Assembly (NCBI GenBank): GCA_964436465.1
Contig: CAYTCV010000006.1
Location: 523-64,522, forward strand
DNA from: an uncultured bacterium
GTDB lineage: Bacteria; RBG-13-66-14
Length of the DNA: 64,000 bases
Direction: 5' to 3'
In this document: piece by piece, positions 1 to 64,000 of the stretch
Position numbering within the stretch: the stretch's first letter is position 1
Layout of the letters: each line of letters opens with the position of its first letter
Notes under the pieces: generated by a model
Databases searched by the model: none
What the model saw: only the letters and a program-made list of their open reading frames with translations
What the model was told of the DNA's origin: nothing
Position numbers and translations under genes: made by a program

Positions 1-787
1 TGGAGCCCGTCACCGCAACGCGTTCCAGGGCCAGTTGGGCCGCGCCGATGGCCCCCATGACGTCGTGGAAGGTGGGGACGATGACCTCGAAGCCCAGGTG
101 CCTCTCGAAGGCGCTCTTGATGCCGCGGTTGGCCGCCACCCCGCCCTGGAATACCACGGGCGGCTGGATGTCCTTGCCCCGGGCGATGTTGTTGAGGTAG
201 TTGCGCACCAGGGCCTCGCACAGGCCGGCAATGATGTCCTCGGTGGTGTGGCCCATCTGCTGTTTGTGAATCATGTCCGATTCGGCGAAGACGGTGCAGC
301 GCCCGGCTATTCTCACCGGGGCGGAGGAGCGCAGCGCGTGGCCGCCGAAATCCTCGATGGGGATGGACAGGCGGACCGCCTGCTGGTCCAGGAAGGAGCC
401 GGTGCCGGCGGCGCAGACCGTGTTCATGGCGAAATCCACCACGATGCCGTCGCGCAGGATGATGATTTTGGAATCCTGGCCGCCGATTTCAAAAACGGTT
501 CGCACGCCGGGGATGACCAGCGAGGCGGCTATGGCGTGGGCCGTGATTTCGTTTTTAACCGAATCGGCGCCGACCAGTACCGCGGTGAGTTGCCGCGCCG
601 ACCCCGTAGTCCCGACGCCGGCGATGTCGCCGGTCCGGTCGCCCAACAGGACCTTCATCTCCGCCAGGCCTTGCTGAACCGTCTCGATGGGCCGTCCCAG
701 GGTGCGCAGGTACAGCTTCTCCACCACCCGGCTCTGCGGGTCTATGACGGCCAGGTTCGTACTGACCGAACCGACGTCCACGCCCAT
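1..787 (-). CDS. CoA-substrate-specific enzyme activase (BadF/BadG/BcrA/BcrD-type ATPase, HgdC-like); N-terminal ~260 aa in window, C-terminus runs off window start
   Basis: Reverse-complement translation from ATG at 787 reads MGVDVGSVSTNLAVIDPQSRVVEKLYLRTLG...FEIGGQDSKIIILRDGIVVDFAMNTVCAAGTGSFLDQQA...VFQGGVAANRGIKSAFE. This is the ASKHA-type activase of 2-hydroxyacyl-CoA dehydratases. It is absent from the ORF table because there is no stop inside the window. Confidence 0.8.
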   Translation of the reverse strand, partial: MGVDVGSVSTNLAVIDPQSRVVEKLYLRTLGRPIETVQQGLAEMKVLLGDRTGDIAGVGTTGSARQLTAVLVGADSVKNEITAHAIAASLVIPGVRTVFEIGGQDSKIIILRDGIVVDFAMNTVCAAGTGSFLDQQAVRLSIPIEDFGGHALRSSAPVRIAGRCTVFAESDMIHKQQMGHTTEDIIAGLCEALVRNYLNNIARGKDIQPPVVFQGGVAANRGIKSAFERHLGFEVIVPTFHDVMGAIGAAQLALERVAVTGS

Positions 788-809
788 GAACAGTCGTTCA
801 CCCAAGTCG

Positions 810-2381
810 CTACCCCGCTCGGTGCGCCGGCGCCGCTAAAGAGCGCTTGCGGGCCATAAGGTCCACGAAGGCCTCCAGACGGGTCATTATTCCCGCCTCG
901 GCGGTGTGCTCGTCGATTATAAGCGTCAGGACGGGAATTTTCAGCTCCTCCGAAACCCGCGTCAGGATGTTCTGGGCCACGATTTCGGGCATGCAGGTGA
1001 AGGGCATCAGATGCACTATGCCGTCGTAGCCCTCACCGGCCAACCGAACCGTCTGCCCCACGGTGACCACGGACTCGCCGCCGGCGTCGTAGGCCAGGTA
1101 CTCGCCGGCGAAGGTCTTGGCCACCTCGCGCGTATTCTCCTCCCGCGTCCCGCCCACGGTCATCTTGTGGTGCAGCCAGGCCGACAGGGAAACCGGCCGC
1201 GTCACCAGCACCCCCATGCGCCCGAGCTTGCGCTCAATGTCGAAGTTGACGAATCTCTCTAAAACGACGTACAGCTCGCCCACCACGCCCACGCGCAGAA
1301 GCCCGCCCTCGGTCAGTTCGCGGCGGGGCAGGGCGGCGAACTCCCGTCGGGCCCTCCGTTCGATGGCGCGCAGCTTGAAATATCCACCCGCCTCGTCCAC
1401 CGCCTGGAGGCACTTGTCCTGGAGCTGGTCGGCCTCCCGGGGATTTTCGCACACCGGGCGCGCCCGGCGGGTCAGCTCCTCGATGTGCTCGATGGCGGAA
1501 AGTTTGCGCAGGCCGAACTTGAACGCCCGCCAGATGGTCCAGAGGGATTTGCCGTTGGAGATGTGGCGGAACATCTCCACGAAATCCTCTTTCGTATCCT
1601 GGGAGAAGTAGTAGAAGGTAACGTCGTAGCCCAGATTCCGGAGAATCTGCTCCTGGATGATGCCGTAGTAGCCGAATCGGCAGGGTCCGCCGCCGCCGAT
1701 GACCAGTACCGTGTCCGCGCCCTGGTTCAGCGCCTCGATGAAGTCGCCCAGGTTGATTTTCAGCGGGAGGCAGGCGGTCTCCGGGGAATGGCGCACGCCG
1801 AGCTCCAGCGTTCGCTTCGAGGGACGCGGCGGCACGACGTACTCGCGTCCCAGCGCCTCCAGAAGCACCCGGAGCGCGATGTACATGTTGCCCATGTGGG
1901 GGAAGGTGAGAATCATGGAGCCTGACGGCTCTTTACCGCCTCGTTGCGTCTTCGGACGAGGGAGGGGACGGGGGTCCGAGGATGGCGCATCCCGCCCGGC
2001 TCTCTCCCTATTCGCCTCTTCGGGGCTCGGTTTATCGTAGTAGAGCTTCCGCGCCGGTTCCCGGACATGTTCGGGGAGCTTTTCCAGAGGGTACTCCCCC
2101 CGGCAGATGGCCCGGGCGTGACACCACCACGGTTCCTCGGCGGTCGGGCCGCAGGAATCCCGTTCCATCTCCTCCCCGACGTACCGCAGCGTTCCCAGGT
2201 AGCGCACGTCGAGAATCGCCAGGTCCTCCGGGATTTCGGCGCCGAGGGCCTCGGCTATATCGTCCCGGCAGGACAGCAGCCCGGAAACCTCATATTTCAG
2301 GTCCTTCTCCTCGGCGCATTCTATCCACCCCTGATACGCCCGGAGGGCGTCATCGTAGCCCGATGTTTTAACCTTCAGCAT
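810..2381 (-). CDS. 2-hydroxyacyl-CoA dehydratase-like subunit (DUF2229 / activase-associated domain), 523 aa
   Basis: C-terminal motif MPFTCMPEIVAQNILTRVSEELKIPVLTLIIDEHTAEAGIMTRLEAFVDLM is typical of HgdB/FldC-like and DUF2229 proteins. It lies between the activase and a paralogous subunit and overlaps the upstream gene by 14 nt. Confidence 0.65.
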   Translation of the reverse strand: MLKVKTSGYDDALRAYQGWIECAEEKDLKYEVSGLLSCRDDIAEALGAEIPEDLAILDVRYLGTLRYVGEEMERDSCGPTAEEPWWCHARAICRGEYPLEKLPEHVREPARKLYYDKPSPEEANRERAGRDAPSSDPRPLPRPKTQRGGKEPSGSMILTFPHMGNMYIALRVLLEALGREYVVPPRPSKRTLELGVRHSPETACLPLKINLGDFIEALNQGADTVLVIGGGGPCRFGYYGIIQEQILRNLGYDVTFYYFSQDTKEDFVEMFRHISNGKSLWTIWRAFKFGLRKLSAIEHIEELTRRARPVCENPREADQLQDKCLQAVDEAGGYFKLRAIERRARREFAALPRRELTEGGLLRVGVVGELYVVLERFVNFDIERKLGRMGVLVTRPVSLSAWLHHKMTVGGTREENTREVAKTFAGEYLAYDAGGESVVTVGQTVRLAGEGYDGIVHLMPFTCMPEIVAQNILTRVSEELKIPVLTLIIDEHTAEAGIMTRLEAFVDLMARKRSLAAPAHRAG

Positions 2382-3366
2382 TCCGGGCCTTCTTCCGCCG
2401 AATCATGTCCAGGAACGCCTCCAGTCGCGTCATGAGTCCCGCCTCCCCGGTGTGCTCGTCCAGGACGATGGAGGTGTAGGGCATCCGGGGGTGCCTGGCC
2501 GCCACGGCCTCCACCAGCGTTTCCAGCATGGAAGCGGGCCCGCACTGGAAGGGCAGAACGAAGAACACCCCGTCGACCTCCTCCTGGCGCATGAAGTAGC
2601 CGGCGGCTCCCAGGATTTCCCGGCCCAGCGTCCAGTACGGCGGACGCTTATAGCTCCCCAGCTCCCGGTCCAGCGTCTGATGGTCCACGCTCTCGTGGGT
2701 CAGAATCCGGCAGCCCATTTTCCGCAGGCGCCCTAAAATCTCCAGGGAGATGAAGGGGTCGAAGAGGAGGTAGGAGCGGCCGATGACCCGCAGCTCCAGC
2801 TCGTCTCCCTCCTGCGGGGCGACGTAGGGCCTGTCTTTTTCGATGGATTCCAGGAGCGCGGCGGGGTCCTTCCCCAGGATGCAATCGGCGCGGAAGGCGG
2901 CCTGCGCCCTTTCGGCGGCGCCCAGGGCCTTTTCCGTCTCCTCGGGACCGAAGCCTAACAGGCGGGCCGCCTCACCCAGCGTTTCCAGAATCCCGCCCGC
3001 CCCCTTGTTCACGTCGGCCACCGGCGAAATCAGCGGCAGGCCGACCGAGATGCAGCTCTTCACCATGTCCGGCAGGCCGATGAACTTCGGGCAGAGGGAC
3101 GACCCCGGTTCCAGACTGACCAGCCGGGGGAGGAAAATGTGGTCCACCACGCCCTCGAGGGCGTGGATGTGCCCGAAGGTTACCTTGAGCGGCAGGCAGG
3201 CGTCGTCCACCGTGGAGGCTATGCCCCAGGCGACGAGGTCCTTGTTGCTCGGGGGCGAAACTACCAGCTCGACGCCGAGGCGGCGGAAGAAAGTGGCCAC
3301 GAGCGGCAGGAAGCGGTAGTAGAGGATTAAAGTCCGGGGGAGCCCGATACGCATTGAACTCCTCAA
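2368..3366 (-). CDS. 2-hydroxyacyl-CoA dehydratase-like subunit paralog, 332 aa
   Basis: C-terminus LPFQCGPASMLETLVEAVAARHPRMPYTSIVLDEHTGEAGLMTRLEAFLDMIRRK is paralogous to the C-terminus of the 810-2381 gene. It is the first gene of a three-gene minus-strand operon. Confidence 0.6.
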   Translation of the reverse strand: MRSSMRIGLPRTLILYYRFLPLVATFFRRLGVELVVSPPSNKDLVAWGIASTVDDACLPLKVTFGHIHALEGVVDHIFLPRLVSLEPGSSLCPKFIGLPDMVKSCISVGLPLISPVADVNKGAGGILETLGEAARLLGFGPEETEKALGAAERAQAAFRADCILGKDPAALLESIEKDRPYVAPQEGDELELRVIGRSYLLFDPFISLEILGRLRKMGCRILTHESVDHQTLDRELGSYKRPPYWTLGREILGAAGYFMRQEEVDGVFFVLPFQCGPASMLETLVEAVAARHPRMPYTSIVLDEHTGEAGLMTRLEAFLDMIRRKKARNAEG

Positions 3367-3418
3367 TTACCTACGCACGCGGTCGGCAATGTTAAACCGG
3401 CGGTCCGGGCTTGTCAAC

Positions 3419-4720
3419 CTACTCCGACCCGGAGAGGCCACGGTAGATGGGGCTCCGGCGGTAGAAGCGCTCCACCTGCAGGGCGATGACCTTGATGACG
3501 GCCGCGATGGGCACCGCCAGGAAGGCCCAGATTATGCCGAACTGAAGACCCACCAGCACGGAGAGAATCAGGAGTACGGAACCTATTCCGACCTTCTTCC
3601 CCACCACCAGCGGGTCGAGGACGTAGCCCGAGATGGTGAAGGCCACCACGTAGAGCGCCAGGGTCAGAAGCATCGTCGGGGCGGGGTCCGGGGTGAAGAA
3701 GGCCATGGGCACGGCCACGGCTCCGGCCACTACCGCGCCGAGGAACGGAATGAAATTTAAAATGCCGGAGATGAACGCCAGCGGGATGAAGAATGGCACC
3801 CCCAGAAGCCACAGCCCGACTCCGGTCACCACCCCGATGAAGGCGCAGGTGACGAGCTTGGCGCGGAAGAAGCCCACGAAGACGCGGTTCACGTCCTCGC
3901 CGAAATCGTGGACCCTTTCGTGGTGCCGTCGGGGAACGAGGTCGGTCAACCGCTTCTTGAAGCGGTCCACGTCGCGCAGGAGCAGGAAGGTGAAGATGGG
4001 GATGAGGATGAGGTTCCCCAGGTCGCCCAGACTGGCCAACAGGCGCTCCAGCAGTACAGCCACGTCCGGGATGGCCTCGGATATGGCGGTCTGAAGCCGG
4101 GCGGCGAGTGATTGAACCGCGTCCCGCAGCTCGGGGGTGCCGCCGGCGAGTCCGTCCAGCCAACGCTCCACCCGACTCACCAGGCTGGTGAAGTCGAACT
4201 CCCGCAGCCGGGCGATGTCGTTGCGGACCGTGGGGACCAGGAGCAGGGCCAGCCCGACGACGAGGCCCACGGCCCCGACGATGACCGTGAGCGCGGCGAC
4301 GGCGCGCAGCCGGGCCCCCTTCTTGTCCTGCGGCGGTTCAATGTGCTCGTGGCGGGCCAGGCGGTGGAAGAACCGGTCCACCCTGTCCGCCGCCGGGTCC
4401 AGGAGAAACGCCAGGAACAGGGCGACGACGAAGGGGAAGAAGGCGTCCCAGAGGTTGATTACGCCGTAGATGACGCCGGCGACGGTCACCAGGGCGATGA
4501 GGGAGATGGCGCGCGCATCGTGGTAGGCGAAGGGAACCAGAATCAGCACGAGGGCGAGCCAGACCACGAAGGGGGTGACGACCGGCCAGACCAGATACAC
4601 GAAGAGGCCCAGGAGACCGAGGAAGACGACCATAACCGTCCAGAGCGGCACCCTGCCGGTCGGCCGGCGGGGGTAGTCGGTCGGGATGAGGTCGTTGTCC
4701 TTGGATTGCCCGTCCGTCAA
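3419..4720 (-). CDS. AI-2E family transporter (PerM/UPF0118-like permease)
   Basis: 433-aa polytopic membrane protein. The motif LILIPIFTFLLLRD...GFFRAKLVTCAFIGVVTGVGLWLLGVPFFIPLAFISGILNFIPFLG is typical of the AI-2E family. Confidence 0.7.
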   Translation of the reverse strand: MTDGQSKDNDLIPTDYPRRPTGRVPLWTVMVVFLGLLGLFVYLVWPVVTPFVVWLALVLILVPFAYHDARAISLIALVTVAGVIYGVINLWDAFFPFVVALFLAFLLDPAADRVDRFFHRLARHEHIEPPQDKKGARLRAVAALTVIVGAVGLVVGLALLLVPTVRNDIARLREFDFTSLVSRVERWLDGLAGGTPELRDAVQSLAARLQTAISEAIPDVAVLLERLLASLGDLGNLILIPIFTFLLLRDVDRFKKRLTDLVPRRHHERVHDFGEDVNRVFVGFFRAKLVTCAFIGVVTGVGLWLLGVPFFIPLAFISGILNFIPFLGAVVAGAVAVPMAFFTPDPAPTMLLTLALYVVAFTISGYVLDPLVVGKKVGIGSVLLILSVLVGLQFGIIWAFLAVPIAAVIKVIALQVERFYRRSPIYRGLSGSE

Positions 4721-4821
4721 AAGACGCCCCTTTCGTGTTGTGGGGGGCTAGTATAGCACGATTTATAAACGAGATGGGACCGATGAAAAGTCGGTTCCGC
4801 ATGCGGAAAGGTTTCATTACA

Positions 4822-4943
4822 TCCCCCTACTCACGGGTGGGGTTGAAACGGGCGGGTGTGGACACCTGCCCCTACGTCATCGCAAATAGGGGCGCGGATT
4901 GACGTGAAAAACGGCGGGGACTGAAGTCCCCGCCCTACATTTA
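4822..4943. repeat. REP-like palindromic repeat cluster (locus 1)
   Basis: Hairpins GGGCGGGTGTGGACACCTGCCC and GGCGGGGACTGAAGTCCCCGCC, flanked by CCCCTACGTCATCGCA and CCCTACATTT. The same modules recur at five other intergenic loci. Confidence 0.6.
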
Positions 4944-5004
4944 TGCAGACGGTAAATACGTGACTGGTTTGACGGCACCTCGGCCCGGAGACGGGCGGCC
5001 CTCT

Positions 5005-5754
5005 TTACCGGCCCAACTCGGCGTCGCGCTCCTGGTTCCAGGTGACCCACTCGTCCAGCTCCAGCTCGTCTTCGGGGGAGAACTCCCCGGAGGCGGCCAC
5101 GGAGCCGTCGGGCGCGATGTAGAGCTGCTGCATCCCGCCGAGGATGACCTGCTTCCACTGGTCCTCGGACACCTCGACCGGCCCGGAGACCTCGTGGGGA
5201 CCTTCGACCTCATACCGCTCACCGGTCCCACCCCCGCCCTCGGTGCCTTCGGTCTCCCAGAACATGGGGCCCTCGATGGCGGCCATGGGATTCCACAACT
5301 CCACGCTGCCTTCGTAAACGCGCAACAGGGTCGAGGTGTCGGGGTAGACGTCCGTGCGGAAGACTGTACCCCGGCACGCCGCCGTGGCGGTAGGCGTCTT
5401 GACGACGTAGTTGCTGGCGGGGTCGGCGAAGGGGGTGACGGTGGACCACAGCCGGCCGCCGGTGGAGGAGACCACCGTGCTGGTGGCCAGCCCGCTGGTG
5501 GACGCCCGCTCGATGGTCAGGTCGGAGTTGGACGAGAGGCGGACGAGGGAGCCGTCGTCGAAGACGATTTCCGTCCGGGAGCGGTCCCCGGTGTGGACGA
5601 TGTCCCCGCCCTTGAGGCGCGAGCCGAGGGAGGCCGTGAAGCTCGACCCGCCGCGGAAGACGCTCACGCTTCCCACCATGTACGTGACCTCCGCCCCGGC
5701 AAGGGCGACGGTGATGAGCATCGCACAGAGGAGCACAAAAACCCGTTTTGTCAT
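5005..5754 (-). CDS. FecR-domain secreted protein
   Basis: Signal peptide MTKRVFVLLCAMLITVALAGA. Motif DGSLVRLSSNSDLTIE...TPTATAACRGTVFRTDV matches the FecR domain pattern. It is the last gene of the envelope operon. Confidence 0.65.
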   Translation of the reverse strand: MTKRVFVLLCAMLITVALAGAEVTYMVGSVSVFRGGSSFTASLGSRLKGGDIVHTGDRSRTEIVFDDGSLVRLSSNSDLTIERASTSGLATSTVVSSTGGRLWSTVTPFADPASNYVVKTPTATAACRGTVFRTDVYPDTSTLLRVYEGSVELWNPMAAIEGPMFWETEGTEGGGGTGERYEVEGPHEVSGPVEVSEDQWKQVILGGMQQLYIAPDGSVAASGEFSPEDELELDEWVTWNQERDAELGR

Positions 5755-5768
5755 CGTTACCCCCGCCG

Positions 5769-6536
5769 TTACAGTTCCTGCACGGCCAGTTGTCCGGGCT
5801 GGAATCCGCCGCCGGATATGGGCTCGGCCAGTGATTCACCCGGTCCCACGCTCTCGATTCTCACGCTGCCGATTCGGTTCCCCCGCTCCCCCCGGACCTC
5901 CGACGGCGCGTAGATGACGAAGATGTCTCCCGGGGCGGCGTTTTCATCGAAGCCGATGGGCAGGATGACCCTGTCCCCCTCCACGTCTATTATGCGACCC
6001 GACCAGGGCGTTTTCTCGAAGTCTGGCGCCAGGTCATCCGCCAGCTTGTCCACGGCTCCCTGGGAGGCTCTTCCTTCCAGGGTGCCCAGGAACTCCGCGT
6101 TGGGTCCGATGACCATGCCGGGGTGCCAGCGGTTCGTGTTGCTCTGGGCGAGGAGCTGCTCGGTCTGGGTCTCGGTGATGAACTCGCCGGTGGGTGCCAG
6201 ATACAGCCGTACTTCCAGACTGACCTCCGCCTCGTCCCGGCGGAAGCCCACTTCACCAAAATTTTCCGAAAGCCCGAAGGTGTGGACATCGCCGATGAGG
6301 TATATCTGGACGCCGAGGTTCCGCAGTTGAGCCGGGAGAGTCAACACCGGTCGAGCCAGGGAGCCCGGTTCCCGGTACTCCGTCCCCAGGGCCACGGTCC
6401 CCCCGAGCGCGACGACCAGGTCCCTCCGGGTGAGCGGTACGATTCCGGGCAGCTCGCCGAGTTTTTGGGCGAGCATCTCCTCCAGGCCGCGGGCCTGCTC
6501 CTCGGTCACCTCGAGCCCGGGCCGCAGGTCGACCAC
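5769..6536 (-). CDS. CsgG-family (curli secretion channel-like) protein, paralog B; true start uncertain and may lie upstream near 6610
   Basis: Similar to the neighbouring CsgG-like gene (LVVALGGTV..., GFDENAAPGDIFVIY). The reading frame stays open upstream of the annotated GTG and encodes ...TIALLSLTGCIFTQTATAPT, a lipobox LTGC, but no canonical start codon precedes it. Confidence 0.5.
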   Translation of the reverse strand: MVDLRPGLEVTEEQARGLEEMLAQKLGELPGIVPLTRRDLVVALGGTVALGTEYREPGSLARPVLTLPAQLRNLGVQIYLIGDVHTFGLSENFGEVGFRRDEAEVSLEVRLYLAPTGEFITETQTEQLLAQSNTNRWHPGMVIGPNAEFLGTLEGRASQGAVDKLADDLAPDFEKTPWSGRIIDVEGDRVILPIGFDENAAPGDIFVIYAPSEVRGERGNRIGSVRIESVGPGESLAEPISGGGFQPGQLAVQEL

Positions 6537-6732
6537 CAGTAGCCGGTCGAGCGTCGGTGCGGTTGCAGTCTGGGTGAAGATGCAGCCCGTCAGGGACAGT
6601 AGCGCGATTGTACCGTAAAATCTTCGCGTAGGTGCGACCCGTGTTACGTCTTTACCGTCGCAGGAATCCGGCCGTAAAGCGGGGCGGGAGGAATACGCCC
6701 GGCCCGCCCCGCCTTCAGTCCAAGGGTCCGGG

Positions 6733-7650
6733 TTAATCGAACGGGTTCTCCCGGACGATGTCCCCGTCGGAGAAACCGCCCCCGGCCACGGCTCGGCCGA
6801 TGGCGTACTTCTCCTTGACCTCCATTATCTGCACGGTGCCGATGAGGGTTTCCTCGGCGCCCAGGGAGATGCCGGTGACGGGGTCGATGAGCTCCTCGCC
6901 CTTCTGGTAGACGCGGAACTCCATGCCGGTCTCGATGCCGGAGTCCATGCCGGCGTTGATGTAGACCTTCTCGCCGTCGGCCTTGACCACGGCTCCGGTC
7001 CAGGGCACGTCCTTCATCTTGATGACGATGGCGTTGACGATTTCGTCGATGGCCTGCCGGGCGGCCTTCCCCTCCAGGGTGTTGTCCCACTCGGAGCCCT
7101 TGCCGATGACCATACCCGGGACCATCAGCACACCGCCGGCCTCCGATTCCTCGCCGGTGGCCTCGTGGCTGAAGATGATTTCGCCGGTGACGGTGTCGAT
7201 GATGCGGATGTTGAGGCCGACGCGGGCGGTGACGCGGGAGATGCCGAGACCGCCCATGAAGGTGCCGAGGCCGACCTCATCCTTCTGGGTGGAGAACTCG
7301 GTGACGGCGCCGTAGACGATGGCCTGCACGCCGAGGAGCTTGCCGATTTCGGGGGCGGTCTGGGGAGTCACCAGGCCGGTGGTGCCCAGGGCCTGCTCCT
7401 CCATGACCGTGGCCAGTTGCTGGCGCTCGAACACCTGGAACTTGCCGCAGTTGACCAGGGCGGTGGTCAGCACGTCGGCCAGGCCGGTCCCGACGTTGTA
7501 GGAACTGCCGGCTTTGTCCTCCAGCTCGGACACGGCTATGCGCTTGCGCATATCCATGGCCGAGGAGGAGAGGGCCAGGACGAGCACGAGGACCAGGGTC
7601 GTGAGAACGATTTTGCTAGGAGCATAGCTCGCTTTGCTCGGTTTACGCAT
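6733..7650 (-). CDS. CsgG-family protein, paralog A (OM lipoprotein/channel-like)
   Basis: Signal peptide, then RIAVSELEDKAG....GLADVLTTALVNCGKFQVFERQQLATVMEEQAL....LLGVQAIVYGAVTEF. This matches the CsgG N-terminal pattern (R[IV]AV..F......G.......L...L...G.F.V.ER). Confidence 0.65.
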   Translation of the reverse strand: MRKPSKASYAPSKIVLTTLVLVLVLALSSSAMDMRKRIAVSELEDKAGSSYNVGTGLADVLTTALVNCGKFQVFERQQLATVMEEQALGTTGLVTPQTAPEIGKLLGVQAIVYGAVTEFSTQKDEVGLGTFMGGLGISRVTARVGLNIRIIDTVTGEIIFSHEATGEESEAGGVLMVPGMVIGKGSEWDNTLEGKAARQAIDEIVNAIVIKMKDVPWTGAVVKADGEKVYINAGMDSGIETGMEFRVYQKGEELIDPVTGISLGAEETLIGTVQIMEVKEKYAIGRAVAGGGFSDGDIVRENPFD

Positions 7651-7733
7651 GAAACGCCTCCAGGCCTAGTTGAAAAGGTTCAAGGCTTCGCCGTCGCGGA
7701 ACTCGTTCGGTCGGCGCGGCGGGGCCGTCCGTA

Positions 7734-8957
7734 TTATTCCTCCGGGGGCGGGGTCTCACCCTTGGGGGCGATGGCTATGTCAATCGTGCTGCGCGTCTGG
7801 CCGTAAACGATGACCTCGAAATCGCCCTCGGCGTGCGGCTTGATGTTGATTTCCTTGGCGATTTGGGCCGCGTCGTAATCCGAGGCGATTTCCAGCTTGG
7901 CCGTGAGGCCGAAGTGGCTGCGCACGATGATGTTCTCCACGCCGCGGACGTTCTCGCGGAGCCAGGCTTCGAGCTTGGTCAGGGTGGCGTTGTCGGCGTT
8001 GTAGACGGTCATCTGCACCGTGGAGCCGGTGGCCGCGCGACGGGACCAGTCCTTGAGAATCTGGGCGATGACGACGTCCGCGGCGGACTTGGCCGCCTTG
8101 CGCAGCGCCTCGTTGCCGCCGGCCAGGTCGTCGGTGTGGGCCGTCTTGTCGGACTTGGAGGTGGAGGCGATGAGCGCGGCGGTGTCCGTCTCGTAGACCT
8201 TGATGTTGCAGGTGGCCTGGTAGGATTTCATCCCCGAGCTGGCGGTGACGCCGTAGGCCACGATAGGGGAACTCTTGACCACGGCCTTGCCGGTGAGCAC
8301 GTACTCGGCCCCGTATTGGAGGCCGATTTCGGCGGCCGCCAGGGGGTCGCCGGTGAGGGCGGCCTTGACCATGTCGCGGTCGATGTTACGGCGCGCCTGG
8401 TCGGCGTCCACCAGCGGGAAATCCTTGTCGAGGAAGATTTCCTGGAGCGTCATCTCGGTGGTGCCCATGTCGAGGGAATCGTACCAGTAGTAGTGGTAGT
8501 TGTAGCCCTCCAGCAGGTTCTCCTCCTCGACGATGATCATTATCCGCGGGTTGCCGATGAGGGCCGTAATGGTCCGGACGTCGAGCTCGTCGAGCTTGGC
8601 CTGGAGCATGCTCCGCGCGATGGTGCACTCAATCTCGACCTCGTAGGAATTCTCGAAGGAGCCGTAGCCCTCGGAGATGATGCGGTAGTCGAGGACGTAG
8701 GCCGTGGCCCGGGCGTAGATGGAGTCATCCAGGGTCTCGAACATCTCCACCATGGTCTGGGAATCAACGAACATGCCGGTCTGCTGCTCGACGGCGTTCC
8801 GGATGGCATCCTTGACGGCGTCATCCTTGGCTTTGGCGATGTCGCCCGAGTAGATGACGCCGAGGCCGGTGCTCCGGACGGTGACGGTGTCCTGGGCCTG
8901 GACCGCACCGGTCAGCACCAGAACCGCTGTGAGCAATATGAGGGGGAATGTACGCAT
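7734..8957 (-). CDS. Secreted protein with N-terminal LPP20/FlgP-like domain (408 aa from MRTFPL start)
   Basis: The ORF-table start at 9047 overlaps the upstream gene; the internal ATG at 8957 gives signal peptide MRTFPLILLTAVLVLTGAVQA. The N-terminal domain TGLGVIYSGDIAKAKDDAVKDAIRNAVEQQTGMFVDSQTMVE shows the LPP20-family alanine-periodic pattern. Confidence 0.5.
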   Translation of the reverse strand: MRTFPLILLTAVLVLTGAVQAQDTVTVRSTGLGVIYSGDIAKAKDDAVKDAIRNAVEQQTGMFVDSQTMVEMFETLDDSIYARATAYVLDYRIISEGYGSFENSYEVEIECTIARSMLQAKLDELDVRTITALIGNPRIMIIVEEENLLEGYNYHYYWYDSLDMGTTEMTLQEIFLDKDFPLVDADQARRNIDRDMVKAALTGDPLAAAEIGLQYGAEYVLTGKAVVKSSPIVAYGVTASSGMKSYQATCNIKVYETDTAALIASTSKSDKTAHTDDLAGGNEALRKAAKSAADVVIAQILKDWSRRAATGSTVQMTVYNADNATLTKLEAWLRENVRGVENIIVRSHFGLTAKLEIASDYDAAQIAKEINIKPHAEGDFEVIVYGQTRSTIDIAIAPKGETPPPEE

Positions 8958-9056
8958 CGTAACTCCTCGGCCGTTGGGCGGTGCGTCCGCCCCCAGGTTA
9001 AAATGCTTCGGGGGACGGCCGGGCCGGACGGCTGAGCCGTCCCCCAATGGTAAATC

Positions 9057-10193
9057 CTAGTAATGGGCGAGAATCGTCTCCACGGTCCGCACGGCGTTCA
9101 CGGCGTCGGTGCCGGTGATGAAGTCCAGCGGCCGGAAGAAGCCGTCGGGGTCGCCGGCCAGAATCCCCCGGCTGGTGCAGGCGACGATGGCGCCATAGGC
9201 GAAGTTGTCCGCCCGGACGTCCTTGAAGATGCTCTCGGCGGAGATGGCCCGGGTCATGAGGTCGGGGTCGCCCGTGGTCAGGGACAACACCTTGGCGGCC
9301 AGCATGGCGAACTCGGAGCGGTTCAGCTTGGCGTCGGGCAGGAAGCTGCCGTCGGGGTAGGGCTCCATGAGGCCGGTCTCGATGCAGAGGTTGATTTCGT
9401 TCAGGGCCCAGTTCTCGGCGATGTCGGTGGCGTAGTAGGCGGTGGCGCCCGTATCGGGCTCACCGGGGCCGACGAAGGTCGGTCCGCCGTAGCTCGTCAC
9501 CGACCGGCGCTCCAGACGCGACAGGTCGAGCTCGCGCGCGAAGAGGGCCGCCGCGTCGGCGCGGCTGATGCGGTAGTTGAACGCGATGGCCCGGTAGTTC
9601 TGGTCGTCAACGCCCTGCATGAGCCGCCGGGCCAGGGCCAGGCGGTCCCAGGCGTCCTGAACCTCGGGATTCGTCGGGTCGAGCTCGTTGGCGCGCTTGA
9701 GGGCGTAATCGGCCTCATCCCAGTCGCCGACGCATCCGGCGGCGATACCCCACCAGAGCGCGCCCTCGATGTTCTCCTTGTCCTCCTGAGCCGCGGCCTT
9801 GGCCAGCAGGCGCGCGTTGCGGGCGTCGCCCTGCTCTATCATGACGCGGGCCTTGCCGATTTTGCCGTAGATGTCGTCCACGTCGTAGCCCATCGCCTTC
9901 TCGAACATGTCCACCGCATCATTCAGGAGATTCTTGCGGGTCTCGCCGGTGGCGTCCTCGCTCTGGCGCAGGTAGACGTAGCCGATGCCGGAGTAGGCGG
10001 CGGCGCAGCGGTGGTCGAGGTCTATGGCCTTCTCGAAGGCGGCGAGGGCGGCGTCGTACTGGCGGTTCTCCAGGTACTTGTGACCGGCCGCCACGTGGGT
10101 TTCCGGCGTGTCCATAGCGGTTTCGCCCTTTTTGCAACCCGCCGCGAACATGACCAGGGCGATGATGGCAAACCCTATAATAAGCTTTTTCAT
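9057..10193 (-). CDS. TPR-repeat lipoprotein with two C-terminal SLH domains
   Basis: Start MKKLIIGFAIIALVMFAAGC (lipobox). TPR-like repeats follow (AAYSGIGYVYLRQ..., ALWWGIAAGCVGDWDEADYALKRANELDP). Two SLH-like segments end the protein (DGSFLPDAKLNRSEFAMLAAKVL and NFAYGAIVACTSRGILAGDPDGFFRPLDFITGTDAV). Confidence 0.65.
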   Translation of the reverse strand: MKKLIIGFAIIALVMFAAGCKKGETAMDTPETHVAAGHKYLENRQYDAALAAFEKAIDLDHRCAAAYSGIGYVYLRQSEDATGETRKNLLNDAVDMFEKAMGYDVDDIYGKIGKARVMIEQGDARNARLLAKAAAQEDKENIEGALWWGIAAGCVGDWDEADYALKRANELDPTNPEVQDAWDRLALARRLMQGVDDQNYRAIAFNYRISRADAAALFARELDLSRLERRSVTSYGGPTFVGPGEPDTGATAYYATDIAENWALNEINLCIETGLMEPYPDGSFLPDAKLNRSEFAMLAAKVLSLTTGDPDLMTRAISAESIFKDVRADNFAYGAIVACTSRGILAGDPDGFFRPLDFITGTDAVNAVRTVETILAHY

Positions 10194-10219
10194 CGTAATC
10201 CCTTCGTCTGAAAAGTTGC

Positions 10220-11032
10220 CTAAAGGACGATGGTCACCCGGCAGTCGGAGATACCGTTCACGTAGGGTATCTTCGAGCCGTCGGGATTGCTGACCACCAG
10301 GTCGCACTTAGCGGCGCCGGTGACGCTGACCGCCCGGATGACTATGGGGTTGGTGCCGACGCGGTCACCGCCCCGGGCCTCGTCCACGCTGCGCGCGTAG
10401 CCGACTATGCCCACGGACACGGCGTAATCGCGGCTCACGTTCATCGGGCCGTAGAGCACGTCGCCGGACTGGTTGACGATTTTCGGGCTCATGGCGGGCA
10501 TGGCGCCCAGGCCCGAGGCGTCGATGATGAGGCCCGTGTTCTCGCCGCCGCCGGGATGGACCGTGGTGTTGTAGGGGTCCGTCAGAACTGCGTCGGCCAG
10601 TTGGCCGTCCAGGCTGATGGCGAAGGTGCGCTCGATGGAGCCGTCGCTCATGTAGCGGGGGCTGCCCACCTCGTACGCACCCTGAACGACGCCGGAAACG
10701 CGGGCGATGATGGTGTCGTCCACCGTCTCGAAGTTCTGGATGGTGGTGGTGGAGTTGATTTGGACGCCCTTGACCTGCTCGAGGAGGTCACGCAGGGCGA
10801 CGATTTTGGCGGCTCGCATGGCGTTGGCGCGTTCCCGGGCCGCGTTGACCGGGTTGTCGGAGACGACGCCGATGCCGGTGGCCGAGATGGTCCGCTCGCC
10901 CCAGTTCGTGATGCCTACTCCGCCCCTGTCCTGGGGGGTCTGCGGCTCGTAGGTCGTGCGCTGGACACCGGCCCAGTCCTGGGCCAGGACCAGGACCGGG
11001 AGGAGCACCAAAAGCGTTAAAAGTTTCTTCAT
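10220..11032 (-). CDS. LPP20/FlgP-family lipoprotein-like secreted protein
   Basis: Signal peptide MKKLLTLLVLLPVLVLAQDWAG, then ISATGIGVVSDNPVNAARERANAMRAAKIVALRDLLEQVKGVQINSTTTIQNFETVDD (LPP20 pattern). It is the first gene of the operon; a promoter region lies at 11033-11216. Confidence 0.55.
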   Translation of the reverse strand: MKKLLTLLVLLPVLVLAQDWAGVQRTTYEPQTPQDRGGVGITNWGERTISATGIGVVSDNPVNAARERANAMRAAKIVALRDLLEQVKGVQINSTTTIQNFETVDDTIIARVSGVVQGAYEVGSPRYMSDGSIERTFAISLDGQLADAVLTDPYNTTVHPGGGENTGLIIDASGLGAMPAMSPKIVNQSGDVLYGPMNVSRDYAVSVGIVGYARSVDEARGGDRVGTNPIVIRAVSVTGAAKCDLVVSNPDGSKIPYVNGISDCRVTIVL

Positions 11033-11216
11033 CTCTACCCTCCTGGGTGGCTTCCGCCCGACGCCCGCGGGGTCGGGACTTGTATTATCGAAAAAAAGTG
11101 GCAGAACGTTGCCTTGCGCTCAAATTGGATAAGTATAGCAGGAACCGGTGTCTATTACAATACGGATTTGAAATCGCTTTACAAGGCGCCGGGGCTGTGC
11201 TATAAGTGATTCTCAG

Positions 11217-11291
11217 GCGGGGTTAATTCAGTGGTAGAATGTCAGCTTCCCAAGCTGAACGTCGCCGGTTCGAGCCCGGTACCCCGCTCCA
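11217..11291 (+). tRNA. tRNA-Gly (anticodon CCC)
   Basis: GCGGGGTTAATTCAGTGGTAGAATGTCAGCTTCCCAAGCTGAACGTCGCCGGTTCGAGCCCGGTACCCCGCTCCA. It has a 7-bp acceptor stem, D-arm ATTC/GAAT, anticodon loop TTCCCAA and T-loop TTCGAGC, and carries an encoded CCA. Confidence 0.9.
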
Positions 11292-11338
11292 GCCCGCCGT
11301 TGCGCAGTCTCGGCGGCTTTTTGCTGACCGGGAGGGGA

Positions 11339-12337
11339 TTGGGTAAATACCTCTACGAGGAGGGAAAGGTTCCCTTCGACCGGCCCAAGACCAACCGCGG
11401 GCTCGGCCTGCCGCGCTGGTTCTGCGTCCTCGATTACTTCTTCCTCCTCCGCCCCATGATTCTCATCCCGGTGTGGCTGTTTCTGCTCCTGGGCCATTAC
11501 CACGCCCTCGACCTCATCGGCGCCTACCGCTGGCTCGACCAGCTCTATCCCGCTCCCGACCTCGCCGTCGCCTTCGTCGCCTTCACGCTCCTCGTCGGCG
11601 GCATCTACGTCAACAACCAGCTCCACGACTACGAGACCGACCGGCGCAACCGCAAGCTCTACCTGATATGCGACGGCTACATCTCCCTGAAGCGGGCCTG
11701 GGTGTATCAGGGGGTCGTCCAGGGGCTGGCCCTGGCTAGCTGCCTGTGGTTCTGGAATGCGGGCTACCTGTGGGTCATCCTGGCCAGCATCCTGTTGGGC
11801 TTCCTGTACAACACGCCGCCCTTCAAGCTCAAGGGACGGCCGGTGCTGGACATCCTGGCCAACGGCCTCGGAAACGGGTTCCTGAACGTGGCGGTGGGCT
11901 TCGTTATCGTCCTGCCCCTCACCTGGGGGTTTTCTGAAATCTGCCTGCCCTACATCCTCGCGGTGGGGGCCGTTTTCGCCAATACCACGGCGGTGGACAC
12001 CGAGGGCGACGCCGAGGCCGGCGAACGGACGTCATCCGTGGTCTTCGGTGTGCGGGCTGTGGCCTGGGTCGCCCTGGGCCTGATGGCGGGCTGCGTGGCA
12101 CTGGCCGCCGTGTGGGGCGTATGGCCGGCGCTCATCGCGGGGGGGGTCAGCCTGCCGTTCTTCATCCCGGCGCTCACCGGAAAGCGCAGGTGGCTGAAGC
12201 TGTCCTACACCGCCGCGACGGGCATCTTCGCTCTGGCGGCCGCGGCGCTCTTCCCCTGGTTCCTCCCCTTCCTCATCCTGGTAGTGGCCCTCACCCGGTA
12301 CTACTACCGACGCAAGTTCGGCCTGAAGTACCCCTGA
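11339..12337 (+). CDS. UbiA-family prenyltransferase (start uncertain: TTG 11339 or downstream ATG)
   Basis: Multi-TM protein with NQLHDYETDRRNRKL... and YNTPPFKLKGRPVLDILANGLGNGFL, the UbiA Asp-rich/prenyl-binding architecture. The ORF-table start 11231 overlaps the tRNA and is rejected. Confidence 0.7.
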   Translation: MGKYLYEEGKVPFDRPKTNRGLGLPRWFCVLDYFFLLRPMILIPVWLFLLLGHYHALDLIGAYRWLDQLYPAPDLAVAFVAFTLLVGGIYVNNQLHDYETDRRNRKLYLICDGYISLKRAWVYQGVVQGLALASCLWFWNAGYLWVILASILLGFLYNTPPFKLKGRPVLDILANGLGNGFLNVAVGFVIVLPLTWGFSEICLPYILAVGAVFANTTAVDTEGDAEAGERTSSVVFGVRAVAWVALGLMAGCVALAAVWGVWPALIAGGVSLPFFIPALTGKRRWLKLSYTAATGIFALAAAALFPWFLPFLILVVALTRYYYRRKFGLKYP

Positions 12338-12360
12338 CGGTCGGGATACCGTCGACCAAT

Positions 12361-12398
12361 AAAAAAAGGACGCCCGAAGGCGTCCCGTATTTTTTTAT
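12361..12398. terminator. Bidirectional rho-independent terminator
   Basis: AAAAAAAGGACGCCCGAAGGCGTCCCGTATTTTTTT lies between the convergent UbiA and HEAT-lipoprotein genes. Confidence 0.55.
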
Positions 12399-12408
12399 CC
12401 GCTCATCA

Positions 12409-13893
12409 TCAATCCAGTCGCAACAGCGCCTCGCGGGCCGACTGGGCCACGTTCTCATCCGCGTCCGCGGCCAGCTTGTCCAGGTAGGGCTTGGCCTCGG
12501 GAACGGCCATCTCGCCCAGGGCGATGGCCACGGCCTGGCGCACCTCGGGGCGCTCGTCGGCGGCCAGGGCCGCCACCTTCTCGAAGGCCACGGCGGGCAT
12601 ATTTCCCAGGGCCACGGCGGCGTTCTCCCGCAGGATTTTAACCTCTTGGGTCAGATTCTCCAGAAGCTTGGGCAGGGCCGCCGCCTGCAGGTCCCGGTTC
12701 TGGGTGTAGCCGAAGAACCAGATGGCGAAGGCGCGGAGCTTGGGGTCGGGGTCCGAGAGCCTGGCCAGCAGGAGCTTTGTCGCCGGAGCGCCGTTGGCTT
12801 CGAGCATGTCCGCCGCGGTCTCGCGCAGGTCGGGGTACTTCAGCGCGTCGAAGAGCGCGGTGATGGCCTTGGCGGTGCCGATATGACCCAGAGATTGCAG
12901 GGCCACCTTCTTGACGTCCGGCCCCGCGTACTCCGAGGTGTCGGCCAGGATGTCCACCAGGGCCGAGGTGGCCTCGGTGAGGCCCAGATAGCCCAGGTAG
13001 TGGGTGCACATCACCTGCAAGGCCTTGTCCTCGCTCTCGCGCTTGGTTATAAGGGCGTTGATGGCATTCATCTTGAGCTGTCCGAACACGCGCTGGGTGA
13101 CCTCCAGCGCCGCGTTGGAGGCGGTGTCGGCCTGGAGGGCTTCCAGGTACGTGGGGGGCGGCTTCTGGAGCGACTGGAGGCTCATGGTGATGTACTTGCG
13201 CGGGATGGAGTTCTCGTTGCCGATGCGGTTCAGGAAGCGCCCCACGCTGTCGATTTTCGTGTCGACGAAATCCTCGGCCGGGTTGGGCGTGAAACCTTGG
13301 ATGGCGGCGGTAACCTCGTTATAGAGGGGCATCTTCGGGTTGGCGAAGGCCAGCATGGCCTTATAGAAGCTCTCCCGCTCGTACTCGGCCAGGGCGGCGT
13401 TCAGCGGGCCGACGGACGGCTCGCCGATGGCGACCAGGGCGCGGCTCGCCGCGGTGCGCCGGTCCTCGGCCGTGTTGTAGAGGTCCGTGTCGTCCAGTTC
13501 CTCGGGGACAAAGCCGAGGGCGCGAATCAGCGGCTGCACCGCCTGCTCACCGAACTGGACCAGGCTGCGTCCCGCCTGGCGGCGCACCTCGGGGTCCGGG
13601 TCGTCGAGGACCTGGACCAGGATGTCGATGGAGTCGGGATTTTGGAAGAAGCCGAGTCCGCCCGCTGCCCTGGCCCGGATTTGCGGGTCATCGCTCGTAT
13701 CCTCCAGGACGCCGTGCAGATGGGCGACGGCCTCCGGGTCGCCGGTGGCGATGAGGTCTTCCACCGCCGCCAGGCGCATTTCCGGGTCGTTGCCCTTGTC
13801 CTCAAGGTCGGCCACCGCGCCGGACAGGCTGGGTCCACCGCAGCCCGTGAGCAGAAAAACGAGGGACAGCGCCAGAACCAGACACCGCGCCAT
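12409..13893 (-). CDS. HEAT/PBS-lyase-repeat lipoprotein
   Basis: Internal start MARCLVLALSLVFLLTGC (lipobox). HEAT-like repeats follow (DPEMRLAAVEDL, DPQIRARAAGGLG, DPEVRRQAGRSL, DPKLRAFAIWFFG, RPEVRQAVAIALG). Confidence 0.7.
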   Translation of the reverse strand: MARCLVLALSLVFLLTGCGGPSLSGAVADLEDKGNDPEMRLAAVEDLIATGDPEAVAHLHGVLEDTSDDPQIRARAAGGLGFFQNPDSIDILVQVLDDPDPEVRRQAGRSLVQFGEQAVQPLIRALGFVPEELDDTDLYNTAEDRRTAASRALVAIGEPSVGPLNAALAEYERESFYKAMLAFANPKMPLYNEVTAAIQGFTPNPAEDFVDTKIDSVGRFLNRIGNENSIPRKYITMSLQSLQKPPPTYLEALQADTASNAALEVTQRVFGQLKMNAINALITKRESEDKALQVMCTHYLGYLGLTEATSALVDILADTSEYAGPDVKKVALQSLGHIGTAKAITALFDALKYPDLRETAADMLEANGAPATKLLLARLSDPDPKLRAFAIWFFGYTQNRDLQAAALPKLLENLTQEVKILRENAAVALGNMPAVAFEKVAALAADERPEVRQAVAIALGEMAVPEAKPYLDKLAADADENVAQSAREALLRLD

Positions 13894-14021
13894 GGATGCT
13901 CCTTGTAGGAAGGTGACAGTGGACCGGATAAAGCTATCACAATGCGGAACCGTTGTAAAGCCTGGCCGCCCCCGGACCGATTCCCGGAACTTCCGCCTGT
14001 ATTCGGGTATAATTCCCCCGG

Positions 14022-14684
14022 ATGAGAAAAACGGTCCTCTATATTCTGCTGTTCCTCGCAATCGTCGCGGTCCGGGCGGCCGAGCCCCCGGCGGTCTTCA
14101 CCATCGCCCGGCTGCACTACGGCGGCGGCGGGGACTGGTACTCCGACCCCAGCTCCCTGCCCAACCTGTTGAAGTACCTCCACGATTCGACGGGGCTGGA
14201 GGTCACCTCCGACGACGTCGTGGTGGAACCCTCGGCCCCCGAGCTCTTCGACTACCCCTACCTCTACCTCACCGGTCACGGCAACGTCAGCTTCACCCCC
14301 CTGGAGTTGGAGCAGCTCCGGAGCTATCTGGACGGGGGCGGTTTCCTCCACATTGACGACAACTACGGCCTGGACCCCTACATCCGCCGCGAAATCGCGC
14401 GGCTCTATCCCGACGAGGAACTCGTCCTGCTCCCCTTCGACCACCCCATCTACCACTGCTTTTTCGACTTCCCCCAGGGGCTGCCCAAGGTCCACGAGCA
14501 CGACGGCGAGCCGCCCCAGGGCTACGGCATCTTCCGGAACGGCCGGCTCGTCCTGTTCTACACCCATGAATGCGACCTGGGCGACGGCTGGGAGGACCCC
14601 GAGGTGCACAAGGACCCGCCGGAAATCCGCGAGGCGGCCCTCAAGATGGGCGTCAACATCATCATCTACGCCCTGACCCACTGA
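14022..14684 (+). CDS. Secreted protein, possible DUF4159-like
   Basis: Signal peptide MRKTVLYILLFLAIVAVRA; contains the motif RLHYGGGGDWYSDPSSLPNLL. The family assignment is from memory only. Confidence 0.45.
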   Translation: MRKTVLYILLFLAIVAVRAAEPPAVFTIARLHYGGGGDWYSDPSSLPNLLKYLHDSTGLEVTSDDVVVEPSAPELFDYPYLYLTGHGNVSFTPLELEQLRSYLDGGGFLHIDDNYGLDPYIRREIARLYPDEELVLLPFDHPIYHCFFDFPQGLPKVHEHDGEPPQGYGIFRNGRLVLFYTHECDLGDGWEDPEVHKDPPEIREAALKMGVNIIIYALTH

Positions 14685-14700
14685 GCTTGAAGGATGCGTC

Positions 14701-15414
14701 ATGCCCAAAGCGAAGACGGACGAAGTCTGCCCCATCTGCGGTAGAAGGCTTCCCCGCGCCGAACTGGTGTCGGGGGAGGCGGTGCGGCCCAGCCTGGTGG
14801 AGCTCATTAAAAAGGACCATCCCGACTGGGACCCGTCCCAGACCATCTGCAGCGACGACCTCAACCGCTACCGGGCGCTCTACGTGGAACGCCTGATTGC
14901 CAGCGACCTCGGCGAGCTCACCGAGTTGGAGGCCAACGTCGTGCGCAGTCTGACCTACCAGGAGCTGTTGAGCAAGGACGTCAACGAGGAGTTCGAGGGC
15001 AAGCTGACATTCGGCCAGCGGACGGCGGACAAATTAGCCTCCTTCGGCGGGAGTTGGCGCGTCATCATCATCTTCTTCACGCTTCTCCTGGGGTGGATTG
15101 GTCTGAACGCCTTTCTGCTCCTCTCGCGCCCCTTCGACCCCTACCCCTTCATCCTGTTGAACCTGGTGCTCTCCTGCCTGGCGGCCATCCAGGCGCCCAT
15201 AATCATGATGAGCCAGAACCGCCAGGCCGCCAAGGACCGCCTGCACTCCCAGCGCGACTACGAGGTCAATCTCAAGAGCGAAATCGAGATTCGCTCCCTG
15301 GGCGAGCGACTGGACCACATCATCCACCACCAGTGGCAGCGCCTGCTGGAAATCCAGGAGGTCCAGACGGACCTGATGGAGGAACTGGTCAAGCTGAAGG
15401 GGCAGAAAAAATAA
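14701..15414 (+). CDS. DUF1003-like membrane protein with N-terminal CxxC..C zinc-ribbon-like segment
   Basis: N-terminal motif VCPICGRR. Core segment ADKLASFGGSWRVIIIFFTLLLGWIGLNA...PFDPYPFILLNLVLSCLAAIQAPIIMMSQNRQAAKDR matches my recollection of DUF1003. Confidence 0.5.
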   Translation: MPKAKTDEVCPICGRRLPRAELVSGEAVRPSLVELIKKDHPDWDPSQTICSDDLNRYRALYVERLIASDLGELTELEANVVRSLTYQELLSKDVNEEFEGKLTFGQRTADKLASFGGSWRVIIIFFTLLLGWIGLNAFLLLSRPFDPYPFILLNLVLSCLAAIQAPIIMMSQNRQAAKDRLHSQRDYEVNLKSEIEIRSLGERLDHIIHHQWQRLLEIQEVQTDLMEELVKLKGQKK

Positions 15415-15558
15415 CGGCCCGGTGAACGGTGCGCCATCCTATCTTTATCACGCTTTAGTTACGCGCCGTGTTCGATTAGTCACAACAACATCCCTCGTTA
15501 AAAAAGGCGTTCCCCGATGCCTGAGGAACGCCGACGGGATTGAGGTAAAGCCGCTTCC

Positions 15559-16032
15559 TTACGGAAATACAATTGGGACGAGCCTGGGATTACCGGACGA
15601 GAAATCGAAGTAATACACGCCCGGTTTCAAGTTTATATCCGGTGCTTCAGGTCCTTCGATGCCCAGGCTGCCCATGGTAAGCAGAGTTGAGATACCGCTT
15701 ACAGCGCTCCCCAGCGTTCCGATGATTTCACCGGTGGTATCCGTACCGGACTCCGTCAACCCAACGAATTGCCACCCCTGGGTCAGCGTCAATTGACGCT
15801 CGAAGGTACCGGCGTTCGTCGTCTGGATGATATACCCTTTCGTCATGTCTGGTATGTATTCGATGCGGCAGCTCAAGTCCACACCAACGATAAGGACCGG
15901 CATCGGCAGGTAGTACGGAATCCCCTCTTTATCTTTTAGGCCCACCTCGCTCGCGGGGTAGACTTCGAGCCTGGCGCAGCTTGTCAGTAAAACCGTCAGC
16001 ACCAGAGCGGACAGGAATGTCATTCTAGCCAT
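15559..16032 (-). CDS. Small lipoprotein, hypothetical (in low-GC islet)
   Basis: MARMTFLSALVLTVLLTSC lipobox. The local GC content (about 50%) is clearly below that of the flanks. Confidence 0.5.
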   Translation of the reverse strand: MARMTFLSALVLTVLLTSCARLEVYPASEVGLKDKEGIPYYLPMPVLIVGVDLSCRIEYIPDMTKGYIIQTTNAGTFERQLTLTQGWQFVGLTESGTDTTGEIIGTLGSAVSGISTLLTMGSLGIEGPEAPDINLKPGVYYFDFSSGNPRLVPIVFP

Positions 16033-16102
16033 TTTTTACTCCTTGGCGTGAGGTTGGTCGCGGATTATAGTATTTACTGACGGTCTGACATGGATTGTCA
16101 GT

Positions 16103-16207
16103 ATGGTTGGTAAAGGTGAGGCTGTTTTGGACAGCGTGCTTGACCGCGCCCTGGAGCTCGAATACCGGCCGGTGGCGCTGTCCCTCTCCGACGAGACGCC
16201 ACTTTGA
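16103..16207 (+). pseudogene. Duplicated 5' fragment of the DUF169 gene (34 codons, then stop)
   Basis: MVGKGEAVLDSVLDRALELEYRPVALSLSDETPL* aligns with MESCLARALGLEYQPVALFRSDEAPRG of the 18035 gene. Nucleotide identity is about 80% over roughly 90 nt, including the upstream AGGTGA. Confidence 0.5.
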
Positions 16208-16341
16208 GCGGGCGGCTCAACGGATGACGCCCCGGAAGAGCGGCTTCTGTTCCGTCTGGCGGTCGGCTGTTTGAGCGGATGAAGACGATACCGTCTATGC
16301 CCTACGACCAGGCGTAGTATGACAATCGGGGGAGTCCGACC

Positions 16342-17973
16342 GTGAATCAACCGCACGGCAAGCTTTTCTGGCTGCTCATCATCCTGGAAGCGGTCATTTT
16401 TCTCGCCGTCCTCTGGGATACCGCCGGCTACAGCCCGGACGACGCGTACATTTACCAGAGCGGGGCTCGGCAACTGGCGCGGGGGGAGTTGCCCAGCATG
16501 ACTCCCGGGGAAACGCCCACTAATTCCTGGGGCTCCTTCCTCTGGTTGGCGGCCATCTCCCCGGCGTACCTCATTGGAATCAACGGACTTCTCTGGGCCA
16601 AGCTCCTGGGGCTGCTCTGCCTGGTAGGCGTCTTCTTCCAGGTGGGCGGGTTGCTGGGGTTGCTGCGCCCCGGTCTGGACCGTCGGCTGCGGTGGGCCCT
16701 GGCCGGAACGGTTTTCGCCTTCGCCGGTCTGGTGTACGGGTCGGTCAACGGTCTGGAGACCGGCTTCAATATCTTTACCCTTCTATTGGCCGTGCGTCTG
16801 TTCGTACGGGACCACCGGACGGGCCGTCCGACTGTCGTTCAGGGACTGGCCTGGGGACTGCACCTCCTGTCGCGACCCGACGCGTTCATAGATATCGCAC
16901 TGGCGGGCGGTGTCCTGCTCTGGCTGGCGCTCGACAGACGTCACCTCGAAAAGCTCCGGGACCTGCTCCGCCCGTTGTTGGGGCTGCTGCCGGGCCTGCT
17001 CCTCTTCGGCGCCGTGGCGGCGTTGTACGGCACGGTTCTTCCTTCCAGCGCCATCGCGAAAATCCATTTCGGACGGATTCTCGACAATCTGGTCGGCAAC
17101 ATCGGCCAGGCCGTCCAGGACTTGACGTTCACCCCCGGTATCCCCTTGCTGCTCCTCGGCTTGCTGGCGGTCATTTTCTCCGGGAAAAAGAAGGATACGA
17201 GAGTCGATGACCTTCCCCTGGCGATTCTGAGCCTGGCGGTTCTGGCGGTGCATCTGGGAACATCCGTGCTCCTCGGCGACTGGATGATGGTGCACCGCTT
17301 GTGGCTCGGCGGAGCCGTGTTGGCCCTCTGCGTCTCGCTGCTGTGGCTGGTTGACCGGCTGTCGCAATCCCACGCCCTGCTGATAGCCTCGAGCCTCGGC
17401 GTTCTGGCGTTTGGAGCCGGTCTTCTCGGCTGGCGTCCGCACATTATTTTTAACTTCTTCCACGCCGGAGGCCCCGCGCAGGTGATGGGGGAATACATCC
17501 ACGAGCACGCCCGGCCCGATTCCTGGATGATAACCACGGACATGGGGGTTCTGCCGTTCTTCGCCGATATACCCGCCATAGACGCCGAAAAGAATCCCAT
17601 CTGCAACCGCTACCTGCAGCATCATCCCGCCGACCTCGACTACATCTTCGGTCACCCGCTGGACTTCATCGTGCTCACTTCCTCCTTTCTCACGCCGCCC
17701 CTTCACCATTATTTTTCGTTGAACGTCCTGAACGATATTTTCCGGGAGCCGCGTTTTCGTGAGCACTACCGCTACATCCTCACGGCGGAATGGCGCCCGG
17801 CCATCGCCCTGGATTACTGGATGGGCAGAAACGGTCGCTTCTTCCATCTGTTCGTATCGGACCGCATCGTCGACGCCGTCCAACCGGAAAAGCACATCCT
17901 GCTCAGGAGCGTTTCGCCGGTAGACCCGGAGGAATGGGGCGTCGCGCCGGGTTTGGGAAGCTGGGTCGAGTAG
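16342..17973 (+). CDS. Polytopic membrane protein, possibly GT-C-type glycosyltransferase (PMT/ArnT-like)
   Basis: 543 aa with more than 10 predicted TM helices (YIYQSGARQLARGE near the N-terminus). It resembles the N-terminal regions of the two GT39-like paralogs further along the window. Function is low-confidence. Confidence 0.55.
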   Translation: MNQPHGKLFWLLIILEAVIFLAVLWDTAGYSPDDAYIYQSGARQLARGELPSMTPGETPTNSWGSFLWLAAISPAYLIGINGLLWAKLLGLLCLVGVFFQVGGLLGLLRPGLDRRLRWALAGTVFAFAGLVYGSVNGLETGFNIFTLLLAVRLFVRDHRTGRPTVVQGLAWGLHLLSRPDAFIDIALAGGVLLWLALDRRHLEKLRDLLRPLLGLLPGLLLFGAVAALYGTVLPSSAIAKIHFGRILDNLVGNIGQAVQDLTFTPGIPLLLLGLLAVIFSGKKKDTRVDDLPLAILSLAVLAVHLGTSVLLGDWMMVHRLWLGGAVLALCVSLLWLVDRLSQSHALLIASSLGVLAFGAGLLGWRPHIIFNFFHAGGPAQVMGEYIHEHARPDSWMITTDMGVLPFFADIPAIDAEKNPICNRYLQHHPADLDYIFGHPLDFIVLTSSFLTPPLHHYFSLNVLNDIFREPRFREHYRYILTAEWRPAIALDYWMGRNGRFFHLFVSDRIVDAVQPEKHILLRSVSPVDPEEWGVAPGLGSWVE

Positions 17974-18034
17974 ATTCCGGACAGTGACGACCGAAACTCC
18001 GCTCTCTGCACCCTATCACGCGAAGAGGTGAATT

Positions 18035-18838
18035 ATGGAAAGCTGCCTCGCCCGTGCTCTGGGGCTGGAATACCAGCCGGTGGCGCTCTTCCGTTCCGAC
18101 GAGGCGCCCCGCGGGGCTCGGCCGCCGCGGAAGGGCCAGAGATGCGTGATGAGCTTCCTGGTGGACGCCGCCCGGGGGGAAACCGTTTTTGTAGAAAAAG
18201 ACACCGTGCCCTGCCCGGGCGGGCGCATCGGCCTGGGCTTCGCCGGGGACGTTTCGCACATGCCCGGAGGTGCGGAGAGTTTCTACCGCTTCCTCTCCAC
18301 CGGCAACCGCCCGTACCTGAAGGAACAGGGCCTGTCGGAGAGCGGGATGAGCGAGGATTTCCTCGACGGCGAGCGGTACATCAAGTCGCCCGAGTTGGTG
18401 AGGCGGTTCGTCGAGGGGCTCCCGTCCGTTGAGATAGATAAAAAGTACGTGGTCTTCCGGCCGCTGTCCGCCGTCCAGCCGGGCGACGCCCCCCTCTCCG
18501 TAACCGTCCTGGCCGACCCCGACCAGCTCTCCGCCCTGGTGGTCCTGGCCAATTACGGTCGGGAGACGGCGGACAACGTTGTCATCCCCATGGGCGCCGG
18601 TTGCCACCAAATCGGCATCCACGTCTACCGCGAGGCGGAACGGGAGACGCCGCGGGCCGTCGTCGGCCTGACGGACCTCTCCGCGCGGCTGTGCGTAGAC
18701 CCCCTCATCGGCGACCGCTTCCTCACTTTCTCCGTCCCCTGGCCGATGTTCGGGGAGATGGAGCGAGACGTGCCGGGGAGCTTCCTGGAGCGGACCACCT
18801 GGCGGAGGCTCATGGCCCTGCGGAAAAAGAAGAGATGA
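18035..18838 (+). CDS. DUF169-like protein
   Basis: N-terminus LARALGLEYQPVALFRSDEAPRG and overall size fit the DUF169 family as I recall it. Its stop overlaps the ATG of the next gene (ATGA). Confidence 0.5.
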   Translation: MESCLARALGLEYQPVALFRSDEAPRGARPPRKGQRCVMSFLVDAARGETVFVEKDTVPCPGGRIGLGFAGDVSHMPGGAESFYRFLSTGNRPYLKEQGLSESGMSEDFLDGERYIKSPELVRRFVEGLPSVEIDKKYVVFRPLSAVQPGDAPLSVTVLADPDQLSALVVLANYGRETADNVVIPMGAGCHQIGIHVYREAERETPRAVVGLTDLSARLCVDPLIGDRFLTFSVPWPMFGEMERDVPGSFLERTTWRRLMALRKKKR

Positions 18839-19830
18839 AATTTCTGGTCATCCGCCTGTCCTCCATGGGCGACGTGATTCTTACGACGCCGTTCCTGCGC
18901 GCCCTGCGGGAGCGCTTCCCCGAGGCCGAGGTCCACTTCCTTACGAAGCCGCTCTACGCCGGGCTTATCGCATCGCACCCCGGCGTGGACCGGGTCATAA
19001 CCTTCGACGCGTCGGTCCCCCTGGGCCGAACGGGTCCGCTGCTGCGCGGTGAGCGCTACGACGCCGTCTTCGACCTGCACAAGAACCTGCGCTCGATTCC
19101 CCTGTCCCGGATGGCGCAAGCGGGCGCAATCTTTCGGATTCGCAAGGCGACGCTCCGCCGCTGGCTTCTTATAGCCTTCAAGCTGGATTTTTTGAAACAC
19201 CGGGGCGACCAGCCCGCGGCGTGCATCGAGGCCGGGGCGGAGCTGGGGCTGCTCGATGACGGCGAGCCGCCTGACGTTCACCTGCCGGAGGAGTCCATTC
19301 GCCGAGCCGGCGCCGCGTTCGGGGAATTAACCCCTCCGTTGTGGGGGCTCGTCCCGGTGGCCAGTTCCTGGAACAAGCGCTGGCCGCACTTCGTCGAGCT
19401 GGGGCGGAAGCTGCTCGAAAAAAACAGCGGAACCTGTTTAATTTTCGGCGGCCCGGACGATTCGGCGCTCTGCGGCACCCTTGCGGCGGAAATCGGCCCC
19501 GGGGCGAAATCCTTCGCCGACGAGCGGGAGCTCATCGAGACGGCCGCTCTCCTCCGGCGGTGCGCCGTAGTCGTGGGCAACGACACCGGGCTCACGCACC
19601 TGGCGACGGCCGTGGGGACGCCCACTGTGGCCCTCTTCGGTCCGACGACCCGCCAACTGGGTTACTATCCGCGGGGTGAGCGGGTTCGGGTCCTGGAGCG
19701 GGAGCTAAACTGCCGGCCCTGCACCAAGAACGGCTTAGAGTGGTGCCCGCGTCGCCGGGACCTGGCCTGCCTCGCCGAAATTTCCGTGACCGACGCCCTG
19801 AACGCCTGCCGTACGCTCATCGGCGCATAA
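18835..19830 (+). CDS. Glycosyltransferase family 9 (LPS heptosyltransferase-like)
   Basis: MKFLVIRLSSMGDVILTTPFLRALRERFP...FGGPDDSALC...GNDTGLTHLATAVGTPTVALFGPT shows the GT9 hallmarks. Confidence 0.8.
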   Translation: MKFLVIRLSSMGDVILTTPFLRALRERFPEAEVHFLTKPLYAGLIASHPGVDRVITFDASVPLGRTGPLLRGERYDAVFDLHKNLRSIPLSRMAQAGAIFRIRKATLRRWLLIAFKLDFLKHRGDQPAACIEAGAELGLLDDGEPPDVHLPEESIRRAGAAFGELTPPLWGLVPVASSWNKRWPHFVELGRKLLEKNSGTCLIFGGPDDSALCGTLAAEIGPGAKSFADERELIETAALLRRCAVVVGNDTGLTHLATAVGTPTVALFGPTTRQLGYYPRGERVRVLERELNCRPCTKNGLEWCPRRRDLACLAEISVTDALNACRTLIGA

Positions 19831-19848
19831 CGAACGGCTGTTCGACAC

Positions 19849-20427
19849 ATGGTGGAGCTGACCGCCTATTACGGCCCGTTCGACCTGGCCCTCTTCCGGG
19901 CGCTAAACTCGGCGGGGGACCCGTTCCTCGACGGACTCTTCACCATGGTGACGAACCGGTGGTTCGGCATCGTCCTGGGGCTCGTCGTCTGCGCCTGGTT
20001 CATTTACACGAAAAAGTGGGGGGCGTTGCGCTGCATCGCCGCCCTGGTCCTGGCCGTGGGCCTGTCCGATTTACTCGGCTACCGCGTCCTGAAACCGCTC
20101 TTCGCCAGGATGCGCCCCTGCTACGCCCTGCCCGAGGGAAGTTTTCGCTGGGTGGTACACGCGGCGAACGTGGGCTCCCTGCCCAGTCTCCACGCGGCGA
20201 ACCTCTTCGCCTGGGCCCTGGTGGCCACCCTGGGAGATAGACGCCTGGCCTGGGGCGCCTATCCCCTGGCACTGCTGGTGGCCGTCAGCCGCGTGTACCT
20301 CGGGGTGCACTGGCCCTCGGACATCCTGGCCGGGATGGTCTGGGGGAGCCTGGTCGCCCTTGGATGCTGGTTCCTCACCGGCCGGGTCGAGCGGTTAATC
20401 AAAAAACACAGGAGGAAAAAGGAGTGA
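19849..20427 (+). CDS. PAP2-family phosphatase (membrane)
   Basis: PAP2 motifs KPLFARMRP, SLPSLH and SRVYLGVHWPSD are present. Confidence 0.75.
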   Translation: MVELTAYYGPFDLALFRALNSAGDPFLDGLFTMVTNRWFGIVLGLVVCAWFIYTKKWGALRCIAALVLAVGLSDLLGYRVLKPLFARMRPCYALPEGSFRWVVHAANVGSLPSLHAANLFAWALVATLGDRRLAWGAYPLALLVAVSRVYLGVHWPSDILAGMVWGSLVALGCWFLTGRVERLIKKHRRKKE

Positions 20428-20522
20428 AGGCGCAGGTTCCGGTGGGATATTTCTCGAAGACCGGCAACACCCGGGCCCCGGCCGAGGCCGTGGCCGAATT
20501 GGTGCAGCGCCTCGCCGGGTGA
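20424..20522 (+). pseudogene. Truncated flavodoxin-like N-terminal fragment (32 codons)
   Basis: VKAQVPVGYFSKTGNTRAPAEAVAELVQRLAG* resembles the flavodoxin-fold N-terminal FMN-phosphate loop (Y.S.TGNT). The ORF stops immediately before a REP doublet; the GTG start overlaps the PAP2 stop. Confidence 0.35.
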
Positions 20523-20542
20523 GAGTGAATTGCGGTAAGTGG

Positions 20543-20617
20543 CGTAGGGGCGGGTGTCCACACCCGCCCGTTTTAATAAGGAAAAGGCGGCACACGGAGT
20601 TGCCGCACTACGTCCGG
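20543..20617. repeat. REP doublet unit, copy 1 (75 nt)
   Basis: CGTAGGGGCGGGTGTCCACACCCGCCCGTTTTAATAAGGAAAAGGCGGCACACGGAGTTGCCGCACTACGTCCGG; two hairpins flanked by GTAG...CTAC. Confidence 0.65.
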
Positions 20618-20739
20618 AACTTGTCGTAGGGCGGGGAACCGAGCGAAGCGAACTATGCGAAGCAAATCCTTTCCCCGCCGCTTTAACGTTCCAAACCTCA
20701 ACCCTCACCCCAACCCGTCGGCGCGCCGCTCACTAAAAG

Positions 20740-20790
20740 GGAAAGGGGGACCGGGCCGACCCGAACGGCGCGCCATCGGTCGGCCCCTAC
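20740..20790. repeat. REP-like hairpin module (GGGCCGACC...GGTCGGCCC) between the two direct repeats
   Basis: GGGCCGACCCGAACGGCGCGCCATCGGTCGGCCCCTACGAGG; the same module is found at 37719-37751 and 41822-41855. Confidence 0.55.
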
Positions 20791-20819
20791 GAGGCTTCTT
20801 CAGATGGACGAAAATTTGA

Positions 20820-20894
20820 CGTAGGGGCGGGTGTCCACACCCGCCCGTTTTAATAAGGAAAAGGCGGCACACGGAGTTGCCGCCCTACGTCCGG
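20820..20894. repeat. REP doublet unit, copy 2 (75 nt, 1 mismatch to copy 1)
   Basis: Direct repeat of 20543-20617 with a single A/C difference. The apparent ORFs 20554-20736 and 20831-21031 share an N-terminus only because they start inside the repeat. Confidence 0.65.
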
Positions 20895-20930
20895 TCTTAG
20901 ATGACTCCGGCGTCGTCCGTCTCCGTTGTA

Positions 20931-22262
20931 TCAGATGTACCCCCGCTGCCGGAGCACGTCCTCCAGCGTCGGCCGCCCGAGCTCCTGCAGCTCGTAGGTT
21001 ACCCGCGTCGAGGGGCAGTCGATGTCGATGAGCCGCTTGAGGTTGATGGGCGTCCCGACGACCACGGAGTCCACGGCCTTGTCCTTCACCATCGCCCGGA
21101 TTGTGGCCTCCAGGTCCTTGACCTGGGCCGAGCCGTAGCCCATCGCGGGCAGCAGGACGCCGATTCCGGGGTACTTGGCGAAGGTATCCGCGATACTCTT
21201 CACGGCCCACGGCCGCGGGTCTATCAGCTCCGCCGCGCCGAACCTCTCCGCCGCCGCCGTTCCGGCCCCGAACTTCATCCCCCCGTGGGTCAGCGTCGGG
21301 CCGTCCTCGATGACCAGCACCCGCCTGCCGGTGATGACCGCCGGGTCGTCCACGAAGATGGGGCTGGCCGCCTCGACCACCACCGCGGTCGGGTTCGTGG
21401 CCCGGATGTTCTCCCGCAGCAGGGCCAGCTTCTCCGGCGGCACGGCCCCCAGCTTGTTGATGACGATGACGTCGGCCAGGCGCAGGTTCGTCTCGCCGGG
21501 GTAATACGAAAGCTCGTTCCCCGCCCGGAAGGGGTCGGTAACCACCACGGTCAGGTCGGCCCGGTAGAACGAGGTGTCGTTGTTGCCGCCGTCCCAGAGG
21601 ATGATGTCGGCCTCCTTCTCCGCCTCGCGCAGAATCGCCTCGTAATCCACGCCGGCGTAGATGAGGTTACCCGCGGCGATGTGCGGCTCGTACTCCTCCA
21701 TCTCCTCGATGGTGCAGTCGTGCTCCTCCAGGTCGCTCATCTCGGCGTAGCGCTGCACCTTTTGTTTCGCCAGGTCGCCGTAGGGCATGGGGTGGCGGAT
21801 GGCGACGACTTTCTTTCCGGCGGCCTGGAGCAGGTCGATGATGCGGCGGCTGGTCTGGCTCTTGCCGCACCCGGTCCGCACCGCGCAGACGGCGATGACC
21901 GGTTTCGTGCTCTCCAGCGTCACCGCCGGACCGCCCAGCAGCATGAAGCTCGCGCCGGCGGCGTTGACCAGGCTCGCCCGGTGCATGACGTAGTCGTACG
22001 GAACGTCCGAGTAGGCGAAGACGACGAAGTCCACACCGAGGTCTTTTATCAGGCGGGGCAGCGCCTCCTCCTCGTGGATGGGGATGCCTTCGGGGTAGAG
22101 CTCGCCCGAGAGCTCGGGCGGGTAACTGCGGCCGCCGATGTCGGGAATCTGGGTGGCGGTGAAGGCCACGACCTCGTAGGCGGGGTTCTTGCGGAAGAAG
22201 GTGTTGAAGTTGTGAAAGTCGCGCCCCGCGGCCCCCATGATGATGACCTTTTTCCTGTCCAT
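20931..22262 (-). CDS. Cyclic 2,3-diphosphoglycerate synthetase-like P-loop protein
   Basis: N-terminus MDRKKVIIMGAAGRDFHNFNTFFRKNPAYEVVAFTA matches my recollection of archaeal cDPG synthetase. A central Walker A (VRTGCGKSQT) is present. Assignment is from memory, with no search run. Confidence 0.5.
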   Translation of the reverse strand: MDRKKVIIMGAAGRDFHNFNTFFRKNPAYEVVAFTATQIPDIGGRSYPPELSGELYPEGIPIHEEEALPRLIKDLGVDFVVFAYSDVPYDYVMHRASLVNAAGASFMLLGGPAVTLESTKPVIAVCAVRTGCGKSQTSRRIIDLLQAAGKKVVAIRHPMPYGDLAKQKVQRYAEMSDLEEHDCTIEEMEEYEPHIAAGNLIYAGVDYEAILREAEKEADIILWDGGNNDTSFYRADLTVVVTDPFRAGNELSYYPGETNLRLADVIVINKLGAVPPEKLALLRENIRATNPTAVVVEAASPIFVDDPAVITGRRVLVIEDGPTLTHGGMKFGAGTAAAERFGAAELIDPRPWAVKSIADTFAKYPGIGVLLPAMGYGSAQVKDLEATIRAMVKDKAVDSVVVGTPINLKRLIDIDCPSTRVTYELQELGRPTLEDVLRQRGYI

Positions 22263-22500
22263 GCTTTGCTCCGTAAAGATGTAGGTCCGATGGACCCGAT
22301 GTTCGGCTGGGTGTGGGATGGAAATTCGGAGGTTATTCGGGGGGCTCGGAATCGGAAACGCGGGCGGCGAGGCGCAGCCGGCGGGCCCGGGCGCCGTGGG
22401 GGGTCAGGGCGTTGTGGTGGAAGACGCGGTACACGGGTGACTCCGGTAAAAATGACACCCCATGTTTACCACGGGGTGCCGGCAAAGTCAACCGAACCGC

Positions 22501-22800
22501 TCAGCATTTAGGCAACGCGCCCAGGTTATCGCTTTCGGTGTAGTCGGCGTCCGTGCGCAGGTAGCGCACACCCATGACCGTCACGATGTTGACCCGCGCC
22601 CCCTTCCTCCATTGTCCGTCTCCACCTTTGGTTATCGTGCAGAAGGAGTAACGGTTATCCATCCTATCGAGAATCCAACTACGGCTACGCATGGACCTGG
22701 AACCTAATTTTTCCCCCAGGTCCTCGTGTACTCCGGCCTCTTCGATGTGATTGTCTTTGTAACCGCAGCACGATATTAAATAATCCGCCCACTTCGCCAT
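22501..22800 (-). CDS. DUF3892-like small protein (low-GC islet)
   Basis: MAKWADYLISCCGYKDNHIEEAGVHE...ARVNIVTVMGVRYLRTDADYTESDNLGALPK. The YLRT...DNL..LP pattern is typical of DUF3892. GC here is about 52%, against about 67% in the flanks. Confidence 0.5.
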   Translation of the reverse strand: MAKWADYLISCCGYKDNHIEEAGVHEDLGEKLGSRSMRSRSWILDRMDNRYSFCTITKGGDGQWRKGARVNIVTVMGVRYLRTDADYTESDNLGALPKC

Positions 22801-22885
22801 TTCTCCTCCCCGGCTGTGAAAAACACGCAGGTTATTCACTATTCTATAGACCCAATCTCCCGGGTCAACAGACTGAAGTCATCAA

Positions 22886-22920
22886 AATGAAAAAGGGCGG
22901 CCGGGCCGCCCTGCGGTACC
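22886..22920 (-). terminator. Rho-independent terminator after the lipoprotein gene
   Basis: On the minus strand, GGGCGGCCCGGCCGCCC is followed by TTTTTCATTTT. Confidence 0.5.
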
Positions 22921-22931
22921 GAAAACAGAAA

Positions 22932-23513
22932 TCACCAGGACCTGTCTAGAATCTCCAGCGTGTCGGCGTCCAGCTCCACCCACCCGGCGAGCGAGTAATC
23001 CTCGTAGAACGCCTGCACCGTCGCCGTGTTTTGTTCTTCCTCCGCCAGGATGGAGAGCTTGTAGACGTAGTCCGCCGAGCCCAGGTTCTCCTGAAATACG
23101 TCATCGGCGGTGTTCATCAGTTCCTTCACGTGGCCGTCGGAGTAATCCGGCAACGGGTAACAGCTTCCGGACGTATTTTCCTCGGAGGTTTCGCAGGCGC
23201 CGTCGTAGTGTACGCAGGCGTTGAAGTCCGTGTCGCCGTGGGCGTTGAACCGGAAGAACCACTTGTCATCCTCACCGGCGAGGGTCTCCGGCCCGAAAAG
23301 AACGCCGTCGGAATCCACCGCGAATCCGATTAGATTGAAACAGAACGCGCCCGCGTCCCAATCCTCGGCCAGGGGCGCGGCGATGTCCCGGGCCTCCGAC
23401 AGGGTGTCCGCCTCGTAGGGGTTGTCGTTTCCGCCGCCGTCCGTGCCGCCGGCGCAACCGGAGATGAGGACCGGGGCGACGGTCAGGGATATGAATAACA
23501 GGCCCCGCTTCAT
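22932..23513 (-). CDS. Lipoprotein, hypothetical
   Basis: MKRGLLFISLTVAPVLISGC lipobox; acidic and Cys-containing; no recognisable family. Confidence 0.55.
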   Translation of the reverse strand: MKRGLLFISLTVAPVLISGCAGGTDGGGNDNPYEADTLSEARDIAAPLAEDWDAGAFCFNLIGFAVDSDGVLFGPETLAGEDDKWFFRFNAHGDTDFNACVHYDGACETSEENTSGSCYPLPDYSDGHVKELMNTADDVFQENLGSADYVYKLSILAEEEQNTATVQAFYEDYSLAGWVELDADTLEILDRSW

Positions 23514-23728
23514 CCGCGCTCCCGAAGTTCGTGGGGTTGAATGCCCTTTCGCGTAAGCCGATTCAGCTCATCCTACCCGTGGTCCACCGCCCTGTCAACA
23601 ATCGAAAGCCGGTCCCCGCAGTGGCACGGACCGGGGCGGCCGTCGGGCGGCTCGGGCCGACACATCCTTGACAGTTCAGCGTTTCGACCGATATACTGCC
23701 TACGCACTCGGCCCGCAGAAAAGAACCC

Positions 23729-24493
23729 GTGCCCCGTTTCGACACCCAGAACGAGAAGCCCGAAGTCCCGCGCTTCACGCGGCTCCCGCGCCACGTGGCG
23801 ATAATCATGGACGGCAACGGTCGCTGGGCCGCGGCCCGTGGCAAACCGCGCATCTTCGGCCACCGCCGCGGCATGGAGCGGGCCAAGGACATCACCCGCG
23901 CCTGCGGCGACCTGTTAATCGAGTCGCTCACCCTCTACGCCTTCAGCCTGGACAACTGGAAGCGGCCCCAGGTCGAGGTGAACGCCCTGATGCGCCTGTT
24001 GGTCAAGTACCTCAAAAGCGAGCTCGGCGAGATGATGTACTCCAACATCCGCTTCCGGGCCCTCGGCGAGCGGGGGATGCTCCCCGAGTCGGTGCGGGAG
24101 GCCGTCCGCGAGGATGAGGAGCTGACGGCGAAGAACAGCGGTCTCAACCTCAACCTGGCGGTGAGCTACGGCGGCCGGAAGGAGATTCTGGGCGCGGTCA
24201 ACCGGCTCCTGGAGGAGGAGCGGACGGGGACGCTTCCCGCCGGTCCCGTGGACGAGGGCGCCTTCTCCAAAATGCTCTACACCGCGGGCCAGCCCGAGGT
24301 GGACCTGCTGATTCGGACCTCGGGCGAGCTGCGCGTGTCCGATTTCCTGCTCTGGCAAATCGCCTACGCCGAGCTTTACCTCACCGGTGTCTTCTGGCCC
24401 GATTTTTCCCGGGAGGAACTCTACCGGGCTCTGCGGGACTACGAGGGGCGGGAACGGCGCTTCGGCGGCGTCGGCGGGGACGCCAAACGCTGA
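23729..24493 (+). CDS. uppS: Isoprenyl transferase / undecaprenyl diphosphate synthase
   Basis: HVAIIMDGNGRWA, LTLYAFSLDNWKRP and IRTSGELRVSDFLLWQIAYAELY are present. Confidence 0.9.
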   Translation: MPRFDTQNEKPEVPRFTRLPRHVAIIMDGNGRWAAARGKPRIFGHRRGMERAKDITRACGDLLIESLTLYAFSLDNWKRPQVEVNALMRLLVKYLKSELGEMMYSNIRFRALGERGMLPESVREAVREDEELTAKNSGLNLNLAVSYGGRKEILGAVNRLLEEERTGTLPAGPVDEGAFSKMLYTAGQPEVDLLIRTSGELRVSDFLLWQIAYAELYLTGVFWPDFSREELYRALRDYEGRERRFGGVGGDAKR

Positions 24494-24597
24494 TAGCGGG
24501 AAGAGCGGCGAGATAAACGCCGACCACCGACGGCCGACGTCTATTAACCCGGCGTGATGGGGTTTGCCGTAAATTTCAATAACCTGCGCGGAACGCG

Positions 24598-25443
24598 GTG
24601 ATGGAAGAAAAAGCCTCTAATTTTCTCGTTCGAGCCCTGTCAGGCCTGGTCTGGGCCGGTCTTTTTCTCTTCTGCGCCTGGTACGGGGCCACCTGGCGCT
24701 GGGTCATCCTGATGGGCCTGTGCCTCATCGGCGGCGTCTATGAGATGCGAAACCTGACCCGGGAGAAGGGGAGGGGGGGCGACCCCTTCCTGAGCGGCCT
24801 CGGCGCCCTGGTCATCCTGGTCGGCGCCTGGTTCCGCGGGTTCGAGGGCCTGGCTTTCGGTTCTCTCGCCGCGGTGCTGGTCAACGCGCTCGCGATTTTG
24901 CGGCGCCGGTACGAAGGCTCGCTGGAAATCTTCGCCCGCAGCGTCCTCACCTCGTTCTACCTGGGACTGGGGACGGGGGCGGCGGTGCTCTTGGGGCAGG
25001 GAACCAAAGGGGGGCGGCTGCTGGTGGTCACCCTGGCCGCGCTTTGGCTGGCGGACACCGGGGCCTACGTAGTCGGCTCGCTTTTCGGCCGGCACCAGCT
25101 CACCCCGAATCTGTCACCCAAAAAGACCGTGGAGGGGCTCGTCGCCGGCATCCTTCTGGCAGCGGGCGGCGCCTGGACCCTGGAAACATTCCTCCTGAAC
25201 GCCGGCATCCGGGGGAGGTATATCCTCATCCTGGGTGTGGTGGTGGCGCTGGCGGGCCTTCTGGGCGACCTGGTCGTCTCGGCTCTCAAGCGCGACGCGG
25301 GGCTGAAGGACACGGGAAGCATCATCCCCGGCCACGGCGGCCTCCTGGACCGGCTGGACAGCTTCCTGCTGGCCATGCCCGCGGTCTGCCTCTACCTGAC
25401 AATCCTCCACCATATCGGGCTCTGGAAGGGCACACTGGGTTGA
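24598..25443 (+). CDS. cdsA: Phosphatidate cytidylyltransferase
   Basis: Polytopic protein with SPKKTVEG....GDLVVSALKRDAGLKDTGSIIPGHGGLLDRLDS, the CdsA signature. Confidence 0.85.
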   Translation: MMEEKASNFLVRALSGLVWAGLFLFCAWYGATWRWVILMGLCLIGGVYEMRNLTREKGRGGDPFLSGLGALVILVGAWFRGFEGLAFGSLAAVLVNALAILRRRYEGSLEIFARSVLTSFYLGLGTGAAVLLGQGTKGGRLLVVTLAALWLADTGAYVVGSLFGRHQLTPNLSPKKTVEGLVAGILLAAGGAWTLETFLLNAGIRGRYILILGVVVALAGLLGDLVVSALKRDAGLKDTGSIIPGHGGLLDRLDSFLLAMPAVCLYLTILHHIGLWKGTLG

Positions 25444-25449
25444 TTTTCC

Positions 25450-26604
25450 ATGCGTAAACGGACGCTCTCCATCCTCGGCTCGACCGGCTCCATCGGGCTC
25501 AAGACGCTCACCGTGGCTCGGTCCCTCGGGCTTCAGGTCGTCGGTCTGGGCGCCCTGGACGAGGTTGATGAGGTTTTCGCCCAAATCGAGGAATTCAAAC
25601 CGCGCCTGGCCGTCCTTTTCGACGGGCCGGCCGCGGAAATCTTATCAAAGAAGGTCGCGGGGAGCGGAACCGAGGTTGCGTCCGGTCCCGAGGGCCTGAT
25701 TAAACTTGCCCGAATGGACGGGGCGGACACCTTCGTCGCCGCCAGCTCCGGCTCCGTGGCCCTAGAGGCCACCCACGAGGCCGTCCGGTCCGGCAAGGAC
25801 GTGGCCCTGGCCAATAAAGAGGTCCTGGTCGCCGCCGGCTCGCTCTTCGTCGAGGCCGTCAAAGAGCACGGCGTGGAGCTGCTCCCCATAGACTCGGAGC
25901 ACTCGGCCATCTGGCAGTGCCTGGGAGACCGCGCAAAGGCGCGCCTTCCCCGGAGCCAGGTCGCCCGGCTCATCCTCACCGCCTCGGGCGGCCCCTTTTT
26001 GAACCGAGCCGACCTGACGGACGTAACCCCCGAGGAGGCCCTCCGGCATCCCAACTGGAGCATGGGGGCCAAAATCACCGTGGACTCGGCCACCCTCTTC
26101 AACAAGGGGCTGGAGCTCATCGAGGCCCACTGGCTTTTCGGAATAAATAATGTGGACGTGCTCGTCCACCCCCAGTCCGTGGTGCACAGCCTGGTGGAGT
26201 TCGCCGACGGCTCCGTTCTGGCCCAGCTCGGGCGTCCCGACATGCTCCTGCCCGTCCAGTACGCCCTGACCCACCCGGACCGGGTCGCGGGCCCCGCGCC
26301 CAGGCTGGACCTGACACAGACGGACCGGCTGGATTTCTTCCCGGTCGATGAGGGCCGCTTCCCGGCGTTGGGACTGGCGCGGGAGGCGTTGAGGTCGGGC
26401 GGACTGGCGCCGGCGCATATCTCCGCCGCCGACGAGGTCGCCGTGGAGGCCTTCCTGGCGGGGAGAATCCGTTTCACGGACATCCCGCGCGTCCTGGAGC
26501 GCGTTCTGGACGAGCTGGGCGCGCCGGGGTACACGACCCTGGCCGAGGTCCGCTCCGCCCTGGACGCCGCGAAGGAACGGGCGACCGCCATCGTGAATCG
26601 CTAA
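25450..26604 (+). CDS. dxr: 1-deoxy-D-xylulose 5-phosphate reductoisomerase
   Basis: LSILGSTGSIG...ANKEVLV...LPIDSEHSAIWQC...HPNWSMGAKITVDSATLFNKGLE. Confidence 0.95.
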   Translation: MRKRTLSILGSTGSIGLKTLTVARSLGLQVVGLGALDEVDEVFAQIEEFKPRLAVLFDGPAAEILSKKVAGSGTEVASGPEGLIKLARMDGADTFVAASSGSVALEATHEAVRSGKDVALANKEVLVAAGSLFVEAVKEHGVELLPIDSEHSAIWQCLGDRAKARLPRSQVARLILTASGGPFLNRADLTDVTPEEALRHPNWSMGAKITVDSATLFNKGLELIEAHWLFGINNVDVLVHPQSVVHSLVEFADGSVLAQLGRPDMLLPVQYALTHPDRVAGPAPRLDLTQTDRLDFFPVDEGRFPALGLAREALRSGGLAPAHISAADEVAVEAFLAGRIRFTDIPRVLERVLDELGAPGYTTLAEVRSALDAAKERATAIVNR

Positions 26605-26610
26605 GGAACA

Positions 26611-27930
26611 TTGCAAGGCATTTTCTCCGACATCCTCGGGTTCGTAATCTCCTTCGGGCTGGTGGTGGCCGTCCACGAGTTGGGGCACCTCGTCGCCGCC
26701 AAAATTCTCGGCATCGGCGTCCAGCGCTTCTCCATCGGCATCGGCAAGCGCCTGTTCGGCATCCGGCGCGGCGAGACCGATTACTGCCTCTCCCTGGTAC
26801 CCATAGGCGGTTACGTCCGCCTGGCGGGGGACACCGCCGAGAATCCCCTGTCCGCCGAGCCTTCCCACATCAACTCCAACCCGGCCTGGAAGAGGATTAT
26901 CGTCTACCTCTCGGGCCCGCTGGCCAACATCGTCCTGGCGCTCCTGATAAACTTCGCCGTCAACCTGGGCGGTTACGACGAACTCCACCTCGAGCCGGTT
27001 ATCGGGAAGGTCATCGAAGAGCTGCCCAAAGGCAAGCCCAGCCCCGCCTCGCGGGCCGGCCTCCTACCCGGAGACCTCGTCGTCTCCGTAGACGGTGAGC
27101 CCATTTCCGACTGGAGCGAGCTCAGCCGCCGCATCACACTACACACGGGAGACGAGCTGACCCTCGACGTCGAGCGGGACGGCACGAAGCGGGAGTTCAC
27201 CCTCACCCCGTGGGTGAATCCCGAGACCGGCTTCGCCCAGGTCGGGGTCCAGGTCCACCTCAAGCCGGTGGTCAGCGCCCTCTATCCCCCGGGGGAGGAC
27301 CTGGGCTTTCGCGTCGGGGACAGGATTACCTCGCTGGCGGGCACCCCGGTGGCGAGCGCCGACGATTACGCGACACGGCTGGACGAGCTCAAGAAGATGG
27401 ACAGCCCGCCCGCCGAGGTCACCGTCGCCTTCCAGCGCGGCGGGAAAAGCTTCGCCCTGGATGTCCCCCTCGACCATCTCGACGAACAGGCGTTCACCCT
27501 GGGCGGCGAGGTGCGACACATGGCCCCGGGTCTTTTCGGCGCCCTGGGCCAATCGGCGGACGAGACCTTCTCCTCGGCCCTCGAGTTCTACACCGTCCTC
27601 TATCTCCTCCTGGCCCAGCGCATCCCCGCCTCGGAAGCCATCGGAGGACCCATCGCCATCGCCTCCGTCTCGGGGAAGATGGCCGAGGCGGGCCTCAGCG
27701 TGTTTCTGCGCTTCGTCGCCCTTCTGTCTATCATGCTGGGCATCATGAACACCCTGCCGGTTCCCATGCTGGACGGGGGCATGATTACCCTCCTGGTCGT
27801 GGAGGCGGTCCGCGGCCGGGCCTTGTCGTTGAAAGTGCGCCAGCGAATCCAGTACGTGGGCATCGTTCTGCTGGGCTTCCTTTTAATCTTCGCGCTCTAC
27901 TCCGACCTGAAGCGCGTCTTCTTCGGATGA
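26611..27930 (+). CDS. rseP: RIP metalloprotease RseP (site-2 protease)
   Basis: HELGH zinc motif, PDZ-like central region, C-terminal LDGG. Confidence 0.9.
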   Translation: MQGIFSDILGFVISFGLVVAVHELGHLVAAKILGIGVQRFSIGIGKRLFGIRRGETDYCLSLVPIGGYVRLAGDTAENPLSAEPSHINSNPAWKRIIVYLSGPLANIVLALLINFAVNLGGYDELHLEPVIGKVIEELPKGKPSPASRAGLLPGDLVVSVDGEPISDWSELSRRITLHTGDELTLDVERDGTKREFTLTPWVNPETGFAQVGVQVHLKPVVSALYPPGEDLGFRVGDRITSLAGTPVASADDYATRLDELKKMDSPPAEVTVAFQRGGKSFALDVPLDHLDEQAFTLGGEVRHMAPGLFGALGQSADETFSSALEFYTVLYLLLAQRIPASEAIGGPIAIASVSGKMAEAGLSVFLRFVALLSIMLGIMNTLPVPMLDGGMITLLVVEAVRGRALSLKVRQRIQYVGIVLLGFLLIFALYSDLKRVFFG

Positions 27931-27937
27931 CGAAGCC

Positions 27938-27966
27938 TTGACAATGCGCCCCTCCGCTCATAAGCT
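27938..27966 (+). promoter_or_regulatory. Candidate sigma70 promoter (TTGACA-17-TAAGCT)
   Basis: TTGACA at 27938-27943, 17-bp spacer, TAAGCT at 27961-27966, about 28 nt upstream of TTG 27994. Confidence 0.3.
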
Positions 27967-27993
27967 ATTCACGCACCCGCCCGCGGAGTTTTC

Positions 27994-28677
27994 TTGAAGA
28001 ACCGGCCGGTGTCCTTCTACCTCTTCCTCTTCACCGTGCTGCTCCTCGCGGGGCCGCAACTGGTTGGCGGAGCCTCGGACGAGGCGCCCATCGTCGGCTG
28101 CACATTCCCCAACTTCGGCTGCGACGACCCCACCGGCCCCTCGGATACCGAAACCTCCACCTGCGTCCTGGCCTACGCCAGGCTGAACGAGCAGGACCTC
28201 AACCCGTCCGACCCGGTCCTGACGGTGGCCCCCGGTGAAGTCATCACCGGCACGGTCACCCTGGAAACCAACAACGCCGGTTCCTCCTCCAGCACGGCCC
28301 CCCTGGCCGCCACTCCCAGCTTCGGCGACCACAAAACGAGTTATTGGGAAATCACCATCAACATCCCCTCCGGAACGGAAACCTTCGACGCGGGCCTTAG
28401 CCTGACCGCCCCGGAGGATGAGGGGACCTACTTCATCTTCTTCGCCTGGTACTGGGAGAAAACCTCCGGGAACGTCATGTCCCTCACCGACTGGCAGTAC
28501 CCGGGGGGCGACGTGTGGAACGACGGCGTGGACATCGCCGACTGGGACAACTACCAGGCGCAGCAGGGAATAGACAACGGCTGGGTGGAGACGAATTACC
28601 TGGACGAGTACGGCGAATACCAGGAGAACGTGGTCTTCCCGGCCACCGCCATCCGCCTGGTGGTCGAGGCGCGGTAG
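27994..28677 (+). CDS. Secreted hypothetical protein (TTG start)
   Basis: Signal peptide VSFYLFLFTVLLLAGPQLVGGA, Thr/Ser-rich, no family recognised. Confidence 0.55.
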   Translation: MKNRPVSFYLFLFTVLLLAGPQLVGGASDEAPIVGCTFPNFGCDDPTGPSDTETSTCVLAYARLNEQDLNPSDPVLTVAPGEVITGTVTLETNNAGSSSSTAPLAATPSFGDHKTSYWEITINIPSGTETFDAGLSLTAPEDEGTYFIFFAWYWEKTSGNVMSLTDWQYPGGDVWNDGVDIADWDNYQAQQGIDNGWVETNYLDEYGEYQENVVFPATAIRLVVEAR

Positions 28678-28734
28678 ATTGCCCCTCGGAGCGAGGGCGA
28701 AACCGACGGCTTGAACCTGATACGTATATAAAAG

Positions 28735-28765
28735 GGTCGCCCGTTGAGGGCGGCCCTGCATCATT
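28735..28765 (-). terminator. Hairpin terminator
   Basis: AGGGTCGCCCGTTGAGGGCGGCCCT, followed on the minus strand by TTTTATATACG, downstream of minus-strand gene 28780-29307. Confidence 0.4.
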
Positions 28766-28779
28766 CGGCAACTGCGCGG

Positions 28780-29307
28780 TCAGCGCTTTTCCGCCCCGCC
28801 CGGCGCGGTCCCTAAAAGCATTATCAGCAGTCGTTCAAGGGTGCCCCGGTCGACCTCGGTGATGTGGTCCTCCAACCAATTCCCGTCGATGCACTGGATA
28901 AAGACGATGCAGCGGCCATCGAAGAGCGCCCCGGCCAGACGCCGAATACCGCATTTTTCGTCCTCGGTCAGCCGGTGGAGGTATCCCAGAAAGTTACCGA
29001 TGGCGGAATCCGTCGCCCGGGTGAAACCTAAATTGAGATACCCCCGGGTTGGATATCCGACGACGACGCGCTCGAAGGCGGAACCGGCCCGTCCGATGGC
29101 CCGGGTGTACCCGTCCACGAGCTCGGCGTGCCCCCCGAACTCGGCGCAGAAATCCGCCAGGAGCGGATGCACCGCCCGGCGGAACGCCTCATCGTCCGGT
29201 TTATCCGGCAGAATCTCGTCGAGCTTGCGCTGTATAACCTCGACCCATCGAGTTATTACGCCGTCCTGTTCCACGTCAGCCCTCCGGACTCCACGGCGTT
29301 TGTGCAT
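28780..29307 (-). CDS. Hypothetical protein (176 aa from internal ATG)
   Basis: The ORF-table N-terminus (Ser/Arg-rich, overlapping the nitroreductase) is rejected. MHKRRGVRRADVEQDGVITRW...LNLGFTRATDSAIGNFLGYLHRLTEDEKCGIRRLAGALFDGRCIVFIQ has no clear family. Confidence 0.4.
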   Translation of the reverse strand: MHKRRGVRRADVEQDGVITRWVEVIQRKLDEILPDKPDDEAFRRAVHPLLADFCAEFGGHAELVDGYTRAIGRAGSAFERVVVGYPTRGYLNLGFTRATDSAIGNFLGYLHRLTEDEKCGIRRLAGALFDGRCIVFIQCIDGNWLEDHITEVDRGTLERLLIMLLGTAPGGAEKR

Positions 29308-29848
29308 CGCCGCGGAAGGCCGCCTTTCCGAGCTCCACCCGGCTGCGCTTCGCGGGCTCCCAATCCGCCGCGGGCCAGCCGAGGGCGATGAGCGCCAGCA
29401 GCTTCCAGTTCCCCGGCGCCCGGATGAGCTTCCGCAGCGGCCTTTCCCTGAACCAGCCGAGCCAGCAGCTACCAAGCCCGAGCTCCGTGGCCCGGAGGAC
29501 GAGGTGCTCCCCGGCCATGCCGCAGTCCAGCAGGTGATAGGGGATGTCCTTGACGCCCTCGCCGAGGCGCGCGACGCCGAGCTTGCGTACCGCCGCCAGG
29601 ACGACGAGGACCGGGGCATCCAAGGCCCAGCGGTTCGGCACCAGGCCGCCCAGGGCCTCGTCGCAAATCAGCTTTCGCCTCCGGGGCTCCGTGACGACGA
29701 CGAAGCGCCAGGGCTGGGCGTTGCAGGCGCTGGGAGCCAGTTGCGCCGCCCGCAGGCACGCGGTCAAGTGCTCCTCCGGCACCGGACGGTCCGGGTCGAA
29801 GTCGCGGCATGAATGGCGGCGGCTGACGACCTCGTCGAACTCCATCAT
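29276..29848 (-). CDS. Nitroreductase-family flavoprotein
   Basis: RRHSCRDFDPDRPVPEEHLTACLRAAQLAPSACNAQPWRFVVV is the nitroreductase N-terminal signature. Confidence 0.7.
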   Translation of the reverse strand: MMEFDEVVSRRHSCRDFDPDRPVPEEHLTACLRAAQLAPSACNAQPWRFVVVTEPRRRKLICDEALGGLVPNRWALDAPVLVVLAAVRKLGVARLGEGVKDIPYHLLDCGMAGEHLVLRATELGLGSCWLGWFRERPLRKLIRAPGNWKLLALIALGWPAADWEPAKRSRVELGKAAFRGDAQTPWSPEG

Positions 29849-30577
29849 TCACATACTCCACACGGTCAACAGGGTGAACAGGAAGAGGCCGAAGTAGATT
29901 ATCGCGCCGAAGAGCGCCACCCGCGGATGCTTGCGGGCCAGGGTCAGGGCGTCGTAGAGCGGGTTGAACGCCGCGCCGAAGCGGTATACCTCGAAGGCCG
30001 CCTTCTTGAGCCCCGCGTAAACCACCTTGCCCCGCTCCATGTCCCCGGCCTCCAGAGCGGCCTTCATCTCGGCCAGGGTCTCCTTGAGCTTGCCCTTCAC
30101 CGTTTCGGTCTTCTTGGCCGGCCGGGCGTCGCGCTTCTGGGCCTCGTCCAGGTGCCGCCGCAATTCTTCGAGATATTCCCCCTTCACCCGCGGCGTTAAA
30201 AGCTCGTCCATCAGTACGCGGGCCTGCACGTCCTCCAGGAGGTCCGCCACGGTCAGGCGCGTCAGCGGGACCTTGTACTCCCGCCGGCAGGAATCGATGA
30301 GCTCCTCGACCACCTCGTAGCTCAGCGGCGCCCCGGCGATGAGCATCTCCGCCACCAGCTTGGCCGCGTGGCCGCCGGCCTTCTCCTCGGCCATCTCGTT
30401 GCGCATCTTCACCAGCCGCCCGAGGATGAACCAGGTCACCAGGACGAAGACCAGGATGACGCCCACGGTGACGATGAGGCGGACGAAGGGGTCCATGCCC
30501 GCCGCCTGCGCCCCGGGGGCCGGCAGGGCGGAGGAAGCGCCCGCCGCGCAGATTATCGCCAGAAAGAGCTTGCGCAC
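29849..30577 (-). CDS. Membrane protein, hypothetical (signal peptide plus TM helices, coiled-coil middle)
   Basis: MRKLFLAIICAAGASSALPA, then a TM helix, a charged helical region and a C-terminal TM helix. Confidence 0.5.
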   Translation of the reverse strand: MRKLFLAIICAAGASSALPAPGAQAAGMDPFVRLIVTVGVILVFVLVTWFILGRLVKMRNEMAEEKAGGHAAKLVAEMLIAGAPLSYEVVEELIDSCRREYKVPLTRLTVADLLEDVQARVLMDELLTPRVKGEYLEELRRHLDEAQKRDARPAKKTETVKGKLKETLAEMKAALEAGDMERGKVVYAGLKKAAFEVYRFGAAFNPLYDALTLARKHPRVALFGAIIYFGLFLFTLLTVWSM

Positions 30578-30610
30578 CTTTGACCTCCCGTGAGGGGGTG
30601 GGGCTTCCGT

Positions 30611-31714
30611 TCAGAGCCGTCGTCTCCGCCCCGCGTGCCGTCCGGCGGTCCGGGCCGTCGGTTCCGCCACGCGGGGGGAGTCGTCCATGCCGTCTTCGTA
30701 AATGTGCCGGACGATGCTCTCGATTTTCGGCTCGCTGATGGTCAGGTCGAGGACGGTCAGGCGGGCCAGGCAGGCGGCGATGACCTCCTTGGCCGTCGTC
30801 TCCTTCGGGTCGAAGCCCACCGACAGTCCGTTGTGCTCCCCCAGCCGCACCTCGAGGGCCTCGCGGGGGATGACGAGGGCGTCGGCCAATTCCGCGGCAT
30901 CCAACGACGCCGGGCCGTCCGTATCCAGGTACACGACCCGTCGGCGGCCGAAGGTTTTCTTGAACTCCGCCAGCGGCCCGTCGTAGATGATTCTTCCCCG
31001 GTCGATGATGATGATGCGCTTCGCCAGCCGCTCGATGTCCGCCAGGTCGTGGGTGGTGAGCATGACGGTCGTTTTGCGCTCGGTGGCCACGTGGGACAGG
31101 AACTCCCGGATGCGCTGCTTCACCGATACATCGAGACCGATGGTGGGCTCGTCCAGGTACACGACCCGGGGATTGTGCAACAGGGTCCCGGCCAGCTCGC
31201 ACCGCACCCGCTGGCCCAGGGAGAGCTTGCGCACCGGCAGGCGCAGCAGGTTCCCCAGCTCCAGCACCTCGACGAAGAAGTCCAGGTTCTTCCTGAACTC
31301 GTCGCGGGGGACCTCGTAGATTTTCTCCAGCAGCCGGTAGCTCTCCTGGACGGCGATGTCCCACCAGAGCTGGGAGCGCTGGCCGAACATGACGCCGATT
31401 TCCCGGGCGTTGGCCACGCGCTGGCGGTGGGGGTCCCGCCCGAGGACGCGGCAGGTTCCTTCCGTGGGGCGGATGATGCCGCAGAGCATCTTGATGGTGG
31501 TGGACTTGCCCGCGCCGTTGGGGCCGATGTATCCCAGGAGCTCTCCGGGCTGGACGGTGAATTCCACCCCGTCCACGGCCCGGACCTCTTCGTACTCGCG
31601 CTTGAAGAGGTTGACGATGGCGCCGCCTATTCCGGCCCGGCGCCGGAACACGCGGAAGACCTTGGTCAGCCCGCGGGCTTCGATGACCGGACCGTCGGTC
31701 GGCTGTTCGGGCAT
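30611..31714 (-). CDS. ABC transporter ATP-binding protein with ~120-aa C-terminal extension
   Basis: Walker A GPNGAGKST, signature LSLGQRVR, Walker B VVYLDEPTIGLD. The internal ATG at 31714 is used, preceded by 16 extra codons in the table ORF. Confidence 0.85.
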   Translation of the reverse strand: MPEQPTDGPVIEARGLTKVFRVFRRRAGIGGAIVNLFKREYEEVRAVDGVEFTVQPGELLGYIGPNGAGKSTTIKMLCGIIRPTEGTCRVLGRDPHRQRVANAREIGVMFGQRSQLWWDIAVQESYRLLEKIYEVPRDEFRKNLDFFVEVLELGNLLRLPVRKLSLGQRVRCELAGTLLHNPRVVYLDEPTIGLDVSVKQRIREFLSHVATERKTTVMLTTHDLADIERLAKRIIIIDRGRIIYDGPLAEFKKTFGRRRVVYLDTDGPASLDAAELADALVIPREALEVRLGEHNGLSVGFDPKETTAKEVIAACLARLTVLDLTISEPKIESIVRHIYEDGMDDSPRVAEPTARTAGRHAGRRRRL

Positions 31715-31842
31715 AGGGAAAAACCTCGCCGCTCCCTCGATTGATGGTCCATTGTACCGCAAAGGGGCGGGCTAATCCAACACGACGAACGGGAGGGTCG
31801 GGTGACCCTCCCGCATCACATCAACAATCCGCCGCGGATACC

Positions 31843-33378
31843 CTACTTAATCGGAATCGGGAACGGATACGCCGGGGCGGGGCGGTGGGGCATGACGCAG
31901 GCCGGCGCCGAGGCCGTCCCGCCCTGGAACGGCTCCAGGAGGTAATCGGCGAAGGTGAAGGGCGTCAGCGACTTGGGGTCGGAGTATTTCTGCGCCAGGT
32001 CGCAGGCGAAATCCCCGGCCACGCCGACGTCGAAGGCGACCAGCATCAGCTCCTCCACCCTGGGCAGCCCCCAGGCGAAGAGGTCGCCCTCCAGGGTCAC
32101 GCTTTGGCCGGGCGCCAGTTGAGCGGGCAGTTTGACCCCCGTTTTCGTTACTATGGGTTTACCCTCGCCGCGGAAGACCCAGCAGCGCAGGCCCTTGGCG
32201 GTGTCCAGGGACCGCGGCTCCGCGGCGTGGTTGGTGATATTCACCTTGACCTGGTACGACGCGTCGAAGGGGATGGCGAAGGCCGGGTCGGGAAGCACCA
32301 GTTCCACCCCGCCCACCGGGCCGGTGCGGTAGGGGTACGGCAGCGGGTCCGGCTTGGGGTAATTCGCGAAATCGCCGAAGGCCTTCTTCTCCTCGGGGGT
32401 GTACTTCGCGTCCACGTGCCATCCGGCGCGCAGAAGCGCGGTCAGGCCGAGGTAGTCCGGTCCCTGCTCCTTGGCGATGTGCTCCTGGCCGAATTCCATC
32501 CGCCGGCGCACGTAGGGCCGGTAGAAGGCCTCGTCCATCTCCCAGCCGTTGAACTCCTTCGAGTAACCCAGCAGGACGTGGATTTTCTGTCGCTGCTCCT
32601 CGGTGTGCATGTGGGGCCACAGGAGGTACTCGCCCAGGGCGTCGGTGAAGCAGGTGAAGGGCAACAGGGCGTTCTGGCGCCGGGCCAGCGTCAGCTCGTT
32701 CTCCAGGGAATTTTTGTTCAGGGCGTAGACCACGTTCGTCGGGAAGGGGTAGTCCCGGGTGATTTCCAGGGCGTTCAGGGCCCAGGTAATCATGTCGGGC
32801 TGGTGGTGGGTGATTTCGACGTTGAAGGAATTCAGGTTGGCGTCCCAGGTGGCCGCCTGGCCCAGATGGTCCTGATACCCCTCGGCGAGACTTCTCCGGT
32901 TGAACTCGGGGATGGTTTTGCACTCCTCGGCCAGGGCGAAGAACGCCTCGTAGGCCTGCTTCTGATGGGGAAGCTGGTCGTTGTCCCTGACCCCGGTGTT
33001 GTAGGCCATGCGGTGCGGCTTGAGAACGATTTCCAGGTCGGTGATGTCCAGCGTCTTCAAGTCGACCGGCTTTAAATCCTTCTCCGCCTGCTCCATCTCG
33101 GCGATTTTGGAGTCCATGCCGGCTTCCTGGACCTCGGAAATCTTGACCATGGCCTGGCCGTACTTCTCCATGAGCCCCTCGGACTGCATCCGGTCCTGGA
33201 ACTTGATGATGTCCATCCCCGGCTCGTTGCCGATGGCCTCCATGCGGGCGATGACCTCGCGCACCGGCTCCAGCAGGCTCTTGTCGGAAATCATGGACGA
33301 CTGGGCGTCCAGGCCCATCTTCATCCCGTCCACCATCTGTTTGACCGCCGCGTCCATCAGTACCTCCCCCCGAGACAC
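31843..33378 (-). CDS. Hypothetical protein, 511 aa (helical N-terminal half, beta-rich C-terminal half)
   Basis: No recognised motif. Overlaps the upstream gene by 22 nt. Confidence 0.55.
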   Translation of the reverse strand: MSRGEVLMDAAVKQMVDGMKMGLDAQSSMISDKSLLEPVREVIARMEAIGNEPGMDIIKFQDRMQSEGLMEKYGQAMVKISEVQEAGMDSKIAEMEQAEKDLKPVDLKTLDITDLEIVLKPHRMAYNTGVRDNDQLPHQKQAYEAFFALAEECKTIPEFNRRSLAEGYQDHLGQAATWDANLNSFNVEITHHQPDMITWALNALEITRDYPFPTNVVYALNKNSLENELTLARRQNALLPFTCFTDALGEYLLWPHMHTEEQRQKIHVLLGYSKEFNGWEMDEAFYRPYVRRRMEFGQEHIAKEQGPDYLGLTALLRAGWHVDAKYTPEEKKAFGDFANYPKPDPLPYPYRTGPVGGVELVLPDPAFAIPFDASYQVKVNITNHAAEPRSLDTAKGLRCWVFRGEGKPIVTKTGVKLPAQLAPGQSVTLEGDLFAWGLPRVEELMLVAFDVGVAGDFACDLAQKYSDPKSLTPFTFADYLLEPFQGGTASAPACVMPHRPAPAYPFPIPIK

Positions 33379-34007
33379 TCGGCGTTGACCCGCTCGAATA
33401 TCTCCACCAGCCGCTTTATCTGCGCGTCGTCGAAGGTGAAGCGTTCGCGAATCCAGGGGAGCTGCATCAGGTCGGGGAAGCGTTTTCCGGGGTTGCGCTC
33501 GGCGAGCTCCTTCAGCCCGGCCTCCAGCTTGGTCTGGACGCTCTCGGAGAGCTCGGAGCCCGGCTTGGCGGCGCTGATATAGAACACGTTCTCCACGCTT
33601 TCGTCCATCAGGGTTTTCGTGCGGCTGACTTTTTCCAACAGCTTCGACTCGTCCGCGGCGAACTTGGTGGCGATGGAGTCGATTTCGTTGAAATCCGCGG
33701 CTTTGGAGATGGCCTCGGCCTTGGCGTTCCCGCTTCCGGCCAGCTCTACCAGCTTCAGCTCGGCGTAGATTTCCGCCTGGAAGCGGGCGCCGTCCACCGC
33801 CATGGCCCGGCCGAGCCGGAAGGAAAATCCGCCCTCCATGAACTGCCGGTTCATCTCGAGGAGGTCCGGCGTTTTCTTGACCATCTCCAGGGTTTCGGCG
33901 TCCGCCTTCACTGCCTCTCTTGCGTGGGGGTCCTTCTTGCGGGCCTCCAGCGTCAGGCGGTAATACTCGATGGTGTCGGCGTGCGCCTGAGCGTCGAAAC
34001 CGGCCAT
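33357..34007 (-). CDS. Hypothetical helical protein, 216 aa
   Basis: Ala/Glu/Lys-rich predicted alpha-helical cytoplasmic protein, downstream of the XpaC-like pair. Confidence 0.5.
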   Translation of the reverse strand: MAGFDAQAHADTIEYYRLTLEARKKDPHAREAVKADAETLEMVKKTPDLLEMNRQFMEGGFSFRLGRAMAVDGARFQAEIYAELKLVELAGSGNAKAEAISKAADFNEIDSIATKFAADESKLLEKVSRTKTLMDESVENVFYISAAKPGSELSESVQTKLEAGLKELAERNPGKRFPDLMQLPWIRERFTFDDAQIKRLVEIFERVNAECLGGRY

Positions 34008-34008
34008 A

Positions 34009-34254
34009 TCAACGGCCCTCGCTGATGGCGGTGTTCATCTCGGCCAGGGCGGCGGCATACTCGTTGTTCAGGTTCGTCTGCTGCATCTGGGTGTTGAAAG
34101 CCGCCATCGTGGCGCCGTGCTCCTGGGCCACGGCGTTGACCTTCGCCATCACGGCGCGGGCCTTTTCGAGGGGAGCCTTGTCCTTCAGGCGGTTGCCCTG
34201 GGCCTCGATGCTCATCTGCCAGGCGTCCACCATCGCTTTTACCTGCGGGTCCAT
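34009..34254 (-). CDS. Small hypothetical protein, 81 aa
   Basis: MDPQVKAMVDAWQMSIEAQGN...; tightly packed, with a 2-nt gap to the downstream gene. Confidence 0.4.
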   Translation of the reverse strand: MDPQVKAMVDAWQMSIEAQGNRLKDKAPLEKARAVMAKVNAVAQEHGATMAAFNTQMQQTNLNNEYAAALAEMNTAISEGR

Positions 34255-34279
34255 GAGTCTCCTTTCGAATTATCCGATA

Positions 34280-35041
34280 CTAAAGCTCTTCCCGGTCGAA
34301 CTCCTCCTGGGTCGCGGTCAGGCACTTGCTCCAGTCGCGCAGGTCGTCCACCAGGGAGGTGATGGGGGAGAAATCCACCTGTGTTCCGGACCCCGCGGTT
34401 CCGAACTCCTGCGCCACCTCGCTCTCCAGCTCGAAGGCCTCCAGGCGGTTCGAGGCCTCGGCCAGACGCCCCACCAGCCCGGCGAAGTCGTTGGTGCGTT
34501 CGACCAGGTTGGTTATAAGACGCCAGGCCTTTTCCACCAGGGGCTTCGAGTCGATGTCCCGGGCCCGCTCGTAGAACTGGTACACCTTGTCCTGGCGCAG
34601 CCACTCGCCGGCCAGGGCCAGGGCGCCGGAGTAAACTTCCTCCACCAGTGGCTTGAGCTCCGCCGGCTTCGTGTCTATTTCCTTGAAGCGCCGGACGACC
34701 GTTTCGTAGCCCGTGGCGATGGCTTTGAACCGAGGACCCTCGGCATTTCTGCCGATTCTTTCGTTGAAGGCCTTCCACCGCTGTTGGACTTCCCCATAGA
34801 GCATATCCACCGCCAGGATGCGGTCCGACGTAACCTTCGCGAAAACGATGAGCACGGCGATTATCGCGGCGCCGACCGTCCCCACGGCGACCCACAAGCT
34901 TTCCAGAAAGATGAAACCCATGTAACCGATGAAGAGAGCCATGGGGAGGAGGGACAGCGGTGCGGTCAGCTTTTTGCGCTTCTCCTCGTCCCGGTACAGC
35001 CGATGCCGGATGACCTTGCGCAGTCGGGCGGTGTTACTCAA
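34280..35041 (-). CDS. XpaC-like membrane protein, paralog B
   Basis: About 30 aa N-terminal region, two TM helices (LSLLPMALFIGYMGFIFLESLWVAVGTVGAAIIAVLIVFA), then a helical domain with LAGEWLRQDKVYQFYERARDIDSKPL. About 45% identical to the upstream paralog. Confidence 0.6.
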   Translation of the reverse strand: MSNTARLRKVIRHRLYRDEEKRKKLTAPLSLLPMALFIGYMGFIFLESLWVAVGTVGAAIIAVLIVFAKVTSDRILAVDMLYGEVQQRWKAFNERIGRNAEGPRFKAIATGYETVVRRFKEIDTKPAELKPLVEEVYSGALALAGEWLRQDKVYQFYERARDIDSKPLVEKAWRLITNLVERTNDFAGLVGRLAEASNRLEAFELESEVAQEFGTAGSGTQVDFSPITSLVDDLRDWSKCLTATQEEFDREEL

Positions 35042-35087
35042 GGCCTTGCTCTCCTGTGTGTTGCCTGCCGTCCGAGCGTGGAATCTG

Positions 35088-35852
35088 CTACAGGGCCTCG
35101 CGGTCCAGCTCCTCCTGAGCCCGGTTCAGGCAGGTGCCCCATTCGCGCAGGTCCCCGACCAGGGCGTCCAGTTGCGCGAAATCGGGCGCGGGAGTCTCTC
35201 CGGAATCACCGAGCTCCCCGGGCATCTCGCTGCTGAGCTCGAAGACCTGCACGCGGTTCACGGTGTCGTCGAGGCGTTCCAGCAGCCCGGCGAAACCGTT
35301 CGTGCGGTCGATGAGGTCGTCTATGAGCCGTCGGGCCTTGTCCTTCAGGGGCTGGGAGTTTATGTCACGGGCCCGCTCGTAGAACTTATACACCTTGTCC
35401 TGGCGCAGCCATTCACCGGCCAGCCGGACGCCGCAGTCGTAAACCTCGTCCACCGCCGACAGGAGCCCGGCGGGCCCCCCGCCGACCTCCTTCAGCCGGC
35501 CCGCCACCTTGGCGATGCCGTCGGAGATGTCCTTCAGACGCACGCCTTCGGGTTTCGTGCCCACCCTCTTATTGAACTCCTCCCAGCGCTCGCGGGCCTC
35601 GTCGTAGAGGTAGCCCGCGACGAGGGACCGGTCCCCGTAAATGAGCCTGTGGTTTATCAACAGGGCGATGACCCAGGCGGCGGCCACTCCCACGGCGGGC
35701 CAGACGGTCTCCAAAAAGAGGGCGGTCATATACCCGACGACGATGACCACGGGTATAATGCTTAATATGCCGATTGACCGCTTGCGCCTTTCCGGGTCCT
35801 GCGCTAAGCGGCGCCTCACTACACGGCGCAGGTTGGCGGTCAGTACGGCCAA
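35088..35852 (-). CDS. XpaC-like membrane protein, paralog A
   Basis: Same architecture; LAGEWLRQDKVYKFYERARDINSQPL is conserved. Confidence 0.6.
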   Translation of the reverse strand: MAVLTANLRRVVRRRLAQDPERRKRSIGILSIIPVVIVVGYMTALFLETVWPAVGVAAAWVIALLINHRLIYGDRSLVAGYLYDEARERWEEFNKRVGTKPEGVRLKDISDGIAKVAGRLKEVGGGPAGLLSAVDEVYDCGVRLAGEWLRQDKVYKFYERARDINSQPLKDKARRLIDDLIDRTNGFAGLLERLDDTVNRVQVFELSSEMPGELGDSGETPAPDFAQLDALVGDLREWGTCLNRAQEELDREAL

Positions 35853-35866
35853 GCGACTCCGTCCTC

Positions 35867-37540
35867 CTAGAACAGACCCGTGATGTTGCCGTCCAGGTCG
35901 ATGTCCATGTGCACGGCCGCCGGGTCCTTCGGCAGGCCCGGCATGCGCATGATGTCCCCGGTGAGCGGGACGACGAATCCGGCCCCCGCGGCGACTTGAA
36001 TCTCCCGCACCGTCACCACGAAGTCCTTGGGACGCCCCAGGAGCTTCGGGTTGTCCGAGAGTGAGTTCTGCGTCTTGGCGACGCAGACCGGCAGCCCGGC
36101 GTAGCCGAAGTTCTCGATGGCCTTCAGGTCGCGCTTGGCCCTGGACGTGTAGTCCACGTGCTCCGCGCCGTAGATTTCGTGGGCCACGGTGTAGATTTTC
36201 TTCTCGACGGGCCAGTTCCAGTCGTAGAGCGGCTTGAAATCACTCGTGCAATCCCGGGCGTTCTGCCGGACCAATTCGGCCAGCTCGCGCATCCCGTCGC
36301 CGCCCCTGGCGAAGCCCTCACCCACGGCGGCGGGGACCCCCAACTCCCGGCAGCGGTCCAGGACGACTTTCAGTTCCTCGTCGGTATCGGAGAAGAAACG
36401 GTTTACGCAGACCACGGCCGGCAGCCCGAACTTGGCGATGTTCTCCAGGTGCTTCTCCATGTTGGGCAGCCCGGCCGCGACGGCGTCGGGATTCGGTTCA
36501 ACCAGGTCCTTCTTCTTCACCCCGCCGTGCATCTTCAGCGCCCGGCAGGTGGCCACCAGAACCACCAGGCTGGGGCAGAATTTTCCCGAAACGCACTTGA
36601 TGTCGAAGAACTTCTCCGCGCCGAGGTCGAAACCGAAGCCGGCCTCGGTGACGGCGAAATCGCTGAAGGCCAGGGCCATGCGGGTGGCCAGGACCGAATT
36701 GCACCCGTGGGCGATGTTGGCGAAGGGGCCGCCGTGGATGAAGGCGGGAACGCCCTCGAGAGTCTGCACCAGGTTGGGTCGGATGGCGTGCTTCAGCAGC
36801 ATCGCCATGGCGCCGGCCACGCCGATTTCCCCGGCCAGCACCGGCCTGCCGTCGTAGGTCATTCCTAAAAGGATGCTTCCCAGGCGGCGCTTCAGGTCCT
36901 CGAAATCCTCCGCCAGGCAGAGGATGGCCATGACCTCGCTGGCGGCGGTGATGTCGAATCCGGATTCCCGCGGCACGCCCTGCGTCCGGCCGCCGAGGCC
37001 GATGACGATGTCCCGCAGCTCGCGGTCGTTCATGTCCACCACGCGGCGGTAGGCCACGGTGCGGGGGTCCAGTCCGCTCTCGTCGCCCCGGAAGATGTGG
37101 TTGTCCAGGGCCGCGGCCAGGAGATTGTGCGCCGAGGTGATGGCGTGGATGTCGCCGGTGAAGTGGAGGTTGATGTCCTCCATGGGGATGACCTGGGAGT
37201 ACCCGCCGCCGGCGGCGCCGCCCTTCACGCCGAAGATGGGCCCCAGGGAGGGCTCGCGCAGGGCGCAGGCCGCTTTCTCACCCAGCTTGGCCAGCCCCTG
37301 CACCAGGCCGATGGTCACCGTGGTCTTGCCCTCCCCCGCCGGGGTGGGGGTGATGGCGGAGACCAGGACGAGCTTGCCGGTTTCGCCTCGGAAGCCGCGG
37401 AGGGCGTGGTTGTGGACCTTGGCCTTGTCCCGGCCGTAGAGGTCGAGGTCGTCGGGTCCGAGGCCCAGCCCGGCCGCGACTTCGACTATGGGCCGCGGCT
37501 TCGCCGACTGGGCGATTTCTATATCGGGCGGGAAGGGCAT
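35867..37540 (-). CDS. fhs: Formate--tetrahydrofolate ligase
   Basis: MPFPPDIEIAQSAKPRPI...VSAITPTPAGEGKTTVTIGL...; the internal ATG at 37540 is used. Confidence 0.95.
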   Translation of the reverse strand: MPFPPDIEIAQSAKPRPIVEVAAGLGLGPDDLDLYGRDKAKVHNHALRGFRGETGKLVLVSAITPTPAGEGKTTVTIGLVQGLAKLGEKAACALREPSLGPIFGVKGGAAGGGYSQVIPMEDINLHFTGDIHAITSAHNLLAAALDNHIFRGDESGLDPRTVAYRRVVDMNDRELRDIVIGLGGRTQGVPRESGFDITAASEVMAILCLAEDFEDLKRRLGSILLGMTYDGRPVLAGEIGVAGAMAMLLKHAIRPNLVQTLEGVPAFIHGGPFANIAHGCNSVLATRMALAFSDFAVTEAGFGFDLGAEKFFDIKCVSGKFCPSLVVLVATCRALKMHGGVKKKDLVEPNPDAVAAGLPNMEKHLENIAKFGLPAVVCVNRFFSDTDEELKVVLDRCRELGVPAAVGEGFARGGDGMRELAELVRQNARDCTSDFKPLYDWNWPVEKKIYTVAHEIYGAEHVDYTSRAKRDLKAIENFGYAGLPVCVAKTQNSLSDNPKLLGRPKDFVVTVREIQVAAGAGFVVPLTGDIMRMPGLPKDPAAVHMDIDLDGNITGLF

Positions 37541-37714
37541 GGGACACCTGTATCCAAGACGAGAGTGATTGACCGATACGTTCGTAATCATGGTACAGAT
37601 TCGTGTAAAAAAACAAGGGCGCTCTCCGGGACCGGCTGAGGGCCATGCCGTTTCAACGGCACGGAGGGGGGAGGCTCCCCGCTGCAATTTGGGCATTCAC
37701 TCTGTTTAGCGCCG

Positions 37715-37925
37715 CCTCGGGCCGACCTGAACGGCGCGCCGTCGGTCGGCCTCTTAGGCCCTCGTTGACCGTCGTCGTTTGAAAAAACGTAGGGGCGGGT
37801 GTCCACACCCGCCCGCGATTCAATCCCACCGCCGTGCCCAAAATGTAGGGCGGGGATTTTAACCCCCGCCGTTTTATAAGGCAGCCCTCACCCTCGGTCC
37901 CTCTGCCACGGGGAGAGGGAAACTG
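37715..37925. repeat. REP-like repeat cluster (locus 4, at least four hairpin modules)
   Basis: GGGCCGACCTGAACGGCGCGCCGTCGGTCGGCC; GTAGGGGCGGGTGTCCACACCCGCCC; GTAGGGCGGGGATTTTAACCCCCGCC; CCCTCTGCCACGGGGAGAGGG. Confidence 0.6.
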
Positions 37926-37952
37926 TCGCCCATCAGGTAAGCCCGGTGAGCC

Positions 37953-38432
37953 CTAAAAACGCAGCGCCAGGTTCAGCGTGGGGTAACATTCACCGTTGCT
38001 CGCGACGCCCAGGCCCGGGTAGAGGTCGAGGGAGACGGACTGATGCTCGTTCTTCCACTCGGCCAGGAGCGGGGCGTGTACCAGGCCGCCCAGGTACGCG
38101 GCTCCGGCGAGGCAGCTCCCGATGACCGTCTCGCCGATGCCGGACATAAATCCGGTCATGTTCGACCCGACTATTACAAGCGTAATCCCGCCACCCACGA
38201 GGCCGATTTCCACCACGCCCCAGACCGGCTCCTCGATGAGGAAGTAGCCCAGGCCGGGGACGAGGTTGCCGAAGAGCCCCGCCTCCCATGAGTACTCGGC
38301 GGGAGCCGGCGTTTCCACCGTATCGCCGTAACCTTCGGGGACCGGCACCGGGTCGGCGTGTGCGACGACGAGAAGGAGTAGCGTCAGCAGCGCGTTTAAC
38401 CGCATCATCCGGTGCATCCCCCTTCGATTCAA
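37953..38432 (-). CDS. Secreted/membrane hypothetical protein
   Basis: Signal peptide MMRLNALLTLLLLVVAHA, then a Gly-rich hydrophobic segment. Confidence 0.45.
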   Translation of the reverse strand: MNRRGMHRMMRLNALLTLLLLVVAHADPVPVPEGYGDTVETPAPAEYSWEAGLFGNLVPGLGYFLIEEPVWGVVEIGLVGGGITLVIVGSNMTGFMSGIGETVIGSCLAGAAYLGGLVHAPLLAEWKNEHQSVSLDLYPGLGVASNGECYPTLNLALRF

Positions 38433-38575
38433 CAGCTATTCTCAGACCGGTATAATGGTATTAAATCCTCCAAAGAATGACAATCCGGGGGGAGTTGACC
38501 GTGGGGCGAGGGGTCTGCTACACTTCGGCGGTTGCCATACGGCGTCTCAACCCCACGGTCAGAGGGGAGTAATCC

Positions 38576-38923
38576 TTGTTAACACATCTGGTTTATGCGC
38601 TTTCGGGCGGCGGCGGCGGAGGAGAGGGCGGCGACGGCGGCGGGGGAATCCTCGGCCTCATCCTCCCCTTCGTCATCGTCATCGCCATCTTCTACTTCCT
38701 CATCATCATGCCCCAGCGCAAGAAGGAGAAACAGAAGCAGGCCATGCTCAGCGCCATCACCAAGGGCGACCGCGTGGTGACCATCGGCGGCCTGAAAGGC
38801 ACCGTCGTGGGGGTGGACGACCGGGAGGACTCGGTGACCATCCGCGTATCGGGCGACGTGAAGCTCGAATTCCTTAAGGGCTCCATCGCCCAGGTGATTT
38901 CCAAGGACCGCTCGGCCGAGTAG
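38576..38923 (+). CDS. yajC: Preprotein translocase subunit YajC (TTG start)
   Basis: Single TM helix ILGLILPFVIVIAIFYFLIIMPQRKKEKQ, then ITKGDRVVTIGGLKGTVVGVDD. Confidence 0.8.
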   Translation: MLTHLVYALSGGGGGGEGGDGGGGILGLILPFVIVIAIFYFLIIMPQRKKEKQKQAMLSAITKGDRVVTIGGLKGTVVGVDDREDSVTIRVSGDVKLEFLKGSIAQVISKDRSAE

Positions 38924-38971
38924 CTCGCACCTTTGACCGGCGACCGGCCGGCAACCGAGGAAGGGCGTGAG

Positions 38972-40042
38972 ATGGCTGAAAAAATCCTCGTTATCAACCC
39001 CGGTGCCACCTCGACCAAAATCGCCGTGTACGACGGCGAGAAGATGAGCTTCAGCGAGGTGGTGCGGCATCTGGACGACCAGCTCGCATCCTTTTCGAGC
39101 ATCCTGGACCAGCTGGATTACCGCAAGGGCCTGATTCTCGACGCGCTGAGCAAAATTGGCCTCTCCCCGAAAGACCTCTCCGCGACGGTCGGCCGGGGCG
39201 GGGCCTTCAAGCCCATGGTCTCCGGCGCGTACAAGGTCAACAAGGCGATGGTCTCGGACGTGCAGTCGGGCAACGTGGCCGCCGACCACGCCAGCAATCT
39301 GGGCTGCCTCCTGGCCTTCGCAATCGCCAAGCCCCAGGGCATACCCGCCTTCATCGTGGACCCGGTGAGCGTGGACGAGTTCGACGACGTGGCGCGCTAC
39401 AGCGGGCTGCCCGAGCTGGAGCGCAAGTCCCTGTCCCACGCCCTGAATCTCAAGGCCGTCGCCCGCCGGGCGGCCGAAAAGCTCAAAAAACCCTACGACA
39501 AGCTGAACCTCGTCATCGCCCACCTGGGAACCGGCATCAGTGTCTCCGCCCACCGCCGGGGGAAGATGATAGACGTGAACAACGCCAACGACGGCGGTCC
39601 TTTCTCCCCCCAGCGCGCGGGCGGCCTCCCCACCACCGGCCTCATCAAGCTCTGCTTCTCGGGAAAATACTCCGCCGCCGAGCTCAAGTGCCGCGTCGTA
39701 GGCCAGGGCGGGCTCATGGCCTACCTGGGCACCGACGACATGTTCGAGGTGGACCGCCGCGTGGAGGCGGGCGACACGAAGGCCCGGCAGGTCCTCGGCG
39801 CCATGGCGTACCAGGTGGCCAAGGAGTGCGGCGCCATGGCCGCCGCCCTGGGTGGGAAGCCCGACGCCGTGGTAATCACCGGCGGGGTCGCCAAGAGCAA
39901 GCCGCTCATGGACCTGCTCCAGCCCCGGATAAAATGGCTGGGCGAGGTTCTGGTCTATCCGGGCGAGGACGAGATGGGGGCCCTGGCGCGTGGAACCCTC
40001 CGCGTTCTGCGGGGCGAGGAAAAGGCGAAGGTCTACAGGTAG
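38972..40042 (+). CDS. buk: Butyrate kinase (acetate/butyrate kinase family)
   Basis: MAEKILVINPGATSTKIAVYDG...VIAHLGTGISVSAH...VITGGVAKS. Confidence 0.8.
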   Translation: MAEKILVINPGATSTKIAVYDGEKMSFSEVVRHLDDQLASFSSILDQLDYRKGLILDALSKIGLSPKDLSATVGRGGAFKPMVSGAYKVNKAMVSDVQSGNVAADHASNLGCLLAFAIAKPQGIPAFIVDPVSVDEFDDVARYSGLPELERKSLSHALNLKAVARRAAEKLKKPYDKLNLVIAHLGTGISVSAHRRGKMIDVNNANDGGPFSPQRAGGLPTTGLIKLCFSGKYSAAELKCRVVGQGGLMAYLGTDDMFEVDRRVEAGDTKARQVLGAMAYQVAKECGAMAAALGGKPDAVVITGGVAKSKPLMDLLQPRIKWLGEVLVYPGEDEMGALARGTLRVLRGEEKAKVYR

Positions 40043-40048
40043 ATTTAC

Positions 40049-41056
40049 TTGAATCCAACGGGGCACCCGCGGGTGCCCTTAAATCTATCGGGGAACGGCA
40101 TGGTCGGAGCAACGGCGGAGCGGATGCGGCGGCGGGCCCTCGACCTCCCCGAGCAGCTCGCCTACGAGGTGCCGGGGCCGGACTGCCTCCCCGCGCCAAA
40201 ACGTCCGCCCGGACGCGTCCTCGTCGCCGGAATGGGAGGCAGCGGCGTTTCGGCCAAATTCCTCGAAGCGCTGTCCCATAAAAAACACATTCCCGTCATC
40301 CCCTGGCCCTGGGCGGGTGCTCCGAGTTGGCTTTCCAAAGACGACGCCCTCCTGGCGATTTCCCATTCCGGCGACACCGCGGAGACCCTGTCCGCGCTAC
40401 GGGAGGGATTCGAGAGCGGCGCCGCGACGGTCGGCATCTCCACCGGCGGGAAACTCGGCGGGTTTCTGGTGGAACGGGGCCTACTCCTCCTCACCGTGCC
40501 CGGCGGAATGCCGCCGAGGGCCGCCTTCGGGTATCTTTTGGGAACCGGTCTGCGCGCCGTGGAGCGGCTGACCGGCGAAAAATTCTGGGAACCGGGGGAG
40601 ACCGTGGAGGCGTTGAGGCGTCTGAGGGACGGGCTCTGCGCCGGAGAAACGGACGCGCTGGCCCGAAAGCTGATGGACCGCCCCGTCGTCGTCTACGGCA
40701 CCTGCCCGCTCACCGCCGCCGCCGCGCTGCGCCTGAAGCAGCAGCTCAACGAGAACGCCAAGATGCACGCCTGGGCCGGCTCGCTGCCCGAGGCGGGCCA
40801 CAACGAAATCGAGGGCGCCGGACCCGGTGAGCCGCCGTACCGCCTCTGCCTGACCCTGACCGCCGCGCCGCCGCTGGACGACATCCTCCGGGACGGGGTG
40901 AAAACCATAATCCTCAAGGGCGAGGGACCCAACCCGTTGACCGCCGCGCTGGGCCTGGTACTGCGGGGGGACCTCCTCTCCCTGGCGCTGGCGCGGGAGC
41001 GGGGCGTGGAGCCGGGACCGGTCAGCCGAATCGGGGAGTTCAAGAGGCGGGCCTGA
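40049..41056 (+). CDS. Bifunctional phosphoglucose/phosphomannose isomerase-like SIS-domain protein (archaeal type)
   Basis: VLVAGMGGSGVSAKF....ISHSGDTAETL...; two SIS-like halves. Confidence 0.6.
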   Translation: MNPTGHPRVPLNLSGNGMVGATAERMRRRALDLPEQLAYEVPGPDCLPAPKRPPGRVLVAGMGGSGVSAKFLEALSHKKHIPVIPWPWAGAPSWLSKDDALLAISHSGDTAETLSALREGFESGAATVGISTGGKLGGFLVERGLLLLTVPGGMPPRAAFGYLLGTGLRAVERLTGEKFWEPGETVEALRRLRDGLCAGETDALARKLMDRPVVVYGTCPLTAAAALRLKQQLNENAKMHAWAGSLPEAGHNEIEGAGPGEPPYRLCLTLTAAPPLDDILRDGVKTIILKGEGPNPLTAALGLVLRGDLLSLALARERGVEPGPVSRIGEFKRRA

Positions 41057-41125
41057 GCCCGCTTTTTTCTTGCGAAAGCGCCCGTCCCCGGCTACACTTA
41101 TACGGATTCAGCTCGAAGGAGAGCC

Positions 41126-41746
41126 ATGCCCCGCCTCGTACCCGCCCTCATCCTGTTGTCCACGCTCTGTTCCCTCGCGGCCGAGGACGAGGTCCTGCCC
41201 GGCTCGCCCGGACACATCGTCATCCCCGCCGAGACGCACTCGGGCGGCGTCGCCACGGGGATTTATTACGGCGGGCGCTTCGGCTTCTTCCTCCCCTTCT
41301 CCCAGGAGAACTACCTCCACTTCGACTCGCTGGCCTGGCGCTTCGAGGGCTTCGTCAATCTCGAAGGCGGCGACTGGAAGGCCATGGCCTCGCTGGGCTT
41401 CTACCTCGGCGATGTGGAGCACAACCCGGACTTCGACAACACGCCGAGCTTTTTCGTGGTGCCCTTCTCCCTGGGGGCGTACTACGAGTTCGGGGGGGAC
41501 TTCAGCCCCTATGTAGGCGGCGGCGTAGGCTTTACCGTCTTCAACATGGGCGAACGGCTATTGGCCGGGGGCGGCCGCGAGGACGGCTTCACCGAACTCC
41601 TGTTCATGCCCCACCTGGCCGCCGGTCTGGATTTCTTCCGCGAGAAAAATTTCCGCCTGAACGCCGAGCTGCGGCTGGAGCTGGCCTGGAGCGGCGAGCT
41701 GGCCCAGGTCGGCGGGTTCTCCCTCCTCTTCGGCCTCGCATTGTAA
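41126..41746 (+). CDS. Small outer-membrane beta-barrel protein (OmpW/OmpA-like barrel)
   Basis: Signal peptide, alternating hydrophobic beta-strand pattern, C-terminal SLLFGLAL (aromatic/hydrophobic-terminal barrel signature is weak). Confidence 0.5.
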   Translation: MPRLVPALILLSTLCSLAAEDEVLPGSPGHIVIPAETHSGGVATGIYYGGRFGFFLPFSQENYLHFDSLAWRFEGFVNLEGGDWKAMASLGFYLGDVEHNPDFDNTPSFFVVPFSLGAYYEFGGDFSPYVGGGVGFTVFNMGERLLAGGGREDGFTELLFMPHLAAGLDFFREKNFRLNAELRLELAWSGELAQVGGFSLLFGLAL

Positions 41747-41769
41747 GGTGCGGTTCGTGGTGCGGGGCG

Positions 41770-41915
41770 TTTCCCCTCTCCCTGTGGGAGAGGGGTCAGG
41801 GGTGTGGGCTACCTTTAAAATCGGGCCGACCTGAACGGCGCGCCGTCGGTCGGCCCCTACATCATCGCAATAGTGGTGTAAAACGGCGGGAAAATGATTT
41901 CCCGCCCTGCATTTA
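41770..41915. repeat. REP-like repeat cluster (locus 5)
   Basis: CCCCTCTCCCTGTGGGAGAGGGG; GGGCCGACCTGAACGGCGCGCCGTCGGTCGGCCCCTACATCATCGCA; GGCGGGAAAATGATTTCCCGCCCTGCATTT. Confidence 0.55.
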
Positions 41916-41938
41916 CCGCAACGGTACGGCCCGAATCC

Positions 41939-42262
41939 CTACGGCGACGGCTGGGGGTTCATGGAGATGCGGCCGTGCAGGTCGTCGGGAGCCAGGAGGA
42001 CCAGGATAACCTTGCCGTCCCGGCTCAGGTTGGCCGTGGTCAGCGTCACCTCGGTGTAGTCGAACCGGGGCAGCAACTTCTGGATGGTCTCCAGCTGGGC
42101 CGTGGTGAACTCGACGACCGCGCCCCGCCCCTTGGCGTTGTTGACCGCGTTGAGCTGGGCGTTGGTTAGCGTGAGGGTGACCTCGTACCGCCGGTCCTCG
42201 GCCCATGAAACGGCCACGAGGACGAACAGCAGCGCCACGATTAAGAATTTCGCGACTTTCAT
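41939..42262 (-). CDS. Small secreted protein, paralog 1 (107 aa)
   Basis: Signal peptide MKVAKFLIVALLFVLVAVSWA; 45% identical to the gene at 42437-42763; C-terminus ...NPQPSP. Confidence 0.6.
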   Translation of the reverse strand: MKVAKFLIVALLFVLVAVSWAEDRRYEVTLTLTNAQLNAVNNAKGRGAVVEFTTAQLETIQKLLPRFDYTEVTLTTANLSRDGKVILVLLAPDDLHGRISMNPQPSP

Positions 42263-42307
42263 CGTCCCTCCCTCCCTGTGTTCCGTTTGCTTCTCATCGA
42301 TTGATAC

Positions 42308-42336
42308 ATAATAGGCGGACCACAGCGGAACGTCAA
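42308..42336 (-). promoter_or_regulatory. Sigma70-like promoter for paralog 1 (TTGACG-17-TATTAT)
   Basis: On the minus strand, TTGACG (42336-42331), 17-bp spacer, TATTAT (42313-42308). A conserved leader GTATCAATCGATGAGAAGCA...GGAGGG precedes the ATG. Confidence 0.5.
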
Positions 42337-42436
42337 CCGGGATACGAGTCGCCGGTCGGAATACGTTTTCGGTCGGTACGCAGGAAAAGGCGGGTGTGAA
42401 TACCCGCCTCCACGTCGAAGCCTTCCGTCCGACGGC

Positions 42437-42763
42437 CTAGGGAGAAGGCTGCGGGTTGGCCTCGAAGAGCCGTCCGCGCGCGTCGTCTAACACCTGGATG
42501 ACGAGCAGGATTTTACCGCTCCGCCCGATGATGGCGGATGTCAGCGTCATCTCGGTCAGGTCGAAATCCGACACGACGTCCTTGATGGCGGTGAGCTGGG
42601 CCGCGGTGAATTTCACGACGACATTCCGCCCGTAGCCGCCCTTGACCGCCTTAACCTGCTCGTTGGTCAGGTCGAGTGTCACCTCGTACCGTTTCTCCTC
42701 GGCCCAGGCGACGAGGACGACAAGCAGGAGCAGCACCACTATCAGGTATCTCGAAACGTTCAT
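42437..42763 (-). CDS. Small secreted protein, paralog 2 (108 aa from MNVSRYL)
   Basis: Start chosen by alignment to paralog 1; signal peptide MNVSRYLIVVLLLLVVLVAWA. Confidence 0.6.
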   Translation of the reverse strand: MNVSRYLIVVLLLLVVLVAWAEEKRYEVTLDLTNEQVKAVKGGYGRNVVVKFTAAQLTAIKDVVSDFDLTEMTLTSAIIGRSGKILLVIQVLDDARGRLFEANPQPSP

Positions 42764-42809
42764 CGTATCCCCCTCCTGTGTTTCCATTCTGCTTCTCATC
42801 GATTGATAC

Positions 42810-42839
42810 ATAATAGACGGAAGTCGGGCGGAACGTCAA
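42810..42839 (-). promoter_or_regulatory. Sigma70-like promoter for paralog 2 (TTGACG-18-TATTAT)
   Basis: A duplicate of the paralog 1 promoter/leader, with about 85% identity over about 70 nt. Confidence 0.5.
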
Positions 42840-42899
42840 CCGCGGATACTGAACGGGGTGCGCCCGGTGCGCACCCCGTCGTTTAATGGCGCGACGGCC

Positions 42900-44300
42900 T
42901 CAGAGGGTGAAATACCCCGCCGTGTCGTGGGCGTATCCTGTGGGGAGGAAGGCGCCGGTGGCCTCGTCCTGCGTGTATTCGAGCCGCGGGCCTTTTTCCG
43001 CCAGGCGCGCCAGCTCGGCGAGGAAGTGGGAAACATCCTCCTCGTCGTTGTAGATACCAAGGCTGGCCCGCACCATGCCGGGAATGCGGCGCCGGTCGCC
43101 GGCCAGCATCTCCCCCGTTTTCCGGGTTAAATTTTCCCCCGTGAGAGATAACAGCTCGAAGACGTAGGGCTGGGTGCAGAAGCAGCCGTTGCGGACCCCT
43201 ATTCCCCCCTCGAAGGCCAGGACGGCGGCGACGAGCGGATGCGGTATGCCCTCGAGATTGAAGCTGACCACCCCCAGCCGCCCCTCGGGCGCCGTCGTAT
43301 CGGGCGAGCCGTAGATGGTGACGCCGGGCACCGCGCGCACGCCGTCGAGCAGCCGTTTCGTCAGTTCCAGCTCGTGGCGCCGGATGGCGTCGAATCCGAT
43401 GGCGAGCAGGGCCTTCGCCGCCGCAGCCATGGCGACTGCGCCGACGACGTTGGGCGTGCCGGCCTCCAGCAGGCCGGGCATGTCGGCCCACACTACTTCC
43501 CCGCGGGTGACGAGCTTCACCGTGCCGCCGCCCCGGCAGGCCGGACCACAGGAGCTGAAAGCGTCCTTCCGTCCGATGAGCGCCGCGCCGCCGTACGGGG
43601 CATACATCTTGTGCCCGGCGATGACGACGTAGTCGAGATGCGCCCCCGGCTCGCCGGGTTCCATTTGGATGGGCATGTGTGGGGCGAGCTGGGCGCCGTC
43701 CGCCAGAATCCGCACCCCGTTCGCGTGGGCGATTTTCGCCAGCTCGTGAATCGGGTACACCTGCCCGGTGACGTTGCTCGCCCCGCTGACCGCCATGAGC
43801 GCCAGACGTCCGGAGAGGCCCTCCACCAGCTTGCGCGTGGCCGCCAGGTCGACGGCGCCCCCCGCGGAAACGGGAAGATACTTGAGCTCGGCGTACCGCC
43901 GCCAGGGCAGGTCGTTGGAGTGGTGCTCCAGCGGGCTTACCAGGACCACGGCATCCTCGGGGTAGGCCATCGAGCAGGCCAGCCGGTTGACCGCCTCGGT
44001 GGTGTTGCAGGTGAACACAGCGGTGTAGTCGCCGTCTCCGGCGCCGACGAAGTCGAGAATGACCTCGCGCGCCCGCTCGTAGGCGTGCGTGGCCACGGCG
44101 CTCTTGAAGCCGGTGCCGCGGTGGATGGAGGAGTACCAGCCGACTAGCTCGTTAACCTTGTCCCGCACCGGGGCCAGGGCCGGGGTGCTGGCGGCGTTGT
44201 CCAGATAGACGTACCGTCGTGTTCCGCCCGTGGCCAGTGGAACTTGTTTATCCCACCCGACCACGTGCTCGCGGATGGTGGCCAGTGATAATTCCGACAA
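42900..44300 (-). CDS. Class V aminotransferase-fold PLP enzyme (cysteine desulfurase-like)
   Basis: YLDNAASTP...; VIAGHKMYAPYG, a candidate PLP-Lys; size and layout like SufS/NifS-like enzymes. Confidence 0.75.
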   Translation of the reverse strand: MSELSLATIREHVVGWDKQVPLATGGTRRYVYLDNAASTPALAPVRDKVNELVGWYSSIHRGTGFKSAVATHAYERAREVILDFVGAGDGDYTAVFTCNTTEAVNRLACSMAYPEDAVVLVSPLEHHSNDLPWRRYAELKYLPVSAGGAVDLAATRKLVEGLSGRLALMAVSGASNVTGQVYPIHELAKIAHANGVRILADGAQLAPHMPIQMEPGEPGAHLDYVVIAGHKMYAPYGGAALIGRKDAFSSCGPACRGGGTVKLVTRGEVVWADMPGLLEAGTPNVVGAVAMAAAAKALLAIGFDAIRRHELELTKRLLDGVRAVPGVTIYGSPDTTAPEGRLGVVSFNLEGIPHPLVAAVLAFEGGIGVRNGCFCTQPYVFELLSLTGENLTRKTGEMLAGDRRRIPGMVRASLGIYNDEEDVSHFLAELARLAEKGPRLEYTQDEATGAFLPTGYAHDTAGYFTL

Positions 44301-44399
44301 TGCCTCTCCTTGATTTTCCCGCTCTATGCGAATTGGGACCTTGGCCTCGCGCCGCCGACGGATTATAATCTGTGGAAAACACCCCGGAGGTTTACCCGA

Positions 44400-44930
44400 A
44401 TGCTCCGCCGCCCACTCTTACCGCTGCTCCTGGCATTCCTCCCCGCCTCGGCCCTGACGCTGGAGCTGGACGGGCTGAAGGTGGACCTCGATGCTCCCGA
44501 CGGAACGGAGAGCTACACCTACAAATCGGGCCATATCCTGCTCCTGCGGCCCGAAGGCGAGGCGCTGGGAGTCATCTACATCTACTCCGCGGGGGAATCC
44601 GGTTACTGTTTCGAGGAAATCACGTCCTTCTACGAGGGCGAGGCCAACGCCTTCCTGGGGGATATGCTCGCCGACCTCCGCCGGGCCGTGAACTCGGGTG
44701 AGCGGGGGCCCGCCTTCCACTGGGGCGGCTACAACCGGACGAGCGCCAAGGGCACTCCCATCGCCTCCGCCGATTACTTCAACTTCGGCTACTACAACCT
44801 GGACAGCCTGCTCCTCGTCGGGAAAAATCTCGTCCACGTGGACTGCTACTGCCACGAGGACCAGGCCGAGGCCTTCCGGGAGGCCGTTCTGGCCACGCTC
44901 GCCACCCTCACCGAGCACGTCGGGGCGTGA
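44400..44930 (+). CDS. Secreted hypothetical protein (176 aa)
   Basis: Signal peptide MLRRPLLPLLLAFLPASA; contains a CYCHED cluster; no family recognised. Confidence 0.5.
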   Translation: MLRRPLLPLLLAFLPASALTLELDGLKVDLDAPDGTESYTYKSGHILLLRPEGEALGVIYIYSAGESGYCFEEITSFYEGEANAFLGDMLADLRRAVNSGERGPAFHWGGYNRTSAKGTPIASADYFNFGYYNLDSLLLVGKNLVHVDCYCHEDQAEAFREAVLATLATLTEHVGA

Positions 44931-44943
44931 CGCGGGTCTTTCC

Positions 44944-44972
44944 GTCGGATGATAAAAAAAGGTGGGGTCATC
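44944..44972. terminator. Bidirectional rho-independent terminator
   Basis: AAAAAAAGGTGGGGTCATCCCACCTTTTCT lies between convergent genes. Confidence 0.6.
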
Positions 44973-44981
44973 CCACCTTTT

Positions 44982-46583
44982 CTATGCCGGTGCGCTACAG
45001 GTGACGTTTCCGTCCTCCTGCAGGAGCAGGGGACAGCCGCCGCCGCACAGGGGGAACTCGGCGCACTGGCGGCACTCGTCGGGGACCCAGTCCCGGTTGC
45101 GCAGGCTCACCGCCAGGGGGCTGTTCCAGATTTTCCCCCAGTCATCGGTGAGGATGTTGCCCATGACCTCGTAGTAGCTCTGGCAGGGCAGCACGTCGCC
45201 GTTGGGCTCCACGGCCAGGTTGTACTTCGCGGCGGAGCAGGTCTTTATCCCCACGCCCAATTCGAGCGGATTGAGTTCCTCGTAGCGCGTCGGGGTGTAC
45301 CACAGGAAGTTCAGCCCGCGCGAGACGGCGGCGGAGAAGAACTCCTCCACGTAAGGCACCAGCTCGGCCTCGGTGAAGGCGTCGGGGTTGCCTTTCCCCT
45401 TGCCGGAGTGAATCATGCCGTTGGCCGCCACCTGGGACAGCCCCAGGTCGGCCAGGAACTCCACCGTCCGCCGGAGATGGTCGGCGTTGCGCCGGGTGAT
45501 GGTCGTGTTCGTCAGGACGTAGAGCGGCTGCGCCAGGGCGTTCTTGATGCCCTGCACCGTTTCCTGCCAGGCCCCGGGAGCCCCCACCATGGCGTCGTGC
45601 ACCGCCTCGTCACAGCTCTCCAGCGTGATTTGCACGTGGTCCAGCCCCACCTCGACCAGCCCGGCCAGGTAGTCCTTGTCGGCCAGCTTGCGCCCGTTGG
45701 TCAACAGGCCGGTCACCAGGCCGATGTCCTCGGCGTACTCGATGAGCTCCCGCAGGTGGGGGTAGAGGGTGGCCTCGCCGCCGGTGAAGGTCACGTGGGG
45801 CACCCCGGCCTCCCACAGCTTTTCCATGACCCGGCGCCAGTCCTCCTTGGCCAGGGACGCCTTCCCCCGGTGCCCGGGGTCCACGTAGCAGTGGCCGCAG
45901 TCGGAGTTGCAGGCGTAGGTGAGAACGAGGTCCACCCGGTAGGGGGCGAAGGTCTCCACGCTGAACGGCTCGTAGCGGTCGAGGTCGAGGTAGGTCACGG
46001 GGCAGACGTCGCCGCCGCGGGCCAGCTCGGTGATGATGCGGAATATTTCCCGGTAATCGGCGAGGGCGATTTTCTTCGGGACGCTGTACCGGGCGGTTAT
46101 TTCCCGGACGGCGTCCCGGGGCGTGCGCTCCTCGACGATGAGCTTGGCGTACTCGGCGGCGGTCTGGTTCAGGTGGATGATTTTCGCGGCGTTGACCACC
46201 AGGGTGCCGTTGCCCGAGGGCTCGATGCGCAGGTGGACCCGGTAGCCCTCCATGGCGTCGCCGGAGCGCAGGTGGTAAATGCCGGGCTTGAGCGGCTCGG
46301 GCCGCTTGAGAAAGGATTCGACGAGGTGATGTCGGGCGGGGTGGTCGGGGTCGGCCACCTGACGCCGGCGGCGCAGGGTCAGTAGCAGAAGGATTACCGA
46401 GGCGATGAGACCCGCGAGGCCGAGGCCGATGAAAAGCCAGTTGACGATGCCCATCGGCCCGCTCTCGGCGACCATCCGCCCCTCTTCGGACCCGAAGGAG
46501 ACGAACAGCCCGACGAGGCCGAGGCCGAGACCGACCACCGCCATCACTCCCACCAGGACGAAATCGAGAGCGCCCCTCTTCAT
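44982..46583 (-). CDS. Membrane-anchored radical SAM/SPASM-domain protein with N-terminal PqqD-like RRE domain
   Basis: Two N-terminal TM helices (residues about 10-70). RRE-like segment GYRVHLRIEPSGNGTLVVNAAKIIHLNQTAAEYAKLIVEERTPRDAVREITARYSVPKKIALADYREIFRIITELARGG (compare PqqD LNETAA...DV.EFL). Radical SAM CNSDCGHC (CxxxCxxC). C-terminal Cys-rich SPASM (CQSYY..., CRQCAEFPLCGGGCP). Confidence 0.85.
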   Translation of the reverse strand: MKRGALDFVLVGVMAVVGLGLGLVGLFVSFGSEEGRMVAESGPMGIVNWLFIGLGLAGLIASVILLLLTLRRRRQVADPDHPARHHLVESFLKRPEPLKPGIYHLRSGDAMEGYRVHLRIEPSGNGTLVVNAAKIIHLNQTAAEYAKLIVEERTPRDAVREITARYSVPKKIALADYREIFRIITELARGGDVCPVTYLDLDRYEPFSVETFAPYRVDLVLTYACNSDCGHCYVDPGHRGKASLAKEDWRRVMEKLWEAGVPHVTFTGGEATLYPHLRELIEYAEDIGLVTGLLTNGRKLADKDYLAGLVEVGLDHVQITLESCDEAVHDAMVGAPGAWQETVQGIKNALAQPLYVLTNTTITRRNADHLRRTVEFLADLGLSQVAANGMIHSGKGKGNPDAFTEAELVPYVEEFFSAAVSRGLNFLWYTPTRYEELNPLELGVGIKTCSAAKYNLAVEPNGDVLPCQSYYEVMGNILTDDWGKIWNSPLAVSLRNRDWVPDECRQCAEFPLCGGGCPLLLQEDGNVTCSAPA

Positions 46584-46586
46584 GTT

Positions 46587-46988
46587 TTACACATACCCTT
46601 CGGGGTCGGTCACCAGGACGCACCGACCGTGAACCAGGCTCGCCCCGGCCTCCTCGGCCAACCGGACGACCGCGGAATCTTCGGCGCCCGGCTGCGTCCA
46701 AAACACTTTGACTCCCAGCTCCAGCGCCTCCCGCATCACCGCGGCGGTCCGCGGGGGCGGGGTGATGAAAATCACCGCGTCGGGCCTCTCCGGCAGCCCG
46801 GCCAGCGTCGGGTAGCACCGGTCGCCGTCGATTTCAGCGGCCTGCGGGTTCACGGGGTAGACCGTGTACCGGCCCAAAGATTTCAGGCGGCGGTAGACCC
46901 TGGAGCCGTACTTGCGTTTGTCGCGGCTGGCCCCGGCCACGGCGATGACCTTCGAACGGAAGAACGCGGCTATATCCTCGCGGGTCAA
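46587..46988 (-). CDS. CoA-binding domain protein (YccU-like), probable TTG start overlapping the upstream stop (TTGA)
   Basis: KVIAVAGASRDKRKYGSRVYRRLKSLGRYTVYPVNP...GDRCYPTLAGLPERPDAVIFITPP. The first 240 codons of the ORF-table entry lie in the overlapping frame of the upstream gene and are rejected. Confidence 0.55.
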   Translation of the reverse strand: MTREDIAAFFRSKVIAVAGASRDKRKYGSRVYRRLKSLGRYTVYPVNPQAAEIDGDRCYPTLAGLPERPDAVIFITPPPRTAAVMREALELGVKVFWTQPGAEDSAVVRLAEEAGASLVHGRCVLVTDPEGYV

Positions 46989-47866
46989 ATCCCGTGCAGG
47001 AGCCGGCCGCCCAGCTCCTCGGGCAGACCGGCGGCAATGATGCGCTCCGCGGCCCGCGGGATGTCGTAGGACACGCGGTGCAGCCGAATCATCAGGTTGC
47101 GGAAGCCGGGCGTGAACTCCAGCGTGGCGCAGCAGCTCTTGGGGTTGCCGTCCCGGGACTGGCCCACGCTCCCCATGTTGATGATGTAGCGGCGGAAGAT
47201 GCTCGGGACGTGCTCCTCCTCGGTGATGACCTCCACGTAGCCGTCCTCGTGCTGCTCGAAGATGACCGGCTGGTGGCTGTGCCCGATGAAGCAGAATCCC
47301 ACTTCCAGGGCGTTGAAGGCCCGCTCGATTTCGCGCCGGTTCAACAGGTAGTGCCAGCGCTCCGGCTCGTGGGGGCTCGCGTGGACCAGCCGGAACAGGA
47401 CGGTTTTCGACTTCTTGTGCCGGATGGGCTGTCCGTCCTCGCCCGCGTCCATTCCCATGGGGAGCGAGGCGATGTAGTCCACGTTCTCGCGGGTGATGAC
47501 CTCGCGGGTCCAAAGAATCGCCCGCGCGGCGAAGGAGTTGAACAGATACTCGGCGCCGGGGGTGATGGAGACGTGGTCGTGGTTCCCCTTCACCGTCACG
47601 GTGGTGGTCTGGGCCAGGAAGGCGACCAGGCGTTCCGGGTCGCTCAGGTCGGTGGAGGCGAGGTACTCGAGGACCTCTTTCTTGGAAATCCGCTTGTCCC
47701 CCTCGGCGAACCGCACGATGTTCAGGCACTCGTTGGGGCAGGCCCCGTAGCCGACGATGTCGCCGCCGCAGTATAGCGCGCTCACCTCCAGGCGCCGGAG
47801 GTGGTCCAGCACCATGGCCAGCGCGTCGAGGTTGGCGTGGATGTCGGAGAAGAAGCCGACTATCAA
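46985..47866 (-). CDS. Metallophosphoesterase (calcineurin-like)
   Basis: FSDIHAN, GDIVGYG, GNHD and GHSHQP motifs. Confidence 0.75.
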   Translation of the reverse strand: MIVGFFSDIHANLDALAMVLDHLRRLEVSALYCGGDIVGYGACPNECLNIVRFAEGDKRISKKEVLEYLASTDLSDPERLVAFLAQTTTVTVKGNHDHVSITPGAEYLFNSFAARAILWTREVITRENVDYIASLPMGMDAGEDGQPIRHKKSKTVLFRLVHASPHEPERWHYLLNRREIERAFNALEVGFCFIGHSHQPVIFEQHEDGYVEVITEEEHVPSIFRRYIINMGSVGQSRDGNPKSCCATLEFTPGFRNLMIRLHRVSYDIPRAAERIIAAGLPEELGGRLLHGI

Positions 47867-47906
47867 GTGTAACTCCGGGTCGAAACGGGTTAGCCGGTCA
47901 ATTCTA

Positions 47907-48605
47907 TCAGAAAACGCCGCCCGCGGCGAGATTGCTCAGCCAGAACCAGCCGTAGTAGGCGTAGGACACGACCAGAGGGATTAAAAGGTTGTCCCAGCCG
48001 CCGGGGAGGAAAAGCTCCGCCAGCGTCCCCAGGGCGCCCAGGCCGAGGGCCAACAGGACGTTGGTGACGAGTCCGTGCACCCCCACCAGGGTAAGAACCA
48101 CGAAGACCACCACGGCGCTCGTGACGAACATCGCCAGCGTGCCGACGAGGGTCTTGGAGCCCACGAGCTTCGCCTTCCCCCACTTGTGGCCGAAAACCGC
48201 CGCGAGCCCGTCGCCCCACCCCAGGACGAGGATACCCATGACGGCCACGTAGCGGAAATCGCCGGCCCCGATATTCGTCAGCCACCAGAAGTGCCAGGTG
48301 AGAATCGAGAGGCTGACGGCGAAGAACACGGTGCCCGGGCTCTTGTCCCCCGATTCCATCCCCTTGAAGAGGTCGAGCTTCCAGGAGACGTAGTTGATGA
48401 CGATGAAGGAAAGCGGGCCGATAATCGCGAAGTACCAGTCGTGGAATATGAAGAAGGCGAGGATTATCCAGTTGCTCACCCCGATGTGGATGACCTTGCG
48501 CGCCGCCTCGCCGGAGATTTTTTCCTTCCGGGCCAGGACGCCCGCCGTGCCGACGACCGCGAAGACCGCCGCGTAGGAGACGGCCAGGGAAATCCACTGG
48601 TTCAT
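47907..48605 (-). CDS. CTP-transferase-1 superfamily membrane protein (CdsA/dolichol-kinase/phytol-kinase-like), paralog 1
   Basis: Polytopic; KVIHIGVSNW...GWGDGLAAVFGHKWGK is similar to the polyprenol kinase/CdsA C-terminal signature. Confidence 0.5.
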   Translation of the reverse strand: MNQWISLAVSYAAVFAVVGTAGVLARKEKISGEAARKVIHIGVSNWIILAFFIFHDWYFAIIGPLSFIVINYVSWKLDLFKGMESGDKSPGTVFFAVSLSILTWHFWWLTNIGAGDFRYVAVMGILVLGWGDGLAAVFGHKWGKAKLVGSKTLVGTLAMFVTSAVVVFVVLTLVGVHGLVTNVLLALGLGALGTLAELFLPGGWDNLLIPLVVSYAYYGWFWLSNLAAGGVF

Positions 48606-48617
48606 GGAGCCTCCTTG

Positions 48618-49322
48618 TTACGCCAGGGTGAGGATGAGGTATCCGCCCACGCCGGCCACGACGCCCGTGATGATGTTGTCGAGCTGAACCGGGCTCACCA
48701 GCTCGGCGAGACCGACCAGCGCCCCGAAGCCCACGGCGAGGAGGTAGGGAAGCCAGCCGGTGAAGCCGAAGATAACGCTCACGATGACGAACGCCGCGAT
48801 GCCTCCGAGCACCCCGGCCGCGGTGCCGATTTTCGACCGACCGCGCGGGAGCTCGCCTTTGCCGTATCTTCGGCCCACCATGGCGGCGAGGCTGTCGGCG
48901 AAGGACGAGGGTATGATACTGAAGGCGGCCAGGGGTCTCAGTTCGATGCCCCGCCCCAGGTCGGTGAAGAACCAGCCGATGAAGACCGAGACGCACAGAA
49001 CGATGACCATCGCCACGCCGCCGAACCTCCCCCGCTCCGCATCCACGCTCGCCAGCAGCCCGAACCTCATCGACAGGACGGTCAGGGCGAGGAAAAACAC
49101 CACCGGCGCCAGCACCCAGTACCAGTCCGTAAAGAGCCAGGCCGCGGCCAGGGTGCAGGGGGCCACGCCCAGGCCCACGATGTTCCGCGCTGAAAGGTCG
49201 GATATGAGGCCCCGGGAGCGGAACTGCTCGACGACGCCAATTACCAGGAAAACGTAGGCGACGATGTACGCGATGGAGTAAATCTGGGGGATGGGCGGGG
49301 TCACGGGCAGGTGCACGGTCAT
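48618..49322 (-). CDS. CTP-transferase-1 superfamily membrane protein, paralog 2
   Basis: SSFADSLAAMVGRRYGKGELPRGRSKIGTAAGVLGG; the same superfamily signature as the neighbouring gene. Confidence 0.5.
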   Translation of the reverse strand: MTVHLPVTPPIPQIYSIAYIVAYVFLVIGVVEQFRSRGLISDLSARNIVGLGVAPCTLAAAWLFTDWYWVLAPVVFFLALTVLSMRFGLLASVDAERGRFGGVAMVIVLCVSVFIGWFFTDLGRGIELRPLAAFSIIPSSFADSLAAMVGRRYGKGELPRGRSKIGTAAGVLGGIAAFVIVSVIFGFTGWLPYLLAVGFGALVGLAELVSPVQLDNIITGVVAGVGGYLILTLA

Positions 49323-50329
49323 TATTTCTCTCCCCCGATGCCGGGCCAGCGCAGGTTCTTACGTACCCGGCGGCCGGTCTCCTCGAAGGGGTCCGCGCCG
49401 CCGAGAAGGCGTTCCCTCTCCCGCGGCCAATCAGGTTTCCCGGATTCGGCGAGCCAGCGTTCGGCGAAGGCGCCCGATTCGATTTTTTCCAGAAGCGCCC
49501 CCAGCCGTTTTCTGGTCTCCACCCCGATTACGTCGGCGCCACCCGTCGCCGCGCCGTAGAGCGCCGTGCCCGATATCGCACCCCGCATCCCCGCCGTTCC
49601 GCGCTCGTACATCAGGTCGGCCAGGAGCTTGAGTTGCATCAGGCACTCGATGTACGCCAGGCGCGGGTCGTGTCCGGCGCCGACCAGGGTGTCCCAGGCC
49701 GCCCGGACCAGCGCCGGGACCCCGCCGCACAGCACGGCCTGCTCCCCGAAATGGTCCACCACGGTTTCTTCGCGGAAGGTGGTCCAGAACAGGCCGCCCC
49801 GGGCGCATCCCACCGCACGGGCGTAAGCCAGCAGCCGCCCTTCCGCTGTCCCGGTGATGTCCCGTTCGACGGCCAGCGCCGCCGGCAGGCCTCTCGCCGC
49901 TAAAAAAAGCCCCCTCAACGACGCGCCGGGGCCCTGGGGCGCGAGGAGGGCGACATCCGCGTTCTCCGGTGGTGTAATCCAGCCCCAGGTCACGGCCAGG
50001 CCGTGGAGGAAAATCCAGAGCCGGCCGTCCTTGACTTTCTTGAAAAATGGGGCCGCGCCGGGGATTGCCTCGTCGGGAATCGCCCAGACCAGCACGTCGG
50101 AATCAGCGGCTTCGTCGAGGCCGCAAACGGACAGCTTCTCGGCGCGGGCAACCTCGGCGCTCGGAGAGCCCGGACGCAGGGCGACCTCCACGTCCACGCC
50201 CGCATCGCGCAGGTTCAGCGCGTGGGCCCGGCCCTGGTTGCCGAAACCGAGAACGGCCACCCGCCCCAGGTCCAAGGCGGGGCAGTCACTCTCGAAGAGG
50301 ACTCCCGCGTCTTTTTCCGTTTCGCTCAC
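49322..50329 (-). CDS. Ketol-acid reductoisomerase-like NAD(P)-binding protein (divergent class I KARI)
   Basis: RVAVLGFGNQGRAHALNLRDAGVDV matches the KARI GxGxQGxAxAxNLRDSG Rossmann signature; 335 aa. There are no ilv neighbours, and the start overlaps the metG stop. Confidence 0.55.
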   Translation of the reverse strand: MSETEKDAGVLFESDCPALDLGRVAVLGFGNQGRAHALNLRDAGVDVEVALRPGSPSAEVARAEKLSVCGLDEAADSDVLVWAIPDEAIPGAAPFFKKVKDGRLWIFLHGLAVTWGWITPPENADVALLAPQGPGASLRGLFLAARGLPAALAVERDITGTAEGRLLAYARAVGCARGGLFWTTFREETVVDHFGEQAVLCGGVPALVRAAWDTLVGAGHDPRLAYIECLMQLKLLADLMYERGTAGMRGAISGTALYGAATGGADVIGVETRKRLGALLEKIESGAFAERWLAESGKPDWPRERERLLGGADPFEETGRRVRKNLRWPGIGGEK

Positions 50330-52413
50330 GACACCTTCGACCCCGGGGGGATGTCGCCGTCGAGGGTCACCAGCCGCAGCCCGCCGTCCTCGGTCGTGGC
50401 GGCCAGGAGCATCCCCCGGCTCTCCACGCCCCGGAGCGTCACCGGCTTTAAATTGACCAGGACGACGATGAGTCGGCCGGAGAGGTCCTCGGGCGCGTAG
50501 TGCAGGGCGATGCCGGCCACGATGGTCCGCGTCTCCGCCCCGAGGTCCACCTCCAGGCGCAGGAGCTTGTCCGCCTTGGGTATCCGCTCCGCCGTGAGCA
50601 CCTTCCCCGCGCGCAGGTCCAATTTGGCGAAATCGGCGTACTCCAGCAGCGCGTCCGACAGGGGCACGGCTCGCCGAAGCACGTTCACATTCTCCTCCGA
50701 AACCTCCAGCGGGCGGCCCAGCTTGGCCCGTTGCTTTTCAATCTCCTCGGGCTCGATTTTCGTGAACAGGACCTCGGCCTCGCCGAGCTTCGTCCCCGCG
50801 GGGACGAGGTCGGGGCGCGCGGCGTCGTCCCAGCTCCAGCCCTCGAAGGCCGATTCGACGCCGAGCTGCTTCGCCAGCCGAGCCGCCGAAGTAGGCACGA
50901 AGGGGCTGCTCACGACGGCCAGGGACGCCAGGGCCTGGCACAGGTGGTACATCGTCCGGGCGCAGGCCGGGAGGTCGTCCTTGCGGGTGGCCCAGGGGCG
51001 CTCGTCGTCGAAGTACTTGTTGCCGGCCCGGGCCACGTCCATCATCAGCTTGGCCGCCTCCCGGAAACGGAATGCCTCGATGCTGCGGGCCACCTCGCCC
51101 GATAGCCGCGCCGTCTCGCTCATCAACGCCCGCGAAGCGTCATCCGGCTTTCCCGGCTCGGGGACGACGCCCCCGAAGTAGCGGTGGATGAACACGAGCG
51201 TCCGATGGACCAGATTGCCGTAGATGTCGGCCAGCTCTGAATTAATCCGCTCACCGAACTCTTCCCAGCTGAAATCGGTGTCCCGGGTCTCCGGCAGGCA
51301 GAAGGTCATGTAGTAGCGCAGGTAGCAGGCGGGAAAGGCGTCCAGCACGTCGTCCACCCACACGGCCCAGTTGCGGCTGGTCGAGAGCTTCTTGCCCTCG
51401 ATGTTCAGGAACTCGTTAGCCGGCACGTTCTCGGGCAGGACGAAGCGCTCGTCCTCCGGCACGGAGCGGTTGTAGGCGATAATCATCGCGGGAAAAAGTA
51501 TGGCGTGGAAAACGATGTTGTCCTTGCCGATGAAGTGGAACAGGCGGCAGTCGGGATTGAGCCAGAAATCGCGCCACGCCTCGGGCTTCCCGTGCTCCGC
51601 CGCCCACTCCTTGGTGTTGGAGACGTAGCCCAGGACGTTCTCGAACCAGACGTAGATGGCCTTGCCTTCCGCCCCCGGCAGGGGAACCTGCACGCCCCAG
51701 TCCAGGTCGCGGGTCACGGGGCGGTCCTTCAGCCCCTCCCGCAGCCAGGAGCGGCAGTAGTTGAGCACGTTATCCTTCCAGCCCACGGCGGCGTCCCGGG
51801 CTTCGAGCCAGTGCCGGACGTCGCCTTCCAGGTCGGATAGCCTGAAATACCAGTGGGTCGTCTCGCGCAGCTCGGGCGCGTTGCCGGTCAGCTTGCTCCG
51901 GGGCTCGATGAGGGTCCGCGCCTCTATCCAGTGCCCGCAGCTCTCGCACTCGTCCCCCCGCGCGTTCTCCGCGCCGCAATGGGGGCAGGTGCCCTCCACG
52001 TAACGGTCCGGCAGCCAGCGCTCCGCGCCGGCGTCGTAGAACTGCTCCACGGTCTTGGTGTAGAGGAAACCGGCGTCGTACAGGACGGTGAAGAATTTCT
52101 GCGCCGTGTCGTGGTGGGTGGGCGAAGAGGTGCGCCCGTAGCAGTCGAGCGAGAAGTCCAATCTCTCGAAGGTGCGCTTGATGCGCGGGTGGTGATAGTC
52201 CACGATGGCCTTGGGCGTGGTGCCCCCGGCGTCGGCGGCGAGGGTGATGGCCACGCCGTGCTCGTCGGAACCGCAGATATAAAGCACGTCGTTCCCCAGC
52301 CGGCGATGGTAGCGGACGAAGATGTCGGCGGGGAGGTAGGCTCCGGCGAGCTGCCCCACGTGGAGCGGGCCGTTGGCGTAGGGGAGGGCGCTGGTTACGA
52401 GAATCTTTTCCAT
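50326..52413 (-). CDS. metG: Methionine--tRNA ligase with C-terminal tRNA-binding (EMAP-like) domain
   Basis: ALPYANGPLHVGQ; zinc knuckle CPHCGAENARGDECESCG; GKKLSTSRNW (KMSKS-like); C-terminal KLDLRAGKVLTAERIP. The internal ATG at 52413 is used. Confidence 0.95.
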   Translation of the reverse strand: MEKILVTSALPYANGPLHVGQLAGAYLPADIFVRYHRRLGNDVLYICGSDEHGVAITLAADAGGTTPKAIVDYHHPRIKRTFERLDFSLDCYGRTSSPTHHDTAQKFFTVLYDAGFLYTKTVEQFYDAGAERWLPDRYVEGTCPHCGAENARGDECESCGHWIEARTLIEPRSKLTGNAPELRETTHWYFRLSDLEGDVRHWLEARDAAVGWKDNVLNYCRSWLREGLKDRPVTRDLDWGVQVPLPGAEGKAIYVWFENVLGYVSNTKEWAAEHGKPEAWRDFWLNPDCRLFHFIGKDNIVFHAILFPAMIIAYNRSVPEDERFVLPENVPANEFLNIEGKKLSTSRNWAVWVDDVLDAFPACYLRYYMTFCLPETRDTDFSWEEFGERINSELADIYGNLVHRTLVFIHRYFGGVVPEPGKPDDASRALMSETARLSGEVARSIEAFRFREAAKLMMDVARAGNKYFDDERPWATRKDDLPACARTMYHLCQALASLAVVSSPFVPTSAARLAKQLGVESAFEGWSWDDAARPDLVPAGTKLGEAEVLFTKIEPEEIEKQRAKLGRPLEVSEENVNVLRRAVPLSDALLEYADFAKLDLRAGKVLTAERIPKADKLLRLEVDLGAETRTIVAGIALHYAPEDLSGRLIVVLVNLKPVTLRGVESRGMLLAATTEDGGLRLVTLDGDIPPGSKVS

Positions 52414-52485
52414 CAATTTCCCCGCAGGTATACCCAAGAGCAGTGTAAGCGCAAAGTTTACCACAACCCGCGCGTCCGCGTCGCC

Positions 52486-52514
52486 TTGTCCGCTCCGGGG
52501 AGCTGTGCTAGAAT
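52486..52514 (+). promoter_or_regulatory. Candidate sigma70 promoter (TTGTCC-17-TAGAAT)
   Basis: The -10 element overlaps the ORF-table start 52505, arguing for the GTG 52523 start (short or no leader). Confidence 0.35.
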
Positions 52515-52522
52515 CCGCAGTC

Positions 52523-53323
52523 GTGCGGACTATATTGGCATCGGTTGTATTGGCCGTTTCCGCGGCGCTCCTCACCGGCTGCGGAGGGACGTCGCCGGTG
52601 CCGTCAGAGGAACGGCCGACCGTGCCCGGTCCGGCGCTTTACCATGAGCCGCCGCACCGGCTTGTGCCGGACACGGTCGAGCCGATTATTCTGGAATGTT
52701 TCGGCGCGCCGGTCGGCGACGTTTCGCCCTACTACCTGGGCCGCGAGATAATCGCCTGCCGTGCGGGATTGTGGCGGACGGATTATTCACTGGAAACCGG
52801 CGCCGGCTGGAGCGAGGGACTTCTCCTTCCCGGTCTGGTGACGCTGACCGTTCACCCGCCCTCGGGGGTCGAGGCGTGGGCCGTGGGGCGTCCGGGGCTG
52901 ACCCGCCGCGCCGACGTGCTCACCGACGGACCGTCGGTGGGCGTCATCGCCGTTATTCTGGCCGGTAGCGGGCTTTCCGACGGGGAGGAATACAGCCTGC
53001 CCGCCCGGGACCTGCGCCAGGGCGTCGATTACGACCTGGAAATCGTCATCGGCGGCCGCAAAGACGTAGAAACGGCCTGGGGCGAACGCTCGTGCCTGGA
53101 AGTACTCGTCGAGCCCCAGGGATTCGCCTTTTACCTGGATGATACCGGCTGGCCGTGGTCCGTCCGCTGGCCCGGCGGTTTCGCGGAGCGGGCCGAGTAC
53201 GGACGCCCCGCCCGGAGAACGACCTCCGTCGAAACGCCGGATGAGGAATCCGAGGCCGAGACGGCTCCGGTTGAAACCGAGACCGAGGAACCCGTCCCTG
53301 ATGACGCCGAAACCGGCGCATGA
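52523..53323 (+). CDS. Lipoprotein, hypothetical, acidic C-terminus
   Basis: VRTILASVVLAVSAALLTGC lipobox; C-terminal ETPDEESEAETAPVETETEEPVPDDAETGA. Confidence 0.5.
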   Translation: MRTILASVVLAVSAALLTGCGGTSPVPSEERPTVPGPALYHEPPHRLVPDTVEPIILECFGAPVGDVSPYYLGREIIACRAGLWRTDYSLETGAGWSEGLLLPGLVTLTVHPPSGVEAWAVGRPGLTRRADVLTDGPSVGVIAVILAGSGLSDGEEYSLPARDLRQGVDYDLEIVIGGRKDVETAWGERSCLEVLVEPQGFAFYLDDTGWPWSVRWPGGFAERAEYGRPARRTTSVETPDEESEAETAPVETETEEPVPDDAETGA

Positions 53324-53339
53324 AAAACAAGGAGACCCC

Positions 53340-54671
53340 GTGCGCGCGGTAATCGTCACCATCGGCAACGAGATTCTCTCCGGCGACACGCTGGACACCA
53401 ACTCGGCCTTTCTGGCGCAGGGGCTCAACGACCTCGGCATCCGGGTCGGCGCGCGATACACCGTCCCCGACGCCGCGGCCGCCATCGCGGGGGCCGTACG
53501 ACACGGGCTCGCCGAGGCGGACCTGGTCATCACCACCGGCGGCCTGGGGCCCACCCGGGACGACATCACCCTGGACACGGTGGCCGCGGAAATCGGCCAA
53601 CGGCTGGTCGTGGACCCGGAGCAGGCCCGGCGGGTGCGGGAGGTCTTCGCCCATCGCGCCATCGAGATGCCCGCCATCAACGAGAGCCAGTTCCGCCGCA
53701 TGGAAGGCGCGGTCATCGTCTACAACCCCTCGGGCACGGCTCCGGGCCAGCTCGCCCCGGCTAACGGCGGCCACGTCTGCCTGCTGCCCGGCGTGCCCCG
53801 GGAGGTCCGCGAGCTGTGGGAGGCAGGCATCCGCGAGGCCGTCCGCGCGCTCACGGATACACTCCTCGTCCGGTTCAAGCGCACCGTCCGCACCGCGGGC
53901 GTCTCCGAGAGCGTCCTGTCGCAAAGGCTGGAGGAAGCCGCGATTCTGGAAAAGCTCGACGATGCCGGCATCGAACTGGCCTTTCTCCCCCGCCACGGCC
54001 TGGTGGACCTGCGCCTGACGCAGTTCCTCCCGGGCGCGGACCCCCAGGCCGAGGGGCGCTTCGCCGAACTGGTCCGGGGGGTGGAGGCGGCGGTCGGCGG
54101 CTGCGTGTACGGCCGCGACGCGGACACCCTTTCCGGGGCGGTGGGCGCCCGACTGCGGGAGCTGGCCCTGTCGGTGGGCACCGCCGAGAGCTGCACCGGC
54201 GGCGGCATCGGGGACTGGCTCACCGACGTCCCCGGCAGCTCGGACTACTACGTCGGCGGCGTCATCGCCTACTCCAACGCAATTAAAACGAAGCTCCTCG
54301 GCGTTTCGGAAGAAATTCTGGAACGGCACGGGGCGGTGAGCCGCGAGACGGCGGCGGCCATGGCCCTCGGCGCCCTGGACGCCCTGGGGTGCGACATCGC
54401 CCTCTCCACCACCGGCGTCGCCGGTCCCGGGGGCGGTTCGGAGGAGAAACCGGTCGGGACGGTCTTCGTCGGCCTGGCCCAGCACCCGCGAACCCTGGAC
54501 GGCTGGCCGCCGACGCGGGGGCGGTTGCTGGACGAGCTCCAGCGGACCCAAATCCACGCGGGCCCGCACTTCCTCTTTACGAGACAGCTGAAACTCACCG
54601 GCGACCGGGACCTCGTGCGCCGCCGGACGGTCATCCACGCCCTGGACACCCTCCGCCGAAGGCTTGCCTGA
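53340..54671 (+). CDS. cinA: CinA-family competence/damage-inducible protein (MoaB/MocF-like domain plus NMN deamidase domain); GTG start with AAGGAG RBS
   Basis: VRAVIVTIGNEILSGDTLDTNSAFLA...; C-terminal CinA domain ESCTGGGIGDWLTDVPGSSDYYVGGVIAYSNAIK. RBS AAGGAG at 53327-53332. Confidence 0.85.
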   Translation: MRAVIVTIGNEILSGDTLDTNSAFLAQGLNDLGIRVGARYTVPDAAAAIAGAVRHGLAEADLVITTGGLGPTRDDITLDTVAAEIGQRLVVDPEQARRVREVFAHRAIEMPAINESQFRRMEGAVIVYNPSGTAPGQLAPANGGHVCLLPGVPREVRELWEAGIREAVRALTDTLLVRFKRTVRTAGVSESVLSQRLEEAAILEKLDDAGIELAFLPRHGLVDLRLTQFLPGADPQAEGRFAELVRGVEAAVGGCVYGRDADTLSGAVGARLRELALSVGTAESCTGGGIGDWLTDVPGSSDYYVGGVIAYSNAIKTKLLGVSEEILERHGAVSRETAAAMALGALDALGCDIALSTTGVAGPGGGSEEKPVGTVFVGLAQHPRTLDGWPPTRGRLLDELQRTQIHAGPHFLFTRQLKLTGDRDLVRRRTVIHALDTLRRRLA

Positions 54672-55450
54672 TGTTCCTCCAACTCCTGTTCTACTTCGGC
54701 TGGGGCGCCGGCCACGCCCTGCAGCCCGGCCACGGCAAGGCGATAATCTCCGCCTACATGGTCGGCAGCACCCCCGGCCGCAAACCGGCCCGCGCCGCCC
54801 TCGACGCGGTCATCCTGGGGCTCGTCACCGCCGCCACACACACCGTAGTCGTCTACGCCATCGCCCTCACGGTGAAGCTCGCCGGGAACCTGGTGGACGA
54901 GGTCCTCCTGCAGGGCATCACCTCCGTCGTCGGCGCCTCGCTGGTAATCCTGGTCGGCGTATGGATGCTCCGGGAGCGCATCCGGGAGCACGCGCGGCGC
55001 CAGGGAGTGGTAGACCACCACGGCGACGCGGTGGAACCGACCCACCACCATCACGGGCACGACCACACTCACCTTCCCGCCTGGGCCAAGGGGGATGAAG
55101 AACCCCGCTCGCTCAAGCGCCTTATCGCCCTGGGCGTCTCCGGCGGAATAGTGCCGTGCCGCGGGGCGCTGCTGATTTATTTCGGCAACTCGGCGGCGAC
55201 CGAGCTTTTCGACAAGCTGGCCGACCCGCTGGTCGCCCTGGCCTTCTACAGCCTGGGAATTGCGGTGACGATGATTGCGGTGGCCCTCATAGCGGTGTTC
55301 TTCTCGAAGACCGTGGAGCGCCTGTCGGGCCGCCTGCGGGGCGAAACGTTCTGGGGCAGGCTGTACCGCTTCCTGTGGTGGGCCGGGCCGGTGGTGGTCC
55401 TGGGCGTGGGCGGCTACCTGCTCCTGTACTCCTTCAACTTCCTCGGATGA
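54671..55450 (+). CDS. Nickel/cobalt efflux NicO/RcnA-family permease
   Basis: HALQPGHGK; His-rich loop HHHGHDHTH. The start overlaps the cinA stop (TGATG). Confidence 0.7.
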   Translation: MFLQLLFYFGWGAGHALQPGHGKAIISAYMVGSTPGRKPARAALDAVILGLVTAATHTVVVYAIALTVKLAGNLVDEVLLQGITSVVGASLVILVGVWMLRERIREHARRQGVVDHHGDAVEPTHHHHGHDHTHLPAWAKGDEEPRSLKRLIALGVSGGIVPCRGALLIYFGNSAATELFDKLADPLVALAFYSLGIAVTMIAVALIAVFFSKTVERLSGRLRGETFWGRLYRFLWWAGPVVVLGVGGYLLLYSFNFLG

Positions 55451-57366
55451 CCGAACGGCTGGCCAGCAACGATTTCCGGCGGGACGCCAAGCTGCTTTTG
55501 GCGCTCATTCTGGTCGCCCTGGCGGCGCGGGTGCTCTACGCCTTCGATTACTCCGACTCCCCCCTCTACCACTTCCCCATCATCGACGCCGGCTACCACA
55601 GCTTCCTGGCGCGGCTGGGCGCCGAGGGCTCCGCGCTTCCAGGCGGTCCCTACTTCAAGCCGCCGCTCTACGTCTGGTTCCTGACCGACCTCTACTCCTC
55701 GGTGGGCGGAAAATCCCCGGACGCAGTCCTCATCTTCAACACGCTGCTGGGCCTGGGCGTCGTCGCGCTGACCTTCCTGTGGGGGAGGAAGCTCTTCGGC
55801 AAATGGCCCGCCTTCGCCGCCGCACTCTTCGTCGCCCTCTACGACCTCGGCCCCTTCTTCGAGGAGCAGGCCCTCTCGGTCACCCTGGAAACCCTGACGT
55901 ACCTGGTCTCCCTGGCGCTGTTCGTCAACGCCTGGGAGGCGGGAATAGACTGGAGGACGCGGAAGGTCAGGCTCATCTGGGCCGGAATCGCCCTGGGATT
56001 CGGCGCGCTGGCCCGGCCCAACCTGCTGCTATTCCTGCCGGTGGCGGCGGCGTTGGGCCTGTTTTACGGCCTGCGCGACGAAAGTTACGGTTGGAAGCGG
56101 GCTCTGGCCGCCGCGCTCATCCCCCTGGGACTGGCGCTGGCGGTCATCCTCCCGGCCACCCTCCACAACCTCTTCGCGTCGGGCAGGCTCGTTCTGGTGA
56201 GCGCCAACGGCGGGGTGAACTTCTACATCGGCAACGGCCCGGAGGCGGACGGCTTTTCGTCCGTGCCGCCGGGGATGGCCTGGCGTCGGCTCGCGGGCGA
56301 TTCGGACCTCGGCGGCGCCGGGGGGCTGGCCGACGGGGGCTACTGGTATACCCGGGGTCTCGACGCCGTTTTCCGGTCCCCCGGACGGGCGGTCGGCCTC
56401 TTCTTCAAGAAACTTTTAGGGTTCTTCAACGCGGCGGATATCTCCAACAACGTGAACATCGGCTGGGCGCGGGGCCAGAGTCTGTGGCTCCGGTTCAACC
56501 CGCTGCGCTGGTGGCTGGCGGCGCCGTTCGGCCTGGCGGGGCTCGTGACGGCAATGGGGCGCGACCGCGGGCGGCTGCTGGCGAATCCCAAGGCGGGGCG
56601 CGGCCTCACGATAATCGTCGCCTTCAGCGTCACCTATGTCGTCGGTGTGGTAGCCTTCTTCGTCACCAGCCGGTATCGGATGCCGCTCCTGCCGGTCATG
56701 GCGCTTCTCGGCGCCGGGTTCGTCGCCTACATCGTCCGCATGGTCCGGGATAAAAAGGCCCGGCTGAGCTTTCTGCCCTGGGTTCTGCTCCTGGTCTGCC
56801 TGGGGCTGACCCTGGCGCCCGTGGTGCCGGCGGACGACGGCTTTTCGGGAAATTTCTACGCCGGGTTGGCCCTCGAGAAGCGGGGGCTTTCCACCGAGGC
56901 GCTCGTCGAGTACAATCGGGCCCTGGAAATCCGCCCCGACGACGCCGAGACCTACGAGCGCCGGGGCACGGTGCGGGGTAGTCTGGGCGACTTCGCGGGG
57001 CAGTTCGAAGATTACCGGCGCGCGGTGGAGCTGGCCCCGGACTACCCTGACGCCCTCTACAACCTGGCGGCGCTGCGACAGCGGTCCGGAGCCCCCCCGT
57101 CGGAGTATACGGCGCTCTACGCGCGGGCCGTCGAGGCCGACCCCGACTTCATCCCCGCGCGGATGGCCCTCGGGATGACGCTCAAGGCGCTGGGGCGGTA
57201 CGACGAGGCGGCCGGTCAGTTCGAGAAGGCGGTGAACCGCCGGCCCCGCTTCAGTGCCGCCCACCGCTTCCTCGGCGAGGTGTACGAGGCGCAGGGGCGG
57301 CTGCCGGAAGCTGCGCGGGAGTTCTTCCTGGCCGATTATTTCGGCGGCGAAATCTGGAGTTTTTAA
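55447..57366 (+). CDS. PMT/ArnT-like (GT39/GT83-type GT-C) membrane glycosyltransferase with C-terminal TPR repeats, paralog 1
   Basis: More than 10 TM helices, then TPR repeats (EALVEYNRALEIRPDDAETYERRGTVRGSLGDF..., ALYNLAALRQRSG..., RMALGMTLKALGRYDEAAGQFEKAV). The ATG overlaps the NicO stop (ATGA). Confidence 0.65.
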   Translation: MTERLASNDFRRDAKLLLALILVALAARVLYAFDYSDSPLYHFPIIDAGYHSFLARLGAEGSALPGGPYFKPPLYVWFLTDLYSSVGGKSPDAVLIFNTLLGLGVVALTFLWGRKLFGKWPAFAAALFVALYDLGPFFEEQALSVTLETLTYLVSLALFVNAWEAGIDWRTRKVRLIWAGIALGFGALARPNLLLFLPVAAALGLFYGLRDESYGWKRALAAALIPLGLALAVILPATLHNLFASGRLVLVSANGGVNFYIGNGPEADGFSSVPPGMAWRRLAGDSDLGGAGGLADGGYWYTRGLDAVFRSPGRAVGLFFKKLLGFFNAADISNNVNIGWARGQSLWLRFNPLRWWLAAPFGLAGLVTAMGRDRGRLLANPKAGRGLTIIVAFSVTYVVGVVAFFVTSRYRMPLLPVMALLGAGFVAYIVRMVRDKKARLSFLPWVLLLVCLGLTLAPVVPADDGFSGNFYAGLALEKRGLSTEALVEYNRALEIRPDDAETYERRGTVRGSLGDFAGQFEDYRRAVELAPDYPDALYNLAALRQRSGAPPSEYTALYARAVEADPDFIPARMALGMTLKALGRYDEAAGQFEKAVNRRPRFSAAHRFLGEVYEAQGRLPEAAREFFLADYFGGEIWSF

Positions 57367-57367
57367 A

Positions 57368-58030
57368 ATGCTCGAGACCTGGCAGAAGAAAGCGGTTTTC
57401 CGGCGCGCGTTCCTGGGCGCGTCGCGGCTGACACTCCTGGTCGTCCTGTTGGGGGCGGCGCTCATCTGCAACCTCGTCCTCGCCTGGTTCTGGCCTTCCG
57501 TCGGCCTCCTCGCCGTCGCCGTGCTCGGCTATATCGTCTGGTCCGCCACGGTCACCGGGCGCCCGGTCCACATCGCGCGCTCCATCCTGCGCGAGTTGTC
57601 CGGTTTCAGCGGCCTGTCGCACAAGTTCAAATCCCGCCTGGCCGCCATCGAGCGGGTGTTCGCCAACTTCTGGGACAAGACGGACGCCCTGGACGAGGAC
57701 GTCATCGGAGAAACCCGGCGGGAGGCGCTGCGGGCCCTCATTGCTCTGTCTTCACGGCTGCGGGCCGTGGGGCTCGCCGATAGGGTCAACCGCGACGCCC
57801 GGCGCATGGGGAAGTCGAGCGACCGGGCCGAGGAGATGGTCGCCGGCGCCGTGGACGAGGTGGACCAGTTCGTAGAGATGCTGAACCAGACCGCCGTCAC
57901 CGCCGCCGAGGTCCTGCTCGCCGGCCGCGAGGAGGCGACGGACCGAATGAAACGGGCGGCCGAGGAGCTGGCCCTGTGGCAGAAATCACTCGCCGAGGCC
58001 CAGGCCGAGCTCGACGAGTCGGGATTTTAG
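57368..58030 (+). CDS. Membrane hypothetical protein (two TM helices plus coiled coil)
   Basis: The ATG lies 2 nt after the upstream stop; no family recognised. Confidence 0.45.
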   Translation: MLETWQKKAVFRRAFLGASRLTLLVVLLGAALICNLVLAWFWPSVGLLAVAVLGYIVWSATVTGRPVHIARSILRELSGFSGLSHKFKSRLAAIERVFANFWDKTDALDEDVIGETRREALRALIALSSRLRAVGLADRVNRDARRMGKSSDRAEEMVAGAVDEVDQFVEMLNQTAVTAAEVLLAGREEATDRMKRAAEELALWQKSLAEAQAELDESGF

Positions 58031-58053
58031 CCGGCCAGTCGTCAGGAGGAATC

Positions 58054-58788
58054 ATGAACGCAAGAGGCGCGGCCATCGTGACCGGAGGGGCGAGGGGAAT
58101 CGGGGCCGCCGTGGCCCGGGCGCTGGCGCGGGAGTTCCCCGTCGCCGTGTGGGACCTGGACGCCCCGGGGGCCGAGGGTACCGCCGGGGAAATCACCGTC
58201 GGAGGCGGTAAGGCGAAGGCCTGGGGCGTGGATATTAGCGACTTCGACGCCGTCCAGGCCGCGGCCGAGGAGGTTACGAAGGCCTTCGGCGCCGTCGAGG
58301 TTTTGGTAAACAACGCCGGCGTAACCCGCGACGGCCTGTTCATGCGCATGCGGCCCGAGGACTGGGACCTGGTGTTGAAGGTTAATCTCACCGGGGCGTT
58401 CAACTGCTGCAAGGCGGTGACACGCCCGATGCAGAAGGCGCGCAAGGGCCGCATAGTAAACGTCACGAGCGTGGTCGGCCTCACCGGCAACGTGGGGCAG
58501 GCCAACTACGCCGCCAGCAAGTCGGGGCTCCTGGGGCTGACCAAGAGTCTGGCCAAGGAGCTGGGCGGGCGCGGGGTCACCGTCAACGCCGTGGCGCCGG
58601 GGTTCATCGAGACCGAGATGACCGCCGGCCTGCCCGAAGAAGTGAAAAAGGCGTTCCTGGCCGCCGTTCCCCTGGGCCGGGCCGGGACGCCCGAGGACGT
58701 GGCCGGGGTCATCGCATTCCTCTGCTCCCCCGCGGCGGATTACATCACCGGCCAGGTCATCAACATCGACGGCGGGATGGTCATGTAG
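58054..58788 (+). CDS. fabG: 3-oxoacyl-ACP reductase (SDR)
   Basis: AIVTGGARGIG...NNAG...; YAASK catalytic motif; IDGGMVM C-terminus. Confidence 0.85.
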   Translation: MNARGAAIVTGGARGIGAAVARALAREFPVAVWDLDAPGAEGTAGEITVGGGKAKAWGVDISDFDAVQAAAEEVTKAFGAVEVLVNNAGVTRDGLFMRMRPEDWDLVLKVNLTGAFNCCKAVTRPMQKARKGRIVNVTSVVGLTGNVGQANYAASKSGLLGLTKSLAKELGGRGVTVNAVAPGFIETEMTAGLPEEVKKAFLAAVPLGRAGTPEDVAGVIAFLCSPAADYITGQVINIDGGMVM

Positions 58789-58819
58789 GGCGGTTGCACC
58801 GGCGTGAAGACGGCTGCAT

Positions 58820-59090
58820 GTCCCCTCTCCCTTCCAGGGAGAGGGTTAGGGTGAGGGTCGGGGTGTAGAATGCAAGAGGCGGCGGGGATAGGAATCCCCG
58901 CCCTACATTTAGAATCGCACGACAACCTCGTAGGGGCGGCCCTCTGTGGCCGCCCGCGGGCGGGTCAGGAGACACGCCCCTACGTCATCGCAGAGAATGA
59001 AGCGGCGGGGATAGGTATCTGCGACCGAAGGTAATCCCCGCCCTACATTTGGCGTGAATCGCGTATAAACCTCGTAGGGGTACGCCCATA
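58820..59090. repeat. REP-like repeat cluster (locus 6, at least five hairpin modules, BIME-like)
   Basis: CCCCTCTCCCTTCCAGGGAGAGGG; GGCGGGGATAGGAATCCCCGCCCTACATTT; CGTAGGGGCGGCCCTCTGTGGCCGCC; CGCCCCTACGTCATCGCA; GGCGGGGATAGGT...AATCCCCGCCCTACATTT; CTCGTAGGGGTACGCCC. Confidence 0.6.
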
Positions 59091-59092
59091 TG

Positions 59093-59680
59093 TCAAATAC
59101 CGAAGGGGAACTCCCCCAGCGCCGTGTACCGCGCCCCGCCGGGGCCCAGCTCGCTCAAAAAGAGAGTGATGCCCCGGCAGCGCCAGACGCCGAAACTCTC
59201 CCCCCCAAAGCGCCCCAGAAGCTCCATCGCGTCCCGGGGCCGTTGTTCCTTGCGGACACGGGCCAGCGTGGCGTGGGGCGTAAAGAGTCGCCTCTCCTTT
59301 TGAAATCCCAGCTTGGCCGCGGCATCCTCTATTACCAGCGCCAGTCTCCGCAGCTCGACCGTCCCCCGGTCCAGCCCGGCGTAGAGGACTCGCGGCGGTC
59401 TCGGCGTCCGGCGGTCCCCCTCCGCCGGGGGGCGCAGCGGCGGCAGCGTCCCCAGACCGGTCAGTCCTAGCTCGAAGGGGGTGAGCGGACGGCAGACCGC
59501 TGCCAGTTCTTCTTTTATCCGCGGAACCCGCCCCTCGTCCGTCTCCCCCAGAAATTTCAGCGTCAGGTGGACGTTCCCCGCCGCCACCCAGCGCCAGGCG
59601 GGGTCGCGCGAGGCGCCCCGCACGGAGGCCAGTTTCTCCTGCACCTCGGGGGGAATCTCCGCCGCCACGAAAAGGCGCAC
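59093..59680 (-). CDS. thpR: RNA 2',3'-cyclic phosphodiesterase (2H phosphoesterase, LigT/ThpR)
   Basis: Two H-x-T/S-x motifs, HLTLKFLGE and HATLARV. Confidence 0.8.
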   Translation of the reverse strand: MRLFVAAEIPPEVQEKLASVRGASRDPAWRWVAAGNVHLTLKFLGETDEGRVPRIKEELAAVCRPLTPFELGLTGLGTLPPLRPPAEGDRRTPRPPRVLYAGLDRGTVELRRLALVIEDAAAKLGFQKERRLFTPHATLARVRKEQRPRDAMELLGRFGGESFGVWRCRGITLFLSELGPGGARYTALGEFPFGI

Positions 59681-59794
59681 TGCTACAATCCTCCACGGTT
59701 TACCGACCGGGAAAGCCTAGCATCCCGACGGCCCGGGGTCAATCGGGCGCGGGCCCGCGCCTTAATGCTATACTTGGAGTCGAAAGGCGGGGAC

Positions 59795-60709
59795 ATGGCC
59801 GATTTCGAAGTCCGGCTCTTAAAAGGCGATGGACCGACAATCACGGGCCTCGGCGCGTTTTATCTCACCGACTACCTGAACGCCGTCCGAGAGACTTTCG
59901 GTAACGCCGTCGAGCTGTACGAAGTTACCTCCGGCGGGGAAACGCGGGCCCTCTTCCCCCTCCTGCGGGAGGGCAACCTCGGTGTCCTGCCGCTCCTGGG
60001 CCAGTACTGGGGCATCTGGGACATGCCCCTGACGGACCCGGCGCCGGGCAGGGCCGAGTCGGTCTGGGAGAAAACGGTTTGCGCGGTGGACGAGTACCTG
60101 CGCGAACTGGGCCTCGCCGAGGCCGCCTTCATCCACCCGCCCCATGTCACCGACGCGCGGCCCTTCCTGCGCCTGGGCTGGGAGGTCGTTCCCCGCTACA
60201 CGTACCTCGTACCCGCCGTGGGTGAGGAGGCGTGGGATTCAGCCACGCGCCGCCAGTTGAAGAAGTTCCGCGAGTCGGGCGTCGAGGTCCGCGTCGCCCG
60301 CTCGTGGGAGAGGCTTTACCGCCTGCACCGGGAGGGCATGGACCGCCAGCGCCTGCCCCACGCGCCGGAGGCTCTGGTCAAGGGATTGGCGTCGCGGGGG
60401 ACGATTTACGAGACGGACACGGCGGCCGTTCTTTTCGGGAAAGACGAAACCTCCGGGTACTACGCCCTCGCGGCCAGCGACCCGGCGGGGCACGGCGACG
60501 GCTCCCCCACCGCCCTCGTCGCCCGGGTCCTGGAGGAGTTGGGCAAAGACGGCCTGAGCCTGGACTTCGTGGGCGCCAACACGGAAAAGCTCTGCCGCTT
60601 CAAGCGGGGCTTCGGCGGACGGTTAGTACCATACTTCCAGACCCGGGCCGTCTTCGCCAAGAGCCGCAAGTTCCTCAAGGGGATGCGGAGGGCGCTGCGG
60701 GGTGACTAG
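59795..60709 (+). CDS. FemAB/BioF2-like (GNAT-fold) acyl- or aminoacyl-transferase domain protein
   Basis: Weak recognition from overall layout (RQLKKFRESGVEVRVARSWERLYRLH...). The start could also be ATG 59765. Confidence 0.4.
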   Translation: MADFEVRLLKGDGPTITGLGAFYLTDYLNAVRETFGNAVELYEVTSGGETRALFPLLREGNLGVLPLLGQYWGIWDMPLTDPAPGRAESVWEKTVCAVDEYLRELGLAEAAFIHPPHVTDARPFLRLGWEVVPRYTYLVPAVGEEAWDSATRRQLKKFRESGVEVRVARSWERLYRLHREGMDRQRLPHAPEALVKGLASRGTIYETDTAAVLFGKDETSGYYALAASDPAGHGDGSPTALVARVLEELGKDGLSLDFVGANTEKLCRFKRGFGGRLVPYFQTRAVFAKSRKFLKGMRRALRGD

Positions 60710-62240
60710 GCTCCTGTTCAGTGATGAAGTGGAGTTGGGACGCCGACGAAGGCTGGGGTATGCTTTTGGCGAAATCCTGCGCCTGGGCGGCGTTCTCGTT
60801 CCGAATGACGCGGCGATGGTCGGCTACGGGACGGAGGGGGACGTCGCCATCCGCCCCGCGACCGCGGACGAGCCGACGGCCGTGCGCCTTGAAATCCGGG
60901 GCAATCCGTCGAATCCTTTCGGGTGGCCCGCCGAGCTTTACGCCCTCTTCGCCGACGCCGAGGCCCGGCTCCCGGGCAAACCGCTCTACGCGGACGATTC
61001 CGGCCGGGCGCTCATCACCCTCGACGGGGACCGCGTCCGACTCGCGGCGGACCCCCTGGAAACGGCGTGGCGCCTTCTGGGCCAGGAGGAGGAGCGGCGT
61101 TACCCCGAGCGGCGCGACGAGCACGGCCGCCTCTCGCAGGGCACGAGCGCCCTGCCGCCGGAAATTTTCGCGAGGCCGTGGCTGGAGGCGTGGGGCCGTT
61201 TCTTCGCCGGTGCACTCGCTTTTAAAAACACCGTCGTCCGGTACGGCCGCCACCCCGGCGGGGCGGACTGGTCGGTAGTCCTGACCCATGACGTGGATTC
61301 GCTCTCCGAGCGGAGCTTCTGGCGGGCCATGCGTCTCATCGCCGGCGGCGTGCTCAAGCTCTCGAAAGCGCATTTCCGGGCCGCGGGGCGGATGTTCCGT
61401 CTGCTGGGCGCACCCGACCGGCACCGCCGCCTGGAGAAGTGCGTCGCGGCCGACGCGCCGGACCGGGGGACCTACCTCTTCCACGCCGGGCGCCGCGGGC
61501 GCTTGGACCCGGAGTACAGCTTCAACGGGCTCCGGCGCGAGCTGGCTTTTTTGAGAAAATCCGGCCAGGAAATCGGCGTCCACTACGGCTACGAAACCGC
61601 CGGCGATTTTGGAAGCCTCGGCGCGGAACTGGCCGCCTTCGAGCGAGCTACCGGCTTCCCCCCCACGGGCGGTCGGGCGCACTACCTCCACCTGCGCGGC
61701 CCCGAGGACCTCGGTCTCATCGCGCGGACCTGTCTGGCCTACGATTCCAGTCTCGGCTTCCCCGACGGCCCCGGCTACCGCGTCGGCGCCGGCGGCCCGT
61801 ACCGGGTCTTAGATGATGTAACCGGTGAACTATCAAACCTGTATGAAATTCCGCTCATCGTGATGGACGGCGCACTCTTCAGAAAATACGGCGAGGGTCC
61901 CGTAAACGTGGAGGACGCCTGGGACCGCGTCCGTCAGTACCTCGACGCCGCGCGGGAGGCGGGCGCCGCCTGCTGCATCCTCTGGCATCAGAGGGTCTTC
62001 GGCCCGGCCTACCCCGGCTGGGGCGATGTGTACGCCCGAATCCTGGCCTACGCCCGGGAGAACGGCGCCTGGTGCGGCCCGGCCGGGGAATTAACCGACC
62101 ACGCACGAACCGCCGAACGGCTGTTCGCGGCGGGGAATCGTATCACCAACAACTCAAGTAAAATCATCAAATTATCCATTTCGAGCCCACCCGGAAAAAC
62201 CGTCGAGCTCCACCCCGGTGAAACACTCCCCGTCAGCTAG
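60702..62240 (+). CDS. Polysaccharide deacetylase (CE4/NodB-like) family protein
   Basis: VVLTHDVD (Asp-Asp metal motif) and HYLHLRG are present. The N-terminal region is less clear. Confidence 0.7.
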   Translation: MTRLLFSDEVELGRRRRLGYAFGEILRLGGVLVPNDAAMVGYGTEGDVAIRPATADEPTAVRLEIRGNPSNPFGWPAELYALFADAEARLPGKPLYADDSGRALITLDGDRVRLAADPLETAWRLLGQEEERRYPERRDEHGRLSQGTSALPPEIFARPWLEAWGRFFAGALAFKNTVVRYGRHPGGADWSVVLTHDVDSLSERSFWRAMRLIAGGVLKLSKAHFRAAGRMFRLLGAPDRHRRLEKCVAADAPDRGTYLFHAGRRGRLDPEYSFNGLRRELAFLRKSGQEIGVHYGYETAGDFGSLGAELAAFERATGFPPTGGRAHYLHLRGPEDLGLIARTCLAYDSSLGFPDGPGYRVGAGGPYRVLDDVTGELSNLYEIPLIVMDGALFRKYGEGPVNVEDAWDRVRQYLDAAREAGAACCILWHQRVFGPAYPGWGDVYARILAYARENGAWCGPAGELTDHARTAERLFAAGNRITNNSSKIIKLSISSPPGKTVELHPGETLPVS

Positions 62241-64000
62241 GCCGCCGGATTGGCGGCGCCCCTGGCGCGACGTCCGCTTCTGGGTCGTCGTCCTGCTCCT
62301 CATCGCCGCGGTCATCCGGCTGGTCCTGCTCCTCCAGCTCGCCGACAGCCCCTTCGGGGATTACCTCGGCATAGACGAGCGGTACTACCACACCCAGGCG
62401 CTGGAAATTGCCGCCGGCGAGGGGCCCGAGCTGCCGTTCTTTATGAGCCCGCTGTACCAGATGGCGCTGGGCGGCGTGTACGCCCTGGCCGGGGGAAGCT
62501 GGTGGACGGTGCGGGTGCTCCAGGCGCTCCTCGGCCTGGGGACGCTATTTCTCGTCTGGCTGACGGCCCGGCGGCTGACGCGGCGGTGGTGGGCGCTGGG
62601 CATCCTCGGCGCGGCGGTGCTCTACTCCCAGTTCTTCTTCACCGAAACCCTCCTGTTGCCCACGACACTGACCACGTTCCTCGTGGTCCTGGGGACGTAC
62701 CTCGCCGTGCGGTACGTCAAGCGCCCGGGCCCGTGGACCGCCGCGGGAATCGGGGGCGCCTTCGCCCTGGCCGCGCTGGCCCACGGCCTTTTAGCCATAC
62801 CGGCGGTCGTCGTGGGACTCTACCTCTTCCTCCGGCGGCTGAAACGGGATAAACGGGCGGCGTTCAAGGAGCTGGGGCTGCTCGTCGCCGCGGCGGTCGT
62901 CGTCGTCGCCCCGGTGACCCTCGCCAACAGCCTGGCCGACGGGCATTTCGTGCCGCTCTCGACCAACGGCGGACTCAACCTCTATCTGGGGAACCAGCCC
63001 GGCGCCGTGGGGCTGTATCGGCCGTACGCGGTGGCCACCTATAGCCTGGACTTCACCGCCCGTTGGCCGGCGGAGCGCGAGGCGGCCGAGAGGAGTATGC
63101 CGCCTCCCTCCGACTCGGAGGTTTCCGCCTACTGGACCCGCCGGTTCTTCGACGAGCTGGAGAAAAACCCCGGACGCATCGCGGGACTGTTCGGGACGCG
63201 GGCGCTGCTCCTTTTAAACGGCTTCGAGTACCCCCAGGTGGAGAATTTCTACTTCGAGGGGGAGTTCGTCCCGCTGTTGAAGTGGCCCTGGCTGAGCCTG
63301 TACGTCCTGCTGCCCCTGGGCGCGGCGGGGCTCGTACTCGGACGGAGGCGAGGGGCGCGGGTCCTGGGCGTCATCGTCCTGGCCTACGCCGTCGCGCTGC
63401 TGCCGTTTTTCGTCACCGCGCGGTTCCGCTTCCCGGTGATTCCGCTGGTAATCATCGGCGCGGGCCTGTTCGTCGAGCGCGTCGTCCGGCTGATTCGCCT
63501 CCGTAAAAAGTGGAAGACAAGTAAAAAACTCAGGCTTAACACGGTCGTCACCGCCGCCGTGCTCATCCCCTTCGTCGCCGCCACGGCCTACAAGCCGGAG
63601 GTAACGCACGCCTACGACAACCTCGCCGTGGGCTACAACAACCTCGGCACCGAGGCCTACGCCCGGGGCGATTACGCCGCGTCGGTGCGCTATCAGGAGC
63701 TGGCCCTCGACCAGAGTCCGGGGATGCTCCCGGCGAGGCTCAACCTGGGACAGGCCCTCCTGGCCGCCGGGGACTACGCTCGCGCCGAGGAGGCATTTAC
63801 GAGTCTGCGGGGAAGCGCTCTGGACCCCATCCGGCGGGAACTTTCCATCGCCCGGGCGCAGCGGGGACGGGGCGACGACCTGGCGGCGTTGGCCACCCTC
63901 CAACTGGCGGCTGAAGCGCCCTTCGCCGACGGCTCGCTCCTGGCCGCCCTGTCGCGGTTGTATGCGGACCTGGGCGACGCCTACCACGCCCGGGAGGCGG
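62218..64000 (+). CDS. PMT/ArnT-like GT-C glycosyltransferase with TPR tail, paralog 2 (3' end beyond window; start uncertain, candidate GTG 62218)
   Basis: Frame +1 reads (V)KHSPSARPPDWRRPWRDVRFWVVVLLLIAAVIRLVLLLQLADSPFGDYLGIDERYYHTQALEIAAGEGPELPFFMSPLYQMALGG. This aligns with paralog 1 (FRRDAKLLLALILVALAARVLYAFDYSDSPLYHFPIIDAGYHSFLARLGAEGSALPGGPYFKPPLYVWFL). TPR repeats start about 63580. It is not in the ORF table because there is no ATG start and no stop in the window. Confidence 0.6.
   Translation, partial: MKHSPSARPPDWRRPWRDVRFWVVVLLLIAAVIRLVLLLQLADSPFGDYLGIDERYYHTQALEIAAGEGPELPFFMSPLYQMALGGVYALAGGSWWTVRVLQALLGLGTLFLVWLTARRLTRRWWALGILGAAVLYSQFFFTETLLLPTTLTTFLVVLGTYLAVRYVKRPGPWTAAGIGGAFALAALAHGLLAIPAVVVGLYLFLRRLKRDKRAAFKELGLLVAAAVVVVAPVTLANSLADGHFVPLSTNGGLNLYLGNQPGAVGLYRPYAVATYSLDFTARWPAEREAAERSMPPPSDSEVSAYWTRRFFDELEKNPGRIAGLFGTRALLLLNGFEYPQVENFYFEGEFVPLLKWPWLSLYVLLPLGAAGLVLGRRRGARVLGVIVLAYAVALLPFFVTARFRFPVIPLVIIGAGLFVERVVRLIRLRKKWKTSKKLRLNTVVTAAVLIPFVAATAYKPEVTHAYDNLAVGYNNLGTEAYARGDYAASVRYQELALDQSPGMLPARLNLGQALLAAGDYARAEEAFTSLRGSALDPIRRELSIARAQRGRGDDLAALATLQLAAEAPFADGSLLAALSRLYADLGDAYHAREA

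Follow-up and report, generated by a model that had tools for sequence, protein, structure and literature searches.

The question raised by this locus is what the hairpin-forming sequences are that recur between the genes of a 64-kb stretch of DNA (the window) from an uncultured bacterium. A first-pass annotation had described them as five hairpin modules, a to e, of one REP/BIME-like family present at six loci. All five modules were indeed found at their places in five of these (Table 1), and these very probably represent BIME-like clusters of GTAG-tagged REPs belonging to a RAYT-linked family, so that the REP/BIME–RAYT reading is upheld. The supposed degenerate copy at 22440-22480 was rejected as a family member: no module matched it, nor was it similar to any of the copies in the 0.5 Mb of related DNA. 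On the minus strand, 22445-22478 forms a unique hairpin followed by UUUUU, a lone terminator-like structure unlike the REP units.

Each unit consists of an unpaired GTAG(GG) head followed directly by a G+C-rich hairpin of 7-10 bp. DNA folding of the modules gave -9 to -15 kcal/mol (z -3 to -5), and in every module GTAG was left unpaired and the stem began at the next base. Several hairpin types coexist, namely a, a', b (in short-loop and long-loop forms), c and one more, and they are preceded by type-specific linkers (TGCGATGAC|GTAGGGG, AAAT|GTAGGGC and AACCTC|GTAGGGG). The linkers recur, orientation is mixed within clusters and units also occur singly. Module a has exact copies at 20544, 20821 and 37789, a reverse-complemented one with a single mismatch at 4850 and a degenerate one (four mismatches) at 58958. 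The module b tail TCCCCGCCCTACATTT lies at 4927, 58895, 59035, 37841 (minus strand) and 41899 (two mismatches), and module c at 20753, 37719 and 41823. Two modules had been misjudged as REP-family hairpins. Module e, with copies at 4869, 58977 and 41854 (one mismatch), is actually the conserved 5' linker TGCGATGAC|GTAGGGG, and module d, with copies at 41773 and 58822 and degenerate ones at 37898-37920 and 20703-20746, is a known motif of another kind, discussed below.

Table 1. Repeat units and associated motifs at the five loci (window coordinates; HH, head-outside doublet).
Locus	Feature	Position	Strand	Remarks
1	REP type a, 1 mismatch (GTAGGGGCAGGTGTCCACACCCGCCC)	4850..4875	-	own-strand 5' linker TGCGATGAC at 4876-4884 (module e)
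1	REP type b (GTAGGGCGGGGACTTCAGTCCCCGCC)	4913..4938	-	AAAT 5' flank; then GTTTTTCAC, terminator-like; 67 nt past stop of FecR-domain gene 5005-5754(-)
2	HH doublet a/a'	20544..20611	.	a 20544-20569(+), 16-nt T/A-rich spacer, a' 20586-20611(-) with mutated head GTAGTG; terminator-like both ways
2	REP type b, long-loop variant (GGCGGGGAA...32 nt...TTCCCCGCC)	20626..20679	+	loop CCGAGCGAAGCGA(A/G)CTATGC
2	Degenerate TM/PIT triplex motif	20703..20746	-	variant, CGGCGCGCCGACGGG insert ahead of GGGGTGAGGG
2	REP type c (GTAGGGGCCGACCGATGGCGCGCCGTTCGGGTCGGCCC)	20753..20790	-	9-bp outer stem, inner GGCGCGCC palindrome
2	Second HH doublet a/a', 97% identical	20821..20888	.	a 20821-20846(+); a' 20863-20888(-), GTAGGG head intact
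3	REP type c without CTAC head	37719..37756	-	3-nt deletion in window; ortholog (L073) keeps GGCCCCTACGTAGG
3	REP type a, exact	37789..37814	+	
3	REP type b + AAAT 5' flank (AAATGTAGGGCGGGGATTTTAACCCCCGCC)	37841..37870	+	then GTTTTATAAGG
3	TM/PIT triplex motif, 1 stem mismatch	37886..37920	-	minus-strand CCCTCTCCCCGTGGCAGAGGGACCGAGGGTGAGGG
4	TM/PIT-like motif (CCCCTCTCCCTGTGGGAGAGGGGTCAGGGGTGTGGG)	41773..41807	+	27 nt past stop of OMP beta-barrel gene
4	REP type c + linker e variant	41823..41869	-	c 41823-41860; ATCATCGCA 41861-41869
4	REP type b variant, mutated head (GCAGGGCGGGAAATCATTTTCCCGCC)	41885..41914	-	AAAT flank; then GTTTTACAC; ~25 nt past stop of 107-aa gene 41939-42262(-)
5	TM/PIT triplex motif, canonical (CCCCTCTCCCTTCCAGGGAGAGGGTTAGGGTGAGGGT)	58822..58856	+	
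5	REP type b + ATTT flank	58881..58910	-	REP itself 58881-58906
5	REPIN-like HH doublet, 2-nt gap	58930..58983	.	GTAGGGGCGGCCCTCTGTGGCCGCCC (+); degenerate type a GTAGGGGCGTGTCTCCTGACCCGCCC (-); 28-nt arms 71% complementary
5	Linker e + REP type b, long-loop	58984..59050	-	GTCATCGCA 58984-58992; REP 59004-59046 + ATTT flank
5	Truncated REP head (GTAGGGGTACGCCC)	59074..59087	+	5' linker AACCTC; adjoins stop of LigT-like gene 59093-59680(-)

The window holds 14 canonical GTAG units, all of them within the five loci, and about five degenerate ones. The pattern GTAGGGSSSG occurs 13 times, as against 2.69 ± 1.58 expected from 100 shuffles (largest value 7), and 11 of the 13 matches fall inside the five loci, which make up 1.7% of the window. 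When all maximal hairpins with at least eight perfect outer pairs were counted, GTAG was the most frequent 4-nt leader of these strong hairpins, with ten cases, all in the five loci; the next-best leader had six, and 40 dinucleotide shuffles gave a mean of 0.25 for GTAG (maximum 2). All five true clusters proved to be intergenic, as had been claimed, lying in gaps of a GC3-based gene map; throughout the window, gaps holding units are those between tandem or convergent genes (two tandem and three convergent for the loci). The accompanying claim that the clusters lie mostly at gene ends needed correction at fhs (35867-37696, minus strand), since locus 3 is upstream of this gene and downstream of a 159-aa gene (37953-38432, minus strand).

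The nearest genomes are MAGs of the Candidatus Coatesbacteria clade, with 88-94% DNA identity to the window (CAZNZF01, 93-94%; Ca. Coatesbacteria MFAF01, 88%), and they carry many copies of the same modules. The exact 26-mer of module a was present in more than 85 stretches, including at least 41 of CAZNZF01 and at least 21 of MFAF01, often at contig ends, as expected of repeats that break assemblies. In 395 kb of relative MAGs we counted 72 copies of module a, 58 of the b core, 33 of e, 11 of c and nine of a'. The copy-number check suggested earlier gave an excess in the window and high copy numbers in the sister MAGs; for the window's own genome, a comparable genome-wide REP count, and a RAYT gene, would be expected from these relatives. 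Together with the window, 459 kb contained 311 GTAG-hairpin units in 118 clusters of one to nine, densities that are biased upward because the loci were picked by the presence of module a. Within the clade, clusters were found in 14 of the 36 gaps between convergent genes, in 26 of the 169 between tandem genes and in 4 of the 35 between divergent genes, in agreement with published GTAG-REP behaviour (PMC3733652). The one alignable orthologous cluster (locus 3 versus L073) has kept its position and is about 95% identical, as are its flanking genes; no transposition event was seen, and the alignment gives no sign of recent mobility.

Repeats of this kind could also be a degenerate CRISPR array or a piece of a structured non-coding RNA gene, and module a with its flank does match Rfam CRISPR-DR29 weakly (20.6 bits, E 0.09), but this score is far under the 39-bit gathering threshold. 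An Rfam scan of the window found nothing but a tRNA above thresholds, and locus 5 had no match. The copies lie on both strands, comprise several distinct repeat sequences and are scattered through the sister genomes on more than 60 contigs; their irregular spacing and their orientation rule out a CRISPR array, and we regard this explanation as a whole as extremely improbable.

A RAYT gene was searched for in the 64-kb window by motif scan and tblastn and none was found, in line with the first-pass annotation; in the closest genomes, one was present with inverted module-b REPs on either side. At a locus of a relative MAG (L037), the gene at 227-685 (minus strand) encodes 153 aa with the motifs HVHLL and YILANP. 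The protein scored 102.7 bits against NCBIfam REP_Tyr_transpos (cut-off 80) as against 17 bits for IS200, and it also matches Pfam Y1_Tnp. In the PDB, the family profile matched TnpA-REP best (4ER8, E 1.4e-17), with IS200/IS605 TnpA at about 2e-9. To one side of the gene stands GTAGGGCGGGG...CCCCGCC and to the other GGCGGGG...CCCCGCCCTAC, i.e. it is bracketed by inverted module-b REPs in the classic 'REPtron' layout, and the long loop of the b variant in locus 2 also borders the RAYT gene in both L037 and L087. The same layout is seen around a homolog that is 81% identical (L089), where module a and GTCATCG adjoin it. Among 79 more distant metagenomic relatives (30-47% identical), 53 had an upstream GTAG hairpin, 45 a downstream hairpin-CTAC and 35 both; the heads are nearly all GTAGGG, and the stems vary by paired changes between lineages. 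The likeness of the GTAG/CTAC heads to those of RAYT-linked REPs is supported by the unpaired head beside a G+C-rich stem and by the RAYT of the closest genomes.

Could the units instead be ordinary Rho-independent terminators or mRNA-stabilising stem-loops, immobile and alike by convergent selection in a G+C-rich genome? The loci are placed after gene ends, the a/a' doublet and several b units fit the consensus of a G+C stem followed by GTTTT, and 67 of 311 units have at least five T among the 8 nt that follow the stem, a number that falls to 13 of 311 when the opposite direction is read. However, 78% of the units have no T tract, and both orientations occur in one gap (+ - + - + - in locus 2). 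Conservation extends to the 9-nt linkers and the unpaired GTAG head, neither of which has a role in termination, the same 26-mers are repeated dozens of times per genome, and the same hairpins bracket the RAYT gene; moreover, the units bear little likeness to the genuine lone terminator-like hairpin of the window (22445-22478). We therefore consider this explanation very unlikely. A terminator or mRNA-stability role of GTAG-REPs may still apply to some units; a T tract follows the hairpin in only 22% of those in the clade.

What had been called module d is a known repeat in its own right, the TM/PIT intrastrand-triplex motif (BoxC-like; Holder et al., 2015, PMC4666352), that shares clusters with the REPs. 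It has the same three blocks, CCCTCTCCC-loop-GGGAGAGGG-3 nt-GGGTGAGGG, and the copy at 58822-58856 is made of blocks of the E. coli TM copies tabulated in that paper; of the four copies in the window, two are degenerate. In contrast to the known motif, it is coupled to REPs in a fixed polarity in the Coatesbacteria clade: TM was followed within 80 nt by a hairpin-CTAC unit in 42 cases and by a unit of the opposite orientation in three, with a conserved spacer CTNCCTTATAAAAAC. The TM paper (PMC4666352) makes no mention of TM–REP coupling.

This coupling might suggest that each cluster is a larger composite mobile element of MITE- or REPIN-like kind, about 70-120 nt long, in which the hairpins are mere sub-parts, for example TM motif, A-rich spacer and REP, or REP, e-linker and REP b. 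Two copies of a 78-nt a/a' doublet, 97% identical, lie 277 nt from each other, loci 1, 4 and 5 share the arrangement [hairpin]CCCTAC-(G/A)TCATCGCA-...-[b]CCCTAC-ATTT, and the median gap within HH dimers is 2 nt. Yet 41 of the 118 clusters are single units, cluster make-up is highly variable, one linker joins differing hairpin types, and in the MFAF01 ortholog of locus 1 the order is b–a, as against a–b in the window. We judge such composites very unlikely; the idea refines the REP/RAYT explanation and is not an alternative to it.

For the REP/RAYT explanation, work on E. coli TnpA-REP suggests that the units would be recognised as single-stranded DNA hairpins by the RAYT, an HUH/Y1 enzyme, which would cleave and rejoin beside the GTAG head, so that units spread and rearrange. 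We assume from the common GTAGGG head that it acts on a, a' and c besides b, the RAYT flanks being module b only. Hairpins inserted after genes would be transcribed into 3' UTRs, where those with a T tract (about a fifth) could stop transcription or protect upstream mRNA, and single copies would afterwards decay at about the local neutral rate.

GTAG-REPs with RAYTs are a well-known kind of bacterial repeat, here found in a little-studied candidate phylum (Coatesbacteria). Di Nocera et al. (2013, PMC3733652) described 24 GTAG families, among them E. coli REP/BIME, the REPs of Pseudomonas and the SMAGs of Stenotrophomonas. Our units share with them the unpaired GTAG head and a G+C-rich stem of 6-13 bp with a short or sometimes long structured loop, the coexistence of several families per genome, the single, dimer and cluster forms in tandem or convergent gene gaps, and the occasional use of the TAG of the head as a stop codon (fabG at 58786-58788; the 107-aa gene ending at 41939). 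They differ in their host, as the survey covered Proteobacteria, Cyanobacteria, Chloroflexi and PVC, in the head extended to GTAGGG and in strongly conserved, hairpin-type-specific linkers. Head-to-tail dimers are the most frequent in the 459 kb (76, versus 54 HH and 52 TT), unlike in most published GTAG families, where the survey found them rare.

With E. coli BIMEs (Nunvar 2010, PMC2817692; Messing 2012, PMC3479197; Corneloup 2021, PMC8266576) the clusters share a mosaic structure of at least two REP types with defined linkers and a RAYT gene between inverted REPs, although the REP sequences are unrelated save for the GTAG head. Similarly, the clade RAYT matches TnpA-REP best, including the HUH and Y-x-x-x-N-P tyrosine motifs, but it is distant, the link to 4ER8 being a profile match without close identity. 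Inverted doublets with a short spacer (58930-58983, a/a') and an associated RAYT recall the Pseudomonas REPIN–RAYT system (Bertels and Rainey, 2011, PMC3116915). Here, however, many units are single or tandem, and the a and a' arms are mutually non-complementary, and in most doublets two small hairpins would therefore be expected to form instead of one long REPIN hairpin. Two observations are worth following up, the fixed TM–REP polarity and the finding that Oscillospiraceae and Acidobacteriota MAGs also contain module a as an exact 26-nt match.

The modular repeats of the window were examined as candidate palindromic repeat units (REPs) grouped in clusters (BIMEs), and the pieces listed in the first-pass annotation were indeed found at five loci. 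Folding showed that the modules form hairpins, with z-scores of -3 to -5. Their stems are G+C-rich and 7-10 bp long and their loops measure 2-8 nt, except in long-loop variants of module b, whose loops reach 32 and 21 nt. The GTAG head remains unpaired in all modules of types a, a', b and c, and the stem begins at the next base; this held for 14 of 14 canonical units, and about five more units in the 64 kb carry a mutated head or stem. When all maximal hairpins with at least eight perfect outer pairs were taken, GTAG was the most frequent 4-nt leader of strong hairpins (10 cases, all in the five loci; runner-up, 6), whereas in 40 dinucleotide shuffles it had a mean of 0.25 and a maximum of 2. 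Similarly, the pattern GTAGGGSSSG occurred 13 times, 11 of them within the loci, against 2.69 ± 1.58 in shuffled sequence. Module e, previously listed as a hairpin, proved to be a REP end (CCCCTAC) plus the linker GTCATCGCA, the GTAG strand reading TGCGATGAC followed by GTAGGGG.

Positions of the repeat modules, clusters and associated sites (window coordinates; L-numbers are stretches of related genomes)
Feature	Position	Form or neighbours	Basis
Module a (GTAGGGGCGGGTGTCCACACCCGCCC)	20544, 20821, 37789	exact copies	
Module a	4850	reverse complement, 1 mismatch	
Module a	58958	degenerate	
Module b tail	4927, 58895, 59035, 37841(-), 41899		
Module c	20753, 37719, 41823		
Module d	41773, 58822		
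Module d	37898, about 20703	degenerate	
Module e	4869, 58977, 41854		
Locus 1	4822-4943	AI-2E transporter gene (-), FecR-domain gene (-)	Pfam
Locus 2	20543-20894	PAP2 gene (+), 443-aa gene (-)	Pfam for neighbours
Locus 3	37715-37925	fhs 35867-37696 (-), 159-aa gene (-)	Pfam for neighbours
Locus 4	41770-41915	OMP beta-barrel gene (+), 107-aa gene (-)	Pfam for neighbours
Locus 5	58820-59090	fabG-like SDR gene (+), LigT-like gene (-)	Pfam for neighbours
TM/PIT motif	37886-37920, 20703-20746	degenerate	
TM-REP coupling	20703-20746, 37886-37920, 41773-41807, 58822-58856; L003-L086		
Module a 26-mer outside the clade	L013-L078	Oscillospiraceae (JAISAA01, JAISFB01), Flavonifractor (two Flavonifractor MAGs)	
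Module a 26-mer outside the clade	L002, L039, L045, L051, L056	five Acidobacteriota MAGs	
Module a 26-mer outside the clade	L055; L082		

All five loci lie in gaps of a GC3-based gene map, as had been claimed, two of them between tandem and three between convergent genes; locus 3, however, is upstream of the minus-strand fhs gene and does not follow it. The degenerate copy reported as a sixth locus, at 22440-22480, matched neither any module nor 0.5 Mb of related DNA. The site holds a unique 11-bp hairpin (22445-22478, minus strand) followed by UUUUU, in the gap that separates a 112-aa ORF (22501-22839, minus strand) from where the 443-aa gene (20931-22262, minus strand) starts, and is an ordinary terminator-like site unrelated to the repeat family. 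At locus 2 the strands of the units alternate (+ - + - + -). Doublets of a and a' are separated by a T/A-rich spacer, are terminator-like in both directions and fold into two separate hairpins. In a REPIN, two inverted REPs pair their arms in one long hairpin as the replicating unit. We also compared with REPINs an inverted REP pair at 58930-58983, whose 28-nt arms are 71% complementary.

In two genes the TAG stop codon falls within a GTAGGG motif, namely in the fabG-like gene (58785-58794, GTCATGTAGGGCGG) and in the 107-aa gene at 41939-42262 on the minus strand (41932-41943, CCGTAGGGATTC, minus strand). These stop codons may be supplied by REP heads, as has already been noted for other GTAG REPs (PMC3733652).

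A CRISPR array or a structured RNA gene was considered as well. In Rfam searches of loci 2 and 5 in E-value mode only CRISPR-DR29 (20.6 bits, against a threshold of 39) and Atu_L6 (15 bits) appeared, and these sub-threshold matches were treated as noise. Over the whole window nothing but tRNA passed the gathering thresholds. A CRISPR array was rejected in view of units in both orientations, several repeat types and irregular spacing, instead of one evenly spaced direct repeat. Orientation, spacing and Rfam together exclude conserved structured RNA genes, one of the outcomes that would have spoken against the original proposal, and leave this explanation a practically negligible probability. 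The single Rfam match at these thresholds, a tRNA gene, is located at 11217-11288.

The window belongs to the Coatesbacteria clade, because in megablast comparisons it shared 93-94% identity with the MAG CAZNZF01, whose stretch L073 is orthologous to 29849-38011, and 88% with Ca. Coatesbacteria RBG_13_66_14 (MFAF01, stretch L022). Among the matches listed, the exact 26-mer of module a occurred in more than 85 GTDB genome stretches, with at least 41 in CAZNZF01 ('uncultured bacterium SRP214966_co4_317'), at least 21 in MFAF01 and at least four in Ca. Coatesbacteria CSMAG_1439; for comparison, GTAG REPs typically number more than 100 per genome. Many of the copies are at contig ends, and a 1.26-kb Logan contig (SRR9700623) matching the PAP2 gene at 99.7% identity ends inside module a. 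REPs explain break points in assemblies of MAGs of this clade, and they should be masked before small ORFs or ncRNAs are called.

All modules of the window were present in 395 kb of the sister MAGs (a, 72 copies; b core, 58; e, 33; c, 11; a', 9). A census of 459 kb including the window, a sample biased by the choice of loci for the presence of module a, gave 311 units with a GTAG hairpin, grouped in 118 clusters that hold one to nine each. The clusters are mosaics containing more than one REP type and recurring linkers, and throughout the clade each hairpin type goes with its own linker: AAT preceded GTAGGGC 41 times and GTAGGGG twice, GCGATGAC preceded GTAGGGG in 37 cases versus 13, and CCTC preceded GTAGGGG in 15 versus one. 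Head-to-tail dimers were the commonest arrangement in these 459 kb (76, as against 54 inverted with the heads outside and 52 inverted the opposite way), although a published survey of GTAG REPs found them absent or rare in most genomes (PMC3733652). By crude gene calls, clusters were present in 14 of the 36 convergent gaps in the clade, in 26 of the 169 tandem and in 4 of the 35 divergent ones, and 8 of 117 clusters lay within called ORFs; the REPs are therefore extragenic and located chiefly in tandem and convergent gaps.

The window contains no gene for a REP-associated tyrosine transposase (RAYT), in agreement with the first-pass annotation; a scan for HUH and Tyr motifs and tblastn with 20 RAYTs covered the window together with the 85 loci matched by pattern and gave a single hit, in the CAZNZF01 stretch L037, and nothing in the Oscillospiraceae and Acidobacteriota stretches that matched the 26-mer. 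The L037 gene encodes a protein of 153 aa with the motifs HVHLL and YILANP, which scored 102.7 bits with the NCBIfam equivalog REP_Tyr_transpos (cut-off 80) and 17.2 bits with IS200, and also matched Pfam Y1_Tnp. A profile of 20 homologs found E. coli TnpA-REP (PDB 4ER8) with an E-value of 1.4e-17, compared with about 2e-9 for ISDra2 TnpA and IS200/IS605 transposases, and H71, H73, Y129, N133 and P134 were invariant in the 20 sequences. Judged by these sequence features, the protein of L037 and its homolog in the stretch L089 are predicted RAYTs with HUH and Y-x-x-x-N-P motifs, nearer to TnpA-REP than to IS200/IS605 TnpA.

The L037 gene is bracketed by inverted module-b REPs, one of which has the same long-loop form as the window unit at 20626-20679. 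The L089 homolog (P0001), 81% identical, has GTAGGGCGGGGATTCCTATCCCCGCC upstream and GGCGGGGTTAGGAAACCCCGCCCTAC downstream, followed by module a and GTCATCG. A cognate RAYT flanked by the same REPs is thus found in the closest genomes and not in the window itself. A third copy of 140 aa (P0004; L087, 3001-3423, also in L088) breaks off shortly ahead of the catalytic Tyr motif, at a point marked by a module-b REP, and is probably an inactivated RAYT. Most clusters in the homolog search had a single member, which says nothing of the number of copies per genome.

Scanning metagenomes with the RAYT alignment yielded 80 loci, 30-47% identical, of which 79 were examined. A GTAG hairpin stood upstream of the gene in 53 of the 79, a hairpin ending in CTAC downstream in 45, and both in 35, the layout of a REPtron, a RAYT gene between inverted REPs, described by Nunvar 2010 (PMC2817692) and Di Nocera 2013 (PMC3733652). 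The heads were nearly all GTAGGG, while the stems varied by lineage through paired changes, so these loci reveal a broad clade of RAYTs whose REPs share a GTAGGG head and have co-varying stems. By analogy with the E. coli enzyme (PMC3479197, PMC8266576), the RAYT would bind the folded single strand and read the GTAG head.

Taken together, these data support the core claim that the repeats belong to the known GTAG-tagged REP/BIME type with a RAYT. They extend this system to the Coatesbacteria clade, a candidate phylum outside the coverage of the published surveys consulted.

Some units may in addition end or stabilise transcripts. In the clade, at least five T residues within 8 nt after the stem were found for 67 of 311 units in the GTAG direction and for 13 of 311 in the opposite one, and by a sequence criterion (G+C stem, T tract) two minus-strand sites, 4913-4938 and 41885-41910, are terminator-like, as are the a / a' doublets. 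The hairpins could be ordinary Rho-independent terminators or mRNA-stabilising stem-loops rather than a mobile family, but pure terminators would explain neither why the unpaired head is conserved nor the linkers, and they leave the mixed orientation of the units, their copy number and the RAYT flanks unaccounted for; we consider this very improbable.

Module d had also been described as a REP hairpin. We tried it as a headless REP and dropped this once the literature on its two G-blocks led to the TM/PIT motif of Holder et al. 2015 (PMC4666352), designed as a C-rich arm, a loop, a G-rich arm, a short linker and a third G-rich block, GGGTGAGGG. On this design module d is a predicted TM/PIT intrastrand-triplex motif, with a canonical copy at 58822-58856, built from the same blocks as the E. 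coli TM copies in that paper, and one at 41773-41807 with GGGGTGTGGG as third block. For 45 of 60 TM motifs in the clade sample, a REP followed the GGGTGAGGG block within 80 nt (42 of them hairpin-CTAC, three in the opposite orientation), at a median distance of 19 nt and with a conserved A-rich spacer, CTNCCTTATAAAAAC; only 17 of the 60 had a REP within 80 nt upstream. In this clade the otherwise widespread motif is not free-standing but joined to a REP in fixed polarity, as TM, a spacer of about 19 nt, and hairpin-CTAC. Neither the TM paper (PMC4666352) nor the GTAG-REP survey (PMC3733652) mentions such a link. The element could be a composite of TM and REP, or of REP, e and b; this would refine the main explanation, and we regard it as very improbable.

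We also compared orthologous clusters. The locus 3 ortholog in L073 was collinear, and its identity of about 95% equals that of the genes on either side. In the window copy the CTAC head of module c is gone and the TM stem contains a mismatch, and in L073 the head of module b is GTTG instead of GTAG; the hairpin-breaking differences thus fall in one lineage or the other. At locus 1 the order is b then a in MFAF01 and a then b in the window. From these orthologs it follows that clusters persist for long, decay, and become rearranged between more divergent genomes; neither comparison showed a fresh insertion.

The exact 26-nt module a was also found in MAGs whose labels span at least three phyla, often in several copies. 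In Oscillospiraceae MAGs there were 11 copies in 49 kb, beside a GTAGGGG repertoire of their own and with no b or c. No matches were obtained in viral contigs, searched as a possible vehicle of transfer. Because the stem GGGCGGGT/ACCCGCCC recurs beside RAYTs only 35-39% identical, constraint, transfer or binning errors are all possible. We give a low probability to the tentative joint reading that module a reflects REP/RAYT transfer between phyla or an unusually tight RAYT constraint on the hairpin sequence, and that the RAYT/REP machinery carries TM motifs with it or targets them. REPs are usually pictured as lineage-specific and vertically inherited, and transfer or an unusual RAYT constraint, if true, would be at odds with that picture. 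Co-mobilisation, if it is what the coupling means, would give a first hint of how the enigmatic TM/PIT motif spreads.

Other similarities within the window were noticed as well. The minus-strand neighbours 34280-35041 and 35088-35852 have stretches of 71-74% identity (34280-35183), and likewise gene 33357-34007 and its minus-strand neighbour (33301-34258), which suggests that these pairs are tandem paralogs. Finally, 16125-16200 and 18033-18108 are 78% identical.

Follow-up and report, generated by a model that had tools for sequence, protein, structure and literature searches.

An operon of secreted proteins that most resemble the ring-forming FlgP and FlgT of flagellar motors, with a predicted cell-wall anchor

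Large periplasmic disks of FlgP and FlgT were gained by the flagellar motors of Vibrio and Campylobacter, and are the closest described relatives of the proteins studied here: the Vibrio H-ring (FlgT, FlgP, FlgO) and the basal disk of Campylobacter and Helicobacter, with its LPP20-family protein FlgP. A 2025 in-situ structure paper gives, for the origin of FlgP, just membership of a "broad family". Further likenesses lead to E. coli CsgG, to the non-curli CsgG-DUF4810-DUF799 (GNA1162) cluster of Proteobacteria (Acinetobacter, Neisseria), to TsaP and PelC, which form periplasmic rings around outer-membrane conduits, and to the Leptospira proteins LipL46 and LipL45, known only as antigens or adhesins (the LipL46 papers offer no mechanism). 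We analysed a six-gene operon (g1 to g6; Table 1) in a 64-kb stretch of DNA, here called the window, from a candidate-phylum bacterium of the Coatesbacteria. The operon's secreted products are most like FlgP and FlgT, which form rings in flagellar motors, and a predicted cell-wall anchor accompanies them. No paper describing this operon was found, in keeping with a sequence-only reading that had seen in it an uncharacterised envelope assembly with neither curli nor flagellar genes nearby.

The six co-directional minus-strand ORFs (5005-11032) lie where that reading had placed them and have coding-type GC3 (0.81-0.91). It was also right that the region upstream of g1 is AT-richer (GC 0.56 vs about 0.65) and promoter-like: a sigma-70-like site lies there, and GGAGGG is the ribosome-binding site ahead of the g1 ATG. 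The gene gaps differ from the 14-96 nt that it gave, since its own coordinates yield 26, 99, 83, 196 and 14 nt. The 196-nt gap between g4 and g5 contains a perfect 10-bp GC hairpin, which we rejected as a terminator: it was not called in the terminator scan and is followed by just TTTAC, with no T-run. The operon end is marked by the intrinsic terminator past g6. Inspection of the N-termini themselves, without a predictor, shows export signals on all six products, two of which, g2 and g5, have lipoboxes.

Table 1. Features of the operon and its borders, in positions of the window.
Feature	Position	Strand	Description
g1	10220-11032	-	secreted 270-aa protein, no lipobox, two domains
g2	9057-10193	-	lipoprotein (signal ...FAAGC), TPR repeats and two C-terminal SLH domains
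g3	7734-8957	-	secreted 407-aa protein, three domains
g4	6733-7650	-	secreted 305-aa CsgG-domain protein, no lipobox
g5	5769-6629	-	diverged g4 paralog; listed ORF starts at GTG 6536 (5769-6536)
g6	5005-5754	-	secreted 249-aa protein, FecR domain 52-152, acidic C-terminal tail
promoter candidate, sigma-70-like	11132-11160	-	TTGTAA-17-TATACT with TG, ~100 nt upstream of g1, AT-richer spacer
GC hairpin, g4-g5 gap	6679-6712	-	perfect 10-bp stem GCGGGGCGGG/CCCGCCCCGC, 14-nt loop, 21 nt past g4 stop
intrinsic terminator, strong	4913-4934	-	9-bp stem, 8 GC pairs, T5 tail; 71 nt past g6 stop

The likeness to FlgP is seen in g1: its N-terminal part (about 46-126) is an SHS2 domain of the FlgP/LPP20 type and includes the beta-hairpin segment of FlgP. 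Over residues 46-126 this domain matches solved FlgP chains with no gaps (E about 1e-5), and residues 46-120 align gap-free with C. jejuni FlgP (9HMF chain C) over the helix and the beta-hairpin insert, which is reported to be ring-forming in FlgP (PMC12222027). Pfam gave no match for g1 at E<=0.1, PF02169 (LPP20) included, and PF02169 is present in most of its 40%-identical homologs. The proposal of two LPP20-like domains, in g1 and at the N-terminus of g3, is supported for g1 by the solved chains and these homologs, and for g3 by homology to g1 (30% identity, E 5e-11), though neither protein itself matches PF02169 at E<=0.1. Whereas basal disk FlgP is a small lipoprotein (171 aa chain), g1 is 270 aa long, unlipidated and has a second domain; the signal peptides of g1 and g3 end in ...LAQD and ...VQAQD, with no cysteine and so no lipoprotein anchoring of the FlgP kind. 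The missing lipid anchor and the extra C-terminal domain (about 165-270) also set g1 apart from the Vibrio H-ring. This domain is highly conserved and weakly similar to the N-terminal unit of T. pallidum Tp0624, a wall-associated treponemal protein (E 1.4e-4).

In g3, an FlgP/FlgT-N-like SHS2 domain with hairpin (24-114) is followed by a domain of the CsgG/TolB-N/PelC fold (DUF6175) at about 139-310, and the C-terminus (313-398) is an alpha/beta domain. The g3-family profile matches C. jejuni FlgP (E 3.6e-4); the Pfam FlgT_N match of g3 is weak (19.5 bits, gathering cut-off 28.8) and that to DUF6175 (PF19672) marginal (24.4 bits vs a cut-off of 23). In the predicted structure a helix (40-60) would lead into strands at 65-71 and 74-81, the model being of moderate confidence (pLDDT 73.8) and the hairpin itself below 50. 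A PDB search with the single g3 sequence returned no match. Judged by sequence, the relation of g3 to Leptospira LipL46 is that of a remote homolog and not of an equivalog: g3 matches the NCBIfam LipL46 model at E 8e-14 over 300 residues, with 51 bits vs an equivalog cut-off of 400. The match of g6 to LipL45 is likewise far below the equivalog cut-off (E 9e-17, 61 bits vs 350) and, unlike the Leptospira proteins, neither g3 nor g6 is a lipoprotein.

Pfam CsgG (PF03783) matches g4 at E 7e-34 (117.3 bits, cut-off 20.8), the g4-family profile matches E. coli CsgG at E 4e-13, TM1 region included, and the TM1-equivalent of g4 is similar in length to CsgG TM1. Together with the lipobox on g5, these matches favour a CsgG-type channel, in which g4 and g5 would form a homo- or hetero-oligomeric outer-membrane pore for the export of an amyloid, adhesin or polysaccharide encoded elsewhere, with adaptors in the periplasm provided by g1 and g3 and an anchor to the wall by g2. 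In Coatesbacteria g4 has a hydrophobic loop at each of the two CsgG TM positions and, since the length of the TM1-equivalent is also kept, g4 may insert into the membrane to some degree. The non-curli CsgG cluster of Acinetobacter affects matrix production, a further point in favour, though the matrix/PNAG phenotype is known for that cluster only, its CsgG is a lipoprotein, unlike g4, and it has no FlgP-type, SLH or FecR partners. However, the TM2-equivalent of g4 (172-185, about 14 aa) is charged across the family, has no predicted hairpin, and is about 11 residues shorter than CsgG TM2, which has about 25 aa in the published structure. The lipobox of CsgG is missing in g4 and in 35 of 37 family members, whose signals are cleavable. 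The overall fold of g4 is nearest to the M and C domains of FlgT, with an extra C-terminal beta domain of the FlgT-C/TsaP type when compared to CsgG, and in three dimensions g4 matches FlgT, a ring protein that is not a pore, far better than it matches CsgG; the Pfam FlgT scores of g4 are below gathering (FlgT_M 27.4 bits, cut-off 31.2; FlgT_C 21.6 bits, cut-off 27). Neither the window nor the Pfam-annotated neighbours of nine related loci include a CsgA/B/E/F-like gene, and no csgABEF genes accompany the operon. We consider the channel unlikely, and the outer-membrane-spanning secretion pore of the sequence-only reading is not supported by these findings. Its view that the cargo is not encoded locally is then possibly moot, since there may be no cargo.

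The Pfam LpoB threshold is also passed by g4, marginally (23.1 vs 22.3 bits), which, with the weak Tp0624 match of g1, would fit a regulatory or adaptor role in cell-wall synthesis or remodelling, where LpoB- or TolB-N-like periplasmic proteins reach peptidoglycan enzymes and the SLH domains target the wall. This LpoB match, however, overlaps the far stronger CsgG match of the same fold, there is neither an LpoB-like lipid anchor nor a long linker, no PBP or hydrolase gene is linked, and the FlgP-type hairpin domains are left unexplained; we regard such a role as very improbable. That g4 is an obligate partner of the cluster is ruled out by g4-type genes that stand alone in Bacteroidota and TA06, and g4 can therefore work without partners.

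Though two paralogous CsgG-family proteins had been proposed, only g4 is placed in the family by Pfam; g5 has no Pfam match of its own and is tied in by BLASTP to g4 (29% identity over 201 aa, E 1e-23). The start listed for g5 proved inaccurate: in frame upstream of the GTG lies a lipoprotein signal, RRFYGTIALLSLTGC, with the lipobox LTGC and no ATG, GTG or TTG start, a frame that independent assemblies also retain. In other Coatesbacteria, the orthologs combine the lipobox with a canonical start (ATG; GTG in L017). We judged a pseudogene less likely, given the conserved lipobox frame and a synonymous CTA/CTC/CTT polymorphism inside it.

The predicted tether between membrane and cell wall is g2. 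Pfam confirmed it as a TPR protein ending in two SLH domains (PF00395 in two stretches, E 2e-17, 63.2 bits, cut-off 20.8), and alignments cover the SLH region in 46 of 56 g2-like neighbours from other loci. Nothing like CsaB or the pyruvylated wall polymer pathway was found within the window. Wall binding through SLH would here be carried by a separate TPR lipoprotein, a difference from TsaP and PelC, and no secretin or PelB-type porin is linked to the operon. Export of a polysaccharide in the manner of PelBC was considered and rejected, as no porin is linked and the glycosyltransferase neighbours are inconsistent. Pfam also agreed with the assignment of g6 as a secreted FecR-domain protein (E 3e-15, 56.7 bits, cut-off 24); just a signal peptide precedes FecR, with no anti-sigma domain or transmembrane helix, and no ECF sigma or TonB receptor is linked to g6.

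The gene neighbourhood, whose comparison had been suggested from the sequence, is conserved across phyla: the g1-g2-g3-g4 core occurs in two gene orders and is kept in Coatesbacteria, Calditrichota and Desulfobacterota as well as on many metagenome contigs. The operon order is the same in every Coatesbacteria locus with enough context, a Calditrichaceae genome has g1-g2-g3-g4-g6, and Desulfobacterota carry the g3-g4 pair. A g1 homolog has at least 3.5 kb on either side in 16 metagenome loci, which fall into the two different orders; of these, 15 have g2, 14 have g3 and 13 have g4. Because the linkage survives rearrangement, it suggests that the products work together.

As the nearest solved relatives, FlgP and FlgT, belong to flagellar motors, the operon could encode a motor accessory that corresponds, in Coatesbacteria, to the H-ring of Vibrio or the basal disk of Campylobacter and whose genes lie apart from the flagellar regulon. 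Campylobacter flgP and flgQ are likewise encoded apart from other flagellar genes, and Desulfobacterota, carriers of the g3-g4 pair, are often flagellated. However, Pfam scans of ORFs across the window found no curli, flagellar, pilus or secretion gene, which bears out the earlier observation for CsgA/B/E/F and flagellar genes, no flagellar gene adjoins the cluster at any locus with Pfam-annotated neighbours, and no FlgQ or PflA-D genes occur with the operon. Compared to the H-ring, the FlgT architecture is divided between two genes, g3 and g4, the Pfam scores for FlgT_N, for FlgT_M and for FlgT_C are all below gathering, and SLH/TPR and FecR partners are added, of which SLH and FecR are not known as motor parts. 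For Coatesbacteria and flagella, the literature yielded a taxonomy review only. A motor accessory is, in our judgement, distinctly unlikely.

The reading that we prefer, with about even confidence, is that the operon encodes a wall-tethered scaffold in the periplasm, non-flagellar and probably a ring, which lies beneath the outer membrane. We favour a ring-like scaffold over a curli-type pore because of the likeness to FlgP and FlgT and the lack of flagellar or curli genes nearby. Domain and fold identities, export signals, the structure of the operon and the linkage of its genes across phyla are results of the analysis; the oligomeric state, the geometry of a ring, the side of the membrane, the ligand of SLH and the physiological role are our inferences. 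In such a scaffold, g1 and g3 would oligomerise through their FlgP-type domains, since these carry the beta-hairpin that polymerises FlgP into rings, with a further, FlgT-like layer formed by the CsgG/FlgT-fold domains of g3, g4 and g5. Attachment to a membrane leaflet would come from the lipoproteins g2 and g5, and binding of a peptidoglycan-linked polymer from the two SLH domains of g2, while g6 may act as an accessory subunit or adaptor. Envelope stapling is the probable role, or else service as a platform for another envelope machine.

We propose tentatively, and with some doubt, that a ring module of the FlgP/FlgT type forms an envelope structure in its own right, tethered to the wall and present in non-flagellar contexts in Coatesbacteria, Calditrichota, Desulfobacterota and many marine lineages that are uncultured, and that it represents the kind of ancestral envelope scaffold that was recruited to give H-rings and basal disks. 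Several databases annotate such genes as "curli secretion channel CsgG", an annotation to be read with caution. In the operon, a concrete and conserved set of genes, apparently non-flagellar, joins the building blocks of the disks to a cell-wall anchor, through which the origin of the FlgP and FlgT motor parts becomes a testable question, and the operon may represent a widespread, unstudied way to organise or staple the outer membrane in poorly known phyla.

The six genes of the operon, numbered g1 to g6 in transcription order, are listed with their associated signals in the table. All six ORFs have a third-position GC of 0.81-0.91, which is typical for real genes at the 65% GC of this sequence, and a GGAGGG site stands ahead of the ATG of g1. 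The operon is flanked by unrelated genes: a divergent one for a UbiA prenyltransferase and, at the opposite end past the terminator, one for an AI-2E transporter. The genes had been described as separated by 14-96 nt, though the same coordinates give gaps of 26, 99, 83, 196 and 14 nt from g1 to g6, so that the claim fails for g4-g5. Conceivably the hairpin in this gap acts as an attenuator or in mRNA stability, setting the expression of g1-g4 versus g5-g6. Elsewhere in the window, genes for a 550-aa HEAT-repeat protein, a DUF4159 protein and a DUF1003 protein (12409-15414) lie just upstream of the UbiA neighbour, and four consecutive minus-strand ORFs (511, 216, 253 and 254 aa; 31843-35852), for which Pfam gave no match, lie beside an ABC ATPase gene (30611-31762).

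Genes and signals of the operon (window positions)
Feature	Position	Strand	Remark
g1, FlgP/LPP20-type secreted protein	10220-11032	minus	
g2, TPR and SLH lipoprotein	9057-10193	minus	
g3, SHS2 and DUF6175-like secreted protein	7734-8957	minus	
g4, CsgG-family protein	6733-7650	minus	
g5, CsgG-family protein	5769-6536	minus	from its first GTG
g6, FecR-domain secreted protein	5005-5754	minus	
Sigma-70-like site TTGTAA-17-TATACT	11160-11132		in AT-richer spacer
Perfect 10-bp GC hairpin	6712-6679		g4-g5 gap; followed by TTTAC
Strong intrinsic terminator	4934-4913		71 nt past g6

The g3 protein is 98% and 91% identical to proteins from two MAG contigs, the second being Candidatus Coatesbacteria RBG_13_66_14, and several metagenome assemblies, from JGI and from SRA (Logan), contain identical g4 proteins. 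The window also encodes an OMP beta-barrel protein and a heptosyltransferase, which indicate a diderm envelope.

Among the domains that had been read from the sequence, Pfam bore out those of g2 (TPR with two SLH stretches), g4 (CsgG, E 7e-34) and g6 (FecR). Though g1 has no Pfam match, its residues 46-126 align without gaps with the solved FlgP chains of the Vibrio and Campylobacter motors (E ~1e-5), and g1 has 259 homologs at E<=1e-3, of which most of those listed at ~40% identity carry the LPP20 domain PF02169. The C-terminal half of g1 (residues ~165-270, window 10220-10540), for which there is no Pfam model, is very conserved, with the motifs TGLIIDA..GLG..PAMSPKI, VYG and G.VGY and an invariant C-terminal Cys, and surpasses the FlgP-like domain in its conservation between phyla. 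The sole lead to its identity is a weak similarity (E 1.4e-4) to the N-terminal unit of Treponema pallidum Tp0624, where the matched region is probably the D2 domain. The N-terminus of g3 is homologous to g1 (E 5e-11), and the g3-family profile matches C. jejuni FlgP (E 3.6e-4). In the AF2 model of g3 (pLDDT 73.8), an SHS2 domain, whose helix is followed by an inserted beta-hairpin (65-81), precedes middle and C-terminal alpha/beta domains. The match of g3 to DUF6175 is marginal, and the matches of g3 to LipL46 and of g6 to LipL45 are remote; the only roles described for LipL46 are those of an antigen or an adhesin.

For g4 the model is of good quality (pLDDT 83.4, pTM 0.77). The g4-family profile matches CsgG at E 4e-13, including the TM1 region, and the C-terminal domain of the family matches TsaP (profile level, E 1.9e-9). 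Canonical CsgG is a lipoprotein whose barrel is formed from two hairpins per subunit. A signal peptide without a lipobox is found in g4 and in 35 of 37 sampled family members, and at the TM2 position there is a stretch of ~14 residues that bears charges in most members and for which no hairpin is predicted. Additionally, g1 and g3 both bear the hairpin insert that has been tied to ring formation in FlgP (PMC12222027), and FlgT forms a 26-mer ring that is not a pore (PMC13626733). Taken together, these four points make a ring or scaffold in the periplasm likelier, in our view, than a secretion pore; of the two readings offered from the sequence, the ring is better supported than the pore that headed them. 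A caveat comes from Coatesbacteria, where hydrophobic loops (GLGTFMGGLGI, GVLMVPGMVIG) occupy both CsgG TM positions, which makes a shallow insertion into the membrane possible.

The second paralog, g5, has diverged from g4 (29% identity, E 1e-23). A lipoprotein signal, RRFYGTIALLSLTGC, is encoded in frame with g5 in the g4-g5 gap, upstream of the first GTG (window 6536-6650, minus strand), and has no ATG, GTG or TTG start, an ACG (6629-6627) standing where the orthologs would place theirs. This stretch is identical across three independent metagenome assemblies, except for a synonymous CTA/CTC/CTT change within it, and in the g5 orthologs of other Coatesbacteria a canonical start codon (ATG; GTG in one locus, L017) precedes a lipobox. 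Most probably, therefore, g5 encodes a lipoprotein from a start codon that in this window is either damaged or non-canonical. What had been observed from the sequence alone is correct except for this start and the gene spacing.

Wherever a Coatesbacteria locus has context, the six genes stand in this order, and a third CsgG paralog is present in some of these loci. Locus L007 (10855-12210) has a 213-aa CsgG-domain paralog and a 211-aa ORF, both after the FecR gene, and L020/L021 have the third paralog between g4 and g5; with L019 also among the loci that carry extra paralogs, the number of CsgG paralogs therefore varies within Coatesbacteria. Further away, a Calditrichaceae genome has g1-g2-g3-g4-g6, a Chitinivibrionales genome g1-g2 only and a Desulfonatronovibrionaceae contig g1-g2-X-FecR. 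In Desulfobacterota (44 loci), what comes after a g3-like gene is usually a CsgG/FlgO-like gene. With g1 as the anchor, a metagenome scan yielded 80 loci, 16 of which extend at least 3.5 kb to either side. Of these 16, 15 have g2, 14 have g3, 13 have g4, six have g6 and two have g5, and they fall into two gene orders, g1-g2-g3-g4-(g5)-g6 and g2/g3-g1-g4. The g3 family alone comprises 1,136 clusters (50% identity) at E<=1e-30, and stand-alone g4-type genes are found in Bacteroidota and TA06. No flagellar or curli-related gene was found in the 64-kb window, or among the annotated neighbours in the nine related loci whose genes have Pfam annotation.

Several of these loci have neighbours of their own. 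In the marine variant (L071-L148, order g3-g1-g4; e.g. L126 1372-2184 and L083 3-6812), the next ORF after g1 is a thioredoxin-like AhpC/TSA one in 53 loci, and 24 encode, upstream, an Ig/Laminin-G protein of giant size (at least 2,270 aa) that has a T9SS C-terminal sorting domain; these loci may represent one related clade rather than independent cases. On a 4.58-Mb contig (L066, 8001-13130) a stand-alone g4-type gene adjoins genes for an HtrA-like protease (Trypsin and PDZ), an AhpC/TSA redoxin and DsbD, the protease recalling the HtrA-like PflC of the Campylobacter motor scaffold. A bacterial g3-g4 pair is also found on a contig binned as 'Promethearchaeota archaeon' (L039), a label that is likely due to mis-binning or contamination.

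Among known systems, the nearest include the Vibrio H-ring and the disk at the base of the Campylobacter motor, which are made of the same building blocks as the operon encodes, but in a flagellar context. The curli CsgG channel has its domain in common with g4, but g4 falls short of the membrane features that define CsgG, and the CsgG-DUF4810-GNA1162 cluster of Proteobacteria, itself uncharacterised, differs in its partner genes. TsaP and PelC, wall-bound or lipoprotein rings encircling conduits, are also among the nearest. We found no publication on this gene cluster or on DUF6175. The operon is a new, widespread variant of the FlgP/FlgT/CsgG-fold envelope assemblies, with a putative function as a ring or scaffold.

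Follow-up and report, generated by a model that had tools for sequence, protein, structure and literature searches.

A radical SAM/SPASM gene whose product carries a membrane anchor and a RiPP recognition element (RRE), with no precursor peptide gene beside it, raises the question of what the enzyme modifies and where its substrate is encoded. The gene lies on the minus strand of the window, by which we mean the whole 64-kb stretch of DNA analysed here. Comparison of its domains, its relatives and their gene neighbourhoods suggests, with a probability of roughly 0.55, that the product is a membrane-tethered member of a large enzyme family and modifies a Cys-Ala tail encoded elsewhere, probably by thioether cross-linking.

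The anchored enzyme and its operon

The gene is an open reading frame of 533 amino acids with an ATG start. Its features and those adjoining it are listed here with residue numbers of the enzyme; "clade" denotes the clade of anchored homologues to which it belongs.

46587..47000 (start coordinate approximate), minus strand: CoA_binding_2 gene (PF13380, 118 bits), 3 nt upstream of the enzyme start
44982..46583, minus strand: gene for the membrane-anchored RRE-radical SAM-SPASM enzyme (open reading frame; Pfam domains; full-length close homologues at 69-95% identity)
46503..46571, minus strand: predicted TM helix 1, residues ~5-27 (hydropathy up to 2.56; model helix 5-27; hydrophobic segment kept clade-wide)
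46374..46451, minus strand: predicted TM helix 2, residues ~45-70, then RRRR (hydropathy up to 2.76; model helix 45-77; R72 and R73 invariant in the clade)
46014..46298, minus strand: PqqD-like RiPP recognition element, residues ~96-190 (PF05402; four strands and three helices in the model; 17 family-invariant residues)
45384..45947, minus strand: radical SAM core, residues ~213-400, with C225-x3-C229-x2-C232 (PF04055, 85.1 bits; Cys positions)
44997..45248, minus strand: SPASM domain, residues ~446-529, with a seven-Cys motif for two auxiliary [4Fe-4S] clusters (PF13186, 44.5 bits; Cys positions)
44953..44983, unstranded: bidirectional intrinsic terminator hairpin between convergent genes (read from the sequence; -22.5 kcal/mol, z = -3.2)

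A first-pass annotation of the window had described two TM helices followed by a PqqD-like RRE, a radical SAM core and a SPASM domain, in an enzyme of the peptide-maturase type; Pfam matches, hydropathy and an AlphaFold model all agree with this order. Radical_SAM (PF04055) matches residues 220-377 and SPASM (PF13186) matches residues 449-507, against Pfam gathering cut-offs of 29.5 and 21.5 bits, respectively. The CxxxCxxC motif of the SAM cluster (C225, C229 and C232) is set in alternating beta/alpha elements in the model, as in the radical SAM superfamily, and the cysteines at 449, 467, 504, 507, 513, 517 and 529 have the spacing of a seven-Cys SPASM domain (C449-x12-G-x4-C467, C504-x2-C507-x5-C513-x3-C517, C529). 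PqqD (PF05402) matches residues 130-181 by a small margin (25.2 bits against a gathering cut-off of 23.4), yet the assignment to the PqqD-like RREs is backed by the predicted fold, because the model has four beta-strands (101-138) and then three helices (140-189) in this region (pLDDT 70-92); a precomputed PF05402 match is present in many homologues. The closest solved relatives by both sequence and fold are the RRE-bearing peptide cross-linking maturases SkfB, SuiB, PqqE and CteB, with SkfB leading the PDB matches both in sequence (E = 5e-22) and in fold (E = 1e-16), in support of the maturase type. The fold match to anaerobic sulfatase-maturating enzymes extends no further than the common core; the window's enzyme has an RRE, no sulfatase is found among its neighbours, and no quinoprotein context was found either.

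The membrane anchor consists of hydrophobic segments at residues ~8-30 and ~46-70 (maxima listed above, as Kyte-Doolittle 19-residue means), both modelled as helices, as the annotation of a membrane anchor had anticipated. The charges that flank it, MKR before helix 1 and RRRR after helix 2, imply an N-in/C-in topology that would place the catalytic part in the cytoplasm. Because the anchor is in frame in every clade member, with dN/dS of 0.40-0.88 versus 0.13-0.31 for the remainder of the protein, it is evidently translated. Constraint on the anchor is loose (dN/dS 0.4-0.9), and there is a single-TM variant (P0107). N-terminal extensions that were apparent elsewhere in the family were rejected as gene-call artefacts or frameshifts.

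The enzyme gene is the last of an operon that comprises metG, a KARI gene, genes for two membrane proteins, a metallophosphoesterase gene and the CoA_binding_2 gene, whose stop codon (TAA) is followed by AAC and then by the ATG of the enzyme. This agrees with the operon as first annotated in respect of metG, KARI, the metallophosphoesterase and the CoA-binding protein; the label "CdsA-like" that had been given to the two membrane proteins (232 and 234 amino acids) appears unsupported, and neither has a Pfam or NCBIfam match even at E <= 10. The bidirectional terminator of the same annotation is evident in the 51-nt gap between the convergent genes, as a hairpin of 12-13 bp with flanking A and U runs that a consensus terminator scanner missed. 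The operon context is conserved within the clade down to 70% identity: the CoA_binding_2 gene lies directly upstream of the enzyme gene at loci L001, L005, L006, L010, L011 and L091-L095 and is absent from that position at L007-L009, and a SufS-like gene lies downstream in a subclade of 82-100% identity and is absent at L005, L006 and L011. None of the operon neighbours was found beside soluble members of the family; therefore there is no intermediate arrangement. The neighbours are conserved solely within the anchored clade and yield no functional lead, and a PADLOC search for defence genes returned generic viperin-core similarity and nothing more.

The soluble family and its three-gene cassette

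The soluble relatives of the enzyme, of about 455 amino acids and with the order RRE-radical SAM-SPASM, are 47-57% identical to the anchored clade. The family, soluble and anchored members included, comprises 452 or more clusters at 50% identity and occurs in at least 10 bacterial phyla and two archaeal groups. It lacks an NCBIfam equivalog of its own, and the window's enzyme comes near the cut-off of none. Comparison of the window's open reading frames with taxonomically labelled loci was uninformative; the sole label is that of one 'Candidatus Coatesbacteria' cluster member. The anchored clade is nested inside the family in an NJ tree, and pairs from different phyla are all at 44-57% identity. 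In an alignment of 17 sequences, all invariant columns, 17 of which lie in the RRE, are kept in the anchored clade, so that the window's enzyme combines orthologue-level similarity, at 47-56% identity, to the cassette enzymes described below with every family-invariant residue. RRE identity is 0.46 between anchored and soluble members and 0.50 among soluble lineages; therefore recognition does not appear to have diverged faster in the anchored clade. At residue 435 (the RYC position), the anchored clade has Glu, whereas most soluble members have Cys. Judged from these sequence relationships, the window's enzyme is not a stand-alone protein: it is a lineage-specific, membrane-anchored branch of a large, widespread and unnamed soluble family.

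Comparison of loci indicates that the soluble enzymes typically belong to a canonical cassette of three genes, encoding a zinc-ribbon protein, a tail protein and the enzyme; only these three recur, with no protease or other tailoring enzyme conserved among them. The tail protein, of about 550 amino acids, spans the membrane once. Its signal peptide and outer beta-sandwich precede the single TM helix; after the helix come a cytoplasmic winged-helix/helical region, a conserved pre-tail segment (LPxLPGxxFA...F..GV..TNP; LPTLPGADFANTVV...TNPPP), a Ser/Gly linker and a near-invariant C-terminal tail (CACACACAGCACACAGGGR) with the layout (Cys-Ala)n-Gly-(Cys-Ala)3-Gly-Gly-Gly-Arg. The sequence KRRK follows the TM helix, and the tail is therefore predicted to be cytoplasmic. 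An identical tail is found in 120 of 120 homologues whose overall identity is 62-69%, and 136 of 150 representatives of clusters at 50% identity keep it. The zinc-ribbon protein, of about 120 amino acids, has two TM helices, a cytoplasmic zinc ribbon and an invariant EEPKW end. Neither of these proteins has a Pfam or NCBIfam family.

A tail-protein homologue is encoded in the same locus as the enzyme in 51 of 80 reference-genome loci, or 51 of the 69 with enough flanking sequence to judge. In 41 of these 51, the tail gene lies upstream on the same strand and the distance from its stop to the enzyme start is below 130 nt; the order of the two genes is reversed in three Hydrogenedentales/Planctomycetia loci. 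The pairing occurs in Chloroflexota, Planctomycetota, Zixibacteria, Coatesbacteria, Cloacimonadota, Hydrogenedentales, Thermoplasmata and Bathyarchaeota. Of 52 tail-bearing loci, 46 have the zinc-ribbon gene and six do not show it. It usually precedes the tail gene, and in most phyla the enzyme gene is abutted by the tail gene and not by the zinc-ribbon gene. Sixteen soluble loci (five of them from one Anaerolineae clade) have no tail gene within an upstream flank of at least 2.3 kb, mostly 5-10 kb, and an hmmsearch of six-frame open reading frames at loci without a linked tail gene found no significant zinc-ribbon match.

No part of this cassette other than the enzyme was found around the anchored form. 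A six-frame search of the 64-kb window for Cys-X repeats found no Cys-repeat open reading frame, which bears out the annotated lack of a nearby precursor; tblastn with six diverse tail proteins found no tail gene in the window. Within up to 10 kb on either side of the enzyme gene at about 12 anchored-clade loci there is neither a tail gene nor a zinc-ribbon gene, and hmmsearch of six-frame open reading frames from the window and these loci gave no zinc-ribbon match below E = 0.6. Separation of the enzyme from the tail gene is nevertheless not unique to the anchored clade, since the 16 soluble loci also lack it. The presence of an anchor and the absence of a tail gene show no correlation outside the window's clade. 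Of the substrates that the first-pass annotation had considered, the family context favours one that is encoded elsewhere and one that is a membrane protein.

Candidate substrate, chemistry and alternative explanations

The Cys-Ala tail is probably the substrate of the soluble cassette enzymes, because its gene adjoins theirs across phyla, its sequence is nearly invariant and its predicted location is cytoplasmic. Adjacency of the tail gene alone does not prove a substrate, and the EEPKW end of the zinc-ribbon protein is an alternative target. In a plausible mechanism, the RRE would bind the conserved pre-tail segment in the way that a leader peptide is bound; the SAM cluster would generate a 5'-deoxyadenosyl radical that abstracts hydrogen from a tail residue; and the SPASM auxiliary clusters would bind a Cys thiolate and accept the electron, to yield intramolecular thioether cross-links of the sactionine or ranthionine type. 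That thioether chemistry is the likeliest option is our guess, by analogy with SkfB and CteB. As locus comparison shows, in the window's lineage the enzyme gene has evidently left the cassette, joined the metG operon and gained two N-terminal TM helices. We assume that the tail gene lies elsewhere in the anchored-clade genomes; the anchor would then keep the enzyme on the inner side of the membrane, at the place where the tail protein would present its C-terminus, and may stand in for the zinc-ribbon adaptor. The anchor and the TM hairpin of the zinc-ribbon protein match weakly (hhalign probability 49%; hmmsearch E = 4-9). A more specific proposal, which we advance tentatively and at less than even odds, is that the cassette installs a new modification on the cytoplasmic tail, a structure made from the Cys-Ala repeat that is either poly-thioether or metal- or cofactor-forming and is shared by at least ten bacterial phyla and two archaeal groups, and that the window's enzyme acts in trans with its anchor replacing the zinc-ribbon adaptor.

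Known systems resemble this one in part. Like SkfB, CteB and AlbA, the enzyme has an N-terminal RRE, a radical SAM core and a twin-cluster SPASM domain, and its candidate substrate is Cys-rich. It differs from the sactipeptide maturases in that it scores 93, 68 and 72 bits against the SkfB, AlbA and StsB models, far below their cut-offs of 300, 850 and 625 (TIGR04403, NF012164 and NF045574), and in that it is membrane-anchored; no short precursor is encoded in the window, and the candidate substrate, rather than a short secreted peptide, forms the tail of a 550-residue membrane protein, in a cassette that has no transporter or protease and a core that is invariant across phyla. PqqE with PqqD, and MftC with MftB, likewise combine a PqqD-type RRE with a radical SAM/SPASM enzyme whose targets are residues at the C-terminus of a ribosomal precursor; among the NCBIfam models, the window's enzyme scores highest against PqqE, and the PQQ and mycofactocin cores are also strongly conserved. 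However, these scores are below cut-off (117.9 bits against 381 for TIGR02109, PqqE; 95.8 against 265 for TIGR03962, MftC), no pqqA-D or mftA-F genes are nearby, the RRE is fused to the enzyme, and the candidate core repeats Cys-Ala where the PQQ and mycofactocin cores have Glu/Tyr or Val-Tyr. QhpD, a radical SAM/SPASM enzyme, makes Cys thioether cross-links within a protein subunit, QhpC, the gamma subunit of quinohemoprotein amine dehydrogenase. Its substrate resembles the one proposed here in being a protein subunit and not a leader-cleaved peptide; its acceptor residues and protein context differ, neither the window nor the cassettes hold quinoprotein dehydrogenase genes, and QhpD is not among the best 25 NCBIfam matches of the window's enzyme. 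The tail protein itself resembles DUF2207 proteins in its extracytoplasmic N-terminal domain, membrane span and low-complexity C-terminal tail, and three of 24 members have weak DUF2207_C matches (best E = 6.6e-4), all below the Pfam cut-off. DUF2207 tails are Gly-rich, are not known to be Cys-Ala repeats, and are not known to be paired with a radical SAM enzyme.

The anchored clade's own conserved operon counts against the reading of a tethered tail-modifying enzyme, as it hints at a different functional setting. It is conceivable, if unlikely, that the enzyme is a neofunctionalised paralogue that acts on another membrane substrate (a membrane or exported protein, or a lipid) in an organism without the Cys-Ala tail protein. 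Such a change would account for an operon context that is distinct and conserved to 70% identity, for tail and zinc-ribbon genes being out of reach in the window and about 12 clade loci, and for the loss of the RYC cysteine, and GDGT-MAS, a lipid-modifying radical SAM enzyme, is among the weaker structural matches. The RRE, however, is fully kept and has diverged no faster; the clade is no more divergent than other phylum-level lineages; unlinked soluble members occur in otherwise ordinary lineages; and no other candidate substrate is conserved beside the gene. The operon could also be taken, very improbably in our estimation, for a membrane-associated metabolic pathway without peptide modification, formed by the enzyme with the CoA-binding protein, the metallophosphoesterase, the two membrane proteins and the SufS-like desulfurase. 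An RRE points instead to a peptide or protein substrate, and the neighbours that would make up the pathway are never found beside soluble members; the close spacing of the enzyme start to the CoA-binding stop (3 nt), the clade-wide synteny and the SufS-like gene of the 82-100% identity subclade argue for it, but the CoA-binding gene is missing upstream at three loci (L007-L009) and the SufS-like gene at three others (L005, L006 and L011).

Two further explanations accept the cassette and differ in what the enzyme does to it. A small redox or metal-binding cofactor comparable to PQQ and mycofactocin, or else a protein-bound prosthetic group, might be made from the tail, with the enzyme performing the first radical step. 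The best NCBIfam scores, to PqqE (118 bits) and including MftC (96 bits), are consistent with this, as is a core that is nearly absolutely invariant in two domains of life, a pattern closer to cofactor precursors than to the cores of antimicrobial RiPPs; but these scores are far under the respective cut-offs, the cassette has no conserved protease or other tailoring enzyme, and the precursor would be fused to a large membrane protein. We consider this explanation quite improbable. We give similarly little credence to the zinc-ribbon protein as the real target, for instance of a Lys-Trp link in EEPKW as in streptide, with the Cys-Ala tail as a metal- or cluster-binding partner. As a neighbour of the enzyme gene, its gene is conserved almost to the same degree as the tail gene, its C-terminus is invariant, and SuiB, which makes a Lys-Trp cross-link, ranks second among the structural matches. 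Runs of Cys-X-Cys are a common mark of metal-binding sites and would suit such a partner. Against it, the gene that abuts the enzyme gene in most phyla is that of the tail protein, six of the 52 tail-bearing loci show no zinc-ribbon gene, and the adjacent Lys and Trp of EEPKW differ from known KxxxW-type motifs, in which these residues are not adjacent.

Implications for RRE-dependent radical SAM enzymes

RRE-dependent radical SAM/SPASM enzymes are mainly known as makers of small secreted peptides and cofactors. The partner conserved here is a tail carried by a large membrane protein, and the core of that tail hardly changes between Bacteria and Archaea. A full-text literature search on the tail motif, DUF2207 and the combination of RRE, SPASM and membrane returned no relevant paper, and we found no family name, structure or paper for the enzyme, the tail protein or the zinc-ribbon protein. 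If the tail is the substrate, modification of it would be a widespread and ancient protein modification. The anchored form in the window points to an enzyme that may work at the membrane, and it provides a natural case in which the genes for the enzyme and its candidate substrate are separated.

Domain architecture and family of the anchored enzyme

The radical SAM gene (44982..46583, minus strand) reported in the first-pass annotation is confirmed. It begins with ATG and encodes 533 aa, and the domain order that the annotation proposed is borne out by Pfam, with three domains exceeding their gathering cut-offs:

Residues 130-181: PqqD, 25.2 bits against a cut-off of 23.4, a thin margin
Residues 220-377: Radical_SAM, 85.1 bits
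Residues 449-507: SPASM, 44.5 bits

An AlphaFold2 model computed from a 17-sequence alignment (mean pLDDT 75.7) places four strands (101-138) before three helices (140-189), as in a RiPP recognition element (RRE), and this predicted fold supports the PqqD assignment. The SAM-cluster motif CxxxCxxC is formed by C225, C229 and C232, and the seven-Cys SPASM motif is complete. The membrane anchor claimed from the sequence corresponds to hydrophobic residues ~8-30 and ~46-70, with Kyte-Doolittle means up to 2.56 and 2.76, both of which are modelled as long helices; because MKR and RRRR flank these helices, the topology is that of an N-in/C-in hairpin with the enzyme part in the cytoplasm. An overlapping 478-aa ORF (44949..46385, plus strand) is an antisense shadow of the gene in DNA of 65% GC, not a gene. 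Residue 435 (columns ~445-447 of the enzyme alignment) is a Cys, within TPTRYC, in most soluble relatives, Glu (RYE) in the anchored clade and Arg in P0036; in P0006 a Cys occurs two positions before it. This variation may mean that the auxiliary clusters are ligated differently.

All NCBIfam equivalogs score this enzyme far below their cut-offs (best PqqE, 118 bits versus 381; MftC, 96 versus 265; SkfB, 93 versus 300), and it does not qualify as a PqqE, an MftC, a sactipeptide maturase or an anSME. The nearest solved structures, by both sequence and fold, are the RRE-bearing peptide maturases SkfB, SuiB, PqqE and CteB, and the enzyme works like an RRE-dependent radical SAM/SPASM maturase. A search for homologues yields two groups: eight full-length relatives of 530-534 aa (69-90% identity), and thousands of ~455-aa proteins (~55% identity) that match only residues ~88-533 and have no hydrophobic N-terminus. 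The window's protein is therefore one of a small anchored clade embedded in a soluble family of very large size. When one genome per GTDB species was scanned, at least 582 relatives emerged, the best 80 of which come from bacteria (Anaerolineae, Caldilineae, Dehalococcoidales, Planctomycetota, Edwardsbacteria, Coatesbacteria, Zixibacteria, Cloacimonadota, Hydrogenedentales and Zymogenaceae) and archaea (Thermoplasmata and Bathyarchaeota); only two of these 80 (loci L010 and L011) are anchored. One homologue, P0104 (901 aa), is a tandem fusion of an intact RRE-radical SAM-SPASM module to a second RRE and a degenerate radical SAM-like module without CxxxCxxC.

A three-gene cassette in soluble relatives

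The first two soluble loci to be examined carry, immediately ahead of the enzyme gene, a gene for a ~555-aa protein without Pfam or NCBIfam matches that terminates in ...CACACACAGCACACAGGGR. This Cys-Ala tail is identical in 120/120 homologues that share only 62-69% identity elsewhere. By tblastn, 51 of the 80 reference loci (the best of at least 582) contain a tail-protein homologue; the upstream flank is too short to judge in 11, leaving 18 truly unlinked. The tail gene lies on the same strand and stops no more than ~130 nt before the enzyme start in 41 of the 51, and it is immediately downstream of the enzyme in three Hydrogenedentales/Planctomycetia loci. Archaeal tails keep the motif, identically in Thermoplasmata and as CVCACANCACACACVSCACACAGGGAR in Bathyarchaeota. 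An exhaustive profile search found 452 tail-protein clusters (50% identity, E <= 1e-30); such a tail ends 136 of the 150 best cluster representatives, the remainder being mostly fragments, and at its shortest the conserved tail is (CA)n>=3-GGGR, placed at the extreme C-terminus. The tail's (TGCGCx)n DNA, read in another frame, has led gene callers to over-extend the starts of soluble enzymes (P0083, P0091, P0109, P0117, and upstream of the enzyme start in L024, L027 and L049), giving false N-termini, LCLCLRLRRL and VRVRVRWLRMRV among them.

The modelled tail protein consists, in order, of a signal peptide; a confidently predicted beta-sandwich (residues 37-219) like those of ribophorin I/Ost1 and the M1 aminopeptidase N-domain; a single transmembrane helix with KRRK behind it; a winged-helix and helical region on the cytoplasmic side; the conserved segment LPxLPGxxFA...F..GV..TNP; and a Ser/Gly linker leading to the disordered tail. 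This order places the tail in the cytoplasm, close to the membrane.

Clustering of all flanking ORFs identified exactly one further conserved gene (L004:5887-6258; others in L013, L049, L070 and L086, for example). Of 52 loci with a tail gene, 46 have it immediately before that gene, and these include archaeal loci; no other cluster occurs in more than 15 loci. Its ~120-aa product has two transmembrane helices, a CxxC...CxxC zinc ribbon and an invariant C-terminal EEPKW, and matches no Pfam family above cut-off.

Identity between the anchored clade and cassette-encoded enzymes (47-56%) resembles that between any two phyla within the family (44-57%), and a neighbour-joining tree nests the clade inside the family. 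All family-invariant residues, 17 of them in the RRE, are kept in the window's enzyme, and RRE identity is similar between anchored and soluble members (0.46) and among soluble lineages (0.50), as expected if the recognized sequence is unchanged. We therefore regard the window's enzyme with high confidence as a member of the cassette family.

The anchor and its genomic setting

That the anchor is an over-extended gene call is ruled out by an upstream stop, by a segment that is in frame and hydrophobic in all clade members, and by dN/dS below 1; the upstream CoA-binding gene ends 3 nt ahead of the ATG. The anchor's dN/dS of 0.40-0.88, against 0.13-0.31 for the catalytic part, indicates looser constraint, which fits a simple tether. 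Derivation from, or substitution for, the transmembrane hairpin of the zinc-ribbon protein is an attractive but speculative idea: both are two-helix hairpins, and they align end to end, with an hhalign probability of only 49%.

The annotated operon members metG, KARI, metallophosphoesterase and CoA_binding_2 were confirmed, as was the bidirectional terminator, a strong hairpin set between A and U runs in the convergent gap (-22.5 kcal/mol, z = -3.2) that a consensus scanner did not call; the "CdsA-like" label of the two membrane proteins finds no support, neither having a match even at E <= 10. Other features of the surroundings are:

47907..48605 and 48618..49322, minus strand: paralogous polytopic membrane proteins (232 and 234 aa, ~30% mutual identity), without family matches, kept in the operon throughout the anchored clade
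42900..44300, minus strand: SufS-like cysteine desulfurase (TIGR01979, 267 bits, under its cut-off), downstream of the enzyme gene past the convergent gene; adjoins the enzyme in the 82-100% identity subclade, not in the 70-73% subclade
41939..42262 and 42437..42811, minus strand: small secreted paralogues with signal peptides (~54% mutual identity), both ending NPQPSP, without Pfam or NCBIfam matches; retained downstream of the SufS-like gene in L007, L009, L010 and L094

Anchored loci as distant as 70% identity all place the enzyme after KARI, the two membrane proteins, the metallophosphoesterase and usually the CoA-binding protein, neighbours found beside no soluble member. A 90% relative (L001:6339-9595, = L095) carries restriction-modification genes (N6_Mtase/Eco57I and Methylase_S) between the metallophosphoesterase and CoA-binding genes, and 82% relatives have a Type_ISP_C fragment in place of the latter upstream of the enzyme (L007:361-1167; L008:3750-4238). 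Over flanks of up to 10 kb per side, no anchored locus shows either a tail gene or a zinc-ribbon gene, and the earlier observation that no precursor lies nearby holds for the entire 64-kb window, in which no ORF encodes a Cys-repeat core. The anchored clade is not alone in having its enzyme gene apart from the tail gene: 16 soluble loci share this arrangement. Five of these (L029, L030, L033, L041 and L054), with neither tail nor zinc-ribbon gene within 10 kb on either side, form a monophyletic Anaerolineae/Chloroflexota clade, a second, independent case.

Proposed working and significance

We propose that the target of the window's enzyme is a Cys-Ala tail protein whose gene lies elsewhere, a reading to which we give a probability of about 0.55. 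The RRE would bind the conserved segment preceding the tail, the enzyme would modify the tail itself, and the anchor would hold the enzyme at the place where this distantly encoded tail is displayed. As to the product, thioether cross-links are a low-confidence guess by analogy, favoured because SkfB and CteB, the nearest characterized enzymes, form them on Cys-rich cores by means of twin SPASM clusters. Given how extremely invariant the core is, the product may instead be cofactor-like or metal-binding. The first-pass interpretation, which considered a substrate encoded elsewhere, a membrane or secreted substrate, or an uncharacterized maturase class, is partly supported and considerably sharpened. 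Nothing specific to the three cassette components was found in Pfam 2025, NCBIfam June 2026 or PADLOC, nor any description of the system in full-text literature outside subscription journals, so that a prior description is possible. The enzyme is of a known type; what is new here is the putative protein-tail substrate family, together with the membrane anchor in the window; the importance of the finding rests mainly on the wider system reached through the window's gene.
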